The notes under the pieces were generated by a model. It was not told the DNA's origin, did not search any database, and saw only the letters and a program-made list of their open reading frames with translations. From an uncultured Bacteroidales bacterium (GTDB taxonomy: Bacteria > Bacteroidota > Bacteroidia > Bacteroidales > FEN-979), in the NCBI GenBank assembly GCA_963785325.1, contig CAWAVC010000012.1, positions 35,455-99,454 of the forward strand: a stretch of DNA of 64,000 nucleotides. The letters run 5' to 3'. The position numbers and the translations under genes were made by a program. Shown here piece after piece: positions 1 through 64,000 of this stretch (positions are counted from its first letter, which is position 1; every line of letters starts with the position of its first letter).

Positions 1-1
1 C

Positions 2-694
2 CTGTTGTTAAGCGAAGCAGTTCATACCCCATCAAGGGTCTGCATAAAAACAGACAAGGAATCTCTTTACAGGTTCCAGGTTGAAAATGCTTTCTTCGAT
101 CCGTTTATTAAAACGTTGTTGCGGTCGTACAGCGGGATCTTTTCTGAGTTCTGTAACATCCGGGAAGAAGACCTTGCAAAACGCACCAACCTGACTACTG
201 ACAAGGTCATTGAGTTTCTTGTTAAACTCTCAAAACTACAGGTTATAGATTATATACCTCGTACGGAGAATCCAAGGATAATATTCACAGAAAACCGTAT
301 CGAAAGCAAAGATCTTACCTTATCGCCCGAATATTATAAAGACCGGCTCAGGGCTGCTCAGAAGCGCACTGAGGCCATAATCCGTTATGCTGAATCCACG
401 CATAAATGCAGAAGCCAGGCATTACTGGCCTATTTCGGGGAGACGGAGGCCCGCCGCTGCGGTAAGTGCGATGTCTGTATTCAACGTAACAAAATTGAAC
501 TCACCGACCTTGAATTCAATTCCATCCTCAAAGAGATCAAGCCAGTCCTGCAAAAAAAACCATGTTCACTACAGGAGCTTGTCGAAATGGTGACTTCGGT
601 AAGTGAAGACAAAGTTATCCGTGCCATCCAATGGCTACTCGACAATGAAAAAATTGAAATTGACGAGGAGAGGCAATACGTCTGGAGATCTTAA
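2..694 (+). CDS. recQ: RecQ-family ATP-dependent DNA helicase, C-terminal part (5' truncated by window edge)
   Basis: RecQ Zn-binding motif CRSQALLAYFGE..CGKCDVC; frame open from window start. Confidence 0.85.
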   Translation: MLLSEAVHTPSRVCIKTDKESLYRFQVENAFFDPFIKTLLRSYSGIFSEFCNIREEDLAKRTNLTTDKVIEFLVKLSKLQVIDYIPRTENPRIIFTENRIESKDLTLSPEYYKDRLRAAQKRTEAIIRYAESTHKCRSQALLAYFGETEARRCGKCDVCIQRNKIELTDLEFNSILKEIKPVLQKKPCSLQELVEMVTSVSEDKVIRAIQWLLDNEKIEIDEERQYVWRS

Positions 695-700
695 TCTCTA

Positions 701-796
701 AATGAAGAATGAAGAATGAAAAATTGAATAATTAATTGTCAATTATCAATTAACAAGCACCAAATGCCCAATACCTAACGCTCAATACTCAATACC
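701..796. repeat. Degenerate heptamer tandem array: AATGAAG/AATGAAA x3, AATT(G/A)(T/A)C x3, then CAATACC-like x6
   Basis: Period-7 units read directly at 701-721, 734-754 and 755-796. Confidence 0.85.
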
Positions 797-830
797 AAAA
801 TCTGCGTTTTACTTTTTAAAATCATTTTTG

Positions 831-838
831 TATCTTTG
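831..838 (+). promoter_or_regulatory. Bacteroidota sigma-A -7 element (TATCTTTG) upstream of mscL
   Basis: Matches TAnnTTTG, 23 nt before the ATG. Confidence 0.6.
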
Positions 839-861
839 TTTACTGATCAATATATATAAAC

Positions 862-1281
862 ATGAAAATTTTAGACGAATTCAAAGAATTTGCTGTCAGA
901 GGCAATGTAATCGATCTTGCTGTAGGTATCATCATCGGGGCAGCATTCGGGAAAATAGTTTCTTCCCTGGTCAATGATGTTATTATGCCACCCATAGGGC
1001 TGTTACTGGGCGGGATGAATTTCACCGACATCCATATTACTATGAAAAATGCAATCACAGATCCAGCCACGGGGAAGATTCTCAAGGCCGCTGTCGATCT
1101 TAAAATAGGAAGTTTTATCCAAACCCTGGTTGACTTCACCATTATCGCCTTTTCAGTATTTATGCTTGTCAAGGTTGTGACCAGGATGAACAGGAAGAAG
1201 GAAGAAGCTCCTATTGAACCTCCGGCACCGACTAAGGACCAGGAATTGCTGACAGAGATCAGGGACCTGCTTAAAAAATAG
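862..1281 (+). CDS. mscL: Large-conductance mechanosensitive channel
   Basis: [34 protein letters not shown] and [10 protein letters not shown] signatures. Confidence 0.97.
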
Positions 1282-1402
1282 CGAAATGGCGAGATAGCGA
1301 AGTAGCGAAGTAGCGAAGTAGCGAAGTAGCGAAAAAAATTGTGACGCGTGACGCTTAACGCGTGACAAAATATTAATTACCAATTATCAACTGTCAATTA
1401 TA
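1279..1402. repeat. Octamer array GCGAAGTA (4 exact + 3 degenerate), then GTGACGC-like x3-4, then AATTATC-like heptamers x4
   Basis: Units at 1281-1336, 1341-1366 and 1375-1402; the mscL TAG stop runs into the first unit. Confidence 0.9.
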
Positions 1403-1410
1403 ACAACCCT

Positions 1411-2352
1411 ATGAAAAAATTTACTTTTATTCTTCTCCTGATATCTATGTCGAACTTTGTGATGAGCCAGGATAAGGAAATTGTCAAAACCGCCAAGGCA
1501 AAGGACGCTGTGGCAGCAATTAAAGTGGACACGGTCAAAGCCTGGTACCTGGATGGAATTGCCTCACTAAACTTTTCACAGGCATCATTCTCAAATTGGT
1601 CTTCCGGAGGACAGAATTCTTTAGGATTAAACTCGTTTATTAGCCTTAAAGCCAATTATAAGAAAGGGAAACATTCCTGGGGAAACACTTTGGACTTAGG
1701 TTATGGGTTTATCATCCAGGGAAAAATGAAAGATGCAAAATACACTAAATCAAACGACCAACTGGAATTTACAAGTGCTTATGGCTATTCCATTTCAAAG
1801 GACAACAAATGGCTGCTTACTGTCCTTGTAAATTTCCGTACGCAATTCAGCGACGGTTATAATTATCCGGATGACAGTACCATTACTTCAAAATTCATGG
1901 CTCCGGGTTACCTGGTGACAGGTATTGGTTTTACTTATACACCTGCAAAATGGTTTTATTTATACTTGTCGCCTTCTTCAGGGAGATTTACTTTCGTCCT
2001 TGATAAAAAACTTTCTGATTCAGGTGCATTTGGGGTTCCCAGGGGTAAAAAGATATTTGCAGAGTTTGGCCCCTATTTTCGGGCTGATATGAATAAAGAC
2101 CTTTCGAAAACGATCAACCTCGCAACCACGGTTGAACTTTTTACAAATTATTTCAGGGATTTCGGGAATATTGATGTAAACTGGGGCCTGTTTCTCACCA
2201 TGAAGGTCAACAAATGGCTGGCAGCTTCTTTAGCGACACAGCTCATTTATGATAACAATATAAAGACCAGGACTGCTCCCACCGATGAAGCCATACCGCA
2301 TACTCAGTTCAAGGAATTGTTCGGACTAGGACTGACGTATAAGCTCAGATAG
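1411..2352 (+). CDS. DUF3078-like outer-membrane beta-barrel protein
   Basis: Signal peptide; FSQASFSNWSSGG, NFRTQFSDGY, FMAPGYL and C-terminal QFKELFGLGLTY motifs. Confidence 0.8.
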   Translation: MKKFTFILLLISMSNFVMSQDKEIVKTAKAKDAVAAIKVDTVKAWYLDGIASLNFSQASFSNWSSGGQNSLGLNSFISLKANYKKGKHSWGNTLDLGYGFIIQGKMKDAKYTKSNDQLEFTSAYGYSISKDNKWLLTVLVNFRTQFSDGYNYPDDSTITSKFMAPGYLVTGIGFTYTPAKWFYLYLSPSSGRFTFVLDKKLSDSGAFGVPRGKKIFAEFGPYFRADMNKDLSKTINLATTVELFTNYFRDFGNIDVNWGLFLTMKVNKWLAASLATQLIYDNNIKTRTAPTDEAIPHTQFKELFGLGLTYKLR

Positions 2353-2379
2353 AGGTAAAGAAAATCATCCGTTTATTTC

Positions 2380-2745
2380 TTATTTTTTCTTTATCCGGAA
2401 ATTCACAACGATAGAAATTACCAAGGCTATCAGATAGAGAATAAGCGTAAGATCATTAGTGATTTTTGCACCCGGTAAATAACCTGTGAACCTGTTTACA
2501 AGGTAACTGATATAGGAATCCGGCAAGTTGTACTGTCCAAGCTTATGTAGAACCTGCCAGTGAAATTCCGTAAGTGGACAAAATCCGATCCCATAAAAAA
2601 TGCCCAGGATAAACCAGGATCCACCTGTCAGAAGGAGAGTAATCAGGTTGGCCCTGCGTAAAGGCTTGATAATCCATCCGAAAAGATTAAAAAAAATCAA
2701 AAGGGTATGAAACACAATAAAAAAAATGTCAAGAAACCGGAGCAT
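2380..2745 (-). CDS. DUF2784-like membrane protein
   Basis: FHT..IFFNLFGW and GFCPLTEFHW motifs; hydrophobic segments. Confidence 0.75.
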   Translation of the reverse strand: MLRFLDIFFIVFHTLLIFFNLFGWIIKPLRRANLITLLLTGGSWFILGIFYGIGFCPLTEFHWQVLHKLGQYNLPDSYISYLVNRFTGYLPGAKITNDLTLILYLIALVISIVVNFRIKKK

Positions 2746-2854
2746 GTATATAATCCCTTGGTAATTATCGCTTCCTAAAAATACGAATAAATTATTAATT
2801 TTGTCTATCGATGCCTGAACACATCCTCATTAAAATCATTATAAACTGAAACCT

Positions 2855-3130
2855 ATGTCAAACTTGGAAGTCAATGAAGAAAATCTCTCTCATGAGGAGA
2901 TCCAGTACCGTTACTATATACAGAGAGGTCTTGATTTTACTAAAATTGAATTGTTCAGGTCTGCAAGGGAACATTACAAACAAGCTTTGACCTACAAACC
3001 CGGCGATCCATTTGCGCTGGAAAGAATTGATGCCTGTAACCGGCAGATCAGGAAGGACAAGGTCAAAGTTCTCATTATTATTCCTATAGTGCTTGGATTG
3101 ATCGCTACCGTTATTGCATTGAACGTATAG
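2855..3130 (+). CDS. Small TPR-like protein with C-terminal membrane anchor
   Basis: Single TPR-like helix pair (AREHYKQALTYKPGD) plus terminal hydrophobic helix; TAATTTTG -7 element at 2796-2803. Confidence 0.6.
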   Translation: MSNLEVNEENLSHEEIQYRYYIQRGLDFTKIELFRSAREHYKQALTYKPGDPFALERIDACNRQIRKDKVKVLIIIPIVLGLIATVIALNV

Positions 3131-3137
3131 TACACTG

Positions 3138-3887
3138 ATGGATATGTACCCTTCCTGCTTCGCCCGTTTTTATGACTTGATTTATACAAAGATCCGTTCA
3201 GATACAGATACCGGGTATTTTTTAAGAAAAATAAGAGAAGCCAGGGGAAAGGTTCTTGAAGTTGGTGTTGGTACAGGACGATTCTTTCTGGAAGCGTTGA
3301 AAGAAGGTGCCGATATTTACGGAATTGATATCAGCCCTGCCATGCTTGAAATTCTTAAGGCGCGAATAGACAAGAAAAATCATTACAGAGTCAGTCAACA
3401 GGATATCCGGGATTTCGAAACAGGCCTTCGGTTCGGCCTTATACTTGCTCCTTTCAGGGTATTCATGCATCTTATTGATGCAGCTGATCAACTTACTGCT
3501 CTGAATCATGTTCATGATCAACTTACTAAAGGAGGGACTTTTATTTTTGATCTTTATATTCCAGATCCCGGACTTCTTGCCTCTGGTATGAATGAAGTCA
3601 TGGATTTTGAAGGCGAATTTGAACCGGGAAATATTATTCATAGATATGTTACTTCTCACAGCGATCTTATAAATCAGGTCAATCATCTATCGATGCGGTT
3701 TGATTGGAATGAAGGTGAACGTAAATTTTCGGAAACCTGGAATTCTGAATTACGTTTCTTTTTCAGGTTTGAATTAGAGTACCTGATCCGCCAGTCAAAA
3801 TTCACCTCTTACTCTATTTTCGGCGATTACGATGAAACTCCATTATCTGCTGAATCAAAGGATTTTATGGTGATTTGCAGGAAGTAG
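3138..3887 (+). CDS. Class I SAM-dependent methyltransferase
   Basis: VLEVGVGTGR motif I; GIDISPAML. Confidence 0.9.
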   Translation: MDMYPSCFARFYDLIYTKIRSDTDTGYFLRKIREARGKVLEVGVGTGRFFLEALKEGADIYGIDISPAMLEILKARIDKKNHYRVSQQDIRDFETGLRFGLILAPFRVFMHLIDAADQLTALNHVHDQLTKGGTFIFDLYIPDPGLLASGMNEVMDFEGEFEPGNIIHRYVTSHSDLINQVNHLSMRFDWNEGERKFSETWNSELRFFFRFELEYLIRQSKFTSYSIFGDYDETPLSAESKDFMVICRK

Positions 3888-3903
3888 TTCATATAGTTTA
3901 TAA

Positions 3904-4066
3904 AGTAACAGAGTAACAGAGTAACAGAATTGAAAGGATTCTGATAAAAATACAGCATCCAGCATCTTGGTTTTAATTCATTATTAATTATCAATTTTCA
4001 ATTGACCAATACCCAATACTTAGTACTCAGTACCAATACCCATTTTCCAGTACCCAATTCCCATTT
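3904..4066. repeat. AGTAACAG x3, CAGCATC x2, then ~11 degenerate heptamers (AATTATC grading to CAATACC/AGTACCC)
   Basis: Units read directly at 3904-3927 and 3986-4062. Confidence 0.85.
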
Positions 4067-4109
4067 TTACCGTCAAAACTTTTTTCCTTGCTCTTTCCGT
4101 CTGAATTTT

Positions 4110-4117
4110 TATCTTTG
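4110..4117 (+). promoter_or_regulatory. Sigma-A -7 element (TATCTTTG) upstream of MFS permease
   Basis: TAnnTTTG consensus. Confidence 0.55.
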
Positions 4118-4155
4118 GTTTTTATATCATTATTCTTTTCCGAACAATCTGATGC

Positions 4156-5496
4156 ATGAAAAATAAACCTCCACTTTCTTTCTGGCAGATCTGGAACATG
4201 AGTTTCGGATTCCTTGGAATTCAGTTTGGCTGGGGATTGCAAATGGCGAATATGAGTGCTATATACTCTTACCTTGGAGCTGACCCCGGTCATATAGCCT
4301 TACTTTGGCTTGCTGCACCGATCACGGGAGTTCTCATCCAGCCATTGGTCGGGCAGGCCAGCGATAGGACATGGACTCGTTTAGGCCGCCGCAGGCCGTT
4401 TATCCTGGGTGGAGCTATTCTTGCTTCTATTGCCTTGATTCTCATGCCTAATTCACCATCTCTATGGGTTGCTGCCGGTTTGCTTTGGGTTCTCGATGGG
4501 ACCATAAATGCCAGCATGCAGCCATTCAGGGCACTTGTGGCCGATAACCTGCCGGAAGAACAAGATTCTCAGGGTTTTGCTATTCAGTCTCTTTTTATCG
4601 GACTTGGAGGAACGGTGGCCTCTGCCCTTCCGTGGATGATGATTAACTGGTTTGGTCTTACCGCTGAAGGAGCAGGTAAAGGACATATTCCTTCATCTGT
4701 CACTATTTCTTTTTATATTGGAGCTGCTGCATTCATTGGTGCCGTTTTATGGACGGTATTCACTACAAAAGAAATTCCTCCCGAAGAATCTGAAATTGCT
4801 GCCATCAGGGCAAGAAAATTCGACTGGACACTGGGATTAAAGGATATTTTCAATCTTTTTGGCCATCTGCCCCGTCGAATGTGGGAACTGGGCCTGGTAC
4901 AGTTTTTTACATGGATCGGCATGTTCTGTTTGTGGGTGTATTTTTCTCCGGCTATTGCAATTAACATCTTCCATGCTCAGGCAGGCTCTGTCGAAATGGA
5001 AGCGTCCGGATCATGGGCCGGATTTTGTTTCGCCATGTATAATGCCGTTTGTTTTGCATTCTCCTTTGTACTTCTCCGGGCAACCAAATGGATCGGGCCC
5101 AAACTAATGCACACACTCTGCCTTGCCGTTGGAGCTATAGGCTTGTTAACCATCCCTCTAATGAATGATAAATATGGCCTTCTTATCTCCATGACCTGCA
5201 TTGGAATCGCCTGGTCAAGTATTCTTTCCATGCCTTATGCCATGCTTACTCCTGCCCTTCCAAAAGATAGAGTAGGAGTACTGATGGGAATGTTCAACCT
5301 GTTTATCGTTTTCCCGCAAATCATTGCTTCAGGTTTCCTGGGAAAGATCGTTGAAATATTCTTTGCCAACAATCCAATGAACGCAATGCTTATCGGTGGA
5401 GTCAGTTTCGCTATTGCTTCTGTAACAACCATTTTCGTTGTTACCTATAAAAAAAATACGAACGATGATGCTGTAAATGTTAAAGCAGGACACTAG
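4156..5496 (+). CDS. MFS maltose/maltodextrin transporter (SLC45/GPH-like)
   Basis: FWQIWNMSFGFLGIQFGWGLQ, SDRTWTRLGRRRPF and MQPFRALVAD motifs; ~12 TM segments; alpha-glucan locus context. Confidence 0.88.
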   Translation: MKNKPPLSFWQIWNMSFGFLGIQFGWGLQMANMSAIYSYLGADPGHIALLWLAAPITGVLIQPLVGQASDRTWTRLGRRRPFILGGAILASIALILMPNSPSLWVAAGLLWVLDGTINASMQPFRALVADNLPEEQDSQGFAIQSLFIGLGGTVASALPWMMINWFGLTAEGAGKGHIPSSVTISFYIGAAAFIGAVLWTVFTTKEIPPEESEIAAIRARKFDWTLGLKDIFNLFGHLPRRMWELGLVQFFTWIGMFCLWVYFSPAIAINIFHAQAGSVEMEASGSWAGFCFAMYNAVCFAFSFVLLRATKWIGPKLMHTLCLAVGAIGLLTIPLMNDKYGLLISMTCIGIAWSSILSMPYAMLTPALPKDRVGVLMGMFNLFIVFPQIIASGFLGKIVEIFFANNPMNAMLIGGVSFAIASVTTIFVVTYKKNTNDDAVNVKAGH

Positions 5497-5498
5497 GG

Positions 5499-5560
5499 AA
5501 TGAAAAATGAAGAATGAAGAATTAAAAATTAAAATTAAAAATGAAAAATGAACAATTGAG
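5499..5560. repeat. AATGAAG/AATTAAA heptamer array (~9 units)
   Basis: Starts 2 nt after the MFS stop codon. Confidence 0.85.
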
Positions 5561-5609
5561 GGGCATCTTACTACATCCGATTCCCATATCAGGAAAAAGT
5601 GGTTGCAGG

Positions 5610-7689
5610 ATGATTATTTTATTTTCTGTTTTGACCATTATGGTTGGATGCAACCGGTTAAAACCTCCGGTTGCTATGCAGATTCCGTCAGAACAGGTTG
5701 TTCTGGAAATCCATTTAACAGACCCTTATAAATGGATGGAAAATCCAAAGAATCCTAAGACAATTGCATATATAAATGCCGAAAACGAATTTGCCATTCA
5801 TTATTTCGATCGGGTTACAGAATTGAAAGATAAACTCCTGAAGGAATTTGAAGAAAAAGATGCATTCGCGAATAAATGGGGAACAAATCCGGTACTGACA
5901 GGGGATTATTTTTATTATAGCAGGGTCTCGCCTGGAAAGGATTACCCGGTGCATTACCGGAAATCGAATACGGATAACGCAAAGGAAGAGTCACTTCTGG
6001 ATGAGAACCTGCTTGCAAAAGGATTTCAGGATTACCGGATGAATCAATTCCTCGCCTCATCTGATAATTCATTTTATTTCTATTGTTATGCGATAAATGG
6101 TATTGACCGGTTGATTATTCAGTCGATTAATGGCAAGACACCAAATGACAGCATCATTGCTCACGTGACACATGCTATTTGGGCACAGGATGGCAAATCA
6201 GTTGTATACGTAAAGAATGACAAAGAAGTTTTTATTCATAAACTAAATACGCTTGCCAGTCATGATCTATTAATTTATGATGAGAAACGAAATGATCTTG
6301 ATGTTGATATTACTCTGTCAGGATCAGGGAAGTATATATTCATTAATTCCAATAATAGTGAATCGAATGAATGCTCATATATCCCTGCAGACATTAAAAT
6401 CACGAAACCGACGCTGATCGAACCGCTGAAAGAAGGCAGAAAGTATTTCCCCAATCATTTTGGTTCAGACTTCTTCCTCATCCTTTCCGATCATGATTCC
6501 GGAAATCGAAAACTTTACAAGGCAATGATTAGCAATGCCTCAGAAAAAGGTTGGAGAACTGTACTTGAAGGAAACGATAGCATCTATATCAATGACTTTA
6601 CCGTCATTGACCAGAAATATCTTCTCTTGTTTGAAACTAAACAATTGAATGCAAGGATGAGACTGATTGATCTTTCTAATAGCGGTAAAGATAACCAGAT
6701 CACCTTTAGAGAGCCCGACGGACACATGGTGTTCAATTATTTTAACAGGAAGGAGTGCAAGATCGTATTCTCATTTGCAAGTATCCTGACGCCATTTACC
6801 ACATACAGATACGATATTAACAACCGGCAGTTGATTATTGAAAGGCCGCCTCTTGTTAAGGATTATCAGAAAGAAAACTACATCACAGAACTGGTTTGGG
6901 CCAAATCCGGAGATGGAACTCTTATCCCAATTTCAATGATCCATAAAAACGGCATGAAAGAGAAGCGATGGCAAGAACCCTCTTTACCTTGAGGCTTTTG
7001 GAAGTTACGGACACACAGTCAGTGATGATTTTACATCTGATAGAGTCAGCTTGTTGAATCGTGGATTTTACATTGCTGTGGCTCATGTCCGGGGTGGCGG
7101 GGAGTTTGGAAGAAAATGGTGGGAGGCAGGTAAACTGTTAAATAAAAAGAATGCCATCAACGATTACGTGGCCTGTGCAGAATTTCTGATCAAACAAGGA
7201 TATACTGCAAAAGGGATGATTGCTGCTGCAGGATGCTATGAGGGAGGAATGGTCATTGGCGCTGCAGTGAACGAGCGTCCTGATCTTTTTAAATGTGTAT
7301 TGTTACTGACGCCAGATATGGACATGGTCGCTGAACTTCTTGACTCATCCTCTAATAATGCAAATTATGATAAAAGAATGGAATTCGGTAATCCGGGCAA
7401 TCGGCAACAATTTGATTATCTTTACAGTTACTCCCCCTATGACAATATAAAAAAGCAGGAATACCCTGCCATACTATTAAGATCATCACCTGAGGGTCAG
7501 CATGTTAAGTACTCTGGCACATTGAAGATGGTGGCAAGGTTGAGGGCAACTGCCTCAGGTAATAATATTTTTCTCATCAGGACAGATACCAGAAATATAA
7601 ATATAGGAGATTACAAAAAGAAGGAATTTAACGGGTTTTGGGCAGAAAATTGGGCGTTTATCCTGAAACAATACGGCATCGAGGAATGA
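5610..7689 (+). CDS. Oligopeptidase B / prolyl oligopeptidase (S9A)-like lipoprotein, frameshifted at ~6958, catalytic residues apparently absent
   Basis: DPYKWME, SGDGTLIPIS, AHVRGGGEFGRKW and YSYSPYDNI motifs; lipobox MVGC; removing one A at 6957-6959 joins ORFs 5541..6992 and 7051..7689; start at 5610 inferred because the 5541 ATG lies in a repeat. Confidence 0.85.
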
Positions 7690-7795
7690 AGAAAGAAAAA
7701 TGAAGAATGAAGAACGAAGAAATGCAGGAATGCAGGCGTATAAATGCAGGATCGAAAATGGGCACTTAAACTTAACACTTAAAACTTAGTACTTA
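7685..7795. repeat. AATGAAG-like x5, AATGCAG-containing units x3, then (C)ACTTAA-like x5
   Basis: Units read directly; the TGA stop of the S9 gene lies inside the first unit. Confidence 0.85.
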
Positions 7796-7797
7796 CG

Positions 7798-9295
7798 ATG
7801 AATACAGAACGATCAAGCGGAATTTTACTTCACCCTACTTCCCTGCCGGGAAAATATGGCATCGGGACACTCGGAAAAGAAGCTTTTCATTTCATCGATT
7901 TTCTTTCAAAGTCGAAACAAAAACTATGGCAGATCCTGCCACTCGGTCCAACCGGATTTGCCGATTCACCCTATCAATGTTTTTCATCCACGGCCGGAAA
8001 TCCTTTGCTGATCGACCTGGATTTGCTTGTTACTGAGGGATTGCTGGATAAAAAGTACCTTGCTGGTTTGGAATCCTTCGATGATGGTCCTGTAAATTAT
8101 GGAAAGGTGATCATAAGTAAATATCCTCTTCTTAAGAAAGCCATGAATAAATTCAAGGCTAATGCAGGAAAGGAACACAAGAAAGATTTCCAAGATTTCA
8201 CACTGACAAATAAAAAATGGCTGGAGGATTATGCCCTCTTCATGTCACTAAAGGAGCATTTTAAACAAAAGCCCTGGTACCAGTGGACAAAACCCCTTAA
8301 GACAAGAAAAGAGAACGCACTTAAACCATTCTATTCTCTTCTTGCAGATCAGATTGAATTCCATAAATTCATTCAGTACATTTTTTTCAGGCAATGGCTG
8401 GCTGTTAAAGACTATGCACATGAGAAGAATATCAGGATCATTGGTGATATTCCGCTTTACGTTGCCCTCGACAGTGTGGATGCCTGGGCTAATACAGAGT
8501 TATTTCAGTTTGATGCAGAGAAAAATCCAATAGCCGTTGGAGGGGTTCCTCCCGATTATTTCAGCGAAACAGGGCAGTTATGGGGTAATCCGCTTTACCA
8601 ATGGGAAATATTAAAAAAAGACAATTACCACTGGTGGATAGAACGGATAAAATCGAACCTGGTACTTTACGATATAATCAGAATCGATCATTTCCGTGGG
8701 TTTGCAGCCTACTGGTCTGTCCCCTATGGAGAGAAGACTGCTGTTAACGGAAAATGGATTCCCTGTCCGGGGAAAGACCTTTTTAACCATATCCGCGAAG
8801 AACTTGGAGAGATTCCAATCATAGCAGAAGATCTTGGTGTGATCACAGACGATGTAGAGGATTTGAGGGATTCATTTGGATTGCCCGGCATGAAAGATCC
8901 TTCAGTTTGCTTTTGATTCGAGTGAGGCTAATGATTACATCCCCTATAATTTCACAAAGAATTGTGTTGTATATACCGGCACACATGACAACGATACCGT
9001 AAAAGGCTGGTTTGAAAAGGCGAAACCGGAAGATAAAAAATATGTTCTCGAGTATATGAATTCGACCGGGAAAGATATCTGCATGGATTTTATCCGGCTG
9101 GCATGGGCCTCTGTTGCAAATACAGCCATAGTTCCCATGCAGGATCTACTCGGATTGGGTAATGAAGCCCGGATGAATCTGCCCGGAACCACAGTCAATA
9201 ATTGGATGTGGAGGGCAAATAACAATGACTTCTCCAAAGAACTTGCACTTCAGCTGGCATATTTAACCATTCTTTACGGACGAAATCACAAATGA
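7798..9295 (+). CDS. malQ: 4-alpha-glucanotransferase (amylomaltase, GH77), single frameshift at ~8894
   Basis: RSSGILLHPTSLP, GVPPDYFSETGQLWGNP, RIDHFRGF, IAEDLG; removing one A restores GMKILQFAF...YTGTHDN...RMNLPG. Confidence 0.93.
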
Positions 9296-9317
9296 TAATG
9301 ATACCTAAGATATCACT

Positions 9318-11177
9318 ATGCAAAAGAGCCTCGTTTTTATTCTTCTTTATTTTGTTGTATCCTGGTCTTCATTCAGCCAGGAAATAACGCTTGCCCGGGT
9401 AGAGCCGCCATTCTGGTGGACAGGCTTCAAAAATCCCGAATTACAGCTGCTGATCTATGGCAAGAATATTGGAAAAACAAATCCTTCTATTGTTGCAACA
9501 GGGGTAGAACTTAAAGATGTGCATGTAATGGAAAATCCGGATTATCTTTTCCTGGATATTATCATCTCTAAAAATGCCCAACCTGGCTCCTTTCCTATTG
9601 CCTTCAATAAGGATGGGAAAAAAATAACGGAATATCGTTTTGAACTCAGGAAAAGGAAGGAGGGATCTGCAACACGAAAAAGCTTTGATGCATCAGATGT
9701 GATCTACCTCCTCATGCCTGACCGCTTCTCCAATGGAGATCCTTCAAATGATAACATTGAAGGATACCTGGAAAAGACTGATCGGTCGAACCCGGATGGA
9801 AGGCACGGGGGTGATATCAAAGGGATCATGAACCACCTCGATTACATCAAAGACTTGGGTACAACAGCGATCTGGATCAATCCATTACTGGAAAACAACA
9901 TGGCGAAATATTCCTATCATGGTTATTCCATCACTGATTATTATAAGATCGATCCCCGGTTTGGAAACAATGACGATTACGTGGTACTCTCCAATTCTAT
10001 TCATCAAAAGGGGATGAAGTTGATTATGGATATGGTTTTCAACCATTGCGGGTCGAACCATTGGTGGATGGCCGACCTTCCATGCGAGGACTGGCTTAAC
10101 CAGTTTCCTGAATTTTCGCGTACATCCTATCGTTCCAGTACGGTGACTGATCCTTACCGATCTCAATATGATAGTATTCATTTTGTAACAGGGTGGTTTG
10201 ATGCTACAATGCCCGATCTAAACCAACATAATCCCTTTCTTGCCCGTTATCTCATACAGAACAGCATCTGGTGGATCGAATTCGCAGGGCTTGATGGGAT
10301 CAGGCAAGATACTTATCCATACAGTTTCAAGGACTTCATGTCGGAATGGGACAAGGAAGTGCTCGATGAATATCCTAATTTCAATATCGTAGGTGAATGC
10401 TGGAGCGCTTATCCCGACGGAATTGCTTACTGGCAAAAGGATGCTTTGAACAAAGATCATTTTAATACAAACCTTCCTTCTGTTTTTGATTTTGCAATGT
10501 ATGACGCACTGAAGATGGCATTTAATGAGAAAGATAGCTGGAGTACAGGGATCTTACGACTTTATGAGATCCTCTCCCGTGATTTCGACTATCCTGATCC
10601 GTCACATATTGTCGTATTTGCCGATAGTCATGATGCCGACCGCTACCTTTCCACTCAGGGGCAGGATGTCAGGAAACTGAAGATGGCTATGGCTTTTATC
10701 CTTACCACCCGCGGAATACCGATGGTTTACTATGGAACGGAAGTTCTCCTTACGAGTGACAAAGATAAAAATGGTGACGGTTTCAAACGCGCGGATTTCC
10801 CCGGTGGATGGATAAACGACAGCATCAATGGATTTACCGGAAAAAACATGTCACCTTCGCAACTCGAAATGACTCAGTACCTTAAGCGTTTGCTAAACTG
10901 GAGAAAGGACAAAGAAGTAATACATACCGGCAAATTGAAGCATTTCGTGCCAGAAGAAGGGGTTTATGTATATTTCCGTTACAATGAGAAGGAAACTGTG
11001 ATGATTGCCCTGAATAACAATGAGAATGAGACAAAAACACTTAATAGAAAAAGGTACAGCGAATTTCTCGACCAATTCCAAACAGGAAAAGATGTAATTT
11101 CAGGCCAGACTATCAGTGATATTTCCAAAATTATCATTCAGCCCAAATCAGCAATGATCATTGAATTAAAGAAATAA
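9318..11177 (+). CDS. GH13 cyclomaltodextrinase/neopullulanase (SusA-like), signal peptide
   Basis: N-terminal RVEPPFWW domain; YLLMPDRF, YHGY, DGIRQDT, GECW, DSHD. Confidence 0.9.
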   Translation: MQKSLVFILLYFVVSWSSFSQEITLARVEPPFWWTGFKNPELQLLIYGKNIGKTNPSIVATGVELKDVHVMENPDYLFLDIIISKNAQPGSFPIAFNKDGKKITEYRFELRKRKEGSATRKSFDASDVIYLLMPDRFSNGDPSNDNIEGYLEKTDRSNPDGRHGGDIKGIMNHLDYIKDLGTTAIWINPLLENNMAKYSYHGYSITDYYKIDPRFGNNDDYVVLSNSIHQKGMKLIMDMVFNHCGSNHWWMADLPCEDWLNQFPEFSRTSYRSSTVTDPYRSQYDSIHFVTGWFDATMPDLNQHNPFLARYLIQNSIWWIEFAGLDGIRQDTYPYSFKDFMSEWDKEVLDEYPNFNIVGECWSAYPDGIAYWQKDALNKDHFNTNLPSVFDFAMYDALKMAFNEKDSWSTGILRLYEILSRDFDYPDPSHIVVFADSHDADRYLSTQGQDVRKLKMAMAFILTTRGIPMVYYGTEVLLTSDKDKNGDGFKRADFPGGWINDSINGFTGKNMSPSQLEMTQYLKRLLNWRKDKEVIHTGKLKHFVPEEGVYVYFRYNEKETVMIALNNNENETKTLNRKRYSEFLDQFQTGKDVISGQTISDISKIIIQPKSAMIIELKK

Positions 11178-11187
11178 CGTACAATAT

Positions 11188-11213
11188 AATAATTGAATCG
11201 TAATTCGTAATTT
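11188..11213. repeat. Short array TCGTAATTCGTAATT (reverse complement of the AATTACG family)
   Basis: 11198-11212, just before the MFS start. Confidence 0.6.
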
Positions 11214-11220
11214 AACAAAG

Positions 11221-12468
11221 ATGCTGACGATACAAAAAAAACTGACAAACCTCTTTTATGTGGTGCTCGGCTTACCCTCGACTGCCATGGGTTTTGCATT
11301 ATCAATCCAGATTGCAGTACTGAGTTGGATCCTCCGGACAAAATATCACCTCGAAATTGACCAGATCGGGATCGTTTGGGCAGCCGGCCCGATTGCCGGA
11401 ATTCTTGGACAACCACTTATCGGTCTTATTAGCGATAAAGTTTGGTTCTGGGGAGGAAGGAGACGGCCATTCATCATCATTGGAGGGATCCTAGCAGCAA
11501 TGATGATTTTTGCACTACCAAATATTGACCGTATCAATAATTTCTTTGGGATAGGAAGCCTGATGGCAGTAGCCATCACCGTTGCCCTGACACTTGACCT
11601 GTCTATAAACATTAGTTTCAACCCCACACGATCCATAATTGCCGATGTAACCCCGGCAGGTATAGCCCGAACCAAAGGTTATACCTGGATGCAATCCATC
11701 TCAAATCTCATGGGGAGTGGCGCTTATCTAATTGGAGCGCTGATTGGAAATTATTTTCTGATTTATGCCGGGGTCATCGTAGTATTTCTATTTTCTATCG
11801 GACCCTTGTTTTTCATTACCGAGCCGAGAGAGCTGAAACGTGAATTGGATGAGGCTGGAGATGAGATCCAGGCAACAGAAACAAAATGGGGTGAATTGAT
11901 CAAGCTTTATTTTGCCCATGGATTTTCCTGGCTTGGCATTCAAACGATGTTTATATACATCATTGCATTTATTGAACAAAAGATCCATCCTGAGAATAAC
12001 CTCCAGACCGGACAAATAATCGGATGGTCGTTCTTCATTCTAAATGCCGTGGGATCAATCTGGCCTGCTTTTCTTCTGGAACCTGTGAGCAAAAAGATCG
12101 GCCGTGTAAATACTCACATCCTGGCGGTTGCTTCCATGTCGATCGGATATTTTGGAATTGTTTTTTTCGCACGAAATACTTTCAGCCTTTATGCCCTGAT
12201 GATGATCCTCACCTTTGGATGGGCAGCCATAGTAAGCCTTCCTTTTGCAATCATGTCTGAGAAAGTCGATAAAAGCAGGATGGGATTTTTCATGGGAATC
12301 TTCAACTTGTCCGTAGTATTACCTCAATTGATCTCCAGTTTTTTGATCGGACGGGTTGTTAATCATTTCGTTGATAAAAGTCTAATTTTTATCATTAGCG
12401 GAATATCGCTGGCCATTTCTGCTTTACTTTGGATATTGGTAACTGACGAATCAAGAAAGAAAATATGA
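11221..12468 (+). CDS. Second MFS sugar transporter (SLC45/GPH-like)
   Basis: SDKVWFWGGRRRPF, FNPTRSIIAD and GFFMGIFNLSVVLPQ motifs. Confidence 0.85.
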   Translation: MLTIQKKLTNLFYVVLGLPSTAMGFALSIQIAVLSWILRTKYHLEIDQIGIVWAAGPIAGILGQPLIGLISDKVWFWGGRRRPFIIIGGILAAMMIFALPNIDRINNFFGIGSLMAVAITVALTLDLSINISFNPTRSIIADVTPAGIARTKGYTWMQSISNLMGSGAYLIGALIGNYFLIYAGVIVVFLFSIGPLFFITEPRELKRELDEAGDEIQATETKWGELIKLYFAHGFSWLGIQTMFIYIIAFIEQKIHPENNLQTGQIIGWSFFILNAVGSIWPAFLLEPVSKKIGRVNTHILAVASMSIGYFGIVFFARNTFSLYALMMILTFGWAAIVSLPFAIMSEKVDKSRMGFFMGIFNLSVVLPQLISSFLIGRVVNHFVDKSLIFIISGISLAISALLWILVTDESRKKI

Positions 12469-14489
12469 AAAGAAAACGGAAGGTCGGACTGGTTGCAAAA
12501 GACCCATGGCTGAAACCTGCCGAGTCTGAGATTTGCGCCAGGTACGACAGGTACAAGCGGATCTTTGAAGAACTTAAAAGTACCTGGGGCAGTTTATTGA
12601 AATTCGCTGATGCATACCACTACTTCGGGATCCATTATGATAAAGAGCGCAAAGGCTGGGTTTATCGCGAATGGGCCCCAAAAGCACAAGACCTCTATTT
12701 TTTTGGCGACTTTAACTCCTGGCAACGATATTCGCACCGGATGGCCAGAAATCAATATGGCGTATGGGAAATATTTCTTGATAAAGCGACATACAAAGAC
12801 CGCTTCACCCACGGAAGCTTAGTGAAAGTGATGGTTCATTCAGACCTCGGATTCCAGGAAAGGATCCCGGCCTATATCCAACGCGTAGTCCAGGATCCCG
12901 TAACACTTAATTTCACCGGTCAGGTCTGGCTTCCTCATGAGAAATTCGATTGGGAAGGCGATCATTTTAATATAAAGCAACTCGGGGAGTTGTTCATTTA
13001 TGAATGTCATGTAGGAATGGCTCAGGAAGAGGAAAAAGTTGGGACATTCATCGAATTTGCTGATGCTCTTATTCCTTATATAAAAAACTCAGGATACAAC
13101 ACCATCCAATTGATGGCTATCGCTGAACATCCTTATTATGCTTCCTTTGGCTATCATGTTTCAAACTTTTTTGCTGTTTCTTCCCGCTTTGGTACTCCCA
13201 TCGACCTAAAATACCTTATCCGGAAAGCGCATGAGCAAGGGCTGGCCGTCATAATGGATCTTGTTCATTCCCATACCGTTAAAAATGTTGCCGAAGGTTT
13301 AAATATGTTTGATGGATCGGATAACCAGTACTTTCATGCCGGCGAACGCGGCAATCATCCTTATTGGGATTCAAAATGCTTTGATTATGGGAAGAGGGAA
13401 GTGCTTAGATTCCTCTTATCCAATATAAAATTCTGGATGCAGGAATTTCATTTCGATGGATTCCGATTTGATGGAGTCACTTCCATGCTATATTTTGATC
13501 ACGGGTTCCGCAACACTTGGGGTCTTGACGGATATTTCAGGGAGGGCGTGGAATGGGATGCAATCACCTACCTTCAATTAGCCAATAAACTTGTTCATAC
13601 CCTTAACCCAAATGCTGTGACCATTGCCGAAGATGTCAGTGGAATGCCTGGAATTGCCAGACCAATTATAGAAGGAGGAATCGGGTTTGATTACAGGCTC
13701 GGGATGGCTATTCCTGATTTCTGGATCAAACTATTGAAAGAAAAGGTTGATGAAGCATGGAACCTGGATGAGATGTTCAAGGTGATGACAAACCGGCTTC
13801 CGGAGGTTAAAACCGTGGCTTATTGCGAATCGCATGATCAAGCCCTGGTTGGTGACCAGACTATCGCTTTCCGCCTGATGCAAAGTAATATTTATTTTCA
13901 TATGCAGAAAGAGGACAAAAATATTGCAATCGATCGCGGGATGGCCTTGCATAAAATGATCCGTTTATTTACAATTGCTTTGGGAGGACAAGCTTATCTC
14001 AACTTTATGGGTAACGAATTCGGTCATCCCGACTGGATCGACTTTCCCAGGGAGGGTAACAAATGGTCATACAAGTATGCTCGCAGGATGTGGTCTCTGG
14101 TGCAAAATCCGAACCTCAAGTACCATTATCTGGGTGCCTTCGATAACGACATGCTGAAGTTGGCTAAAGACTATTCTCTTTTAAACATGGAATACGGGAA
14201 TCAGCTTTACCTGGATGATTGGAACAAAACACTTGTCTTTGAGAAGAATGACTTGATCTTTATATTCAACTTTCATGTGAATCATTCCCTTCCGGATTAT
14301 GATTTCATCGTTAAGGAGCCAGGGGATTACAAGATTATTCTCAATACTGATAATCCTAAATATGACGGGCATGGAAGGATTGATGAAAAGACCATTTTTA
14401 TCACTCAATATAATGAGAAGAAAAAAGTTCACAAGCTGAAGATCTATAATACGAATAGAACGGCCCTGGTTTTAGAAAGAATAAAATAA
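12465..14489 (+). CDS. glgB: 1,4-alpha-glucan branching enzyme (GH13_8 type)
   Basis: YREWAPKA, EHPYYASFGYHVSNF, DGFRFDGVTSM, AEDVSGMP, ESHDQALVGD, FMGNEFGHP. Confidence 0.95.
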   Translation: MKRKRKVGLVAKDPWLKPAESEICARYDRYKRIFEELKSTWGSLLKFADAYHYFGIHYDKERKGWVYREWAPKAQDLYFFGDFNSWQRYSHRMARNQYGVWEIFLDKATYKDRFTHGSLVKVMVHSDLGFQERIPAYIQRVVQDPVTLNFTGQVWLPHEKFDWEGDHFNIKQLGELFIYECHVGMAQEEEKVGTFIEFADALIPYIKNSGYNTIQLMAIAEHPYYASFGYHVSNFFAVSSRFGTPIDLKYLIRKAHEQGLAVIMDLVHSHTVKNVAEGLNMFDGSDNQYFHAGERGNHPYWDSKCFDYGKREVLRFLLSNIKFWMQEFHFDGFRFDGVTSMLYFDHGFRNTWGLDGYFREGVEWDAITYLQLANKLVHTLNPNAVTIAEDVSGMPGIARPIIEGGIGFDYRLGMAIPDFWIKLLKEKVDEAWNLDEMFKVMTNRLPEVKTVAYCESHDQALVGDQTIAFRLMQSNIYFHMQKEDKNIAIDRGMALHKMIRLFTIALGGQAYLNFMGNEFGHPDWIDFPREGNKWSYKYARRMWSLVQNPNLKYHYLGAFDNDMLKLAKDYSLLNMEYGNQLYLDDWNKTLVFEKNDLIFIFNFHVNHSLPDYDFIVKEPGDYKIILNTDNPKYDGHGRIDEKTIFITQYNEKKKVHKLKIYNTNRTALVLERIK

Positions 14490-14500
14490 TAATCCAAAAG

Positions 14501-15638
14501 ATGAAAAAGGCTTTTCTTATTCTTTTTTTACTGCTTTCCCAAACAATCTTTGCAGGGAATTTTGAACGATTCATAAACTATTTAAATCTGTTACCGTTGC
14601 ATGAAAGAAAGTCGAAAGCCGACAGTTTCATGAAAGCACATCACGTCTTCCCTTTAATTGAAAAAGATACGGCTGTAACTTTTATATACGAGGGAGAGGC
14701 TAAGAGCACAAAAATTGCCGGAGATTTTACCGGTTGGAGTCCGTCTATTTCTATGACGGGTGTTGCCGGAACCAACTTCTTATACAGCACCACTCATTTT
14801 GAAGCAAATGCCAGGCTGGAATATAAATTTATCATTGACGGCAAATGGATTCTTGATCCAAAAAATACCGACAGTATCAAAGGTGGCATGGGAACTAACT
14901 CGGAATTAAAAATGCCTGAATATGTAACTCCTCAGGAAATTTATTTTTACCCGGGTATCCCGCATGGAACCATACTGGATACTTCTTTTTTCAGCGATCA
15001 ACTGAACAACAGCAGGCCGGTAAAGATATATTTACCTCCGGGATATTCAGTGAAGAAGCAATATCCGGTCATTTTATTTCATGATGGTTTAGAATTTGTT
15101 TCATTGGCTGATATTCTAAATACCCTGGATTACTTAATTGCACACCATGAAATAGAACCAGTGGTTGGGGTATTTGTTCCTCCAGTTGATCGCAATAATG
15201 AATATGGCGGAACAAAAAAAGATGAGTTTACAGAATTCATTGTCAAAGAACTTATGCCGATAATTGACCGGAAGTATTCCACAAGTAAGGACCCTTCCAA
15301 ACGAGCTACTTTTGGCATTTCCGAAGGAGGAAATATTGCTCTTTACATTGGTATGAAACATCCGGAAACATTTGGTAAGGTTGCGGCGATGTCGAGTGAT
15401 GTTCAGACTGTCATATCCATGGGATTTCAAAAGTCTGCAAAAATGAACCTGGAATTTTACCTGGATATCGGGAAATATGATCTCCCTGTATTAATTCCTC
15501 TGGTCAATAAGTTTATAAAAATACTTCAGAACAAACATTATTGTTACCAGTTCAGACAATGGAATGAAGGTCATTCCTGGGGCAATTGGAAAACACATGT
15601 GGGAGGTCCCTCTCCGGCAGTTCTTTCCTCCGGAGTGA
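14501..15638 (+). CDS. Secreted CBM48 + alpha/beta-hydrolase esterase (CE1/Fes-like); probable +1 error at ~15602 near the C-terminus
   Basis: IAGDFTGW..EYKFIIDGKWILDP (CBM48); GISEGG nucleophile elbow; EGHSW; removing one G gives HVEVPLRQFFPPE-stop at 15638 (raw ORF runs to 15664). Confidence 0.8.
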
Positions 15639-15687
15639 CAAAATCATTAAAAAAAATAAAATAAACCTCCTATATTAATTCAAATCA

Positions 15688-18087
15688 ATGATTATGCAAA
15701 AGAAACTGAACTTTATCAAAGGAATCGTGTTTCTGTCATGCATCGCCCTTTTGCCAGGGTGTGCTAACCATGAAGATATTAAAGCTCCCGATAAACCTGA
15801 AATTACCGGGGTTGCAAATCCAATTGTAATGCAGCCAGATTCGACCACAATTATTTTGGGAGATTATTTTCTTCATCCTAAATCTATCGACTCCATTATT
15901 ACGGATAAAAATCTTTCATGGCGAATCTCCCATGATTCAACAGAGCTCACGCTCACTCAGCAGGAAAAATCCGTTCCTCGCTTATCGTTAATGAAAGTAT
16001 GGATTGGTGGGTATTGCTACTCTTTGCTTCTGGAAAAGTCACGCAAGATATGGCAGCACATTACTTTTGACCCCAAAGATAAAAAGTACAAGAATGTAGA
16101 AATTGCCGGTGATATGAATGAGTGGACTCCTGGCCGATCGCCTATGCATCTAAAAAATGGCATCTGGCAGACTGATTTCCTGCTATTCCCGGGTAAATAT
16201 CAGTACAAACTCGTGCTTGATAAGAAATGGGTGATTGATCCCGGAAATCCTGAAAGTGTTGACAATAACATAGGTGGAACCAATTCACTGCTTCGGGTCG
16301 GGGCGATTAATCCTTCCGGTGCGCCAAATCTATATACGGCAAAAGCTGACAAAGACAAGATCACCATCGGGATAAGGAATAAAACGAAAGAAATCTTTGT
16401 CTTCTGGCAGAATTACCTGCTTAATGAAAAATTCTGGAAACTGGACAGCACTGGGATTAAGATTAAGATCCCTTTAAAGGCAAGAAACATGGAACGTTCA
16501 TATATCAGGGTATGGGCATTCAACGCTGCCGGAACTTCAAATGAAATTCTTATTCCTTTGGAAGAAGGTCGCATCATAACTAATCCCGCCAAACTAACAC
16601 GCCAGGATAAACAGACTATGATCATGTATTTTCTGATGGTTGACCGGTTCCGGAATGGTGACCCGAAAAACGATGCACCATTGAATGACAGGGATGTGGA
16701 TAAAAAACTGAATTTTCAGGGAGGTGACCTTAGGGGAATTGTCCAGACCATTGAAAACGGTTACTTCAAAGAGTTGGGCATCAATACCCTTTGGATCTCC
16801 CCAATCACACAGAATCCCAAAGATGCCTGGAATGAATACCCTGCTCCTCACCGGAAATTCTCTGGCTATCACGGTTATTGGCCTTTGACCCTCACCACCA
16901 TAGACACCCGGTTCGGGACACCGGATGACCTGAAGGCTCTGGTCAGTGATGCTCATGGCAACAATATGAATATAATCCTTGATTATGTTTCAAATCATAT
17001 TCACCAGGAATGTAAAGTTTATAAAGACCATCCCGATTGGGTAACGCCGCTCCTCCTTCCGAATGGAAAGAAGAACATCCGGCTTTGGGACGAACAGCGA
17101 CTTACTACATGGTTTGATGAATTCCTCCCGACCCTTGACCTCTCCAAACCGGAAGTCTGCAATATGATGTCTGATTCAGCCCTTTATTGGATTAAAACCT
17201 ATGAGTTAGACGGATTCCGTCATGACGCTACGAAGCACATCCCTGAGGTTTATTGGAGAACACTGACAAAAAAACTTAAGAACCAGGTCATCATTCCTGA
17301 TAACCGGCCTATTTACCAGATCGGTGAAACCTTTGGCAGCCGTGACCTTATCAATAGTTATATCAATCCCGGAGGATTGGATGCACAGTTTGATTTTGGA
17401 TTGTATTTTGATGCACGTAATGCATTCGCCAGAGAGAATTCATCCTTTAAAGACCTGAACTATTCTCTTCAGGAGAGTTTCAGCTATTTTGGCGAACATT
17501 CGCTGATGGGGAATATCACTGGTAATCAGGATCTTTCACGGTTTATTTCGTTTGCAAGCGGAGCGCTCAGTTTTAATGAAAATGATCAGCAAGCAGGATG
17601 GGAAAGGGATATCGAAGTAAAAGATACTTCAGGTTATGGCCGGCTGGCATCACTGATGGCCTTTAACATGACCATCCCGGGAATCCCTATTATTTATTAT
17701 GGTGATGAATTTGGGATGCCGGGAGCCGGCGATCCGGATAACCGGAGGATGATGCGGTTTGACAACCTTTCACCCCAGGAAAAGCAGCTAAAAAACACGG
17801 TTGAGAAGCTGACTCACCTTCGCAGCACTTCTATGCCATTATTGTACGGTGATTTTAAAACCATTGAAACAGGAGACAAGACTTATGTTTACATGAGGAC
17901 ATACTTTGATAAAGTGGTATTCGTGATCTTCAATAAAGACAAAGCATCCCGGAAAATTGAGATTGCAATCCCCGAAAGATTTATAGGGACCAAACTGCTC
18001 AATCAATTCGGATCTGATGCCAAAGTTAAAAAAGACAAGATAACACTGAATCTGAAAGGAAATTCGTTTGAGATAATTACAAACTAA
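15688..18087 (+). CDS. GH13 alpha-amylase-family lipoprotein with internal CBM48
   Basis: Lipobox LPGC; IAGDMNEW..YQYKLVLD; GYHGYW, DGFRHDATKH, GETF, GNQD. Confidence 0.88.
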   Translation: MIMQKKLNFIKGIVFLSCIALLPGCANHEDIKAPDKPEITGVANPIVMQPDSTTIILGDYFLHPKSIDSIITDKNLSWRISHDSTELTLTQQEKSVPRLSLMKVWIGGYCYSLLLEKSRKIWQHITFDPKDKKYKNVEIAGDMNEWTPGRSPMHLKNGIWQTDFLLFPGKYQYKLVLDKKWVIDPGNPESVDNNIGGTNSLLRVGAINPSGAPNLYTAKADKDKITIGIRNKTKEIFVFWQNYLLNEKFWKLDSTGIKIKIPLKARNMERSYIRVWAFNAAGTSNEILIPLEEGRIITNPAKLTRQDKQTMIMYFLMVDRFRNGDPKNDAPLNDRDVDKKLNFQGGDLRGIVQTIENGYFKELGINTLWISPITQNPKDAWNEYPAPHRKFSGYHGYWPLTLTTIDTRFGTPDDLKALVSDAHGNNMNIILDYVSNHIHQECKVYKDHPDWVTPLLLPNGKKNIRLWDEQRLTTWFDEFLPTLDLSKPEVCNMMSDSALYWIKTYELDGFRHDATKHIPEVYWRTLTKKLKNQVIIPDNRPIYQIGETFGSRDLINSYINPGGLDAQFDFGLYFDARNAFARENSSFKDLNYSLQESFSYFGEHSLMGNITGNQDLSRFISFASGALSFNENDQQAGWERDIEVKDTSGYGRLASLMAFNMTIPGIPIIYYGDEFGMPGAGDPDNRRMMRFDNLSPQEKQLKNTVEKLTHLRSTSMPLLYGDFKTIETGDKTYVYMRTYFDKVVFVIFNKDKASRKIEIAIPERFIGTKLLNQFGSDAKVKKDKITLNLKGNSFEIITN

Positions 18088-18102
18088 TAAACTTATAACC
18101 TT

Positions 18103-19488
18103 ATGAACAAAACAGACTTCATTCAGCAATTACCGAAAATCCTTGCTTTCATCTTGCTGATAGCTGCAGGGATTGTAATTTGGTCATGTGCCGGTTTCAG
18201 CGGGGAAACTTCAAAACGCGAACTTATTCACCCGGAGTGGGCAAAGAATGCGGTACTATACGAAGTTAACGTCAGACAATATACGCCAGAAGGCACATTC
18301 AAAGCCTTTGAAAAGCATCTTTCACGCCTGAAAGCGATGGGCATAGATATTCTCTGGTTGATGCCGGTCAACCCAATCGGGATAAAAAACCGGAAAGGAA
18401 CACTTGGAAGCTACTATTCAGTAAAAGATTACCTGGCAGTGAACCCTGAATACGGTACAAAAGATGATCTGAAGGAATTGGTTAACAAAGCGCATGAGCT
18501 TGGCATGCACGTGATTATCGATTGGGTTGCCAATCATACATCCTGGGATAACAACCTGATCACGGAACACCCTGACTGGTATAAACATGATTCAACCGGT
18601 AAGATTATTCCACCGGTTCCCGACTGGACCGATGTGGCCGGTCTGAATTATACGAAAAAAGAATTGCGCGAATACATGACCAGTGCATTAATTTACTGGG
18701 TAAGGGAAGCCGACATTGACGGTTTTCGGTGCGATGTTGCAGGGATGTTGCCAGTCAGCTTCTGGAATGAAGCAGTTCCAAAGATCAAAGCGGTAAAGCA
18801 TGTTTTCATGCTGGCAGAATGGGAAACTCCTGAAATGCATGATACAGCTTTTGACATGACCTATTCATGGAATGCATATCAGGTAATGAATGCTATTGCT
18901 AAAGGCAAGAGAACTGCACATGCAATTGATTCAGTATTAAAATCGGATTCTGCCAAATATCCAGCCGATGCTATCCGTATGCGGTTCACTACAAATCATG
19001 ATGAGAACTCCTGGAACGGAACAGAATATACACGGTTGGGCGACGCTGCAAAGACATTCGCCGTGTTATGTTTCACTTTGCCTGGTATGCCATTGATCTA
19101 TAGTGGACAAGAATCGGCCTTTAACAGAAGTCTTAAATTTTTTGATAAAGACATTATTGATTGGGACAATTATTCCATGGCAGACTTTTATTCTCAGTTA
19201 GGTAAACTAAAAAAAGAGAACATGGCTTTATCTGCAGGATCTGCCGGAGGAAAAATGATTAAAGTTGCCTCTGATAATGATAATAATGTTTATTCCTTTT
19301 TACGAAAGAAAGATAATAATACTGTTTTTGTCATTCTTAACCTCTCATCTGTCGAACAAAAAGCGACCCTGAAAGGGAACAGCTATGAGGGAGATTATAA
19401 AAGTCTTTTCGAAAATAAAGATATTCATCTTGATGGTTCCCTCTCAGTAACCCTGAAACCATGGGAGTATAGAGTATATTACAGATAA
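18103..19488 (+). CDS. GH13 alpha-amylase (lipoprotein-like)
   Basis: LYEVNVRQYTPEG, DWVANH, DGFRCDVA, AEW, TNHDEN. Confidence 0.9.
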   Translation: MNKTDFIQQLPKILAFILLIAAGIVIWSCAGFSGETSKRELIHPEWAKNAVLYEVNVRQYTPEGTFKAFEKHLSRLKAMGIDILWLMPVNPIGIKNRKGTLGSYYSVKDYLAVNPEYGTKDDLKELVNKAHELGMHVIIDWVANHTSWDNNLITEHPDWYKHDSTGKIIPPVPDWTDVAGLNYTKKELREYMTSALIYWVREADIDGFRCDVAGMLPVSFWNEAVPKIKAVKHVFMLAEWETPEMHDTAFDMTYSWNAYQVMNAIAKGKRTAHAIDSVLKSDSAKYPADAIRMRFTTNHDENSWNGTEYTRLGDAAKTFAVLCFTLPGMPLIYSGQESAFNRSLKFFDKDIIDWDNYSMADFYSQLGKLKKENMALSAGSAGGKMIKVASDNDNNVYSFLRKKDNNTVFVILNLSSVEQKATLKGNSYEGDYKSLFENKDIHLDGSLSVTLKPWEYRVYYR

Positions 19489-19561
19489 TTACGAATTACG
19501 AATTACGAAAGCAACCGCTACCTATCTGCTCCCAACACCTAATACCAAATACCCAATACCA
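19487..19561. repeat. AATTACG x3 followed by C-rich heptamers (CCAACAC/CTAATAC/CAAATAC/CCAATAC)
   Basis: Units read directly; first unit overlaps the GH13 TAA stop. Confidence 0.85.
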
Positions 19562-19600
19562 AAAAAGAAGCTACCTCAACCTAATGAGGTAGCCTCTTTT
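19561..19600. terminator. Bidirectional intrinsic terminator between convergent GH13 and susE
   Basis: GCTACCTCA / TGAGGTAGC stem with A-run on the left and T-run on the right. Confidence 0.8.
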
Positions 19601-19620
19601 CAGGATTAAAATCATTAAGA

Positions 19621-20670
19621 CTAATTCTGCTTCAGATTATATCTGAATACTGCACCAGTAAAGTTAAGTGTAACGGTGTAGTTGCCGGCATTTGCAACCG
19701 TAATGCCACCAGTCCCCAAACTTAAAGACCCACTTCCGGTTGGGTCGCTATAGGCCAGTGTATTCGAGTTATTGGCACGGAAGTAAACAAGGCCTGCTGA
19801 GAGGCTCTGTGTCACACTCCATGTCCTTGCAGTGTGGTCATATGTCATAGCCACGTCCGTATTACCTGTTGAAGTTCCATAGATACTCCATGTCGTTAAC
19901 AGATAAGTATGGGTCAAAGAATTGATATTTGCTGTTAAGTGATAATAACCGGGTCCAGTCGTAGGAACAATATTATTACCATTTAGTTCCAATGATCCTG
20001 TACCGCCATTATCTCCCCAATTGGTTGTCCATTTTGGATCCTTGGAATATTTGTACCCAGCGCTGGATCCGGTACCAATTGAATCAAAGAAGATATATCC
20101 ATCATATATATTATTCGCTTTAGCCGAATAAATTACGGTAATTGAGTCGCCCGCATTCCAGCCATTATATTGACCGGGAACAAATAAAAACGGATAAACG
20201 ATCTTCACGTAATACGGAGTATAGACCTTAGCTACTACGGGAGAATTGGCAGGACTCGACGAAGTGTTGTATGATGCCTGAACCCTGAACTCAAGTGGTA
20301 ATGGAGTTGACGGATTCAAATCCGGGTCAAATTCTAATCCCAGCAATTGATTGTTAAGGGCACTGGTTTGAACAGAGAGCGAAGTAGCGGATGTTATAGA
20401 TCCAATTGCAAGTGCATTCTTGAAATTATCCCCTTGCTTGTCCACCTGAAGAGTGTAAGTAACAACAAGATTGATCCCAAAATTTACAGGTGTCCATTTA
20501 AAGGTAATCATGGTATCCGCATAGGATTTTTGAAGCACCACGGTATCGCCGGCCGTCAATTTTAAAACTGGCAGAACCGGAGATGCGCTGACCTCAGCTT
20601 TTTCGGCTTTTTTACACGAAAAGAAGCCCGTCAAAGCTATTATAAAAATAATTATTGATAGTTTTTTCAT
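19621..20670 (-). CDS. SusE/SusF-family starch-binding outer-membrane lipoprotein
   Basis: Lipobox FFSC; SusE N-domain (FKWTPVNFG..YTLQVD); two C-terminal CBM modules (LFVPGQYNGW, YFRAN); follows susD. Confidence 0.88.
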   Translation of the reverse strand: MKKLSIIIFIIALTGFFSCKKAEKAEVSASPVLPVLKLTAGDTVVLQKSYADTMITFKWTPVNFGINLVVTYTLQVDKQGDNFKNALAIGSITSATSLSVQTSALNNQLLGLEFDPDLNPSTPLPLEFRVQASYNTSSSPANSPVVAKVYTPYYVKIVYPFLFVPGQYNGWNAGDSITVIYSAKANNIYDGYIFFDSIGTGSSAGYKYSKDPKWTTNWGDNGGTGSLELNGNNIVPTTGPGYYHLTANINSLTHTYLLTTWSIYGTSTGNTDVAMTYDHTARTWSVTQSLSAGLVYFRANNSNTLAYSDPTGSGSLSLGTGGITVANAGNYTVTLNFTGAVFRYNLKQN

Positions 20671-20692
20671 GATATATCTAATTTAAAATAAA

Positions 20693-22891
20693 TTAATAAC
20701 CTGTATTTTGTTTCAGATTCGGATTTGCAGAAACATCAGCAGCAGGTAAGGGGAAAATATTGTATTTCGCATCCGTTCCTGCACCACTGCTAGCACCGCC
20801 TTTCCATGGCCATAAATACGTACTGGTCGTTAATTCTCCGAAACGAACAAGATCTGTTCTCCTGTAACCTTCCCAGTAAAGTTCACGTCCTCTTTCATCG
20901 AGAATAAATTGCAGGTTCAGTTGGTTACTCGTTATATTACCCGTATTATCACCATAAGCCCTCGTCCTCAGATCATTTACAAGTGTCAATGCCGTACCAA
21001 GATCACCACCGCTTCCACCTCTCAGAACTGCTTCAGCATACATCAGGTAAACATCAGCCAGACGGAACATCGGGAAATCAATATCTTCGTAATTAAGATT
21101 AGATCCGGGGGCTCCGCTTCTGGTTACATTTTTCCACTTGGTTACTGCATAACCATCATTGAAATTACCTATATCCTTGATATCAAGTGTTTGACCGTCT
21201 GACCAGAACATTGCCCTGTGGTCATAACTGTTCCTGACAATGGTATAGGTATAGTCTGGAATACCCAGCTTCATGGTAATGGTATAAGTTCCTGCAGTTG
21301 CTACCGGAATATTTGAGCCACCAGCTTCGAGTATTCCATTACCCAGGTTATCTCCATAATCAATATCCCAGGCACCATTTGCACGGAATTTAATACTTCC
21401 GACTGTCAGGTCGAGAACTACCGACCACGTTCCGGTTGTTGTATCATAGGTCATTGGAGAATCCGTACTCCAACCTCCCGGTGTTGCATCGCCAACAGCG
21501 CCCCATGTAGTCTTTATAAGTGTATAAGTCAGTGCTGTGGTATCAACGTTAATTTTATAATAGCCCGCAGGGCCTGCCGTAATGTTACCGCCATTTGGAT
21601 CGAGAACACCATTGGCGCCACCCCAACTATGGTTCCAATTGGGTGCAGGGCAGATTTTAAACAGAACATTATCAGTCTTGAAATTAATGTAGCCTTCGTA
21701 TTGACTATTACTACCCACTGAGGCAATAACAGTTTTAGTGTTTGTCGGATCCCATCCCTGGTAAGAACCCGGGACATAGAGAACAGGATAGGATTTGGGA
21801 TTTTTTGGAGGAGTAGGAGAATTCCATGGCACATCTTTAAGGGTAGAATAGAATAAATGTACGAAAGCGCTGGTTACCCGCGTACCTGCCCAACCTCCGG
21901 CAACACCATAATCGGCAGGCACCATGCTTCCTCCAACTGCTGCATGAAGAATGAACGTTGTGCCACCATAAGTTTGTGTTCTCAATCCATCAAATTCAAC
22001 AGGAAAAATGATCTCATTACTGAGGTTGTTATCGGCAAGAAAGAGCCACTGATAGTCAGCGTCAAGAGCATACCCTGAATTGATCACATCATTGCAGTAT
22101 GTAATGCAATCGGTACTTCTGTCGGTACCTGTATAAACTGAAGCATTCAGGTAGAGTTTGGCAAGCAAAGTCTCTACAGCTGCTTTGTCAGCACGTCCAT
22201 ATTCATTTGACTTTGCGTTTACCATTAAAGGTTCAATTGCCTTTAATTCACTTTCAATGTATGTAAAAAGATTAGCACGTTTGACCTGGGGAGGGAAGAA
22301 TTTTCCTACCTGGTCATTCTCAGTTACAAATGGAACATTCCCAAACATATCCAGTGCATGATAATAACTCAGTGCCCGCAGGAAACGAACCTCAGCACGA
22401 TAGTAATGTATATTGGTCAGATCAGAAGGTTTCGTAATACCATAACCGCTGAGTTTTGCATCTGTCGATTCCCTTATAAACTCATTGCAGAGACATATCT
22501 CGTAATAAATCCTGTAGTACATGGCTGCAATGAATACATCGCTTGCGGTCCAATCCAGCGAATGGAAATTCTTCACTGTCTGGTCATTCCAAGAAATAAC
22601 GGCTTCATCGGTAGGTAGCTCCTGGTGATACCAGAACATACGGATGTATTCGCCGAATCCTTCATCAATTCCGGCGATATCAGCATTTCCTGCAGGACCC
22701 TGTTGCCCTGTAACTGAAAGTCCTGCATAGCACTTGGCTAAAACTTGCTTAATGCCTGTAGGTGTGTTGTAAACATTATCCGGAGTTAATACATTCGGAT
22801 CGATCGGCCCCTTATTCAGGTCCTTTGTGCAGGAAGCAAGAAAAACCGTAATCGCCGTGATAAGGAATGCTATCTTAAATATTCGTTTCAT
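20693..22891 (-). CDS. susD: SusD-family lipoprotein (starch type) with an internal insertion of SusE/F CBM modules
   Basis: Lipobox LASC; ELPTDEA, RFLRALSY, FPMFRLADVYLMYAEA, DERGRELYWEGYRRTDLVRFG; 732 aa. Confidence 0.93.
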   Translation of the reverse strand: MKRIFKIAFLITAITVFLASCTKDLNKGPIDPNVLTPDNVYNTPTGIKQVLAKCYAGLSVTGQQGPAGNADIAGIDEGFGEYIRMFWYHQELPTDEAVISWNDQTVKNFHSLDWTASDVFIAAMYYRIYYEICLCNEFIRESTDAKLSGYGITKPSDLTNIHYYRAEVRFLRALSYYHALDMFGNVPFVTENDQVGKFFPPQVKRANLFTYIESELKAIEPLMVNAKSNEYGRADKAAVETLLAKLYLNASVYTGTDRSTDCITYCNDVINSGYALDADYQWLFLADNNLSNEIIFPVEFDGLRTQTYGGTTFILHAAVGGSMVPADYGVAGGWAGTRVTSAFVHLFYSTLKDVPWNSPTPPKNPKSYPVLYVPGSYQGWDPTNTKTVIASVGSNSQYEGYINFKTDNVLFKICPAPNWNHSWGGANGVLDPNGGNITAGPAGYYKINVDTTALTYTLIKTTWGAVGDATPGGWSTDSPMTYDTTTGTWSVVLDLTVGSIKFRANGAWDIDYGDNLGNGILEAGGSNIPVATAGTYTITMKLGIPDYTYTIVRNSYDHRAMFWSDGQTLDIKDIGNFNDGYAVTKWKNVTRSGAPGSNLNYEDIDFPMFRLADVYLMYAEAVLRGGSGGDLGTALTLVNDLRTRAYGDNTGNITSNQLNLQFILDERGRELYWEGYRRTDLVRFGELTTSTYLWPWKGGASSGAGTDAKYNIFPLPAADVSANPNLKQNTGY

Positions 22892-22910
22892 TTTTTTATG
22901 TTTTAAAGAG

Positions 22911-25889
22911 TTAGAATAAAAGATTTACACCCAAAACAAAAACCCGTGACCTTGGATAAACGTTATTGTCAATACCCACGGAAGAGCCTAAATTGACTTC
23001 AGGATCAACTCCGGTGTATTTAGTAATCGTCAAAACGTTATTCACAGTGGCCGATACACGCAGATCCGTTGTACCTTTTATGACACTTCCGAAGTTATAG
23101 CTGAGGGTGAGGTAGTCTAATTTGAAGAACGATGCATTCTGAACGTAATAATCGGAGAAATACTGATTATTTACAAAATTCGTACTATAAACTGAACTTG
23201 TAACATTTCCCAGATATGTTCCACCCAAACGGTTAATGTTACTCCATACACCATCGTTGGCATCATTGTTATTGTACATATAGTTTCCAACTTCAGCATG
23301 ACCGCCGGCTGCCAATGACCATTGCTTGTATTTCAATGCTGTGTGAATGCCAAAAGTTGCGGTGGGTTCAGCGCTATGGTCATGATACAGGTCAGCAGTT
23401 GTAATTTTTCCGTCACCGTTCCGGTCAACATAAACACCTTCTATTGGTTTTCCGTTCTTATCATATGCCTGCTGGTACACATAGAAGGAATTCAACTGAT
23501 ACCCTACGGTTTGAATCTCAATATTATTGCCAACACCACCACTGATACTCCCTGTTGGAATTCCTGCATAGGTAGGATCTGAGCTTATAAGAAGCTTGGT
23601 GATTTTATTTGCATTAGTGGCAACATTACCGCCAATCTCCCAGTTCCAGTTTTTACTGACAATAGGTCTCAGCTCTAAACTGAATTCGAACCCTTGATTC
23701 CACATGCTTCCAATATTTGTCCAGATATAATTCGTCAGGTTTGTGCCTGCAGGAACAGGCACATAGTTCAAAAGGTTTGTAATATTTTTGTAGTAGTATT
23801 CAACCGAACCTGTTATCCTGTCTTTTAAGAAACCAAAATCGATTGCAGCATTTGTTGTTGCAGTAGTCTCCCATTGAATATTCTTATCATATCCGCTTGG
23901 ACGAAGTGTCCGGTACCAGACATTCCCAAACTGGTACATGGTTAAAGCATCACCGAGGTAATAGGTAGGAAGATATGGATACCAGTTGGTTCCGACTTCC
24001 TCATTTCCTGTTTCTCCCCAGCCAACCCTGAGTTTCAACGTTGAGACAACCTTTGAATTACGCAAAAAAGATTCATCATTGATTTTCCATGCAAGTGCTG
24101 CAGAAGGGAATAACCCCCATTCCTTATTTGATGCAAATTTTGATACACCGTCATCGCGTAATGTGAATGTCAGTAAGTACCTGTTCAAAAGTGTGTAATT
24201 TAAACGGCCGTAATATGATACGATGTAATACTGGCTCTTGGAAGGATAAGAAAGAGCATGAGTGGTATCATGTGGAACGTTGTTATTGATAGAATTTGCT
24301 TCAATAAAGAAATGCTGCCAGGAATATCCGGCCATTACATCAAATTTACTCTTGATACTTTTAACATCCTTTACATAATTGAGATAAAAGTCCAGCAAGG
24401 TGTTATCTTTTGTTTGGTTGTATTTGTTGTCCTCTCCGAAATCAGTAGACAGCCATGAAGCGTACTCGGGAATATAGGTGGTTCCATCGGATTGAGTATG
24501 ATCCAACCCAAGATTCAGGACAGCTCTTAAATCCGGAAAGAAATGAAGCTTATAATCAAACTGAATATTTCCCAGGAGTCTGTCTACTGATGCTTTATCT
24601 TGTTTCTCATTTAACAAACCTACCGGGTTGGTAGTAGCAAGGCTTACAGGTGCTCCGCTTGCTTGTTCCCACATCCAGTATCCGCTCCTGTTATTGACCC
24701 TTGTATCAAATACAGGTTGTGTGGGGTCAAATCCCAGAGCATCTCCTATAGCACCCTGATCTGCAAACCTGTTCTGAATGTTCATGTATTTTATATTGGC
24801 ATTGATCTTAAGGTGATCGTCAAAGAAAGAGGGATTCAGATTTGCCCCGACAGAAATTCTTTTCATGTTATCTGTCTTGAGAATCCCGTCCTGGTACATG
24901 TATCCCAGAGAAACACGGTAAGGGAAATTTTTTATTCCACCGGAAAAAGCAAAATTATGATCCGTGCTGATGCCGGTCTGATAGATTTGTTTTTGCCAAT
25001 CGGTATTTGCTTTCCCGAGTAATCCGGTATCCTGAGGGTATCTCGATTTTACTTCTGAACGGAATTGATCCGAGTTCAGAACACTAATTTCTTTAGGTAC
25101 AGTAGATATGGAAATTGTTCCTGAATATTCATGAGTGAATTTGTTGGTTCCGCCTGCAGCTTTTCCTTTTTTCGTTGTTATGATGATTACCCCGTTCGTA
25201 GCCCTGGAACCATAAATGGCAGTAGCAGAGGCATCCTTGAGAACCGTATAGGTTTCGATATCGTCTGGATTGATCATCGAAAAGTTTCCACGTGAACCTG
25301 AGATTGCATCATTATCAATGGGAACTCCATCGATCACAATCAATGGGTCATTGGAGCCATTAATAGAGTTGTTTCCGCGGATACGGATCACCGCATCGCC
25401 ACCTGGTGCGCCACCTAATGTGGTAACCTGAACACCGGCAATTTTCCCGATGATCAATTCCTGAGGCGAAGAAATAGCCCCCTGGTCAAAATCTTTCCGG
25501 TCTACCGCCGTAACTGCACCCGTCGCATCTTGCTTTTTCACCTGGCCATAACCAATTACTACTACCTCATTGAGGCTTGTTACTGAAGCTGCAAGCGAAA
25601 CATCAATCACTTGTTTCCCTGCCACAGGAATTTCCTGCGTTTGATACCCCATATAAGAGAACACCAGGGTCGCCCCTGACTGAACCTTAATGGTGTATTT
25701 CCCGTCAATATCCGTTACGGCTCCTGTCGTAGTGCCTTTCACTAGGACAGTCGCTCCGGGAATTGAACTTCCGTCAGCAGCATCTTTCACTTTTCCTGTT
25801 ACTGTAATTTCCTGAGCATACGCGATCGAGGCGGATGCAATTGCAAGGAAAATGAACAGATAACGTAACCATAGTATACGTTTCTTCAT
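22911..25889 (-). CDS. susC: SusC/RagA TonB-dependent outer-membrane transporter
   Basis: EVVVIGYG, PLIVIDGVP, VLKDASATAIYGSRATNGVIIITTKKG; C-terminal Phe. Confidence 0.96.
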   Translation of the reverse strand: MKKRILWLRYLFIFLAIASASIAYAQEITVTGKVKDAADGSSIPGATVLVKGTTTGAVTDIDGKYTIKVQSGATLVFSYMGYQTQEIPVAGKQVIDVSLAASVTSLNEVVVIGYGQVKKQDATGAVTAVDRKDFDQGAISSPQELIIGKIAGVQVTTLGGAPGGDAVIRIRGNNSINGSNDPLIVIDGVPIDNDAISGSRGNFSMINPDDIETYTVLKDASATAIYGSRATNGVIIITTKKGKAAGGTNKFTHEYSGTISISTVPKEISVLNSDQFRSEVKSRYPQDTGLLGKANTDWQKQIYQTGISTDHNFAFSGGIKNFPYRVSLGYMYQDGILKTDNMKRISVGANLNPSFFDDHLKINANIKYMNIQNRFADQGAIGDALGFDPTQPVFDTRVNNRSGYWMWEQASGAPVSLATTNPVGLLNEKQDKASVDRLLGNIQFDYKLHFFPDLRAVLNLGLDHTQSDGTTYIPEYASWLSTDFGEDNKYNQTKDNTLLDFYLNYVKDVKSIKSKFDVMAGYSWQHFFIEANSINNNVPHDTTHALSYPSKSQYYIVSYYGRLNYTLLNRYLLTFTLRDDGVSKFASNKEWGLFPSAALAWKINDESFLRNSKVVSTLKLRVGWGETGNEEVGTNWYPYLPTYYLGDALTMYQFGNVWYRTLRPSGYDKNIQWETTATTNAAIDFGFLKDRITGSVEYYYKNITNLLNYVPVPAGTNLTNYIWTNIGSMWNQGFEFSLELRPIVSKNWNWEIGGNVATNANKITKLLISSDPTYAGIPTGSISGGVGNNIEIQTVGYQLNSFYVYQQAYDKNGKPIEGVYVDRNGDGKITTADLYHDHSAEPTATFGIHTALKYKQWSLAAGGHAEVGNYMYNNNDANDGVWSNINRLGGTYLGNVTSSVYSTNFVNNQYFSDYYVQNASFFKLDYLTLSYNFGSVIKGTTDLRVSATVNNVLTITKYTGVDPEVNLGSSVGIDNNVYPRSRVFVLGVNLLF

Positions 25890-26179
25890 AATCTTGAAAT
25901 TAAATAGTTAAACATTTCATTAATTGACTGTACTGATGTTATTCTAAAATTTCCTTAGTGTAAAAGTAAACAAAAAATTAAACGTGTTAATAAATAGTTA
26001 ATGAAAAGTAAAAATAAATAAAAAAAATAAATATTGATTACTTTTTTACTAAAAATTTTCAGAATTTAATAGAGAATGACATAAAATCAGGTGATGACCA
26101 AGAATAGTTCAGTACGATACTGAATTTAAACCATGAAATATTCACTGCCAAGTATCGTTATAAGTTGTTGCTGTTTTTT

Positions 26180-26187
26180 TATCTTTG
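26180..26187 (+). promoter_or_regulatory. Sigma-A -7 element (TATCTTTG)
   Basis: TAnnTTTG lies inside the ORF-track N-terminus, implying the true start is ATG 26202 or 26208. Confidence 0.55.
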
Positions 26188-26207
26188 CACTTCTCAAATT
26201 CATGATC

Positions 26208-27597
26208 ATGAAGCGATTTTACAGGTTAGGTTTATTATTTTTATTTCCCCTGCTTATTCCAGCCATTGTTTTTTCACAATCGACAGAAAAAAAACAACCG
26301 CATATTGAGGTTGTCTCATCCGGCAGTGTCATAAAAATGAAAACTGCACCTTATGTTCCCGCGTCAGAACAAATCCTTTTTCAGGTTGATATGTCACAAT
26401 GGGCTGCAAAAGGAAAATTCAACCCGGCCAGTGATTCCATTGATATGCCCGGGACTTTTAATAACTGGGCAGGTTCAGCGACTCTACAAAAGGTGGATAC
26501 CACGCTGGTTTACCAGATCACACTGAACTTGGATTCATTGACTGTTCAGGAGTTCCGTTTCAGGATTAATCATGATTCAAGCCGTACGGAATTTCCCAAT
26601 GGCATAAATCGCATGTTCCGTGTACCCGCCAAACCAATGACCGTTAAATACATATACAATAATTTCGATACCACAACTGTTCCTATGACCTTTATCTGCG
26701 ATATGTATTACCAGATCAAAGCAGGTCATTTTGATCCCGATCCATTAATGGATTACCTGGATGTGGCAGGATCAATGAATAACTGGGGAACTTATGATGT
26801 ATTGTTCGACGTTGACCAAGATAGTATTTATCAGGTTACGCTTAATTTGCCACGCAGTCTGATCAGCCTATACATACCTATTGAATTCAAGTTTCGGATC
26901 AATGGAAACTGGAACACATCAGAATTCCCGAACGGCGGTTTGTTCCGGACATATTTTTTAAAAGATACTGTTGGAGGAATAGAAAACACTCTGGTAGTTT
27001 GGTATAATGACCTAAACCCCGGTATTCCTACTCCTCCATGGGCATATAATCTTTATATCCAGGGTGAATATTATGAAGGCCAGACTCTCACAGGTTCATA
27101 TGATTATGAAGATGTTAATTTACTACCGGAAGGTGCATCCATCTATAAGTGGTACCGTGCTGATTCGGTGACACAGGTTGACCCTGAATTGCGCACTGCA
27201 GATTCGACTATTAACTATGTACTGGACTCGACCGATTTTCATAAATTTCTTGCATTCGAAGTCACTCCCGTCGCCCAAGGCACCGGTGATTCCCTCATAG
27301 GGAAACCGGTCAGGGACCTGGACAGGATCGATTGGAGGAGTCGGAATTGGAGAACTTAACGAGATTAAGCCTGGAATCTATCCTAACCCAGTGACCGACA
27401 AAATAATCTTCACAAACGTGGATAACATTCAGCAAATCGAGATTTTTTCAATTCTCGGACAAAGGATCGGCGTTATAAAAACCAATATTTCGGGCAAGTT
27501 AACATATGATACCTCATCCCTGAACAGTGGCATCTATTTTATAAAATTTTCAAAACAAGATCATACCTTTACAACCATAAAATTCATAAAGAACTAG
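26208..27597 (+). CDS. Non-catalytic T9SS-secreted protein: two tandem CBM20-like modules + Ig-like domain + T9SS type A CTD; frameshift at ~27313
   Basis: Repeated F.(V/C)DM..G.F.P..D...G..NNW..EF.FRIN..EFPNG modules; removing one G gives TWTGSIGGVGIGELNEIKPGIYPNPVTDK...GIYFIK...KFIKN. Confidence 0.75.
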
Positions 27598-27640
27598 CAA
27601 GAATTCCCTTTTTTTAACCGGTCGGTCAGTCTTTTTTTCG

Positions 27641-27648
27641 TAACTTTG
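27641..27648 (+). promoter_or_regulatory. Sigma-A -7 element (TAACTTTG)
   Basis: TAnnTTTG 21 nt before ATG 27670. Confidence 0.55.
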
Positions 27649-27669
27649 TCTTTATCAAAATATAGAAAC

Positions 27670-30531
27670 ATGAATTCAAAGAAACTCCGGCTGCTTAAAA
27701 TACTGGCTATTGTATTTCTTTCGGGTCCATTGTCCGCTCAAACTGTAGTAACAGAGCCGGTTTATCCGACGGATCTTGATTCGGTGACAGTGATCTATGA
27801 TGCAACAAAAGGAAATGGCGCCCTGAAAAATGTATCTCCGCCCATTTATGCACATACCGGTGTGATCACCAACCTCAGCGCTACTCCGTCAGACTGGAGA
27901 TATGTAATCGCCCCCTGGACGACAAACCTCCCGAAAGCGCTGATGACCCCTTTGGGAAACAATCTTTACAAGATCAAAATAGCGCCAAGTATCCGTTCCT
28001 GGTATGGGGTATCTTCTTCAGAACAGATTCTTAAAATGGCATTTGTATTCAGGAATTCAGATGGATCTATAGTTGGCAGAGAAGCTGACGGAGGTGATAT
28101 TTTTACTAATGTTTACCCGGCCAAAACCAGTATTACAATTCAGAAACCGACAGTTAAAGCACTATATCCAAGGCTCAACGATACGATTGCTGTCGACGCC
28201 ATAAGCCCGCTTGCCGATACAATAAAAATGTTTGTCAACAATATCCTTGTAAAGAAAGAAGCAGGAACCGTTTTGACGGATACGTTGCTCGCAAATAATT
28301 TTGGACAGTTCTGGACAAAACAATGGGTAAAACTGGTAGGAGAAAATGATACGGCATCTGCGACTGATTCTTTTTTTTATGAAGTTATTCCCGCGCCTCC
28401 GGTTACAGAATTGCCGTCAGGGATTATCGACGGAATAAATTATATTGATTCCACGACTGTAGTTCTTTCCTTATATGCACCCGGCAAAGATCATTCTTTT
28501 ACAATCGGTGATTTTACAGATTGGCAGATTGAGTCTCAATATTATATGAACAAAACGCCAGATGGAACACATTTCTGGATCCAGATTGATAGTCTCACAC
28601 CACGGAAAGAGTATATATTTCAGTATCTTGTGGATGGAAATCTAAGTATTGCAGATCCTTATTCTGATAAAATCAGTGATCCCAATGATCAATACATCAG
28701 CCAGTCAACCTACCCCGGCCTCCTTCCCTATCCTACCGGGAAAACGACAGGCATTGCATCCTACCTGCAAACTGCACAGGTTCCATATTTCTGGTCCACC
28801 ATATCATATACACCTCCGGCACCAACCGACCTGATCATTTATGAAGTGTTGATCCGGGATTTTATCGCTACCCACGATTATCCCGGGTTGATAGATACGC
28901 TTGATTACTTCAAAAGACTTGGGGTGAATGCCATTGAACTGATGCCCATTATGGAGTTTGAAGGCAACGATAGTTGGGGTTATAACCCGGATTTTGAATT
29001 TGCCCCAGATAAGTATTATGGAACAAAGAACGGGTTGAAAAAATTTGTTGAGGCCGCTCATGCAAGGGGATTAGCAGTGATACTTGACATCGTGCTGAAT
29101 CACCAGTTTGAAGAATCTCCTTTGGCCATGCTATATTGGGACGGTACAAACAGCCGGCCGGCGGCTGATAATCCCTGGTTCAACGCCATTCCTACGCATC
29201 CTTACAACGTTGGAAATGATTTTAACCATAAAAGTCCACAAACTAGGGTCTATTGTGAACGGGTGATCCGTTACTGGCTTCAGGAATACCATGTTGACGG
29301 CTATCGCTTTGACATGTCGAAAGGTTTCACACAAACAAACTCTTACCCCGATAATATGACATTATGGGCAGCTTATGATACAGGCCGTATTGCAATCCTG
29401 AAAAATTACGCCAATGTGGCACATTCTGTCAATCCAAATGCATATGTGATCCTTGAACATTTTGCAGATAACGATGAAGAAACTGAATTGAGCGCCGACG
29501 GTATGCTGCTTTGGGGTAACCTGAATTACAATTATAATGAAGCAACAGAAGGATTGAATACGGGAAGTCTTTCTGATTTCTCATGGATATCTTATAAGCA
29601 AAGAGGCTGGGCAGATCCCCATGTGGTGGGATACATGGAAAGTCATGATGAAGAGCGTTTGATGTATAACGATATCCATGCAAGTAATACTTCAAATTCA
29701 AATTACAATCCCCGGGATACCTCCATTTCATTAAAGCGCATCGGCATGGCAGCAGCATTTTTCTATACCATCCCGGGGCCTAAAATGCTATGGCAGTTTG
29801 GCGAACTTGGATACGATTATTCAATAAACTATCCTTGTATGACTTCTGATTGCAGACTCTCTGACAAACCGATACGATGGGATTATTATAACCAATGGCG
29901 CCGGAGATACCTGTTCAATACCTGTGCAAGCCTCATGGACCAGAAAATAAATAATGATGCCTTCCGCAGTACTAATTACTCCGTTTCGCTTACCGGGCCC
30001 TTGAAACACATCAATATTACAGGCTCCAACATGGATGTTGTGGTAATTGGAAATTTTGATGTTTACCAGGGCAACATCACTCCCGGATTCAGTCAAACCG
30101 GGCCATGGTATGACTTCTTTGGAGGCGACACCTTGAATGTTGCCACTCTCACAGATCAGATTTCACTTCAGCCGGGAGAATATCATATTTATACGACGAT
30201 AAAATTGCCCAAGCCGCAATTTACCGGTATTGATGATGCTGCAAATGCGGCTAAGCAGGAAGGGAATTACTCACTTGTTTATCCAAATCCATCCTCAGGA
30301 GCTTTTACGATTCAATATACCCTTAATACGCCACTTCATATAAGGATTATGGTGTCAGATATATATGGGAGACCGATTGCCGTTTTATCTGAAGGAAAGG
30401 TTGAAAACGGAACTCATACTGTGATTTGGAATGGATTGGATGATAAAGGACAAAAGGTTTCTCCGGGATTATACCTATATAAATTCGATGCAGGAGATCA
30501 CACAGAAATCGGGAAACTTATAGTTCAGTAA
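27670..30531 (+). CDS. T9SS-secreted GH13 (amylase/pullulanase-like) with N-terminal accessory domains
   Basis: IYAHTGVIT N-domain; IYEVLIRDF, SWGYNP, DGYRFDMSKG, ESHDEER; VYPNP...GLYLYK CTD. Confidence 0.9.
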   Translation: MNSKKLRLLKILAIVFLSGPLSAQTVVTEPVYPTDLDSVTVIYDATKGNGALKNVSPPIYAHTGVITNLSATPSDWRYVIAPWTTNLPKALMTPLGNNLYKIKIAPSIRSWYGVSSSEQILKMAFVFRNSDGSIVGREADGGDIFTNVYPAKTSITIQKPTVKALYPRLNDTIAVDAISPLADTIKMFVNNILVKKEAGTVLTDTLLANNFGQFWTKQWVKLVGENDTASATDSFFYEVIPAPPVTELPSGIIDGINYIDSTTVVLSLYAPGKDHSFTIGDFTDWQIESQYYMNKTPDGTHFWIQIDSLTPRKEYIFQYLVDGNLSIADPYSDKISDPNDQYISQSTYPGLLPYPTGKTTGIASYLQTAQVPYFWSTISYTPPAPTDLIIYEVLIRDFIATHDYPGLIDTLDYFKRLGVNAIELMPIMEFEGNDSWGYNPDFEFAPDKYYGTKNGLKKFVEAAHARGLAVILDIVLNHQFEESPLAMLYWDGTNSRPAADNPWFNAIPTHPYNVGNDFNHKSPQTRVYCERVIRYWLQEYHVDGYRFDMSKGFTQTNSYPDNMTLWAAYDTGRIAILKNYANVAHSVNPNAYVILEHFADNDEETELSADGMLLWGNLNYNYNEATEGLNTGSLSDFSWISYKQRGWADPHVVGYMESHDEERLMYNDIHASNTSNSNYNPRDTSISLKRIGMAAAFFYTIPGPKMLWQFGELGYDYSINYPCMTSDCRLSDKPIRWDYYNQWRRRYLFNTCASLMDQKINNDAFRSTNYSVSLTGPLKHINITGSNMDVVVIGNFDVYQGNITPGFSQTGPWYDFFGGDTLNVATLTDQISLQPGEYHIYTTIKLPKPQFTGIDDAANAAKQEGNYSLVYPNPSSGAFTIQYTLNTPLHIRIMVSDIYGRPIAVLSEGKVENGTHTVIWNGLDDKGQKVSPGLYLYKFDAGDHTEIGKLIVQ

Positions 30532-30616
30532 ACGGAATCATTCCCCCCTGCTATTATTTCTTAAAATATTCTTAGGGACATATAACCATTTTAGGATATC
30601 TGAAAAAGTGACCTGA

Positions 30617-33169
30617 TCATGGGAAGAATTTCCTGAACAGATAGCTAAAGAAAGGTTTATGCCTTAAATGCTGGGTTTGGGTGTAATATGCAAATCTGAA
30701 TTTTTTCATCCAGTCATCTTTGCCGATATAACTCCTCACCAATAATACGGGATCAATATCAGGCTGATCGTGAAAGTCCTTACAAGCATATAATTTGCCT
30801 ATTTCTTCCAGAACCGGCTTAGCTTTCCTCTTTGGATAATCCTGTAACCTAAGCAATTTCAGATATTTTAACGCTTCCTGTAAATTATTCTTTCCCTGGA
30901 AGTAAAGGATAGCCTGGATTGTAAGCTTATCACGTGATATTCCGCGAATATATTCATACATCGAAATACATTCAATTCCAAAGCGATTAATGTTTTCAAA
31001 AGAAAAAAATTGTTCCATCGCAGGATAGCAGGAGATGGCTTTATCGTATTGACCTCCCTTGACAAGAAAATCAATGTTCTGCTGCATATTTTGGAAATCA
31101 ACAGCTTGTGCATATTTGTCGACGGTATCCTTCAATCCGCCGGATGGTATCAAACAATCCGGATTTTGACGTATGAGTAAAACAGCTGAATCTGCCATTA
31201 AAGCTGCCAGAGTGAAATTCTTTAATTCTATTTCCCTCTGCGCATGCAAGAGTAAAATTTCAAAAGTTTCATTTGCATTCCAGCAGGTTCGTTTTTCAAC
31301 TTTCCTCCGGTATTCTGCCAGTGTTTCCGAGAGTTCCCTTGAACTTTCAGCACCGGTTGTTCGCTGGATAAAAGTAATAGAATCAGCTAACAAGCGGGCC
31401 TTATCCAATTGATTCGTCCAGATTCTTACTTCTCCCGAATCAAGCAGATGAATCAGGTAAAAAGGATAGGTTATTCTGCATAGGGAATCAAGCCCAGAAT
31501 CAGGGTAAAATTTTTCGTTTTGCGGCAGTTCCCTGGCAAGAAAAAACTTCCTGCCAGCTTCAGGTTTATCATCCTTCCCAAGGTTTTTCTCCCCTTCCAT
31601 GATTAACTTCTTGTACATGCACAATTGAATTTTTGATTCTATCACCCGATGGATCAAAGAAAGTGTCAGGGAATCAAAACCCCTCTCGAAATCATTGTAA
31701 CATTCAATTGCTTCAGGATAGTTCGACAAGGAAAAAAGGGTATCGCACTGCGAAAGTGTCTCTCCGACCAATTCTCCAAAAACTTTTGTAAATAAAGAAT
31801 CGGAAGTTATAAATGTGGCATGTTCCCTCCTGTAGTTTTGTGCCCGTAACATATAAGTATGAGCCATTTCCTGTTTACCATTCATGATTGCTACATCAGC
31901 CACACCAAGGAAAGAATTATAAATCCCATTAGCTGCCTTTATAATGATATTCCTGTCGTTGACATTTCCTTTAAGCCAGGGATTTTTTTCACTAAAATTA
32001 TGGGCATTCTCAAGTAACTCGACAGTTTCGGCATATTGCTGGTTTTTCATAAGTTCATCTGCCCGTTCATGGTAGGCTTTGTTTATTTTCATTGAGATCA
32101 TTGCCAGTGATGAATCAATATTCTGAGCCGGAAACATCTGCAGAGCAAGATTCCTGATCACTGCACTATCATCTCCAAAAGCATTCATGTAAAAATACCG
32201 GTCGAGGAATTCATGATAGATTCCACTGTTGCGTTCAGTAACAAGCATTGACCAACGGATATAGCGGCAAATCCCGTCGAGAAACTTTGAAATCAGTGAA
32301 TCCAGTGAAAAACTTGAATTAAGGATTCCAGGTGTCTTCGTGTTTTCTCTGAAGGTCTTCGTTGCCCTGAGAGAAAAACGTGAAAGCCGGTCATATTGGA
32401 CTTGGAATCCTTCCGGGTCCAATGAATCAAGATTAAGGCGTCGCGAAAAATCCTTCTCTTTAATGATCATCAGGATCTTATTCAATTCTTCCAGCATGAT
32501 AAAAAAGGAACCCGGATCATAGCTTATCACTCCGGCATCGGTCTCACGTACTTTCTCATCCAGGGAATCCAGAATCGCATTTCCTGCATAATAATCATTG
32601 ATAAGGTTCACACGCTCCTTAAATTGTGAGAGAGCAGCTTCATCAAAATAGAAATGAAGATGTTGCATCACAAGGGTATCTGAATCGCAAGAGAAATGTG
32701 GTAATTGACATTGAAATAGAGAACTATCATGTTTAAGCCAATTCAAGTCAGTCACTTCGGGTAAATCGATGATCGAAGAACTGTCCTTTTTTTCAACACG
32801 GCATGTAAAGGATACCCGGTTAGGCTTCATCACACCGGCCATCGAGAACTTACGAAAATAAATGTCACCGCTGAGCAGCTGTGGCCCAAAGGAAATCCGA
32901 GCCATGGGATTCCTGCCGTCCGGATCCAGGATTTGGATCAGCATCCGCGTATTCAATCTAAAATAGATATCGCAGGGATTTTTTATCTCATCCTCGGCAA
33001 TAAGAGTAATAATTTCGTTGGGAATTCCCGAATATTCAGATATCTCTTTATTATATCCGAAAGTGCATAGTACAGGATAAGAACATGTAAAGATGTTTTT
33101 CTGTGCAACCAGTGCTTTAGACCCAAACAACAGGAATACAACCAGGATAAGGATTTTTTGTCGGGACAA
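30617..33169 (-). CDS. Large hypothetical exported, helical (TPR-like) protein
   Basis: 850-aa ORF with signal peptide; no family motif recognised. Confidence 0.6.
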   Translation of the reverse strand: MSRQKILILVVFLLFGSKALVAQKNIFTCSYPVLCTFGYNKEISEYSGIPNEIITLIAEDEIKNPCDIYFRLNTRMLIQILDPDGRNPMARISFGPQLLSGDIYFRKFSMAGVMKPNRVSFTCRVEKKDSSSIIDLPEVTDLNWLKHDSSLFQCQLPHFSCDSDTLVMQHLHFYFDEAALSQFKERVNLINDYYAGNAILDSLDEKVRETDAGVISYDPGSFFIMLEELNKILMIIKEKDFSRRLNLDSLDPEGFQVQYDRLSRFSLRATKTFRENTKTPGILNSSFSLDSLISKFLDGICRYIRWSMLVTERNSGIYHEFLDRYFYMNAFGDDSAVIRNLALQMFPAQNIDSSLAMISMKINKAYHERADELMKNQQYAETVELLENAHNFSEKNPWLKGNVNDRNIIIKAANGIYNSFLGVADVAIMNGKQEMAHTYMLRAQNYRREHATFITSDSLFTKVFGELVGETLSQCDTLFSLSNYPEAIECYNDFERGFDSLTLSLIHRVIESKIQLCMYKKLIMEGEKNLGKDDKPEAGRKFFLARELPQNEKFYPDSGLDSLCRITYPFYLIHLLDSGEVRIWTNQLDKARLLADSITFIQRTTGAESSRELSETLAEYRRKVEKRTCWNANETFEILLLHAQREIELKNFTLAALMADSAVLLIRQNPDCLIPSGGLKDTVDKYAQAVDFQNMQQNIDFLVKGGQYDKAISCYPAMEQFFSFENINRFGIECISMYEYIRGISRDKLTIQAILYFQGKNNLQEALKYLKLLRLQDYPKRKAKPVLEEIGKLYACKDFHDQPDIDPVLLVRSYIGKDDWMKKFRFAYYTQTQHLRHKPFFSYLFRKFFP

Positions 33170-33319
33170 GGCCTTGGATTTTTATCAAAATTACACATTT
33201 GTTCAGCTGTATCGAAAGTATGTCTGGAATTTTCCTGGTTTGACTGTAAATCTGTCATATGGAATTTTTGGTATACATTTTGCCTTGTATTATAATTTTT
33301 TACCAATTAGGAGGAACAT

Positions 33320-34591
33320 ATGATCAATGTACCGTTAATGGGTAAGAAACGAGTGGTGATCGTGGGTTGTGGATTTGCCGGCCTTAAACTGGCAAGGAAA
33401 CTTAAAAATTCAGGATTTCAGGTAGTTATTGTCGATAAACTCAATTACCACCAGTTTCAGCCACTTTTTTACCAGGTTGCTACGGCAGGGCTTGAACCAA
33501 GTGCGATTTCATTCCCTTTAAGGAAAATCTTTCAGCATTATAAAGATTATTATATAAGAATTGCGGAAGTGACGAATATTAACACGGACAAACAGCAAAT
33601 CTGGACAACACAAGGGATTATCCAGTATGATTATCTTGTCCTTACCCAAGGCGCTTCCAATTTCTTTTTCGGAATGAAAAATATGGAATCGTTTTCCAAA
33701 CCTATGAAATCTGTTTCTGAAGCCCTCGATTTGCGTAACACTCTGCTTCAGAATTTCGAGGATGCAATTGCTGCGACAACTGAGGAAGACCAGGAAGGAT
33801 TCCTTAATCTGATTGTGGTGGGCGGAGGACCTACAGGTATTGAAGTCTCAGGCGCGCTGGCAGATATGCGAAAATATGTTCTCGGAAAAGATTACCCGGA
33901 ATTAAAACAGGAAAAGATTCACATCTACCTGATCGAGGGGATGAACCGCTTACTCATGGCGCTTTCTGAAAAATCATCGGAGAAAGCTAAAAAGTTCCTA
34001 GAACGTCTGCACGTAAATGTTGTCTTGAATACCCAAGTGAAGAATTTTGACGGAAAATTTATTGAAACCTCTGACGGAAAAAAGATCCGGACAAATCTGG
34101 TCATCTGGACTGCCGGAATTACAGGAGCCAAAATAGGAGGTCTGCGGGATAACTCCTATGGTAAAAACAATCGTATTTTGGTCGACAATTATAACAGGGT
34201 AAAAGGGTATTCAAATATTTTCGCTCTGGGAGATGTGGCATTAATGGAAGAATCCCGTTTCCCCCATGGCCATCCGCAAGTAGCACCGGTTGCCATTCAA
34301 CAAGCAAGGCTTCTGGCAAAGAATCTAAAAAGGATACTAATTCAAAAAGAAATGATTCCTTTTTCCTATAAAGATAAAGGCACCATGGCCACAATCGGCA
34401 GGAACCTTGCAATTGTGGAACTACCATACGCCCGGTTTTATGGAACTTTTGCATGGTTGGTTTGGATGTTCGTTCATTTGATGTCTATCGTTGGTATAAA
34501 GAACCGATTTCTGATCCTGATTAACTGGTTTTGGAACTATGTGACTTATGACACGTCATTACGGTTGATTTTAAAACCCAAGGGTTGTTAA
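33320..34591 (+). CDS. ndh: Type II NADH dehydrogenase (NDH-2)
   Basis: VVIVGCGFAGL, FQPLFYQVATAGL, VVGGGPTGIEVSG, YKDKGTMATIGR. Confidence 0.92.
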   Translation: MINVPLMGKKRVVIVGCGFAGLKLARKLKNSGFQVVIVDKLNYHQFQPLFYQVATAGLEPSAISFPLRKIFQHYKDYYIRIAEVTNINTDKQQIWTTQGIIQYDYLVLTQGASNFFFGMKNMESFSKPMKSVSEALDLRNTLLQNFEDAIAATTEEDQEGFLNLIVVGGGPTGIEVSGALADMRKYVLGKDYPELKQEKIHIYLIEGMNRLLMALSEKSSEKAKKFLERLHVNVVLNTQVKNFDGKFIETSDGKKIRTNLVIWTAGITGAKIGGLRDNSYGKNNRILVDNYNRVKGYSNIFALGDVALMEESRFPHGHPQVAPVAIQQARLLAKNLKRILIQKEMIPFSYKDKGTMATIGRNLAIVELPYARFYGTFAWLVWMFVHLMSIVGIKNRFLILINWFWNYVTYDTSLRLILKPKGC

Positions 34592-34603
34592 TTCAGCTAA
34601 TTT

Positions 34604-36809
34604 ATGGAAAAAAAAGATATTGAAAGAAGGTACCAGAAAGTATGTAATGATATTTATGCTGGACGGATCAAATCTGCTCTCGATGCCTTGGGAGCATTGA
34701 TCCGGAACGTCAACAGATCAGATTATATTTTCGACCTGGAAAATATCAGTAAAAACTATCAGAACCTCCTGAATTACGCATTTGAAGGGGTAACAGATCC
34801 GGACAGGAAAGATATCCTGAAGAAGATCTCAGCCTCTGTCCTTTCTCTGGCAGATGATGTAAGGGATGTTTTGACTGCTATAGACTACCCACGTAAAAAT
34901 ATTGAAAAGGACATCTTGATACGTCTTCTTGGAGATGATCCGCAAGCAGTTTCTGATCGCCTGGAAGAATATCTTTCTGAAAAAAACCTTCAAAGGATTT
35001 TGGAGGAAACAGGAGCATCTTCATCAGAAAACAAACCGGTTGAGAATATTTTCAGATTGATTTGGCTGACGCATAAGATGAAAGATACATCCGTCGAAAA
35101 AGTACGCCTTATCGCACATTCAACTCTTTTCGAGAAGCATAAGAAATGTCTTATCGTTTCGGCGCTTACTCTCAGCTTGCTCGATTTTTTTGATCCTCAA
35201 AAGATTATCTTACTCATGGAATTTGTAAGTGACCATGAAATGGAAGTCTACCAGCGTTCCCTTACAGGCCTTGGTCTTATGTTGATTTGGTATGACATGA
35301 GAATCAGCTTTTACCCGGAGATTATGATAAGGCTTGATGAGTTGAGTCAGGAAGAAAGCATTCAGCAGGACATGGAAGCATTGCTTCTCCAACTGCTCAT
35401 GGCCCAGGAAACAGAGACTATTGTAAAGTCTTTTGAAGAAGAAGTGCTTCCTGACATGAAGAAAATGATGCCGAAATTCGAGGATAAACTCCAATTGGAT
35501 AAAATATTTGGCGAAGAAGATCTGGAAGGAAAAAACCCTGACTGGAAAGATATGATTGATGAGGTTCCCGGGCTTTTTGAACGAATCGAAAAATTTACCC
35601 GGATGCAGATGGAAGGAGGCGATGTCTTTCTTAGCACTTTTTCCCAACTGAAACGTTTTGATTTCTTCACTAAGATGAGCAATTGGTTCGTTCCATTTTA
35701 TGCCGATCATCCTGACCTAAAAAATAACGAGGGCGATGAAGAACAAATTTTCAACCGATTGCTGGAAGGCCTTGGCAGGGCTTTTTATCTCTGCAACTCA
35801 GATAAATATTCATTTGCCCTGAATTTCAATGCTGTTCCTCCGCAACAACGATCAATGATCATGACTTATTTCGAAGCCGAACTTGAACAAATGAAGGATA
35901 TGGCATCTGAAGAGGAGATTCTGAGCCCCTCGTCTACATCGAATGCGATTTTTATTCAATATATCCAGGATCTTTACCGATTCTTTAAACTCTATCCTTT
36001 TCACAACGAATTTAATGACATCTTTCAGAAAAAGAATCCGATTCCCGGAACTCTGGTTTTACAAAACCTTCTTTGAACGTGATAATTTTACTTCACGACT
36101 TGCTGCTTTTTATTTTGATAAAAACCATTATCCTGAAGCTATAGAACTTAATAAATATTTAATTGAAAAAGAAGGAACGAAGGGAGAATATTATGAAAAG
36201 ATAGGCTATTCGTACCAAAAAATCGGTAAGTTTTCTGAAGCTATCGAATTTTATAAAAAGGCAGAATTATTCGACAGCGACCGACTTTGGATTCTGAAGA
36301 AGCTGGGTTGGTGTTCCATGAAACTGAGGGATTATACAAATGCCCTGAAATATTTTGAAGAATGTGCACAAATCCAGCCAGACGACCTCACCATCCAGGC
36401 ACAGATCGGTCAATGTAATCTAAGTCTGAAGAATTTTGAAGAAGCTCTGAACAGCTATTCGAAAGTGTTATACTTTCAGCCTGAAAACCTTAAAGTATTA
36501 CGGCCGATTGCATATTGTCAATTCATTTTAGGGAAACTTGATGCTGCTGAAGAATCTTATCAGAAGATCCTTTCAGGAACCGAATCCCACGGCCCGTTTG
36601 ACCTGATGAATGCCGGACATGTGCAACTTTGCCTGAATAAGAGAAAGGAAGCGCTCTTGTTTTATAAGAAAAGTCAAACTGATTTGTTTTTTGCAACAAA
36701 TTCTTTTCAATCGGCTTTTGAAGAAGATATCCCTTATCTTCTGAAAAACGGGATTAGCGAAGATGACTTGCCATTATTTATAGACTACCTACTTTTTCAG
36801 ATTGAATGA
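34604..36809 (+). CDS. Tetratricopeptide-repeat protein, frameshift at ~36031
   Basis: SNWFVPF..LCNSDKYSF..YIQDLYRFFKL followed by TPRs in the next frame; one extra A in an A-run joins the two ORFs. Confidence 0.8.
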
Positions 36810-36883
36810 TTTTATGAAATTTTTGATCTCAAATGGGTAGATTTTAAGCTGATATCTTCCCAGTATCGGCACCTATTATTTGT

Positions 36884-38026
36884 TTAGTCATTCATGATAG
36901 CCCTGGAGATAATCATTTGCTGGATCTCGGAAGTCCCTTCATAGATTTGAGTCAGCTTTGCTTCCCGCATCAGCCGTTCCACATGGTATTCCTTCACATA
37001 ACCATACCCACCATGAATATGAACGGCTTCAGTGGTGACATACATCGCGGTTTCAGCAGCATAATACTTGGCCATCGCACTTGCCGTCCCAAAAGCTTGC
37101 TTCTGATCTTTCAACCAGGCAGCTTTAAGACAGAAATATCTTGCAGCTTCGATGCGGGTATGCATTTCAGCCAGTTTAAAGCCGATAGCCTGATGGTTGA
37201 TGATTTCCGTTCCAAATGCTTTTCTTTCCTTGGCATATTTTAATGCGCGCTCATAGGCTCCGGAAGCAATACCCAATGCCTGTGCTGCAATACCTATGCG
37301 TCCTGCTTCAAGGGTTTTCATCGCAAACTTGAATCCAAAACCATCTTCGCCCAACCGGTTTTCCTTTGGAACTTTTACATCCGTAAACATAACCGAATGT
37401 GTATCTGAACTTCGCATACCCATCTTATCTTCATGAGGCCCCAGTGAAATACCCGGAGAATGGCGGTCAACAATCAAAGCATTGATACCTTTGTATCCTT
37501 TTTCGGGATTCGTCTGTGCAATCAAAAGATAAGTGGAAGCGGTATTCCCACTGGTAATCCAATTTTTTGTTCCGTTTACAAGATAATAATCGCCCATGTC
37601 AATGGCCATAGTTTTCTGTGAACTTGAATCTGATCCTGCATTCGGCTCTGATAAAAGATATGCACCGATTTTTTCCCCTCGTGCCAGAAGTTTCAAAAAC
37701 TTTTCTTTCTGTTCCTCTGTTCCAAATTTCTCGATTCCATAACAAACCAATGAATTGTTTACGGACATAATCACAGAGACAGAAGCATCGATTTTGGAAA
37801 TTTCTTCCATAGCAAGAACATAGGAGATAGTATCCATGCCTCCCCCGTCATAGCGCGTATCAACATTCATTCCCATAAAACCCAGTTCTGCAAGTGCTTT
37901 AACATGTTGTGCCGGGTATTCGGCTTTTGCATCCCGTTCAATGACATCCTTAATCAGCTCACGCTGTGCATAATCCCTGGCCGATTGCCGGATCATCTTC
38001 TGTTCTTCCGTAAATTCAAAATCCAT
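36884..38026 (-). CDS. Acyl-CoA dehydrogenase (butyryl/short-chain type)
   Basis: LSEPNAGSD, GTKNWITSG, GRIGIAAQALG, HGGYGY, IYEGTSEIQ. Confidence 0.93.
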   Translation of the reverse strand: MDFEFTEEQKMIRQSARDYAQRELIKDVIERDAKAEYPAQHVKALAELGFMGMNVDTRYDGGGMDTISYVLAMEEISKIDASVSVIMSVNNSLVCYGIEKFGTEEQKEKFLKLLARGEKIGAYLLSEPNAGSDSSSQKTMAIDMGDYYLVNGTKNWITSGNTASTYLLIAQTNPEKGYKGINALIVDRHSPGISLGPHEDKMGMRSSDTHSVMFTDVKVPKENRLGEDGFGFKFAMKTLEAGRIGIAAQALGIASGAYERALKYAKERKAFGTEIINHQAIGFKLAEMHTRIEAARYFCLKAAWLKDQKQAFGTASAMAKYYAAETAMYVTTEAVHIHGGYGYVKEYHVERLMREAKLTQIYEGTSEIQQMIISRAIMND

Positions 38027-38074
38027 AAGCAATCTCCTTTCTTTTATACTAATTTATATATCCGGATGTACGAA

Positions 38075-39766
38075 TTAACTCGCTGTTACCCTTTCCAATC
38101 TTTTCATGACTGAAAAGATAAAGAGCGCAGACAGCAGGCAGGATATCACCAAAACCAGCCACAATCCCCATAATGGCATAAATCCCCACAGCCAGCCTCC
38201 TACAAAAAGAAGGAAATTTCCGATACCTGTGGCAGCAAACCAGCAGCCCTGCATAGTTCCTTTATATTTTGGAGGAGCTACTTTGGAAACAAATGAAATT
38301 CCCATCGGGCTTAAAAATAATTCTGCAATGGTCAGGATGAAATATGTGACCACCAGGTAATAAGGAGAAACCAGAACATTAGCTGGCGCTACTGTCCGTC
38401 CGAGTAACTTCAATGAATGTGGGCTTGGCATCCCAATTGAAGCGAAAATAAGAATGCAGAAAGCCAGGGCGGTAATCAGCATTCCGTACCCTATCTTACG
38501 CGGGGCTGATGGCTCTTTTCCTCTTTTGTTCAGCCAGCCAAAGATCCCGATGATAAGGGGAGTCAGCGCCACAATAAAGAATGGATTAAAATGCTGGAAT
38601 TTTTGCGGTGTAAATGGATTGATATCCTGGTAACCCATGAACCGGAGAACGGCAATAACGGCAAAACCAGCAAAAACAACACCACCGATAATCCTTGTGA
38701 CTGCAGAACTTCTTTTCTTTACAAGGTAAACAAATCCTATCACTGAAAGAAAAATGGATAGCAACCCAAACAAATCGAAAAAGAGGTTAGTGAATTTCCC
38801 TACGTTCGGTTGCGTATAATCCCGCGCAAAGAATGTCATGCAAAGCCCATTTTGTTGGAACGACATCCAGAAGAAGATTACCACAAAGAAAACAAGGAAC
38901 AATGCAATCAATCGTTCACGGATCTGCTTCGGAGTAAGTTCTATAACCTGTGCTTTATATTCCTGATTCTTTGATTTCTGCTTTTCTGTAAGATCGGCAT
39001 GTTTATAATGTTTTCTGAAGATCCAGAAAATAAGCATAGAGATGATCAGACTGAGACATGCAACGCTGAAGGCATAGTGATATGATTTTCCCAGTGCATC
39101 CAAGTAATTAGCAGAAAACTGTTGAAGGGTACCTAATGTTACTGATGGGTCCTGTTTATGTGCAATAGTAAGATATGCAGGTGGATCGGCAAGTTTTCCG
39201 ACAAGACAACTATTTGCAAGAGCTGGAATATTTGCATCATAGGAATAATGGTATGTTTTTAATATCCAGTTACTAACCGTTTCAGCAGCAGTAGGTGCAA
39301 ACATAGCGCCTATGTTAATCCCCATATAAAAAATATTAAAGGCACGGTCCCTTACTCCGCTGTATTTCGGATCGTCATAAAGGTTACCTACAAGCGCTTG
39401 GAGGTTCCCTTTGAAAAGACCTGTTCCCAAAGCAATCACACCCAGGGCACAGATAATAAGACTCAGGCCTTCTCCATGTACTGATGGGATGGATAAAAGA
39501 AAGTACCCAAGAAACATGACAATAATACCGAAACTGATAGTCTTTCCGTACCCAAGCCATTTATCTGCCATAAGACCACCAAGTATTGGCAGTCCATACA
39601 TTACAGCCATAAAAACGCCGTAGATCAGACTTGCACGTGTGGAATCGAAACCAAATTTCGCTTGTATAAATAAAGTCAGAATGGCGATCATAGTGTAAAA
39701 TCCGAACCGCTCACCCATGTTGGTGAAAAACGCCACGAAAAGTCCTTTAGGATGTCCTTTAAACAT
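38075..39766 (-). CDS. Proton-dependent oligopeptide (POT/PTR) transporter
   Basis: GHPKGL, GERFGFYTM, FNIFYMGINIG, AELFLSPMG; TATTTTTG -7 element at 39811-39818 on the minus strand. Confidence 0.92.
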   Translation of the reverse strand: MFKGHPKGLFVAFFTNMGERFGFYTMIAILTLFIQAKFGFDSTRASLIYGVFMAVMYGLPILGGLMADKWLGYGKTISFGIIVMFLGYFLLSIPSVHGEGLSLIICALGVIALGTGLFKGNLQALVGNLYDDPKYSGVRDRAFNIFYMGINIGAMFAPTAAETVSNWILKTYHYSYDANIPALANSCLVGKLADPPAYLTIAHKQDPSVTLGTLQQFSANYLDALGKSYHYAFSVACLSLIISMLIFWIFRKHYKHADLTEKQKSKNQEYKAQVIELTPKQIRERLIALFLVFFVVIFFWMSFQQNGLCMTFFARDYTQPNVGKFTNLFFDLFGLLSIFLSVIGFVYLVKKRSSAVTRIIGGVVFAGFAVIAVLRFMGYQDINPFTPQKFQHFNPFFIVALTPLIIGIFGWLNKRGKEPSAPRKIGYGMLITALAFCILIFASIGMPSPHSLKLLGRTVAPANVLVSPYYLVVTYFILTIAELFLSPMGISFVSKVAPPKYKGTMQGCWFAATGIGNFLLFVGGWLWGFMPLWGLWLVLVISCLLSALFIFSVMKRLERVTAS

Positions 39767-39834
39767 AATTAAACTTGTTAAGGGTTAATAATTCAGGGAT
39801 TTGATCCTTGCAAAAATAAACAAATTTGAACACG

Positions 39835-40071
39835 TTACGCACTATGCCTATTGGTCTGTTCATCCTCTCCTGCAACAGTATCCAATTCTTTTAGAATTTT
39901 ATCCACATCTTCTTCTGTTGTCGAGAGTTTTGTTTTACATATTTTAATCAGATGTGAGGCTCTCTTGACCTTTTGAGATAACTCATCAACTGAAATTTCA
40001 CCCTTCTCAATCTCGCTAACGATAGTTTGCAATTCCTTGAAGGCATCTGTATAATTAATTGCTTCAGTCAT
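39835..40071 (-). CDS. xseB: Exodeoxyribonuclease VII small subunit
   Basis: YTDAFKELQTIVSEIE..SVDEL..C..KL; adjacent to xseA. Confidence 0.92.
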   Translation of the reverse strand: MTEAINYTDAFKELQTIVSEIEKGEISVDELSQKVKRASHLIKICKTKLSTTEEDVDKILKELDTVAGEDEQTNRHSA

Positions 40072-40078
40072 TGTGATG

Positions 40079-41470
40079 TTATTTTTTTGTTGATTTTACC
40101 ACGCTGTTTATTTTTCCGTCAAACACGATAGTTTCAATGAGTTCATTCTTTTTGACCTGATTGATGGTTTTTATTGATACTCCATTTGCCAGGGTTATGC
40201 TGTAACCCCTCTTAAGCACATTCCGGGGACTCATATTGACAATATTTTTTTCAATTCCGTTTAACAGTATTTTAATCCGATCGAGTCGAACTATACTTTC
40301 CTTTTTCAAATCAGCTGTAAGGTGTTTAATTTCATGGTTCATAGTAACATACAAAGCATTAACTCCTCTATTGGTATTATTAATAAGGTTGTCAATAATT
40401 TCTTTTTGCATCTTTAACATGAAAACGGAATACTGCTGTATACGTTGAACCTGTCTCTTAATCTGGTTTCGATGTTCTATCAGGATATTTTCTGTAACAG
40501 ACCGAAACAGTTTGACTTCAGCATGTAATTTTCCTTTTTCATCTGTAACAAATCTTTTTGACTTCTCAATGATCTTCTCTTCCGCTTTATGAACCGGTAC
40601 TGAAAAATTGTGAAACAATTGAAGAAGGTATTCTGCGATTTTCGTTGGGGTGATTGCATTGGAATAGGCTATCAATTCAACAACTGTTTCATTTGTCGTA
40701 TGTCCAATTCCGGTAATAACAGGTAGTGGAAATAGGGCGACGTACTTTGCGAGTTCGAAGTTATTAAAACAGGATAGCCCAATGTCTCCTCCTCCACCAC
40801 GGATGATGGCCACTGCATCAAAGTGATCAATAACCTTTTTAATCCGTCCAAGCTGATATATAATCGACTCAACAGCTTTCTCTCCTTGTAAAAGCGAAGG
40901 AAACAGAAAATGGAAAAATTTATAATTCCATGGGTTAGTATCCAGTACATTTAAAAAGTCAGCATAACCTTTGCTTGTTTCTACAGAAATAATTGCTATT
41001 CGCTGAAGCAGTATGGAAACCTTAAGTTCCTTATTTTTATTGAACACTCCTTGTTCTTTTAATTTCCTTATGGTATCCTGTTTTTCCTTTTCTAAATCGC
41101 CTAAGGTAAAGTCAGGATCAATCTCTATTATTCGTAAAGCAAGTCCATAAACCGGATCAAATGATATCCTGGCAAGGAACAGAATTTTAATACCGTCTTT
41201 TAAAGGCTCATGGATAACCTTTAAGAATTTCTCATTAATGGCATTATAATCTTCCTTCCAAAGGTGTGATTTAACCTGGGCAATTATTTTCCCTTCATGT
41301 TTCTCAATCAGGTCAGGGTAACAATGTCCGGAATGGCTATAATAGTTCAATTTGCTCATCTCGGCTTTAACCCAAAATGAACTCGTATATCGTTCCGAAA
41401 GTGTTTTCTGAATACTCTGCGTTACTTCGATCAAAGAAAACACTTTTTTCTTGCCAACTTCTTCTGACAT
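40079..41470 (-). CDS. xseA: Exodeoxyribonuclease VII large subunit
   Basis: SGHCY, IIRGGGG, VITGIGH, TPT, VLKRGYSI. Confidence 0.93.
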   Translation of the reverse strand: MSEEVGKKKVFSLIEVTQSIQKTLSERYTSSFWVKAEMSKLNYYSHSGHCYPDLIEKHEGKIIAQVKSHLWKEDYNAINEKFLKVIHEPLKDGIKILFLARISFDPVYGLALRIIEIDPDFTLGDLEKEKQDTIRKLKEQGVFNKNKELKVSILLQRIAIISVETSKGYADFLNVLDTNPWNYKFFHFLFPSLLQGEKAVESIIYQLGRIKKVIDHFDAVAIIRGGGGDIGLSCFNNFELAKYVALFPLPVITGIGHTTNETVVELIAYSNAITPTKIAEYLLQLFHNFSVPVHKAEEKIIEKSKRFVTDEKGKLHAEVKLFRSVTENILIEHRNQIKRQVQRIQQYSVFMLKMQKEIIDNLINNTNRGVNALYVTMNHEIKHLTADLKKESIVRLDRIKILLNGIEKNIVNMSPRNVLKRGYSITLANGVSIKTINQVKKNELIETIVFDGKINSVVKSTKK

Positions 41471-41476
41471 TATATT

Positions 41477-42046
41477 TTATAGTATTTGCCGTCTTTTTAA
41501 TTCCCAAAAGCATTTTGCAGTCGCATAGATATCAACCTCCGCGTTGTGTGCTTCTTCAAAGCCTGTACCGAAAAGCTTGTAATGAAGTTCTGAAAGCTTA
41601 GGCCACTTGTAGCCATAAGGTCCATTAATCTTACAAAAGTTGGTAGTTTCTTCCATGGTACAGATTTTTCTCTTTGCAGGAACTGTATTAACCATGCTTT
41701 TTCTTAGAAACTCAGCGCCTACAATCTTCTCATCAAAACTCATGTTATGGGCAACCAGAAAGTTTACCTGAGAGATCAGAACCTGAAACTCATTCAAAAC
41801 GTCTTGCAAAGCAACGCCTTCATTTAACGCCCTTTCGTTCGAGATTCCATGGATCCGTGAAGCCTCGGGTGGAATGATGAAGCCTTCCGGCTTTATCAGG
41901 TAACTTTTACCATCAATTTTATTACCATTTTCGTCATAATGCAACCAGGCAAGTTGAACAAGCCTAGGCCAGTTTTTTAAATTGGTCACAGGGGCCTTCC
42001 AGTTCAATGGCAGCCCAGTAGTTTCAGTATCAAAGAATAAATACAT
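41477..42046 (-). CDS. DEDDh 3'-5' exonuclease (DnaQ-like)
   Basis: FFDTETTGL, VAHNMSFD, AHNAEVD. Confidence 0.9.
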   Translation of the reverse strand: MYLFFDTETTGLPLNWKAPVTNLKNWPRLVQLAWLHYDENGNKIDGKSYLIKPEGFIIPPEASRIHGISNERALNEGVALQDVLNEFQVLISQVNFLVAHNMSFDEKIVGAEFLRKSMVNTVPAKRKICTMEETTNFCKINGPYGYKWPKLSELHYKLFGTGFEEAHNAEVDIYATAKCFWELKRRQIL

Positions 42047-42155
42047 TTGATTTTTTTAAGTAACATTATTGTAATTCTATCAAATTCATAAAAATAATCT
42101 TGTAAAAATGGGTAAAGATAACTAAACAGACCTTTTCGTCCTGAAAAAATTAAGA

Positions 42156-42188
42156 TAATTTTGTAATAGAACAAGATTCTCATCGTCT
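42156..42188 (+). promoter_or_regulatory. Promoter region of the ECF operon: sigma-A -7 (TAATTTTG) overlapping a putative ECF-type TGTAAT-N16-CGTCT motif
   Basis: TGTAAT at 42162-42167 and CGTCT at 42184-42188. Confidence 0.45.
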
Positions 42189-42199
42189 TACAATTGATT

Positions 42200-42715
42200 A
42201 TGGATCTCCACGAATTTAAAATAAAGGTCTTTCCACTGAAGAATAAGCTGTTCAGGCTGGCAAACCAGTTACTTGGCGATTTCGAAGAAGCCCAGGACAT
42301 CGTTCAGGAGGCTTTCATTAAATTGTGGAACCGGAGGGAAAAACTTGATGAATATCGTAGTGTGGAAGCTCTGGCAATGGTGACAACACGAAATCTCTGC
42401 CTCGACAAAATAAAGGCAAAGAAGTACCCAACGGAGAAACTGGAAAACCTGAAGTCAGATATCCCGGAACCGGCAATGGAAACAAAAACGGATTTCGTTG
42501 ATCTGTCTGATAAAATCAAAGAGATCATTCGGACGCTCCCGGAACAAATGAAGACCATCATACAGTTACGGGACATTGAAGGCTATGATTTTGAAGAAAT
42601 TGCAGGGATTCTTGGGATGACTGAAAATACCATCCGGGTCAACCTGTCAAGAGCCAGGAGAAAAGTGAGGGAAATAATGATAAACAAAAAGTTATATGAA
42701 TTTGAAAGAAATTGA
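42200..42715 (+). CDS. ECF RNA polymerase sigma-70 factor
   Basis: AQDIVQEAFIKLW (region 2); GYDFEEIAGILG..TIRVNLSRAR (region 4). Confidence 0.93.
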   Translation: MDLHEFKIKVFPLKNKLFRLANQLLGDFEEAQDIVQEAFIKLWNRREKLDEYRSVEALAMVTTRNLCLDKIKAKKYPTEKLENLKSDIPEPAMETKTDFVDLSDKIKEIIRTLPEQMKTIIQLRDIEGYDFEEIAGILGMTENTIRVNLSRARRKVREIMINKKLYEFERN

Positions 42716-43277
42716 AGAGCTGCTTGAAAAATTTTATGAAGGAAACACGACGCTTGAAGAGGAACAGCAACTAAGGGATTACTTCACGAGAGAGACAGTA
42801 CCGTCACATCTGTCAGAACACGCCGGTCTTTTCCGTTTTTATGCAGCAGTTGGAAAAGAAGAATTTCCGGATCCGGAATTTGAAACTCATTTTCTTACGA
42901 CAATTAAGGAATCACATGTCATCCCAATGTACTCAAAGAGAAAACATTTCTTCTTCATCACCGGAATTGCTGCTGCAATATTAATTCTTGTAGGAATGAT
43001 CTTCACCTTACGCAACAACGTTAACCGGCGTCCTATAAAGAATGTCGTAAATAATGAAATCGCTTATCAGCAGGCAAAGAATGCCCTGGTCATGCTATCT
43101 GCAAACTTCAATGCAGGTCTTGACCAGGTACAGAAACTGGAAAATTTCCAGAAAGGCCTTAAAGAAGTACAAAAATTGCAAGCCTTTCAAACAGGAATAG
43201 ACCAGATGAACAAATTATCGAAATTCTATCAATATCAACAAATAATTATTAACCCTGGCGACTTATATCGCCCATAA
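42696..43277 (+). CDS. Putative membrane anti-sigma factor
   Basis: LLEKFYEGNTTLEEE N-terminus; single TM; overlaps the sigma gene. Confidence 0.75.
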   Translation: MNLKEIEELLEKFYEGNTTLEEEQQLRDYFTRETVPSHLSEHAGLFRFYAAVGKEEFPDPEFETHFLTTIKESHVIPMYSKRKHFFFITGIAAAILILVGMIFTLRNNVNRRPIKNVVNNEIAYQQAKNALVMLSANFNAGLDQVQKLENFQKGLKEVQKLQAFQTGIDQMNKLSKFYQYQQIIINPGDLYRP

Positions 43278-43289
43278 AACACAGATAAA

Positions 43290-43838
43290 ATGAAAACCCT
43301 GAAATTAACATTCGTGATAGCATTCGTGGCAATCTCATTCTTAGCAAATGCCCAGACCTCCTTCGACAAATTTTATGAGAAATATGCCACACAGGCGGGA
43401 TATACTTCCGTGAATATTTCAAAAGAGCTTTTCCAGATGTTTGCCAACATTGGCGATCAAAAAGACACCGATACACGGGATATGAAAAAAATGATGGATC
43501 AGCTTAATGGGTTGAAAGTGTTAAGCTGTAAACCCGATTCACTGAAACCCGGCAAAGCCACCGCTTTCTTTAACGAAGCTTCGGCACTTTTTAATAATCC
43601 CGAATACAAAGAATTAATGACAGTAAATGATGAAGGCAACAATATCCGTTTCCTTACCAAATCTGATAGCAAAGGGAAGATTAGCGAGATGGTAATGCTT
43701 GTGAAAGGAAAAGATGAAATAGTTGTCCTGGATATAAATGGATTAATTGATTTATCTACAATCTCCAAACTCTCTAAATCCATGAACATCCATGGAATGG
43801 AAAACCTGCAGAAAATGAAGGAACATAATAAAAAATAA
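43290..43838 (+). CDS. DUF4252-family exported protein
   Basis: Signal peptide; YTSVNISKELF..YKELMTV..I.G.IDL pattern; usual ECF/anti-sigma neighbour. Confidence 0.8.
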   Translation: MKTLKLTFVIAFVAISFLANAQTSFDKFYEKYATQAGYTSVNISKELFQMFANIGDQKDTDTRDMKKMMDQLNGLKVLSCKPDSLKPGKATAFFNEASALFNNPEYKELMTVNDEGNNIRFLTKSDSKGKISEMVMLVKGKDEIVVLDINGLIDLSTISKLSKSMNIHGMENLQKMKEHNKK

Positions 43839-43846
43839 GAGGAAGT

Positions 43847-45129
43847 TCAGGACCGGGCTTTTGTCAAAAGGATTTTGTCGATCCGGATTGCCGTCCATTT
43901 TCACAATCTCGAAGTGATATCTATCCCAATCAAAAGAGTCGCCGGTTTTCGGGATCTCTTTCAATTGATAGATTGCAAATCCAGCAATGGAGTCAAACTG
44001 GACACCCGTAAAATCATAATCTTCAATTTCGAATTCATGAATAAATTCGAAAAAGGCAAGTTTCCCATCAATCAGCCAGCTGCCATCCGGGCGTTTGATG
44101 ACTTCGGGTTCATCCATGTCGGTAATATCGCCCACGAGTCCATCAAGGATATCATTGATGGTCACAATCCCTTCGATTGATCCGAATTCATCAACAACAA
44201 GTCCGCAATGAATCCGTGTTTCCTTGAACTTCTCAAGCACCTGATAGGCTTTTTTACCACTTGGGACGATGTTGACTTTTTTAATATATTTCCTGAGGTC
44301 AAGATCAGGTTCTTTTAGCATTGCGATCAGGAGGTCTTTGGCATAAATGATCCCGAGAACATGATCGAGTTCTTTTTCGCAAAGCGGATATACAGAATGT
44401 GTATTATCGGTAATAATCTTTACATTTTGTATCATTAGGTGTCTTCAGTATTCAGCCAGACAATGTTATTACGATGTGGTCATCAGTGCACCGATTCGCT
44501 GATCGCCTAGGTGAAACACACGTTCCACAATATCCTGTTCAATTTCCTGTATCTCGCCGACTTCAGTACCTTCTTCCAGCAGTGCCCGTATTTCTTCTTC
44601 TGTAACCTGTGAATCAGGTTTTTTATGGAGGTCGAAAAGGTTAACAATGAATTCGGTCGTGCTGCTCAACAACCAAACAAAAGGCAACATTATTTTCGAG
44701 AGAAGAAACATGGGTCTTGCAATGGCCATAGCAATGGATTCAGGGTTTGTCATTCCGATCCGTTTTGGAACCAGTTCTCCGGCAATGATAGAAAAGAAAG
44801 TGATTAAGAATATAACAACGATTAATGAAAGGTTATTGCTGAGAGGTTCTGATATTCCCAGGCTAAAAAGCCTTGTATCGAGTTCATGGGCTAAACCGGT
44901 ACCTCCGAATACCCCTATCAGGATGGCAATGAGTGTGATTCCCACCTGAATAGTAGATAGAAAGCGATTGGGGATCCGAGATGTGTAGTACGAGTTTTGC
45001 ATTTTTGTTCCCTTTCCGCAGCAACTCTTCCAGTCTTGATTTCCGGGACGATACTATAGCAATCTCTGACATGGCAAAGAGCCCATTCAAAAGAATAAGG
45101 AAAACAAGAATAAGAATTTGTTCTGTCAT
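43847..45129 (-). CDS. HlyC/CorC (CNNM-CBS) family membrane protein, split by ~3 frameshifts
   Basis: LNGLFAMSEIA, FLSTIQVGIT, GELVPK, VVDEFGSIEG and CorC domain spread over ORFs 44884..45129, 44469..45002 and 43752..44435; corrected end GNRIDKILLTKARS-stop. Confidence 0.85.
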
Positions 45130-45329
45130 TTAGTCAAAAACTTTTCCCCTTGTACAAGCAGGAAGTCTGCACGGATTTTTATACTGCGAAAATACAAAAA
45201 ATCATGCGCTATACAAACCCATAATTGAAGCTTCATAGCAAAACCGGAATGCAGTATGTGATTAATTTTTCACAATATTGAACTGCTTTGATCGAAAAAT
45301 AAAGCCAGATGACATTAGTAGAATCTCCG

Positions 45330-45861
45330 TTAAATTAGGATCCAAACCAAAACGATTCCGGCATATCCGAGCAAATTTCCGTACCATAACCATTTCTTGC
45401 GTGTAAGTGCAGAAATGGCACAGATTGCGATTGCAATCTGAAACAATGTGACACCTTTGGCGAGTGCATTGTGCTGCACAAGGTACCTGGCCGAACTCTT
45501 CCTGTTTTTCTGTTGCATCCTTTTTGATATCCTGCTGTTCTTCCTTGTATCGTTCGGCATTTTTAGCATCTTTAATATCGGCTTCCTTTCCCATCTGATT
45601 CAGCAATTCCATCTTACTTTCCAGAACAGCCGATTTAATTCCCTTGGCCTGGTAAAATGCCCATTGATCGGAGGCCTGGATCTGCTCAATCATTGCTTCA
45701 TTGGCATAATGGCTTGCAAATAATGCAGTGATAGCAGCAAGAACTGACAGCAATGCTGCCGTCAGGGCCACCATCATAATCCAGCTCTCCTGGCTGTGAT
45801 GAGCCTCATGTTCAAGCTCTTCATGGAGATGTTCGGTCGGGACTTCAATTTCTTCTGGCAT
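45330..45861 (-). CDS. DUF4337-family membrane protein, frameshift at ~45497
   Basis: ASDQWAFYQAKGIK and LFQIAIAICAISALT motifs; -7 element TAAATTTG at 45887-45894 on the minus strand. Confidence 0.8.
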
Positions 45862-45937
45862 AATAATCGGTTTTATTTCTTTTTAGCAAATTTAGAATTA
45901 TAATGATTAGCACATAATCGGTGTTGAAATTTTTCGG

Positions 45938-45972
45938 AATTTCGTAATTCGTAATTTTTCATTTTTCATTCT
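45938..45972. repeat. TTCGTAA x2 and TTTTCAT x2 (reverse complements of the AATTACG and AATGAAA families)
   Basis: Read directly, immediately before the cutC start. Confidence 0.75.
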
Positions 45973-45973
45973 T

Positions 45974-46329
45974 ATGCTACTTGAGGCTTGTGTTAATTCT
46001 GCTGTTTCTGCGATCGAAACTCAAAAAGGCGGCGCCGACCGCATAGAACTTTGCGAAAACATGCTTGAGGGCGGATGCACACCCAGTGCAGGAGCGATAA
46101 TGTTTGCCAGGCAACATCTTCACATCGGCTTGTTCGTGATGATCTGTCAGCGAGGCTCTGATTTCTGCTATAGAAAGGAAGAGTTTGAAATCATGAAACA
46201 GGATGTAAAGCTAGCAAAATGGGCAAACCCGACCTCCCAGAATATGAAACAATCATTGTAAATAAAAAAAGAATTTTAAAGGCCAGAAAAATAATTACGA
46301 ATTACGAATTACAGATTACGACAACCTGA
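45974..46329 (+). pseudogene. cutC: CutC copper-homeostasis-family remnant with a large internal deletion
   Basis: LEACV, GGADRIELC, GGCTPS present; MIRPRGGDF degraded to MICQRGSDF; after ~80 codons the sequence jumps to a C-terminal-like MGKPDLPEYE segment in another frame (46219). Confidence 0.75.
46293..46322. repeat. AATTACG-family heptamers x4
   Basis: AATTACG AATTACG AATTACA GATTACG. Confidence 0.8.
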
Positions 46330-46348
46330 ATTTAAACAATTTATACAA

Positions 46349-49550
<3,202 letters not shown>

Positions 49551-49765
49551 TGAAATATCCAGCCAGCCGGAAGAGCTTTGACACTCTTGTTAAAGGAGAT
49601 GCAATTCACACTGGGGCAATCAGAGGCAAAGAGGATGAAAAGAAGTCTGAATAGATGAAAAATCTCATCGAAAGGATTGTTAAAGTCAATTGATTTTTCC
49701 CAGACTTTTAATCTCACCATAACAGAAAAAAACCGTAAGTTTGATCACTTAAAACAAACATCTTT

Positions 49766-52114
49766 ATGCTGAAAAAAATTGCAATTTCCACTCTGCTGAT
49801 TTCATCCTTCTTCTTGTCAGGAATGGCTGTGAATCCAGCCATTTCTATCATCCCGAAGCCTGTAAAGATGAAAATGGGGACCGGGGTTTTTTTTATTAAT
49901 GACCGCACTGCTTTGCTTTTTACCGCAGGTGATGAAGAAGCCATGAATACGGCCAGGATGTTTGCAGGCCACCTTGAAATGGCAGGAGGACCTGTGTTGA
50001 CGGCACTTGGTGTTAGCAGTAATTATATGAATATTCCAGGAATTATCTTCATTATAAAAAAGGACACTCACATCCCTTCCGAGGGTTATGTGCTGACCGT
50101 TTCTAAAAACAACATCATCATCGAAGGAGGAAGCGGCGCAGGGTTATTTTATGGGATGCAAACGCTCCTTCAGCTGCTTCCACCTGAAATATTTGCCTCC
50201 AAAGCATTGCAGGCCGGTAATACATGGAGTGTTCCCTGCATCAAAGTTCTGGATCATCCGCGTTTTCCTTATCGGGGAATGCACCTCGATGTTTCAAGGC
50301 ATTTCTTTCCGAAGGAGTTCATATTAAAGTACATCGATCTCATTGCCTCTTTTAAGATGAACACTTTCCATTGGCACCTTACAGATGATAATGGCTGGAG
50401 GATAGAAATAAAGAAGTACCCTAAGCTAATGCAGACTGCGGCCTGGCATGTTGACCGTGAAAACCTGCCATGGTTGGAACGACCGCCACAGAAGGCCGGA
50501 GAAAAAGCTGATTATGGTGGATACTATACACAGGATGAGATCAGGGAAGTGGTTGAATATGCAAAGAAAAGATACGTTACGATCATTCCGGAGATAGAGA
50601 TGCCAGCACATTCGGTGGAAGTGCTTGCCGCATATCCTCAGTTTTCTTGTACCGGTGGACCGTTTACAGTGCCTCCGGGAAGTTATTGGCCGAATTCCGA
50701 CATACTTTGTGCTGGCAATGATTCCACCTTTACTTTCCTGGAGGATGTGCTTACGGAAGTCATGAATCTTTTCCCCTCGAAATACATTCATATCGGCGGT
50801 GATGAGGCAGATAAGACACGGTGGAAGGAATGTCCCAAATGCCAGGCCCGGATCAAGGCTGAAGGTCTTAAAGATGAGAAAGAGTTGCAAAGCTATTTCA
50901 TCAAACGCATCGAAAAATTCGTGACTTCTAAAGGCCGGAAATTAATTGGCTGGGATGAGATCCTGGAAGGAGGACTGGCGCCTGAGGCGACCGTAATGTC
51001 TTGGCGTGGGCTCGAAGGCGGTATTGCTGCTGCACGTCAGAATCATGATGTGATAATGACACCCGGCACCTACTGCTACTTTGATCATTATCAGGGTGAT
51101 CCTAAAACAGAACCCAAAGCTATAGGCGGTTTCCTGACTTTGAAGAAAGTATATTCTTATGAGCCGGTACCACGTGAATTGACAAAAGAACAATCAAATT
51201 ATATTCTTGGGGCACAGGGAAATCTTTGGACTGAATATGTCCCAACACCGGAACATGCTGAATACATGGTTGTACCCCGGATGATCGCACTCGCCGAAGT
51301 AGACTGGACTCCCGGAAACCTGAAGAACTGGAATGATTTTCGCTCACGTCTGGACCCCGAATTTCGCAGATTGGATCTTCTTCATGTTAATTATTGCAAA
51401 GGTTCTGATAAAATTGAGATCCGTACACATTTTGATAAAAAAAGTCAGTCGATGAAATGCTGGCTTGAATCAGAACAACCAGGAACTCCAATTGTTTATA
51501 CCCTCAATGGGAATGATCCCACTCCTGAATCTCCTGTTTATAACGGACCTTTTGAGATTAAAAAGAATGTTTATATAAAAGCCGGATTACTTCGTGATGG
51601 TAAGGTTATGGAACATACAGAAAGGACATTCATCAATCACCTGGCTCTCGGGAAAAAAATCCGGTACCTGGAACCTTGTAGCTATCGATATACCGGAGGC
51701 GGGAACGAAGCATTAATAGATGGGTTACGCGGAACTGTCGATTATCTGCAGGGAAATTGGCAGGGATTCCTGGGTAATAACCTTGATGTGATCATCGATC
51801 TTGGCAGTATTCAACCAGTAAAGACGGTTCTGATTACTTTCTTGCAAAGTACTAAAAGTTGGATCTTCTTTCCTGATTCAGTGACATTCTCGCTATCCTC
51901 CAATGGAAAGAAATTTCATTCTATCAATGAACAATTGAACACTGAATCAAAAAAGATCGGAAAAAATGTCATTAAACAATTTTCTCAGACCTTCCCTTCA
52001 ACGCCAGCCCGCTATGTTCGTGTACGAGCAAAAAACACTGGCACATGCCCTCCCTGGCATGAAGGCAAAGGGCAACCATGCTGGTTGTTTGTAGATGAAA
52101 TTGCAGTGTTTTAG
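49766..52114 (+). CDS. GH20 beta-N-acetylhexosaminidase with chitobiase/FN3 and F5/8-like C-terminal domains
   Basis: YRGMHLDVSRHF, HWHLTDD, HIGGDE, GWDEI, GNLWTEY; -7 element TAAGTTTG at 49736-49743. Confidence 0.95.
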   Translation: MLKKIAISTLLISSFFLSGMAVNPAISIIPKPVKMKMGTGVFFINDRTALLFTAGDEEAMNTARMFAGHLEMAGGPVLTALGVSSNYMNIPGIIFIIKKDTHIPSEGYVLTVSKNNIIIEGGSGAGLFYGMQTLLQLLPPEIFASKALQAGNTWSVPCIKVLDHPRFPYRGMHLDVSRHFFPKEFILKYIDLIASFKMNTFHWHLTDDNGWRIEIKKYPKLMQTAAWHVDRENLPWLERPPQKAGEKADYGGYYTQDEIREVVEYAKKRYVTIIPEIEMPAHSVEVLAAYPQFSCTGGPFTVPPGSYWPNSDILCAGNDSTFTFLEDVLTEVMNLFPSKYIHIGGDEADKTRWKECPKCQARIKAEGLKDEKELQSYFIKRIEKFVTSKGRKLIGWDEILEGGLAPEATVMSWRGLEGGIAAARQNHDVIMTPGTYCYFDHYQGDPKTEPKAIGGFLTLKKVYSYEPVPRELTKEQSNYILGAQGNLWTEYVPTPEHAEYMVVPRMIALAEVDWTPGNLKNWNDFRSRLDPEFRRLDLLHVNYCKGSDKIEIRTHFDKKSQSMKCWLESEQPGTPIVYTLNGNDPTPESPVYNGPFEIKKNVYIKAGLLRDGKVMEHTERTFINHLALGKKIRYLEPCSYRYTGGGNEALIDGLRGTVDYLQGNWQGFLGNNLDVIIDLGSIQPVKTVLITFLQSTKSWIFFPDSVTFSLSSNGKKFHSINEQLNTESKKIGKNVIKQFSQTFPSTPARYVRVRAKNTGTCPPWHEGKGQPCWLFVDEIAVF

Positions 52115-52159
52115 ATGCTGGAAAGTGAATATTAATTAACTCGGAGTAGTTTTCGCAAT

Positions 52160-52178
52160 AATTTTCAATTATCAATTA
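52160..52178. repeat. AATTTTC AATTATC AATTA heptamers running into the frr stop
   Basis: Read directly. Confidence 0.6.
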
Positions 52179-52739
52179 AACCGTCAAAATATCCTTCTCT
52201 TTCCCTTCAAAAATCTTGTCAACCCTGACAATATTTTCATCGGTTAATTTCTGAATATCTTCTTCCAGTTTATCCACTTCATCTTCAGGAACTCCATCTT
52301 TCTTAAGTTTTTTGGCAGTTTCATTAGCAATCCGACGGATGTTCCGGATACTGATCTTTGCATTTTCCGCTTCCATCTTCGCTTTCCTTACCAGATCCCT
52401 GCGCCGCTCTTCGGTCAATGCAGGAACAACTATGCGAAGGATATCGCCTTCATGTTTGGGGTTAAATCCAAGGTTGGCAGCAAGAATTGCTTTTTCAATC
52501 AACCCAAGAACACTTTTATCCCAAGGTTGAACAATAATCTGACGGGCATCAGGAGTGCTGATGTTGGCAGTTTGATCAATAGGTGTTATTGCCCCGTAAT
52601 AATCAATCCTGACTCCATCCAACATCTGAGGACTTGCTTTCCCTGCACGTACCTTCTGGAGTTCTTTTTCCAAATGAAGGATAGCATTGTGCATTCCTTC
52701 CTTGGCTTCCTCGAGAGCAAATTCTATCTCTTCATGCAT
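52176..52739 (-). CDS. frr: Ribosome recycling factor
   Basis: VRAGKASP, IIVQPWD, PALTEERR, IRNIRR. Confidence 0.97.
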   Translation of the reverse strand: MHEEIEFALEEAKEGMHNAILHLEKELQKVRAGKASPQMLDGVRIDYYGAITPIDQTANISTPDARQIIVQPWDKSVLGLIEKAILAANLGFNPKHEGDILRIVVPALTEERRRDLVRKAKMEAENAKISIRNIRRIANETAKKLKKDGVPEDEVDKLEEDIQKLTDENIVRVDKIFEGKEKDILTV

Positions 52740-52778
52740 AATGTCAACTGTTTATTATCTAATGGATAGTTCAAAATA

Positions 52779-52832
52779 TTTGTATGTCTCTATGACTCTG
52801 GATCTTTGTATGTTTCAATTATCAATAATTCA
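52779..52832. repeat. Degenerate octamer (TTTGTATG/TCTCTATG) and AATTATC-type units between frr and pyrH
   Basis: Read directly; weaker than the other arrays. Confidence 0.5.
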
Positions 52833-53534
52833 TTTTACCACAGTCCCAACTTTCTCTCCCCTGATAACTTTTAAAAGGTTTCCTTTAACATTCATATTAA
52901 AGACAAAAATAGGCAAATTATTCTCGCGACAAAGTGTAAAGGCAGTCAGATCCATGACTTGTAATCCCTTCTCATATGCTTCATCAAATGAAATGTATTC
53001 GTATTTTACTGCCTTAGGATCTTTTTCGGGATCAGCAGAATAAACCCCGTCTACACGGGTACCTTTCAGTATGGCATCAGCATTAATCTCGAGGGCACGC
53101 AAAGCAGAAGCTGTGTCCGTTGTAAAATAGGGATTACCCGTGCCTCCTGCAATGATAACAATATACCCTTTGGATAAATATTCTATTGCTTTAGACCTGC
53201 CCATAAGTTCACAAACCGGGTCGATAGCAATTCCAGAAAGCACCTTAGAAGGTACAGCTAGACGTGTAAAAGCATCTTGTAATGCCATGCTGTTAATGAT
53301 AGTGGCCAGCATACCCATGTAGTCGCCTTGAACCCTATCGGTACCGCCGTTTGTTCCTTTAATCCCTCTGAAGATATTTCCTCCTCCGATCACTATAGCC
53401 ACCTGAATCTTTTCATCAATAGCTGCTTTTATCTCTTTTGCATAATCCATTAGTCTTTCCGGGTCGATACCATATTGCTGTTCGCCCTGAAGCGCTTCTC
53501 CGCTTAATTTTAAAAGAATCCGTTTAAGTTTCAT
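52830..53534 (-). CDS. pyrH: UMP kinase
   Basis: RILLKLSGEAL, IGGGNIFRG, GTGNPYFTTD. Confidence 0.97.
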   Translation of the reverse strand: MKLKRILLKLSGEALQGEQQYGIDPERLMDYAKEIKAAIDEKIQVAIVIGGGNIFRGIKGTNGGTDRVQGDYMGMLATIINSMALQDAFTRLAVPSKVLSGIAIDPVCELMGRSKAIEYLSKGYIVIIAGGTGNPYFTTDTASALRALEINADAILKGTRVDGVYSADPEKDPKAVKYEYISFDEAYEKGLQVMDLTAFTLCRENNLPIFVFNMNVKGNLLKVIRGEKVGTVVK

Positions 53535-53601
53535 ACCAATAAAAATTTATTTTATAAATAATGGTATTGGGTTAATTAGGCAACTTTTAATCTTTAATTC
53601 T

Positions 53602-56600
53602 TTACTGTCCGGCGCCGTGGCAATTCTTATATTTCTTACCGCTTCCACAAGGACATGGATCGTTGCGTCCCACCTTTTTCTCAACACGCACCGGCTGTGG
53701 CTTCTGTTTTTCCTGTGTGTTCGAATTAGCTTGTGAGAGCATGTCTGAGCGTTCTTCTCTTAAGCGGCTGCGATCCATTTTTCTCGGCCGTTGTGCTTCG
53801 TGTACATTTTCTACCTGTATTGGAACGTCAGCTTTGATCAGAAAAGAAATGATTTCCTTATTTGTCCGCTGAACCATTGACTTGAAAAGTTCAAACGATT
53901 CAAACTTGTAAATAAGCAAAGGATCTTTTTGTTCATATGCTGCATTTTGAACCGATTGTTTGAGGTCATCCATCTCCCTCAGGTGTTCCTTCCATGCATT
54001 ATCGATCATACTCAGCACAATGCCCTTTTCTATTGATAATGCCACTTCTTTCCCCTTATCTTCAATAGCTTTGCGGATGTTTGTGATAACCTGCATGGTT
54101 TTCATTCCATCGGTTACAGGGATGGCAATGTTCTCATATTGCGTTTCATTCTCAAAAACCTGCTTTATGACAGGGTATGTCTTCTTTGCGATTGCATCGT
54201 TCTTTGCTTTGTAACGCCTGTAAACATGTTCATATAGCTTGTCTGCCAGTTCCGAAATATCTTTCGATTGGAAATCATCTTTCCCGAATGGAGAATCAGT
54301 AACAAATTCCCGAAGGAGTTCCAGTTTGAAACCTTCAAAATCATTTGCTTCCTTGTAATCGATAACAGTCGTCTCACAAACATCGTAAATCATATTACTG
54401 ATATCAACAGCGAGACGCTCACCGAAAAGAGCATGGTGGCGCTTTTTATAGATGGCATCCCGCTGAATATTCATGACATCATCATATTCAAGAAGTCTTT
54501 TGCGGATGCCAAAGTTATTTTCCTCTACTTTCCTTTGTGCCCGTTCGATCGATTTCGTAATCATGGAATGTTGGATGACTTCTCCTTCCTTGATTCCCAT
54601 CCGGTCCATAATTTTTGCAATCCTGTCGGATCCGAACATACGCATCAGGTCATCTTCCAGACAAACGAAGAACTGGGAACTGCCGGGGTCTCCCTGGCGT
54701 CCTGCGCGGCCGCGTAACTGCCTGTCGACACGGCGCGACTCATGCCTTTCTGTGCCGATGATGGCAAGCCCACCGGCCTCCACGACTCCTTTGCCCAACT
54801 TAATATCGGTACCACGTCCGGCCATGTTTGTGGCGATGGTCACGGTACCTGCAATACCTGCCTGGAGTACAATTTCGGCTTCCTTCTGATGTAGCTTTGC
54901 ATTCAACACATTGTGCTTAATGTTCTGACGTTTAAGCATACGGCTCAACAATTCTGACGTCTCAACTGAAGTCGTACCTACCAGGCTTGGCCTTCCAATA
55001 GAAATCAGGTGTTCAATCTCTTTGATGACAGCATTAAATTTTTCCCGTTTTGTTTTATATACCAGATCCTGACGGTCATCGCGAATTACCGATCTATTAG
55101 TAGGAATGACAACGACGTCCAACTTGTAAATATCCCAAAATTCACCTGCTTCTGTTTCGGCGGTACCGGTCATCCCAGCTAGTTTTTTGTACATCCTGAA
55201 ATAATTCTGCAGTGTAATGGTAGCATAAGTCTGTGTAGCAGCCTCTATCTTCACATTCTCCTTTGCTTCAAGGGCCTGATGAAGTCCTTCCGAGTACCTT
55301 CTTCCTTCAAGAATACGTCCAGTCTGTTCATCGACTATCTTGATCTTGTTGTCCATGATGACATATTCCACATCTTTTTCAAACAAAGCATAGGCCTTTA
55401 ACAACTGGTTTACGGTGTGAACCCGCTCTGATTTGATCGAATAATCAATCATCATTTGGTTCTTTTTTTCCAGTTTTTCAGATTCAAGAAGGTCAGAGTG
55501 TTCAAGTTCGGCTAATTCGTTACCAATATCCGGCAGAATATAGAATGTGGGATCATCATAAGATTCGGTCAACAGGTCGATCCCTTTATCTGTCAACTCA
55601 ATTGTATTGTTTTTTTCATCGATTACGAAATAAAGTTCATCATCGATGATATGCATGTTCTTGGATTGTTCCTGCATGTAAAAATTCTCTGTTTTCAGGA
55701 GGAGTGCCTTCATGCCAGGTTCACTAAGAAATTTGATCAGCGCTTTGGTCTTTGGAAGTCCATGATAAGAACGGAGTAATTGTTCACCCGCTTTTTTTAT
55801 ATTCTCGTTGTTGTTCTCATCCTCGCTTAGTGATTTTGCTTCGGCAAGCAACCTGGTGACCAGATTCCTTTGTGCGTTGTATAACTTTACCACATTGGGT
55901 TTCAATTCCTCAAAAGCCTGGTTTTCTCCTTCTGGTGTAGGTCCAGAAATAATAAGCGGGGTTCTGGCGTCATCAATCAAAACAGAGTCAACTTCATCGA
56001 CAATCGCGTAGTTGTGCACCCGTTGTACCATTTCCTCGGGATTGCTGGTCATATTATCACGCAGGTAATCAAAGCCAAATTCATTGTTTGTTCCAAAAGT
56101 GATATCTGCGTTATAAGCATTTCTGCGGGCATCTGAATTTGGCTCGTGTCTGTCGATACAATCTACTTTCAATCCATGAAACTCATAAAGGACCCCCATC
56201 CATTCCGAATCTCGTTTTGCGAGGTAATCATTTACGGTAACGATATGAACACCTTTTCCCGGAAGGGCATTCAGGTATACTGGAAGTGTAGCAACAAGTG
56301 TTTTTCCTTCACCGGTAGCCATTTCTGCGATCTTCCCCTCGTGAAGTACCACTCCGCCTATTAGCTGAACATCATAGTGAATCATATCCCAGCGGATCAT
56401 ATTTCCGCCTGCAATCCAGTTTGTTTTGTACCTGGCCTTATCTCCTTCGATCACAACATTGGCTTTCACGGCAGCAAAATCACGATCCATCTGAGTAGCG
56501 GTAACTTCAATATATTCATTCTCAACAAATCTCCTTGCCGTATCTTTCATCACAGCAAAGGCTTCGGGCAGGATTTGATTTAATATTTCCTGGGTCAGTT

Positions 56601-56886
56601 CATAACTTTCCTTTTCAAGTTTATCAAGTTGGGAGTAAAGTTTTTCTTTTTCGTCAATCTCTATCTCGTCAGAAGTGAGCTGTATCTTAAGATCTTCAAT
56701 TTCTTTCTCTTTCGCTGAAATATGGTCGGCAATCCTTTGTTTAAATTGAACGGTTTTAGCCCTGAGTTCGTCGTTGCTAAGATTTTTAATTTCATCGTAA
56801 AATCCCAAAGTCGTGTCGATATAGGGCATTATCTCTTTAATATCTCTTTGAGATTTGTTTCCCAGAAATTTTTTAAAAAAATCCAT
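53602..56886 (-). CDS. secA: Preprotein translocase ATPase SecA
   Basis: [31 protein letters not shown] motif [18 protein letters not shown]; -7 element TACTTTTG at 56920-56927 on the minus strand. Confidence 0.98.
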
Positions 56887-56965
56887 AATAATATAATTGA
56901 TAAATCAACAAATGCTGAACAAAAGTAAGCAAAATCCAGTGACCAATCTTTTCAGCCTTTGAATT

Positions 56966-58357
56966 TTATGGATTCAGAAGTCGCTCAAGCGAAGACTCAA
57001 GCCCACTATCAGGCATGTCGGCCGGGTATTTCCAGATTTTCCCCTGGCTGTCTATCAGTACAAACAACGGGAATGAACGCACATCATAGTCGCGCAGCAA
57101 TTCAATATCACTTCCTAAATGAAGAAATGTCCATGTAAAATCTTTTTTAAGGTTAAGGAAATAAAGCATTTTCAGAAATTCCTTATCTGCAGAAATGCTT
57201 AAAAAACGCATGCGGTCATGGTATTTATCATAGAGTGGCTTCAGCGATTCCATCTCACTGAGGCACGATTGGCAATAGGTGGTCCAGAAACCAATCAGAA
57301 CAGGTTTCCCTTTAAACTCATCAAGTGAAACATTCTTATGGTTTCTGTCCTGAAGTATGAACCCGGGTGCCGCACTGCCTTGCCGCAGTCTTGTCAGATA
57401 TATTATCAGATCTTCCGCAATCAATCTATTTTCTGCGAATTTACTATCCTTTGCTATTGAAGCCAGTGTATTTTGAATGCTCTCCTGTTTATACAATGGA
57501 TCGTCGTACATTTCCATCAGACCCCTGAGCAATACCAGTTCGCGCAACTGGGGTTTTTTCAAGAGCGTATCAGTTTCCAGAGCTTTCATAAGGACGACGT
57601 AACTACCGGGATCATTCAACATCCCCTGATAATTGAGAAATTTTAATGGCCGTGAAGTTGTGGTCATGTATTTCGAAAAGAATTCCCTGAAGAAATCCAT
57701 ATACTCGACATTGTCATAGAGGATGGGAGAATTGGAAAAATATTTTTGAGTCATAACTGATTTGCCCATAACGTTAGCCACCTGTTCAAGGGAACCAAGC
57801 TTGTATTTTACATAGTCGAGAAAATAGGATTTTTTTACATCCGGAAATTTCCGCGTCATCCTTACCCGGAAAGTATCCAGCCTAGCTTTGTCTTTATTAC
57901 TGTACAAATAGTTGAAATTATCCAGAACGAATTTGTTGTATTCAGTATTAAATGCCTGGATCAATGTGTTCAGATCTTCAGGTTTACTTCCTAAAAGTGT
58001 AATCTCAAGACTTTGTGACTCTTCAAAGGGGTTGATTTCCTGAATCTCGTTGTAATTCAAAGGAGCTATTGTCAGGATGTACAATCTGCTTGGTTCAATA
58101 AATAGCTCACCGCGGTGAAAATCAATATTCAGGAAGGCAGAAATTGTTTTATCCGTATTCATTAAAAGGGTAAAAGAGCCTGTAGAATCAACAGTGGCCT
58201 GCGTAAGTGTTTTCTCCAAACCGGTCAGCAGATCGGAAGACGTGATCACTTCTATCTTTCTTCCTTCTGCACCTGGCGCTGTTCCAATAATTTTTACAGA
58301 TTGGGCAAAGGAAAGGAAAGGAAAAAGAAAAAGGATAAATGGCAGGAAGGTTTTCAT
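56966..58357 (-). CDS. Exported protein with C-terminal TlpA/redoxin thioredoxin-fold domain
   Basis: Signal peptide; APGFILQD..GKPVLIGFWTTYCQSC. Confidence 0.85.
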   Translation of the reverse strand: MKTFLPFILFLFPFLSFAQSVKIIGTAPGAEGRKIEVITSSDLLTGLEKTLTQATVDSTGSFTLLMNTDKTISAFLNIDFHRGELFIEPSRLYILTIAPLNYNEIQEINPFEESQSLEITLLGSKPEDLNTLIQAFNTEYNKFVLDNFNYLYSNKDKARLDTFRVRMTRKFPDVKKSYFLDYVKYKLGSLEQVANVMGKSVMTQKYFSNSPILYDNVEYMDFFREFFSKYMTTTSRPLKFLNYQGMLNDPGSYVVLMKALETDTLLKKPQLRELVLLRGLMEMYDDPLYKQESIQNTLASIAKDSKFAENRLIAEDLIIYLTRLRQGSAAPGFILQDRNHKNVSLDEFKGKPVLIGFWTTYCQSCLSEMESLKPLYDKYHDRMRFLSISADKEFLKMLYFLNLKKDFTWTFLHLGSDIELLRDYDVRSFPLFVLIDSQGKIWKYPADMPDSGLESSLERLLNP

Positions 58358-58380
58358 TCAATTGAATTTAGTGATGCCAG

Positions 58381-58450
58381 ATAATTGAAAGTTGAAAATT
58401 GATGTTGATAAAAATCATACTGACTTTATGACTTCATAACTTCATAAACT
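58381..58450. repeat. TTGAAA/TTGAT heptamers then (G/A)ACTT(T/C)AT octamers
   Basis: Read directly; the coaD stop lies in the last octamer. Confidence 0.7.
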
Positions 58451-58924
58451 TACTGAATCATGAATTTCCTTTGCAATTTTATCTGGGACAAACTTGCTGA
58501 CATCGCCTCCATTCTTCAGAATATCCCTGACCACAGATGAATTGAGAGCTGCATATTCCGGTGCACTCAGAAAAAATACTGTTTCGATTTCAGGTGAAAT
58601 GGCTTTGTTCATAAGGCCGATAGTCCGTTCAAATTCAAAATCGGCAGAGGTTCTCAATCCACGCAAGATATATCCTGCTTTTATTTTCCTGCAAAAATCG
58701 ACAGTAAGACCTGAATATTTTACGATTCTGACCTTCGGTTCATCGGAGAACACCTGTATAAGCCATTTTAACCGATTATCCAGGGAGAAATATGACTTTT
58801 TTTCAACATTTTCTCCTAATGCAACAATGATTTTATCGAATACCGGAATTGCCCTGCGGACGATGGATACATGACCCAGTGTAATAGGATCAAAGGATCC
58901 CGGGAAAACAGCGATCTTTTTCAT
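58442..58924 (-). CDS. coaD: Pantetheine-phosphate adenylyltransferase
   Basis: FPGSFDPITLGH, LRGLR, SSVVR; -7 element TAAGTTTG at 58945-58952 on the minus strand. Confidence 0.96.
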   Translation of the reverse strand: MKKIAVFPGSFDPITLGHVSIVRRAIPVFDKIIVALGENVEKKSYFSLDNRLKWLIQVFSDEPKVRIVKYSGLTVDFCRKIKAGYILRGLRTSADFEFERTIGLMNKAISPEIETVFFLSAPEYAALNSSVVRDILKNGGDVSKFVPDKIAKEIHDSVSL

Positions 58925-58965
58925 CAACAATACATTTTCTCGGGCAAACTTACTGAAATATTCTC

Positions 58966-59070
58966 GATTGGACGATTTACAAATGACGAATGAATTTTTT
59001 TATTGACGATTTATGATTTCATTGCGTAAATAAACAATAAATCCTAAATCTAAAATTGTCTAATCTCAAA
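58966..59070. repeat. GACGATTT-type units on the left, TAAATC(C)-type units on the right
   Basis: Read directly; degenerate. Confidence 0.65.
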
Positions 59071-59853
59071 TTATTCAAATGATACTGAGAATTGAAAAAT
59101 TTTTGATTTCAGACTTTGGATGCTATTTGTATAAAGGTTGTTTTCCCTTTTCAATTCGTCGAACAGCCCATACATCATCTTGAATTCTAATCCCAGTTTA
59201 AACCATTCATTGTAAAAATCGAAACCAACCCCAGCCTCAAGGTAAACATCATTACTATTAAACTTGACTATTTTCTGGTCAGCATTACGTGCCTCCCGTT
59301 TCTTTGCCTGCGATGCCAGGTCAAGAGTATATTGAGTCCCTCCCATCAGGTATGCTCTGAAATTATTGTAACGGTCAGATTTAAATTTGATTTCGAGAGG
59401 GAAGTTCACATAGGTTGAAGGAACATCCTTTGTTATGGTCAAAATAGATTTATCCTCATTCTTGTAAATTAAAATGGCATATATGAGTTGGCGGTCCCCA
59501 AAGGAAAGAGATGGAATAAAGCGAAGATCAAAATTATCACCTATCCGCATATTGCTAACAATACTGATGACGAAACCAACCGCAGCGGTCGATGTGATTG
59601 ATAAGACCTTGGCTGAATCAGGCAAGGGCAGGATGTCGGGTATGAATGTTGAATCGAAATTATGGGTAGTCAGGTCTTTAATAGGACGGATGGTAACGTA
59701 ACTAAGATCGGCTCCTAAGACAAATCCAAAATGAAACTTATCCTGGTCGTATGTCGGCATGTTAAGGATCCATTGCTTCTGTCCATATCCTTTTCCCGAA
59801 AATGAAAGATAACAAACTAATAAGGAGACGATAATAATCCGCACACGTTTCAA
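59071..59853 (-). CDS. porT: T9SS outer-membrane protein PorT/SprT
   Basis: HFGFVLG, DLRFIPSLSF..R.L.Y, STYVNFPL..KFKS.R.NN.R.Y; located beside ubiE. Confidence 0.88.
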   Translation of the reverse strand: MKRVRIIIVSLLVCYLSFSGKGYGQKQWILNMPTYDQDKFHFGFVLGADLSYVTIRPIKDLTTHNFDSTFIPDILPLPDSAKVLSITSTAAVGFVISIVSNMRIGDNFDLRFIPSLSFGDRQLIYAILIYKNEDKSILTITKDVPSTYVNFPLEIKFKSDRYNNFRAYLMGGTQYTLDLASQAKKREARNADQKIVKFNSNDVYLEAGVGFDFYNEWFKLGLEFKMMYGLFDELKRENNLYTNSIQSLKSKIFQFSVSFE

Positions 59854-59939
59854 TAAATTGGAGTGGTTTAATGAACTATACTAACGGGTTAAATGATTTT
59901 TTATTTTATAGAAAAGATTAGCGTTTGTAAGGGCTATGT

Positions 59940-60632
59940 TTATTTTATTCCTGTATATATAGTGGCTATGCCAAAGGTAAGGATCTTCCGGGTAATGTTT
60001 TTCATTTCAGCTTTTACCAGGAAATTAACAAAATCTTCCCCAGATGGAAAAGCTGAAACAGATTCAGGCAGATAGGAATAAGCCTGTCTATTCCCAGAAA
60101 CCATTTTTCCTATGAAAGGTATCATATATTTAGAGTGAAATGCATACAATTGTTTCCAGGGAAAAGATGCAGGATGTGAAAATTCGAGAATCATCATCAC
60201 CCCTCCAGCTTTCAATACCCGTTTCATTTCTGATAAGCCTTTTTCCAGGTCTTCAAAATTACGGACACCGAAAGCCACTGTTACGGCATCAAAAATTTCA
60301 TTCGGAAATGGAAGAGCTTCAGCATCACCTTCCTGAAACTTTATTCTTTCCTGTATATGTTTTTGCAAGGTCCTCTTTTTAGCAATTTCCAACATATCTC
60401 CAGCAATATCAATCCCGATGATCCTTTCAGGTTCCAAACCGTTGATAAGTAAAGCAAGGTCACCAGTGCCTGTCGCAACATCGAGAACGCTTTTAGGATG
60501 GTAGGACGAAAGTTGGTTTACTAATTTTCTTCTCCAACTGAAATCAATACCGAGCGAAAGAAAATGATTCAGGAAATTGTAATGACCGGAAATGTCGTTG
60601 AACATATTTTGAATCTGCTCTTTCTTTTTCAT
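59940..60632 (-). CDS. ubiE: Demethylmenaquinone methyltransferase (UbiE/MenG)
   Basis: NHFLSLGID..WR, LDVATGTGD, AFGVRNF, AYSYLPESV. Confidence 0.95.
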   Translation of the reverse strand: MKKKEQIQNMFNDISGHYNFLNHFLSLGIDFSWRRKLVNQLSSYHPKSVLDVATGTGDLALLINGLEPERIIGIDIAGDMLEIAKKRTLQKHIQERIKFQEGDAEALPFPNEIFDAVTVAFGVRNFEDLEKGLSEMKRVLKAGGVMMILEFSHPASFPWKQLYAFHSKYMIPFIGKMVSGNRQAYSYLPESVSAFPSGEDFVNFLVKAEMKNITRKILTFGIATIYTGIK

Positions 60633-60653
60633 TGGTTCCTGTCATGAATAAAG

Positions 60654-60687
60654 AAAAAAGGGATTATCCGAAAACCGACAATCCCTT
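60654..60687 (-). terminator. Intrinsic terminator after tsf
   Basis: Minus strand AAGGGATTGTC-loop-GATAATCCCTT followed by a T-run. Confidence 0.8.
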
Positions 60688-60707
60688 AAAAATCAATTAA
60701 TCCTAAA

Positions 60708-61546
60708 TTATGCTCCGAGCATCAGTCTTTTAAAACCGGTGATGCGAAGGTCTTTATCATTTTCTGCCAGGAATTGACGAACTGTTTTTTTAGTATCTCT
60801 CACAAAATCCTGGTTCAGCAGTGTATTGTCTTTGAAGAATTTTCCAAGCTTTCCAGTTGCAATCTTTATCCAGCATTTCTTCCGGTTTCCCTTCCTGCCG
60901 GGCTTGTTCCTTCCCGATTTCAACTTCGTGGTTGATAATTTCCTGCGAAACATTTTCTTTATCTACGGCAATGGGGTTCATGGCAGCAACCTGCATAGCT
61001 AGTTCATGTGCAATTTCAGCTATATTCCTTCCATCTTTTTTATTCAGTCCGAGAATTGTTGCAAGTCTGTTTCCATGATGGTTATATGAAGAAATGAAGG
61101 GAGCTTCCAGAAATTCATAATGAGCAATCTTAATCTTTCTCACCAGTTTTCCCCAACATCTCATTTAGTTTTTCTCCTACAGTTATTTTATCCAGTATCA
61201 TAGTATTGATTTCCTCAAGACTGGATGGACGGTTTTTGATGCAAAGATCGAGAAGGTCATAAGCGAATTTCTTAAAATCATCAGTCTTAGCTACAAAATC
61301 CGTTTCACAGTTCATCATGATCATCCCTGCATAAGTATGATCCTCATTAGTTTCCGATATTACGATGCCCTCATTGGCATCGCGGTCTGCTCTTTTTTCG
61401 GCAATTTTCTGTCCTTTTTTCCTGAGGTAATCAATGGCTTTGTCAAAATCGCCTTCAGTTTCCTGAAGTGCTTTTTTGCAATCCATCACCCCGGCGCCGG
61501 ACATCTGACGTAATTTATTAACGTCGGCCGCAGTTATCGTTATCAT
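60708..61546 (-). CDS. tsf: Elongation factor Ts (two apparent +1 errors at ~61137 and ~60866)
   Basis: VNKLRQMSGAGVMDCKKAL, NCETDFVA, LAMQVAAMNP, EGKPEEM over three frames. Confidence 0.95.
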
Positions 61547-61601
61547 AAAAAATTTGTGTGTTTAATATTGATTAATTTAAATAGTATAATATCCCAGTAG
61601 G

Positions 61602-62543
61602 TCATTTTTTATTCGATTTTCCGGCAGGTTTGTTGATTCGTTTACGGGGAACTTTCGTTTTTTCCTTCTCCTCATCCGAATTGGACTTCAGTTTGGCAAT
61701 TTTGGTTTCCACAAAATCTTTCTTCGCAATTTTTATTCCTTCTTCTTCTTCATCTATATCCATGACATCAACACCGGAGTGTATTCCGAATTCATCTTCT
61801 GCTCCTTCAATTTTGCTTTCATGTTCTTCATCGGCAATTTTTTTGTCCCGGTCGAGTTTACGTTCAACAAGACCTTCCTCGATGGCACTCACCATAGCTC
61901 CGATAATAAGGGATATTGATTTGGAAGCGTCGTCATTAGCAGGTATAGCAAAATCCACCTGACGTGGGTCAGAATTTGTGTCGACGATGGCGAAGGTAGG
62001 TATGTTTAATTTTTTTGCTTCGGCAATAGCAATATGTTCTTTCAGAATATCCACTACAAACACAGCTGCAGGAAGACGGTTCAGATCGGCAATACTTCCA
62101 AGGTTCTTTTCCAGTTTTGCCCTTTCGCGAGTAATGGTCAATCGTTCTTTTTTAGAGAGATTGCTATAAGAAGGGCTACTCATCAATTTATCAATGGAAG
62201 CCATTTTCCTTACTGCCTTACGGATGGTAGCAAAGTTAGTAAGCATTCCACCAGGCCAACGCTCCGTTACATAAGGCATATTGACTCTCTTTACTTGTTC
62301 TGCAACGATTTCTTTTGCCTGTTTCTTTGTTGCGACGAACAAAATGCGTTTCCCTGATTTCGAGATCTGCTTGAGTGCAGAAGCTGCTTCGTCCATCTTA
62401 GCCATGGTTTTGTAAAGATCAATAATATGGATCCCATTACGTTCCATGAAAATATAAGGGGCCATGCTCGGGTTCCATTTTCTCTTCAGGTGACCAAAAT
62501 GAACACCGGCATCCAACAATTCATCAAAAGTGATTCTTGACAT
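61602..62543 (-). CDS. rpsB: 30S ribosomal protein S2 (with charged C-terminal extension)
   Basis: AGVHFGH, WPGGMLTN, IPANDDA. Confidence 0.98.
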   Translation of the reverse strand: MSRITFDELLDAGVHFGHLKRKWNPSMAPYIFMERNGIHIIDLYKTMAKMDEAASALKQISKSGKRILFVATKKQAKEIVAEQVKRVNMPYVTERWPGGMLTNFATIRKAVRKMASIDKLMSSPSYSNLSKKERLTITRERAKLEKNLGSIADLNRLPAAVFVVDILKEHIAIAEAKKLNIPTFAIVDTNSDPRQVDFAIPANDDASKSISLIIGAMVSAIEEGLVERKLDRDKKIADEEHESKIEGAEDEFGIHSGVDVMDIDEEEEGIKIAKKDFVETKIAKLKSNSDEEKEKTKVPRKRINKPAGKSNKK

Positions 62544-62561
62544 AATTTCTTTACTATAATT

Positions 62562-62949
62562 TTAACGTTTGCTAAATTGGAATCTTTTCCTTGCTTTTTT
62601 TTGACCGGGCTTTTTCCGTTCGACCATACGCGGATCCCGTCTCATCAATCCTTTTGCTTTTAGTGTGGGCCGGTTTTCTTCGTTGATCTTGCAGAGAGCA
62701 CGGGAAATTGCAAGACTTGAGGGCCTCTGCCTGTCCGGTAATTCCACCGCCATCGAGGTTGACCCTGACATCGTATTTTCCAAAAGTGTTTGTGATGTTG
62801 AAGGGTTCAACAACTTGGTATTGTAAGATTAACGTTGGAAAATATTCTTTATAATCGCGGTCGTTGACCGTAATTTTTCCATCACCTTCTTTTAAATAAA
62901 TCCTCGCGACGGCAGTTTTTCTTCTGCCGAGAGTCATGATAACTTCCAT
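62562..62949 (-). CDS. rpsI: 30S ribosomal protein S9 (apparent +1 error at ~62715)
   Basis: [19 protein letters not shown], then [25 protein letters not shown] in the next frame. Confidence 0.96.
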
Positions 62950-62950
62950 A

Positions 62951-63405
62951 TTATCCGATTGAATTTAGATTGATTACTTTGGGTTGCTGAGCCTGGTGAG
63001 GATGTTCCGGACCTTCATAAACATAAAGGTTACGAAACAATTCACTTCCTAAACGATTTTTAGGCAGCATGCCTTTGATGGCTTTTTCAACAATGGCAGT
63101 GGGCTTTTTTGCCATTAGTTCCTTTGGTGATGTAAAGCGCTGTCCTCCGGGATACCCCGTATGATGGACATATTCTTTATCCGACATCTTTTTACCTGTA
63201 AGAATAACCTTTTCGGCGTTGATGATGATCACATTGTCGCCACAGTCAACGTGCGGTGTATAATTGGTTTTCAGTTTGCCCGGAGTAATCGTGCTGCCTT
63301 GGACAATAAACGTCCAAGAACCTGGTTTTCTGCGTCAATAAGAACCCATTCCTTATTTACCGTTGCTGCGTTGGCACTTATTGTTTTGTAACTTAACGTA
63401 TTCAT
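62951..63405 (-). CDS. rplM: 50S ribosomal protein L13 (apparent -1 error at ~63280)
   Basis: MNTLSYKT..WVLIDA..LGRL, then YTPHVDCGD, HTGYPGG, GMLPKNRLG. Confidence 0.96.
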
Positions 63406-63457
63406 GAACTTTTACTAGTTGTTAAATCATTAATACTATTCCCATTAAAAAGGGGTG

Positions 63458-63465
63458 CAAAAATA
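63458..63465 (-). promoter_or_regulatory. Sigma-A -7 element (TATTTTTG) of the rplM-rpsI-rpsB-tsf operon
   Basis: TAnnTTTG on the minus strand ~52 nt upstream of the rplM ATG. Confidence 0.65.
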
Positions 63466-63507
63466 GAACTAAATTTTTGATTAAACAAATAATCTCAGGA
63501 ACTTTTA

Positions 63508-63546
63508 GGCAAGTAGTAAAATGGCTAAATAGTAAAATGGCAAAAA
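63508..63546. repeat. Degenerate octamer array G(T/C)(A/T)AAAT(G/A) x5
   Basis: GCAAGTA GTAAAATG GCTAAATA GTAAAATG GCAAAAAT. Confidence 0.65.
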
Positions 63547-63690
63547 TCAGCTCCTTTGCCGTGAAGGAAGGTCAAAAAGATCAGGAAGACAAATGACATT
63601 TCTTTCATTGTTAAAAAATTCTAAAAAAATGGTAATAATTCAAAATACTTCTTTATTCTCTCTAATTTTATTTTCCGGTATGTTTCAAAG

Positions 63691-64000
63691 ATGAACAAAC
63701 TAATACGGCTTCTCCTCTTGACAGGTATTCTTGCTGCTGCGATGGCTTTTCTTGAAAGCTCAGTGGTAGTCTATTTGCGCGTACTTTATTATCCCGAGGG
63801 ATTTTCTTTCCCGTTAAAAATGATAGATCAGCACATACTTGTGACAGAAGTCTTTAGGGAAGCAGCAACAATTATCATACTTTTCACTATAGGTCTAATC
63901 GCAACAAAAAGCCTGATCGCTCGTTTTGCGGTGTTTATTTATGCTTTTGCCATTTGGGATATCTTTTATTATATTTATCTGATCTGCCTCATCGGATGGC
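63691..64000 (+). CDS. Hypothetical membrane protein, 3' truncated by the window edge (not in the ORF track)
   Basis: Open frame MNKLIRLLLLTGILAAAMAFLESSVVVYLRVLYYPEGF..REAAT..WDIFYY..LIGW to the end of the window. Confidence 0.75.
   Translation, partial: MNKLIRLLLLTGILAAAMAFLESSVVVYLRVLYYPEGFSFPLKMIDQHILVTEVFREAATIIILFTIGLIATKSLIARFAVFIYAFAIWDIFYYIYLICLIGW

Follow-up and report, generated by a model that had tools for sequence, protein, structure and literature searches.

Intergenic heptamer and octamer arrays with a gene-end-bound strand polarity in an uncultured Bacteroidales lineage

Introduction

Many spacers of the window (the whole 64-kb stretch analysed here) carry short tandem arrays with units of 7 or 8 nt, G-rich towards the left gene and C-rich towards the right, which raises the question of what makes such arrays and what gives them an orientation. 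The initial annotation proposed an undescribed repeat-generating system of fixed polarity, in which 3' ends on both sides of a spacer were extended and joined head to head, or alternatively the empty sites of a mobile cassette. We examined the window together with the 2.5-Mb draft genome that holds it (G000), with its relatives G005, G008, G009, G010 and G011, and with further genomes where named.

Results

Abundance and placement of the arrays

Arrays were detected as Tandem Repeats Finder (TRF) rows with a score of at least 30, and the chance level was taken from five dinucleotide shuffles of the 1375 spacers (356 kb). The arrays far exceed chance, with 336 period-7 rows against a shuffled mean of 18.0 (19-fold) and 192 period-8 rows against 26.0 (7-fold); periods 6 and 9-12 lay at about chance level in the same comparison. 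Genome-wide there were 448 rows of period 7, 289 of period 8 and 65 of period 6, and the period-7/8 rows were intergenic in 556 cases (15% of the DNA) versus coding in 181 (85% of the DNA), giving about 550 arrays spread over 315 spacers and built from motifs that number dozens in this lineage. Similar proportions were found in 400 kb of a second genus, G013 (85, 57 and 16 rows of periods 7, 8 and 6), and 7-8 nt arrays stand at matching places in independent assemblies of sister species. The arrays are genuine, occur throughout the genus and family, and have their anchors at gene ends. Those of the window are as follows.

701-724: AATGAAG, 3.4 copies, G-C +5; first base 7 nt past the stop (692-694) of a recQ-like ORF
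734-756: AATTATC, 3.3 copies; AT-rich spacer centre
760-796: CAATACC-type units, G-C -5, with a TRF row at 781-795 (CTCAATA, 2.1 copies); upstream of the conserved promoter-like stretch of mscL
1276-1334: AAATAGCG/TAGCGAAG, 7.4 copies, G-C +13; mscL stop TAG (1279-1281) inside the first unit
1341-1366: GTGACGC, 3.7 copies; TRF row
1375-1402: CAATTAT-like units, no TRF row; directly upstream of an ORF starting at 1411; counterparts in G010 and G011 are clear CAATTAT arrays
3904-3928: AGTAACAG, 3.1 copies, G-C +3
3980-4003: ATTATCA, 3.4 copies; spacer centre
4006-4067: CCAATAC/CAGTACC, 8.4 copies, G-C -18
5499-5557: AATGAAA, 8.4 copies, purine-rich; begins 3 nt past the stop at 5496 and reaches into the next ORF at its called start (5541)
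7684-7736: GAATGAA, 5.4 copies, then AATGCAGG, 2.0 copies; spans the stop TGA 7687-7689
7763-7788: CACTTAA, 3.9 copies, G-C -6; ends 9 nt short of the start at 7798
11198-11212: TCGTAAT, 2.1 copies; minimal, score 30
19487-19509: AATTACG, 3.3 copies; overlaps the stop of ORF 18103-19488
19537-19563: ACCAAAT/ACCCAAT, 3.9 copies, G-C -9; followed by a hairpin and T run at about 19564-19600
45932-45970: TTTCGTAA, 3.4 copies, and ATTTTTC, 2.4 copies, pyrimidine-rich; 3 nt separate its end from the start of a cutC fragment
46293-46321: AATTACG, 4.1 copies; same array in G011 and G010 with point differences
46365-46404: CTATTTTG/GCTACTTC, 5.0 copies, reverse complement of the mscL unit; orthologues, read by eye, have GCCATTTT units in about 4 copies (G011) and about 9 copies (G010)
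52160-52178: AATTATC, 2.7 copies; minimal
53586-53604: TTTAATTC, 2.5 copies; minimal, abuts the secA stop, - strand
58383-58402: AATTGAA, 2.9 copies, G-C +4
58423-58447: ACTTCATA, 3.1 copies (TGAAGTTA on the - strand); spans the stop of the - strand cytidylyltransferase ORF 58442-58930; TAGAGTCA-type units at this anchor in G011
58966-59070: GACGATTT/AATCGTC-like units, apparently decayed, no TRF row
63514-63545: TAGTAAAATGGCAAAA, 2.0 copies (AAAATGGC, 3.5 copies), G-C +3

Thirteen of the 15 intervals originally picked out by inspection are overlapped by at least one TRF row; 52779-52832 and 58966-59070 are not. Three of the 13, at 11198-11212, 52160-52178 and 53586-53604, are minimal: they have 2.1-2.7 copies and score 30-31, which shuffled sequence attains as well. 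The interval 58966-59070 looks like an array in decay, its orthologue in G011 being an unmistakable AATCGTA/AATCGTC array.

Polarity within spacers

Within the window, G-C skew passes from positive to negative or zero in every spacer with at least two arrays. The one seeming exception, 45862-46528, contains the cutC fragment, which divides it into two spacers; the cutC deletion itself is not located at an array. Across the genome, left spacer halves held 168 G-rich versus 85 C-rich arrays and right halves 101 versus 127 (Fisher p 1.6e-6, OR 2.5). When the first and last arrays of each multi-array spacer were compared, 28 spacers switched from G-rich to C-rich and 2 the other way (9:0 at |G-C| of at least 5), so that the reverse-complement-symmetric layout described for the window extends to the genome as a whole. 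It does so as a real tendency and not as the fixed rule first supposed, given that 32 further spacers were G-rich at both ends and 26 C-rich at both. The switch prevailed whatever the orientation of the gene pair (6:0, 3:1, 8:1 and 11:0 in the four classes), as had been claimed, and again in G013 (OR 4.2; 14 versus 1). Spacer DNA outside the arrays showed no polarity, and a replichore effect is ruled out because orientation flips within about 100 nt. Only 5 of the 32 switch pairs were more complementary than the 5th percentile of mismatched pairs; the other 27 were no more complementary than mismatched pairs, in keeping with the earlier remark that left and right motifs mostly differ.

Dependence on gene ends

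Polarity fell off steeply with distance from genes. On the sense strand, arrays at most 3 nt from a stop were G-rich in 58 cases versus C-rich in 8, those at 4-15 nt stood at 32:17, and those at 16 nt or more at about 1:1, whereas arrays 4-15 nt from a start stood at 5:21. Where both array ends lay 30 nt or more from any gene, the left halves counted 85:55 and the right halves 76:56 (OR 1.14, p 0.62). G013 behaved likewise, its arrays standing at 25:2 up to 15 nt from stops and its interior OR being 1.1. Orientation switches among interior arrays (|G-C| of at least 3) are so rare, one from G-rich to C-rich and two in reverse, that the lack of polarity away from genes is judged from the comparison of left and right halves and with crude ORF calls. 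Nearly all of the polarity signal is contributed by arrays lying no more than about 15 nt from a gene end.

Local composition points in the same direction. Of the 70 arrays no more than 3 nt from a stop, almost half (33) span the stop codon itself, and stop codons contain no C; in array-free genes the last 12 coding nucleotides have a GC skew of +0.06 and a purine fraction of 0.57, and array-free leaders (-20 to -1) have a skew of -0.08 to -0.11. Array-free 3' flanks are not G-rich (-0.03 to -0.05). Stop codons do not account for the bias, as gene-end arrays with equally many stopped frames on both strands were still 30 G-rich versus 9 C-rich, and only 36 of 123 gene-end arrays stop all three frames. 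By a rough estimate, seeding from local sequence would predict only a modest bias, well short of 58:8.

Orthologous spacers

The mscL stop TAG begins an 8-mer array in all nine loci compared across genus and family, with units TAGCGAAG, TGGCGAGC, TGGCAAAA or TAGTGAGA and a copy number that varies between loci; spacer 58358-58441 and the arrays downstream of cutC likewise have a fixed anchor with changing units and copy number. As these aligned copies show, arrays evidently change between species through unit drift and copy number. Arrays were present in the recQ|mscL spacer of three of five species, always upstream of the conserved promoter-like stretch, and absent from the other two. The gD|secA spacer, conserved over 81-82 nt in five species, has no array, an example of how spacers with a conserved signal carry none, and the secA|gB spacer (array 53586-53604) measures only 14-16 nt in G005 and G008. 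Orthologous spacers had been proposed as a place to look for inserted small ORFs or altered copy numbers; copy numbers do change, but no small ORF was found in 5 to 9 copies of each of six window spacers.

In the 116 arrays with at least five copies, units are equally decayed at the two ends of the G-rich strand. The first two units averaged 0.92 and the last two 0.94 mismatches per unit, the mismatch-richer end was the first in 46 arrays, the last in 46 and neither in 24, and by thirds the values were 1.17, 0.84 and 1.05, the middle being most uniform. Together with kept anchors whose units drift, this symmetry argues against polar extension of 3' ends.

Motifs also differ by genome. Three units of AAAATGGC with at most 2 mismatches matched 31 windows in G010 and 16 in G011, compared with 1 in G000, 0 in G005 and 1 in G009, and at two unlinked orthologous arrays G000 has GAAGTAGC-type units, and both G011 and G010 have AAAATGGC-type units. 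Such spread lies beyond what local slippage can explain; we consider ectopic copying between arrays or cassette traffic likelier than a dedicated polymerase.

Stem-loop cassettes around small accessory genes

A link of similar arrays to four-helix-bundle (IVP) and GxxExxY genes had been mentioned in the initial annotation, and it holds in this genome and order, outside the window; a search of the window itself found neither gene. Five of the nine IVP genes of G000 and its sole GxxExxY gene lie between inverted single-motif arrays with the G-rich arm on the left, as do one HicAB pair and one HSDR_N_2 gene between inverted arrays of one motif. Elsewhere, among 23 IVP genes of 16 further genomes, 18 are flanked left and right by 7/8-mer arrays and 12 by inverted same-motif arrays, even in genomes with few arrays overall; the background among all 2114 ORFs of G000 is 104 and 10. 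The IVP cassette C25:246640-247292 is missing from the orthologous spacer in G009, G008 and G005 and is an insertion relative to these three species. Cassettes fold end to end (z -3.4 to -14.9), unlike the window spacers (z -1.9 to +0.8, except for one ordinary terminator hairpin), and three paralogues share arrays and ORF as one unit, with covarying arms (GGTGAGA/TCTCACC versus AGTGAAT/ATTCACT). A search for reverse transcriptases returned a single match (RVT_1), a group II intron maturase.

Discussion

Reshaping in place

We put at about even the chance that these arrays are this lineage's form of the known intergenic heptanucleotide-type simple repeats, reshaped in place, with a polarity bound to gene ends and a subset built into cassettes. 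An existing array would be kept and altered through gain or loss of whole units, by slipped-strand mispairing or unequal exchange, and would spread across signal-free spacer DNA as far as a stop codon on one side and a promoter or start on the other. We count the symmetric mismatch profile and the most uniform middle third as support for slippage-type change. Polarity would then be a rule for arrays touching genes rather than the mark of a mode of DNA synthesis: a stop-overlapping array would have an obligatory T-purine-purine in every unit and grow out of purine-rich last codons, and a start-touching array would sit in a G-poor leader. These two effects cover part of the bias only. The subset of inverted single-motif pairs around IVP, PD-(D/E)XK mini-genes and HicAB represents IVS-like stem-loop cassettes with covarying arms. 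Reshaping in place covers neither the preference for 7 and 8 nt nor the genome-specific spread of motifs.

Alternative explanations

It is possible, though we think it unlikely, that selection keeps the arrays for an RNA or DNA role beside genes, polarity being their functional orientation. C-rich, G-poor arrays could be candidate Rho loading sites on transcripts running from spacer into gene and could thereby insulate genes and silence antisense transcripts (our own suggestion); arrays could be periodic sites for a single-strand-binding protein of cold-shock or S1 type, as MacGregor proposed; and complementary arms could be RNase III substrates. Such a role is consistent with persistence at one anchor across genus and family despite sequence change, with covarying cassette arms and with a single motif dominating many loci per genome, the pattern to expect were the motif set by a trans-acting binder, as well as with the published polarity, transcription and reporter results given below. 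Set against this are the absence of arrays from sister spacers without visible replacement (recQ|mscL in two of five species, secA|gB in G005 and G008), the free variation of unit and copy number, the unstructured window spacers, the coexistence of arrays with a normal hairpin terminator at 19564-19600, and an Rfam search of the window with 0 matches.

Decidedly doubtful as a general account is that arrays are the scars left by small IVS-like cassettes, or their landing pads, a reading in which IVP, GxxExxY, HSDR_N_2 and HicAB genes move with inverted-array arms and gene-less G-rich-then-C-rich spacers are lost cassettes with drifted arms or sites primed for capture. The flanked genes, the insertion at C25, the end-to-end folding and the covarying paralogues all speak for this reading, but only about 25 of 717 arrays (estimated from array lists) adjoin such genes, and in a sample of 11 other genomes IVP/GxxExxY counts do not follow array density. 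A stop or start codon is touched or overlapped by most polar arrays, for which a cassette arm has no reason, and the six window spacers lack small ORFs in their orthologues. With most left/right pairs not complementary, the proposed empty sites fit a minority at most.

Very improbable is the initially proposed reiterative extension, by which a spacer break was healed through short-template or slippage synthesis adding G-rich units to both 3' ends, before these were joined head to head, in some cases with a small gene caught in between: it would account for G-rich strands running 5' to 3' from flank to centre with hardly any reverse switches, for arrays beginning exactly at the border of selectively kept sequence, for cassette arms of one inverted motif (two 3' ends copying one template) and for one motif in vogue per genome, yet the G-rich strand has no age gradient, arrays at orthologous sites agree in anchor and phase and diverge through stepwise changes of their units, most pairs carry different motifs on their two sides, no left/right bias remains at least 30 nt from genes, the cutC deletion lies away from any array, the sole RVT_1 match is the maturase, and the Y1 transposase matches are multi-copy IS elements, with none in the array-bearing G015 and G017.

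Comparison with known systems

These arrays have published counterparts, so that the phenomenon is not undescribed. PMC4692102 reports, for the heptamer repeats of Xanthomonas and Nostoc (GGGAATC and GGGGA(T/C)T), the same distance and strand rule with stop-codon overlap, 70-75 convergent inverted pairs, and transcription of most Xanthomonas repeats; taken with the present arrays, the same polarity appears in three phyla with unrelated motifs. Deleting heptamer repeats upstream of Nostoc recO altered reporter activity, according to a preprint (bioRxiv 10.1101/2022.06.06.494920). Heptamer arrays are further known from Beggiatoaceae, Cyanobacteria and some Bacteroidetes (PMC4679880), and to these relatives in cyanobacteria, Xanthomonas, Beggiatoaceae and a few Bacteroidetes the present arrays add an uncultured Bacteroidales family. 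The cassettes, for their part, resemble 23S rRNA intervening sequences (IVS) in their stem-loop build and in arms that bracket a small gene, and a Coxiella IVS has 2-3 GACAGAT heptamers before its S23p ORF (PMC4990558).

Arrays of 7- and 8-nt units crowd the spacers of the genome

Tandem Repeats Finder (TRF) returned 55 rows in the window, most of them of period 7 or 8 and located in the spacers between genes. Thirteen of the 15 array intervals listed in the initial annotation are covered by these rows, three of them minimally (2.1-2.7 copies), whereas 52779-52832 and 58966-59070 have no TRF row. The layout that it had described, with successive array types following one another across a spacer, was seen on reading the sequence, as in these two spacers:

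Spacer 3' of the recQ-like ORF: AATGAAG x3, an AT-rich AATTATC centre, then CAATACC units
Spacer 3' of mscL: TAGCGAAG x7 from the stop codon, GTGACGC, then CAATTAT units up to the next start

We evaluated the pattern across the whole draft genome (G000; 2.49 Mb, 55 contigs, 80% complete; the window is C12:35455-99454), whose nearest named records are uncultured Bacteroidales or 'Prolixibacteraceae' MAGs. Periods 7 and 8 gave 448 and 289 TRF rows, and periods 6 and 9 gave 65 and 171. Genes were called from codon usage with a crude ORF caller, which gave 2114 ORFs and placed 85% of the genome in coding sequence; on these calls the period-7/8 rows were divided into 556 intergenic and 181 coding, and rows of periods 6, 9 and 12 were mostly coding. 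Within 1375 spacers there were 336 rows of period 7 and 192 of period 8, as compared with 18.0 and 26.0 in dinucleotide shuffles, while periods 6 and 9-12 stood at chance level. The arrays are real and well above chance. Their units, 7-8 nt long and mostly strand-asymmetric, fall into 284 motif classes, of which the commonest are AATTACG (33 TRF rows), AAATCGT (32) and ACTGCCG (25), followed by AACTGGTG, ACCCAGT and AAGTGAG with 23 rows each. The longest arrays are TGGTGAAC x106, GTGAGAG x70 and GGGTACT x68, and other loci consist of arrays of arrays; as this is a short-read MAG, copy numbers of very long arrays may be wrong. The features that mark heptanucleotide-type simple repeats were thus all found, namely head-to-tail units of about 7 nt above chance, a preference for non-coding DNA, a limited set of recurring motifs, and a rule of strand and distance relative to genes. 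Known RNA families were rejected as the identity of the window arrays, as no Rfam family reached its gathering score anywhere in the window.

The array hot spot of the genome is G000:C25:236000-268000, a polysaccharide-type locus (NusG/UpxY-like gene, nucleotidyl transferases) that holds GTGAGAG x70, GGGTACT x68 and x50, and four IVP genes. At 261342-262739 of this contig, (AAGCGGAC)3-10 (GTGAGAA)3.6 is repeated eleven times, and an NTP_transferase gene is broken into the ORFs 257761-258030 and 257993-258463. Two whole composite spacers of the window, 700-799 and 1300-1401, each with three successive array types, match unlinked sites by BLAST (72-77%); these lie in the related genomes G001, G004, G010 and G011, with one in G000 itself (C9:7332-7389), which hints that blocks of arrays may be copied as units. 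A fixed motif order was not convincing in G000, where recurrent ordered pairs came mainly from two arrays-of-arrays loci. A G/C-rich palindromic element, CCCCTCCC...GGGGAGGGG, is a dispersed repeat distinct from the arrays; it was seen at contig ends of the sister species G010 (C557 end, C522 start) and adjoins arrays in the sister species G011.

Polarity is carried by arrays that touch genes

Polarity was analysed over 526 arrays in 315 spacers of G000, scored as G-rich or C-rich on the top strand. Left halves of spacers held 168 G-rich and 85 C-rich arrays and right halves 101 and 127 (p 1.6e-6), and purine content behaved in the same way. In spacers with several arrays, the first and last array ran from G-rich to C-rich in 28 cases and in the reverse order in 2, with 32 pairs both G-rich and 26 both C-rich; adjacent arrays switched 32 times in the first sense and 7 times in the second, and at |G-C| of at least 5 the switch counts were 9 and 0. 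The polarity was present in convergent, divergent and both co-directional spacer classes, and it recurred in 400 kb of the complete genome G013, from another genus (polarity OR 4.2; 14 switches from G-rich to C-rich versus 1 in reverse). The initial annotation had called the polarity fixed: it was right in kind, but the word overstates the rule.

The polarity is carried by arrays that touch genes. On the sense strand of the gene, arrays at most 3 nt from a stop were G-rich in 58 cases and C-rich in 8, those 4-15 nt from a stop stood at 32:17, and farther out the ratio was about 1:1. The stop codon itself was covered by 33 of the 70 stop-adjacent arrays. Arrays 4-15 nt from a start showed the opposite preference (5 G-rich, 21 C-rich), with starts taken as the first ATG/GTG/TTG, so that 5'-end distances are less reliable than distances to stops. 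Arrays at ORF 3' ends that the caller had counted as coding were likewise G-rich in sense (29:7), which means that no opposite, stop-free class had been swallowed by ORF ends. Arrays at least 30 nt from both genes had no left/right bias (85:55 vs 76:56), and the bias was likewise gone in G013; as interior arrays hardly ever switch orientation, the absence of interior polarity rests on the half-spacer test.

Among the possible causes, local composition at gene ends works in the right direction, since the last 12 coding nt have a skew of +0.06, stop codons contain no C and leaders have a skew of -0.08 to -0.11, but its effect is weak; array-free 3' flanks are skewed by -0.03 to -0.05. Pairing between the two halves as a hairpin was ruled out for most spacers, with 5 of 32 pairs below the 5th percentile of mismatched pairs (Mann-Whitney p 0.74), and the window spacers do not fold (z -1.9 to +0.8). 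Stop codons within the repeat unit were ruled out, given that the bias remained at 30:9 when both strands had equal numbers of stopped frames. General spacer composition was dismissed as well, non-array DNA having a skew of +0.014 on the left and -0.002 on the right. Because stop codons, composition and half-pairing are insufficient, part of the polarity is unexplained.

One convergent spacer of the window carries an ordinary hairpin followed by a T run (19564-19600) directly after two arrays (fold z -5.8 over 19487-19620), so that arrays and an intrinsic-terminator-like site coexist there.

Arrays differ between sister species

Six window spacers were compared with those of sister species, and 13 congeneric genomes have alignable spacers. 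The TAG stop of mscL opens an 8-mer array in all 9 loci, with units of TAGCGAAG, TAGCGAAA, TGGCGAGC, TGGCAAAA, TAGTGAGA and similar, in varying copy number, and CAATTAT arrays precede the start of the gene downstream of mscL in 5 loci. In the minus-strand spacer 58358-58441 the units at the stop are of TGAAGTTA type in G000 and of TAGAGTCA type in G011, whose orthologous spacer has extra CAATACC and CAATTAT arrays. Downstream (3') of cutC, AATTACG x4 is common to three species, and a second array is GCTACTTC x5 in G000, GCCATTTT x4 in G011 and about 9 copies in G010. Arrays are present between recQ and mscL in 3 of 5 species, and the spacer between secA and its neighbour gB is short (14-16 nt) in two species and longer (70-78 nt) in another two. 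The spacer upstream of secA, between gD and secA (window 56887-56965, 82 nt), is array-free and conserved across five species; it presumably has a genuine regulatory role, in contrast to the hypervariable array-bearing spacers adjoining it. The Bacteroidetes promoter consensus is TAnnTTTG. Among more distant relatives, some have different arrays at the 3' flank of mscL and some have plain hairpin terminators there.

The cutC of the window (45974-46262) is a 95-aa ORF matching Pfam CutC positions 1-85 of 202, and G011 and G010 have about 400 more bases between window 46206 and 46215; the shortening in G000 is either an internal deletion or an assembly error. Arrays as markers of the deletion junction were ruled out, the gap of about 400 nt lying about 80 nt from the nearest array.

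The arrangement of units within arrays bears on how they grow. Across 116 arrays of at least 5 copies, both ends were equally decayed and the middle was most uniform, with mismatches per unit averaging 0.92 over the two leading units and 0.94 over the two trailing ones; 46 arrays scored higher at the first end, 46 at the last and 24 were equal. Equal decay at the ends around a uniform middle fits slippage or unequal exchange rather than addition at a 3' end: the most uniform units, which polar growth would place at the 3' end of the G-rich strand, do not lie there. The initial annotation had proposed that 3' ends on both flanks were extended by reiterative synthesis and then joined head to head. 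That mechanism found no support, given the symmetric decay. The sole RVT_1 match in this 80% complete genome is a group II intron reverse transcriptase/maturase (RVT_1 + GIIM; C38:26920-28167).

Motif usage is also genome-specific. The sequence (AAAATGGC)x3, allowing at most 2 mismatches, was found in 31 windows of G010 and 16 of G011, versus 1, 0 and 1 in G000 and the sister species G005 and G009. Of these genomes, only G000 (4 windows at 2 loci) and G009 (1 window) contained (GAAGTAGC)x3. Two unlinked orthologous arrays are of GAAGTAGC type in G000 and of AAAATGGC type in G011 and G010. Of four AAAATGGC loci of G011 compared with G000, one was without a match and another hit multi-copy genes only. 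The remaining two aligned on a single side; G000 has no array at the corresponding place, but synteny is broken at the other flank. Local slippage is not enough for such genome-specific usage, which calls for a degree of copying between loci or for a preference acting in trans.

A minority of arrays bracket small genes

The initial annotation had named, for Bacteroidota, a link between such arrays and genes for four-helix-bundle (IVP) and GxxExxY proteins. The window has neither gene, and beyond it the link holds: G000 has nine PF05635 matches (IVP, TIGR02436) and one GxxExxY gene (TIGR04256), and five of the IVP genes as well as the GxxExxY gene are bracketed. Each of these five IVP genes has a G-rich array on its left and, on its right, a C-rich array of the same motif in inverted orientation, whichever strand the gene is on.

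Left and right arms of the bracketed genes in G000. The copy number of the fifth IVP entry may be unreliable in a short-read MAG.
IVP: TACTGGG x16, ACCCAGT x10
IVP: GGTGAGA x13, TCTCACC x4
IVP: AGGTGAG, TCTCACT
IVP: AATAGTG, ATTCACC
IVP: TGGTGAAC x106 (847 nt), AGTTCACC x6 (G000:C36:41231-42591)
GxxExxY: CGCTAAGA, TTAGCGTC

A HicAB pair and an HSDR_N_2 gene are also enclosed by inverted arrays. Sixteen other genomes of the order contributed 23 more IVP genes; 7/8-mer arrays flanked 18 of these on both sides, and in 12 the flanks were same-motif inverted arrays, the motif differing from locus to locus. For comparison, 104 of the 2114 ORFs of G000 had arrays on both sides and 10 had inverted ones of a single motif. 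Cassettes fold end to end (z -3.4 to -14.9), and each arm is an entire tandem array, with up to about 100 units. Three paralogous cassettes align over both arrays and ORF (84% mean column identity) with arms that differ in a matched way, and one cassette is absent from the orthologous spacer of G009, G005 and the further sister species G008. They sit between protein-coding genes, for example in the polysaccharide locus, and not in 23S helix 25 or 45. By analogy, the cassettes share the architecture of the 23S rRNA intervening sequence (IVS). As estimated from the array lists, they account for about 25 of 717 arrays. In the literature we found no description of bracketing by inverted arrays outside the Coxiella IVS.

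As for a gene that might generate the arrays, Y1_Tnp genes (IS200/IS605-type) gave 19 matches on many contigs of G000 (e.g. C12:3280-3636 and C16:44475-44837), including sets of 5 and 9 with identical scores, and 0-9 in the sister genomes, a pattern suggestive of recent insertion-sequence activity in G000. None was found in the array-bearing relatives G015 and G017, and Y1_Tnp is present in array-poor families. The numbers of IVP, GxxExxY and Y1 transposase genes in a genome showed no relation to its array density, which argues weakly, from samples of only 10-40 kb per genome, against any of the three as the generator.

A reading of the arrays and its consequences

We read most arrays as STRR-like simple repeats that would turn over in place, through gain and loss of units in unconstrained spacer DNA. 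Beside genes, their orientation may be set partly by what a gene end tolerates or seeds, and a minority would be the arms of IVS-like cassettes around small accessory genes. Why the units measure 7-8 nt, what causes the rest of the polarity and how a motif spreads within one genome are not accounted for by this reading. A single system is a bolder alternative, and one that we consider improbable: IVS-like stem-loop cassettes of Avd-like (IVP) and PD-(D/E)XK genes, with tandem 7-8-mers as arms, would come with a tied trans activity, either a nuclease plus a copying step or a motif-specific binder, that writes the current motif into spacers from both flanks. If true, it would account at once for the unit length, the polarity, the inverted arms of one motif and the genome-specific vogue of motifs, and the same link would lie behind the heptamers of Xanthomonas, Nostoc and the Coxiella IVS.

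This lineage offers a rich and tractable data set, with many motifs, 13 congeneric genomes and motif differences between sister species, and the tight bracketing of IVP, PD-(D/E)XK and HicAB mini-genes joins the puzzle of these repeats to that of the 23S IVS and its S23p ORF. There is a practical side as well: contig ends in G010 fall at arrays, which break short-read assemblies, and arrays shift the apparent positions of stops and starts, so that annotators of Bacteroidota MAGs should expect them.

Comparison with known systems

Bacterial heptamer arrays scattered over the genome have been on record since about 1990, and we know of neither a mechanism of spread nor an agreed function for them. 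Telomerase repeats resemble the present arrays in their short units and in a G-rich strand that runs 5' to 3' toward a former end; here, though, the RVT_1 search found no matching enzyme, there is no polar age gradient, and the two sides of a spacer usually have different motifs. REP/BIME elements are short, extragenic, very numerous and often arranged as inverted pairs of individually palindromic units, and the RAYT gene that mobilises REP is itself flanked by inverted copies. The arrays are likewise short, extragenic, numerous and often in inverted pairs, but REP/BIME with RAYT was ruled out, the units being head-to-tail 7-8-mers rather than palindromic hairpins, the window spacers unfolded and Y1 not co-distributed. 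Closer in kind are the STRR that Mazel and colleagues reportedly described in 1990, dispersed intergenic arrays of 7-nt units in heterocystous cyanobacteria, with few motifs per genome. The arrays match them as dispersed intergenic arrays of 7-nt units, but STRR in the strict sense need a heterocystous cyanobacterial host, and the host here belongs to the Bacteroidales.

For the cassettes alone, the likeness is to the Coxiella IVS, where, according to the portions of PMC4990558 available to us, 2-3 GACAGAT heptamers precede the S23p ORF and an RNase III site lies at the first one. In both, complementary ends pair into a long stem whose loop carries a PF05635 ORF, variable-copy tandem heptamers lie in the 5' arm just upstream of that ORF, and the purine-rich arm comes first. 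The IVS lies in 23S rRNA, whereas the cassettes lie between protein-coding genes and have whole arrays as arms.

TAACTGA heptamer arrays are described for Beggiatoaceae, Cyanobacteria and five Bacteroidetes (MacGregor 2015, PMC4679880). The accessible text reports them as mostly intergenic, often beside start codons, with other heptamers mixed into the same spacers, and as absent from the corresponding site in close relatives; how they spread is given as unknown. That work follows a single motif, which is not among the common ones of G000, and proposes translational control, and the same text reports neither a polarity rule nor 8-mers.

The nearest counterparts are the G-rich intergenic tandem 7-mers GGGAATC of Xanthomonas and GGGGA(T/C)T of Nostoc PCC 7120, with about 90-190 sites per genome (Rehm et al. 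2015, PMC4692102). In the sections of that paper at hand, repeats lie close to an ORF on the 5' side of the G-rich strand, whichever the ORF direction, such that antisense-strand repeats are found upstream of an ORF and sense-strand repeats within 50 bp of a stop or overlapping it; each genome has 70-75 convergent inverted pairs, and long arrays are at different genes in sister species. One quadruplex-capable G-tract motif dominates there, whereas the arrays here, in another phylum, have dozens of motifs, many of them with only 1-2 G per unit, and an equally strong 8-mer class, as well as a link to small bracketed genes that those sections do not mention. The intergenic 7-mers, the strand and distance rule and the convergent inverted pairs are the same in both. 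The initial annotation had taken the system for an undescribed one; with the polarity rule (PMC4692102) and heptamer arrays (PMC4679880) in print, as far as the available parts of both papers go, the arrays are not new in kind. They belong to a known, unexplained kind of repeat, whose polarity is real, tied to gene ends, already described in two other phyla and now seen to hold in a third.

Follow-up and report, generated by a model that had tools for sequence, protein, structure and literature searches.

A SusD-family protein with two SusE/F-type modules in a surface loop, encoded in an alpha-glucan utilization locus of an uncultured Bacteroidales bacterium

Glycan uptake in Bacteroidota is built around SusCD transporters, for which the starch system serves as the model, and how SusE and SusF work together with SusCD remains debated. 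In the 64,000-nucleotide stretch of DNA analyzed here (the window), a susD-like gene next to a susC-like gene encodes a protein of 732 amino acids (aa), while the length given for the SusD of Bacteroides thetaiotaomicron (Bt) is 551 aa (10.64898/2026.09.16.752182). This raises the question of what the additional residues are, where they come from and what they may do on the lid of a starch transporter.

A SusD core interrupted by a linker and two modules

The gene lies in an alpha-glucan (starch/glycogen) utilization locus that contains six GH13 genes, a GH77, CBM48 proteins, an MFS transporter, SusC and SusE. According to Pfam, the genes for alpha-glucan degradation and import at 7798..19488 (+ strand) encode the GH77, a cyclomaltodextrinase-type GH13, the MFS transporter, a GH13 with CBM48, an esterase-like protein with a CBM48-like domain and two further GH13s. 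At 26133..30531 (+ strand), divergent from susC, Pfam identified two further products, one Ig/CBM-like (408 aa) and the other a GH13 of 961 aa that bears a C-terminal sorting domain for type IX secretion. Immediately upstream of susD, on the same strand and with a gap of 19 bases, is a SusC-type TonB-dependent transporter of 992 aa (22911..25889, − strand; Pfam CarbopepD_reg_2, Plug and TonB_dep_Rec_b-barrel), which scored 772 bits with the NCBIfam model TIGR04056 OMP_RagA_SusC (cut-off 368).

The whole susD gene (20693..22891, − strand) is a single uninterrupted ORF of 732 aa plus stop that includes a two-module cassette, and its product is predicted to be a starch-type SusD lipoprotein—i.e., the lid of the SusC transporter. 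A signal peptide with lipobox (residues 1-21; 22829..22891, − strand; MKRIFKIAFLITAITVFLASC) ends on Cys21, which is invariant in two alignments of relatives (88 and 24 relatives). The N-terminal part of the core (residues 22-349; 21845..22828, − strand) aligns with residues 21-318 of the Bt SusD chain and 4-305 of Bacteroides vulgatus 3JYS and holds the glucan-site residues R84, W101, D103, Y308 and W334, while the C-terminal part (residues 556-732 plus stop; 20693..21226, − strand) aligns with 318-499 of 3JYS and 350-526 of Bt SusD. Family HMMs, the SusD fold, the lipoprotein Cys and the position directly downstream of a susC-like gene all place the protein in the SusD/RagB family. In a Pfam scan, SusD-like_3 (PF14322) scored 29.5 bits (cut-off 27) and SusD_RagB (PF07980) 127 bits (cut-off 23.1); the latter profile was matched in full (1-297) but spread over residues 292-732, and the domain is therefore split by the insert. 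The NCBIfam SusD model NF033071 was matched with an E value of 2.7e-132 and 441.8 bits, under its strict cut-off of 725. An AlphaFold model of the 732-aa protein had a mean pLDDT of 92 and a pTM of 0.77, a value at which the orientation between domains is uncertain. Among the Foldseek matches listed for this model there were SusD-family chains alone, 3JYS with a TM(target) of 0.90 and Bt SusD with 0.85 (E 1e-34 to 1e-37), and the insert was for this reason modeled separately for fold comparison.

To place the insert, we used the alignments of its flanks. A PDB sequence search returned 3JYS (E 4e-109), with residues 40-348 and 556-732 aligned to chain residues 4-305 and 318-499, and Bt SusD 3CK7 (E 4e-90), so that the insert takes the place of a 12-residue loop in 3JYS and of ~30 residues in Bt SusD. 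In close relatives that lack the insert, the same loop has 2-7 residues. The insertion site is a surface loop ~15 residues past the tryptophan equivalent to W320 of Bt SusD, and composition does not change across the junctions. A preliminary description of the sequence had placed two SusE/F modules inside the 732-aa SusD at 21225-21850, which corresponds to residues ~348-556, and the insert was here mapped to about 350-555, in close agreement.

The insert opens with a Pro-rich linker (residues 350-368; 21788..21844, − strand; STLKDVPWNSPTPPKNPKS), which corresponds in alignments to the linker between the domains of SusE-like proteins and has a reduced pLDDT of 66-79 in the full model. Module 1 (residues 369-461; 21509..21787, − strand) is a predicted beta-sandwich of the SusE/F or X25 type carrying W380/K412/W419, as judged from Pfam, the models and VIA, and module 2 (residues 462-555; 21227..21508, − strand) is a predicted SusE/F-type beta-sandwich carrying W474/K501/R503/N505/W508, as judged from Pfam and VIA. 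SusF_SusE (PF16411) was matched in two stretches with 49.3 bits (cut-off 27.5; E 8.8e-13), the match in module 2 covering residues 466-569; module 1 also gave a weak match to X25_BaPul_like (PF22058) at residues 375-431, with 24.9 bits, under the cut-off of 27. Relatives of the protein carry the precomputed Pfam domains PF26123 and PF26120.

Fold comparison pointed in the same direction. The model of the insert alone had a pLDDT of 89.5, and module 1 had strands in both models. Foldseek found four matches to the insert at E<=0.001, namely Sca5 X25-2, SusF and, twice, SusE, with E values of 1.5e-6 to 3.6e-6 for SusE/SusF. When the tandem was compared by VIA, residues 276-485 of SusF (Z 12.9, 172 residues aligned) and 179-387 of SusE (Z 11.8) were followed by the starch-binding modules of amylases and pullulanases, and every fold neighbor with Z > 6.8 was a starch-binding module. 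Taken singly, module 1 resembled residues 163-259 of the Bacillus acidopullulyticus pullulanase chain 2WAN (Z 8.4), and module 2 resembled Sca5 X25-2 (Z 10.9) and the N-domain of a Klebsiella amylase (Z 8.8). A PDB sequence search with the insert alone returned weak matches, such as BT3088 (E 0.0033), and no SusE/F; a profile of SusE-like proteins did reach Bt SusE (E 2.8e-7). Together, sequence and models indicate that the insert is a linker followed by two SusE/F-type starch-binding-module folds within a SusD loop. HMMs, pairwise and profile alignments, AlphaFold models and fold comparison thus agree with the earlier proposal: the predicted SusD-like_3, SusF_SusE and split SusD_RagB domains were all found, the frame is continuous, and both SusD halves are intact and match Bt SusD and 3JYS.

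Relation to SusE and possible role of the modules

We then compared the insert with SusE-like proteins. The stand-alone SusE-like lipoprotein encoded downstream (349 aa; 19621..20670, − strand) has an N-terminal SusE domain (Pfam SusE at 30-131) and two C-terminal modules paralogous to the insert. By BLASTP, SusD residues 355-554 aligned to residues 140-349 of this neighbor with 39% identity (E 7e-35), and the alignment holds every motif pair on which the likeness to the C-terminal part of SusE had originally been proposed by eye. Other SusE-like proteins of ~345 aa were up to 59% identical over 93-99% of the insert (426 matches); they are annotated as "SusE domain-containing" or "starch-binding outer membrane protein SusE/F". 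The alignment of the insert runs from the SusE linker to the final SusE residues, such that the end of module 2 is aligned to the extreme C-terminus (..KN) of SusE-like proteins. The N-terminal SusE domain PF14292 had no match in the SusD, and the insert aligned to just the last ~200 residues of the SusE-like proteins; the protein is therefore a SusD with SusE-derived modules and not a SusE. A cassette of the linker and two C-terminal modules, minus the N-terminal SusE domain, would be a copy of the 3' portion of a susE-like gene that was then inserted into a surface loop of susD.

Conserved residues offer a guide to what the two modules may do. In Bt SusD, R81, W98, D73, Y296, W320, N101 and D64 are described as maltoheptaose contacts or as part of a binding-deficient allele (10.64898/2026.09.16.752182; PMC4173775). 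Five of these seven glucan-site residues are identical in the SusD studied here (R84, W101, D76, Y308 and W334, respectively, for the first five), and the remaining two positions differ (N101 to D and D64 to A). Within the family, R84, W101, D103 and W334 are identical in 121/121 members, and core position 308 is occupied by W (90) or Y (31) across the 121 relatives. The triad W380/K412/W419 of module 1 is likewise identical in 121/121 members, as are K501, R503, N505 and W508 of module 2, with W474 kept in 120/121. In a profile alignment, W380/K412/W419 align with three residues in the ligand-binding module of Bt SusE, which we take to be the starch-binding residues of its Eb site. The insert as a whole diverges faster than the core, with a mean identity to the window protein of 62% versus 70%, and insert identity was below core identity in 119 of 120 relatives. 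In module 2 of the neighboring SusE, the W, K and W positions are lost.

We infer that the insert may bind starch, which would give the lid three sites for alpha-glucan. On their flexible Pro-rich linker, the two additional modules would act as a covalently attached capture arm, increasing avidity for long chains of alpha-glucan and holding them beside the SusC-SusD interface; such an arm would do at all times what SusE/F achieve as separate lipoproteins that associate dynamically. The conserved aromatic/lysine triads appear to fit this capture-arm reading.

The same triads also bear on the possibility that the insert is mainly architectural—i.e., a spacer, a platform on which the amylase or SusE could dock, or a means of tuning lid dynamics or the size of oligosaccharide let through—with its conserved residues serving folding or protein contacts. 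SusE is said, in the title of Foley et al. 2018, to aid starch uptake independently of starch binding, so that such modules may have non-binding roles. The SusE of the window has, moreover, been retained despite its lost module-2 triad, and the helper lipoproteins of utilisomes are described as docking via Ig-like domains (10.1101/2022.08.15.503959). However, W/K/W triads of solvent type are kept in both inserted modules (120-121/121) and match positions within the Bt SusE module that binds ligand, the fold neighbors above Z 6.8 are all starch-binding modules, and what the cassette lacks is precisely PF14292, the domain by which SusE docks, so we regard a mainly architectural insert as unlikely.

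Slightly less likely still is that the ligand of the modules is not linear alpha-1,4-glucan but, for example, pullulan, glycogen with alpha-1,6 branches or a different exopolysaccharide, in which case they would widen the specificity of the lid instead of raising its avidity. The nearest solved folds are SusF/SusE modules crystallized, by their entry titles, with maltoheptaose or cyclodextrin, and the core site residues are those of a starch SusD, both of which argue against this idea, although module 1 weakly matches a pullulanase X25 model, the locus contains CBM48-bearing GH13s of debranching type, and the SusE-type profile matches the dextran-binding helper BT3088 with an E value of 2.5e-19, mostly via the N-terminal domain.

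Distribution and history of the cassette

The design is real and is common in environmental Bacteroidota. At least 120 protein clusters (90% identity) share it; the best 120 have lengths of 683-748 aa, 93-100% coverage and 60-91% identity. The full form is present in 10/41 related genomes, and of 80 loci retained from genomes that represent species, 59 have a two-module insert, 53 of them complete and 6 cut by contig ends. Carriers include a cultured isolate, Neolewinella aurantiaca SSH13. The annotation of the relatives reads just "RagB/SusD family".

We also examined sequencing runs for contigs across the junctions. No run held half or more of the sampled words, and the four runs examined contain not this strain but relatives that are about 90-99% identical. 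Both junctions are spanned by one contig of DNA run X1, and contigs of DNA run X2 and of RNA run X8 cross at least one of them. Depth gaps at 21548-21705 in the run mapping were uninformative. An assembly or gene-calling artifact, whether from a chimeric contig or from susD and susE being called as one gene, is extremely improbable: the source assembly is a draft (55 contigs, 80% completeness) and the paralogous susE next door might in principle mislead an assembler, but the same loop carries the insert in the 120 clusters, 10 genomes and 59 loci above, the junctions are bridged in X1, X2 and X8, the insert is just 39% identical to the neighboring SusE, and both SusD halves stay in frame. A chimeric assembly, which the preliminary description had named as a refutation, is ruled out by the clusters, the genome loci and the junction-bridging contigs.

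The preliminary description had allowed that such an architecture might prove to be already common and described. Common it is; no description of a SusD with inserted SusE/F modules was found by full-text searches of the openly accessible literature, nor by term look-ups in the accessible portions of a glycoside transporter review (PMC13543919) and of PMC10316084.

The history of the cassette was analyzed with FastTree, plus IQ-TREE on 58 rows. All 54 inserts fell on one side of a branch (support 97), versus 41 SusE C-termini on the other, but a single clade of insert-bearing SusDs was rejected (AU p 0.0005), and lid forms with 0, 1, 2 and 3 modules exist. This combination points to one gain, followed by repeated loss or exchange: the cassette probably arose once and was later lost, shortened, duplicated or exchanged among susD lineages repeatedly. 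Since the insert was lost in many lineages, it is dispensable; this and its faster divergence relative to the core count against the reading proposed here. On balance, we consider it probable that the protein is an alpha-glucan SusD lid in which a susE-derived cassette, with this history of a single gain and later reshuffling, serves as a capture arm.

A further reading is tentative, and we would not favor it at present: a lid cassette exchangeable in 0-3 copies might make SusCD self-sufficient in polysaccharide capture, bypassing the docking of helpers on SusC, and the separate SusE would then be free to degenerate or specialize, as in this genus, where the module-2 triad is lost.

If this further reading holds, these natural fusions would be evidence, taken directly from evolution, that binding modules of the SusE/F type work at the starch transporter's lid, and they would offer a stable, purifiable "minimal starch utilisome" for settling the debate between dynamic and stable assembly. 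In that debate, the utilisome paper describes stable complexes (10.1101/2022.08.15.503959), while the cryo-EM study of Bt SusCD describes a dynamic assembly in the starch system and a starch SusC with few docking points for extra lipoproteins (10.64898/2026.09.16.752182). Here, a large, old and environmentally widespread lineage has fused the modules covalently into the lid, a natural experiment that would show selection for the proximity of modules to the lid. The fused lid can also serve binding and cryo-EM studies as a target made of one chain, and the variants with 0, 1, 2 and 3 modules, with their repeated losses, form a ready comparative series. Pipelines label the fused proteins simply "RagB/SusD family", and locus predictions therefore under-count starch-binding sites.

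Comparison with known systems

The closest known proteins are other SusDs. Bt SusD (BT3701; 3CK7-3CKC) and B. vulgatus 3JYS have the fold, the lipoprotein Cys and the place directly after the SusC gene in common with the protein described here, but they are ~500-551 aa long versus 732 aa, the difference lying in the ~206 residues that replace a loop of 12 to ~30. The insert itself overlays the final pair of starch-binding modules in Bt SusE (4FEM/4FCH) and SusF (4FE9), which are separate multidomain lipoproteins. Whereas SusE and SusF are free, however, the insert is without a lipid anchor of its own, is without PF14292 and is joined at both ends to SusD.

Insertion of a binding module into another Sus protein has a counterpart in SusG, in which CBM58 sits as an internal insertion inside the catalytic domain. 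The SusG amylase of B. thetaiotaomicron, which is described as carrying CBM58 (PMC4173775), follows the same principle of a starch-binding module within a loop of another Sus outer-membrane protein, but its host is an enzyme and not a lid, the module belongs to another family, and there is one module and not a tandem. Finally, the surface glycan-binding proteins (SGBPs) of the levan and dextran utilisomes are described as having a mobile glycan-binding domain near the transporter mouth, termed a "grappling device" (10.1101/2022.08.15.503959). In these SGBPs (including BT3088, PDB 9SJE), the mobile domain is placed as we propose here for the inserted modules; they are, however, separate proteins docked noncovalently on SusC loop 1 by an N-terminal Ig-like domain, whereas the modules of the present protein are covalently part of the moving lid.

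Architecture of the SusD lid and boundaries of the insert

The 732-aa SusD (20693-22891, minus strand) is encoded between a 992-aa SusC (22911-25889, minus) and a 349-aa SusE-like protein (19621-20670, minus). Around these three genes, Pfam placed a GH77 4-alpha-glucanotransferase, a GH13 of the cyclomaltodextrinase type, an MFS transporter, a GH13 with CBM48, two further GH13s, and a GH13 with a type IX secretion sorting domain. Also present were an esterase-family protein with an N-terminal glycogen-binding (AMPK1_CBM/CBM48-like) domain (14501-15664, plus) and a 408-aa Ig/CBM-like protein with a CBM48-like match and an AIR9-type Ig domain (26133-27359, plus). The region and its neighbors are an alpha-glucan utilization locus of a Bacteroidota genome; the draft assembly spans 2.49 Mb over 55 contigs and is ~80% complete. 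Two ORFs flanking the locus, of 850 aa (30617-33169, minus) and 490 aa (34604-36076, plus), matched no Pfam family at E ≤ 1e-5.

The preliminary description had proposed that this SusD carries two SusE/F modules at 21225-21850 within a continuous frame. Pfam, BLASTP, and alignments to PDB sequences all confirmed the two modules, and the reading frame runs without interruption. In the domain scan suggested at that time, the split SusD_RagB profile was covered whole, yet stretched across residues 292-732, and SusF_SusE matched in two stretches, with a weak match to X25 (pullulanase) at residues 375-431. By BLASTP, SusD 355-554 aligned with residues 140-349 of the neighboring SusE (39% identity, E 7e-35), and every motif pair picked out earlier was recovered. 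Both SusD flanks matched the Bacteroides vulgatus SusD-superfamily structure 3JYS (E 4e-109) and SusD of B. thetaiotaomicron (Bt; E 4e-90), in which the insert site is a loop of 12 and ~30 residues, respectively; close insert-less relatives have 2-7 residues there. The protein belongs to the SusD/RagB family and to the starch-type SusD group; its insert is of the SusF_SusE/X25 module type, and the protein itself is not a SusE.

When the insert alone was searched against shorter proteins, 426 matches were obtained. Among those listed, most were ~345-aa proteins named "SusE domain-containing" or "starch-binding outer membrane protein SusE/F," and SusE-like proteins reached at most 59% identity over 93-99% of the insert. 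Aligned with 45 of these proteins, the insert starts at the SusE interdomain linker (..YP.L.VPGSYQGW) and ends with the extreme C-terminal residues of SusE (..KN in SusE, RN in SusD). Because it spans SusE from this linker to the last residues, the copied piece comprises, judged from the alignment, the complete 3' portion of a susE-like gene and lacks the N-terminal SusE domain (PF14292). A Pro-rich linker of ~19 residues precedes the modules, and the C-terminal return into the SusD core is short.

The AlphaFold model of the whole protein (pLDDT 92, pTM 0.77; linker residues 350-368 at pLDDT 66-79) matched 3JYS and Bt SusD with TM(target) of 0.85-0.90, while a model of the insert alone (pLDDT 89.5, pTM 0.83) contained beta-sandwiches at residues ~369-461 and ~463-553. 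Foldseek returned only four matches to the insert model at E ≤ 0.001, namely the X25-2 domain of R. bromii Sca5, SusF, and SusE twice. In the VIA comparison, the tandem superposed on SusF 276-485 (Z 12.9, 172 residues) and SusE 179-387 (Z 11.8), followed by starch-binding modules of amylases and pullulanases at Z 6.8-10.9; unrelated folds started at Z 5.1.

Binding-site residues and proposed function of the lid

We then compared residues at the putative binding sites. Bt SusD is described as contacting maltoheptaose through W98, N101, W320, R81, D73, and D64, with W98A/Y296A/W320A and W98A/N101A/W320A as binding-deficient alleles (10.64898/2026.09.16.752182, section 9; PMC4173775). Chain positions 57/74/77/272/296 in our HMMER alignment, plus an offset of 24, give Bt R81/W98/N101/Y296/W320, for which the lid has R84, W101, D103, Y308, and W334; D76 stands for Bt D73 and A67 for Bt D64. 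Conservation was read from 121 aligned sequences (our protein and the 120 best clusters listed). R84, W101, D103, and W334 were identical in all 121, and position 308 held W (90 sequences) or Y (31 sequences). The W..K..W positions match between the two modules, which are internal repeats: W380, K412, and W419 of module 1 (residues 369-461) and K501, R503, N505, and W508 of module 2 (462-555) were invariant, and W474 was found in 120 of 121. In a profile alignment to the Bt SusE structure 4FEM (E 2.8e-7), the module-1 triad falls on chain positions 163/192/200 (W/K/Y). If 29 is added, they would correspond to W192/K221/Y229, the presumed ligand residues of module Eb. The lid has been shown to keep an intact starch-type core site and to add two SusE/F-type modules with conserved triads.

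The reading that we consider probable is the one proposed in the preliminary description, a putative but plausible capture arm built covalently into the lid of SusC. One lid would then offer three alpha-glucan sites; the tandem modules may catch long chains and keep them at the SusC mouth, and the held chains would add avidity and have segments passed to the core site. In Bt SusCD, the core site sandwiches maltoheptaose against SusC (10.64898/2026.09.16.752182). Helper lipoproteins of the levan and dextran utilisomes have an N-terminal Ig-like domain that docks on SusC loop 1 and a binding domain that stays mobile (10.1101/2022.08.15.503959); in the Bt starch system, helpers associate dynamically and SusC has few docking points (10.1101/2022.08.15.503959; 10.64898/2026.09.16.752182). 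Covalent fusion would do away with helper docking, and the domain left uncopied is exactly the docking-type domain of SusE.

The insert diverges somewhat more rapidly than the core: relatives share on average 62% identity with our protein in the insert and 70% in the core, and the insert has the lower value in 119 of 120. We considered a purely architectural, non-binding role, which seems unlikely given the conserved triads. Slightly less likely still are modules specific for a different glycan, set beside structural matches to starch-binding modules.

Occurrence and history of the insert

An assembly artefact is hardly credible: the design recurs across the 120 best clusters, 10 of 41 related genomes, and 59 of the best 80 loci, and contigs from public sequencing runs bridge the junctions. 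The clusters, made at 90% identity, comprise proteins of 683-748 aa (93-100% query coverage, 60-91% identity). All ten related genomes with the full-length form are in the same family as ours, and one more genome has a SusD piece where a contig ends. Species-representative genomes were scanned as well; from the 573 relatives obtained, we retained the best 80 loci. Among these, 53 complete SusDs had a 201-215-aa insert, 6 truncated by contig ends also had it, and 18 lacked it; one Prolixibacteraceae MAG (L065) encodes an 860-aa SusD ORF with a 327-aa insert of three modules, module 2 being tandemly duplicated, and Polaribacter and Lutibacter MAGs (L076, L077) have single-module inserts of 99-104 aa. 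Locus titles name uncultured Bacteroidales, Prolixibacteraceae, Draconibacterium, Lentimicrobium, Saprospiraceae, Lewinellaceae, Chitinophagales, and Candidatus Opimibacter, with one isolate, Neolewinella aurantiaca SSH13. The runs with bridging contigs contain relatives at ~90-99% identity. In X1 (DNA), a single 1782-base contig covered 21075-21508 and 21738-22841 with a diverged stretch in between; X2 (DNA) gave a contig over 20600-21495, and X8 gave contigs over 21810-22634 and 21056-21497 from an RNA library, which are no proof of transcription. SusD with built-in SusE/F modules is real and common in nature.

On insert columns only, all 24 and later all 54 inserts fell on one side of a branch from 41 SusE C-termini, taken from the best matches of the insert-only search (FastTree, unrooted; support 99 and 97, respectively). 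A first core tree, with the insert removed, joined 24 two-module proteins in one clade with a single insert-less SusD (from genome G015) nested within. This tree used 95 of 145 aligned rows; we excluded fragments, forms extended at the N terminus or longer elsewhere, one SusE, and most of the representatives after P0199. In the wider locus set, insert-bearing and insert-less SusDs interleaved, with 7 state changes, of which well-supported branches force at least 6 (FastTree, 89 rows), or 8, of which at least 4 are forced (IQ-TREE quick, 58 rows). A single clade of all rows with an insert of at least 190 aa was rejected (AU test, lnL difference 318, p 0.0005). Within our subclade, the insert-less L070 (526-527 aa), which retains 3-4 residues at the loop, is sister to a two-module protein (support 96-97); L070 and G015 are probably one genome and were counted once. 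The simplest reading is one origin of the cassette, followed by several clean losses. Some cassette exchange between susD lineages is hinted at, since inserts of L041/L043/L045 and L017-L019/L056 are 63-66% identical, above their cores (58-60%) and against a trend predicting ~43%.

The loop is a recurrent insertion site, because other lineages use it for other inserts. Single SusF_SusE-type modules of 99-116 aa (P0124, P0126, L076, L077) are scattered on the core tree beside insert-less sisters (P0160 for P0126), and P0130 (660 aa) and P0167 (671 aa), likewise beside insert-less sisters, have 133-142-aa inserts that matched nothing in Pfam. Four long relatives (P0134, P0154, P0178, P0234) carry their extra length elsewhere. 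In a predicted 1328-aa protein (P0258), a SusE domain and SusF_SusE modules lie C-terminal to SusD; this represents a tandem fusion or else a gene-calling error that joined two separate genes.

Stand-alone SusE proteins and comparison with known systems

In the neighboring SusE (19621-20670, minus), all three W-K-W positions of module 2 are gone, with the PGGW motif deleted, IKF changed to VYF, and AWD to SNT. The triad is also lost from SusE of three same-genus loci (L002, L003, L004) and of L008; SusE of L005, L007, L013, L020, and L044 retains it, the PGGW motif of L007 being one residue shorter. This decay may reflect relaxation once the lid had modules of its own. At the insert-less locus L009 (G015; 4969-11891), the SusE is of another type (375 aa) that resembles the insert only weakly, and a 616-aa SusF_SusE protein accompanies a second, divergent pair of SusC and SusD.

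Databases name these proteins only "RagB/SusD family," and a literature search and passages of a review (PMC13543919) gave no SusD with inserted binding modules; the arrangement is apparently undescribed. Newly set out here are the precise limits of the copied segment, the range of forms with zero, one, two, and three modules, the rejection of carrier monophyly, the junction-bridging contigs, and the module-2 decay of stand-alone SusE in this genus. The principle of building a starch-binding module into a loop of an outer-membrane Sus protein is known from the SusG amylase, whose CBM58 is an internal insertion.
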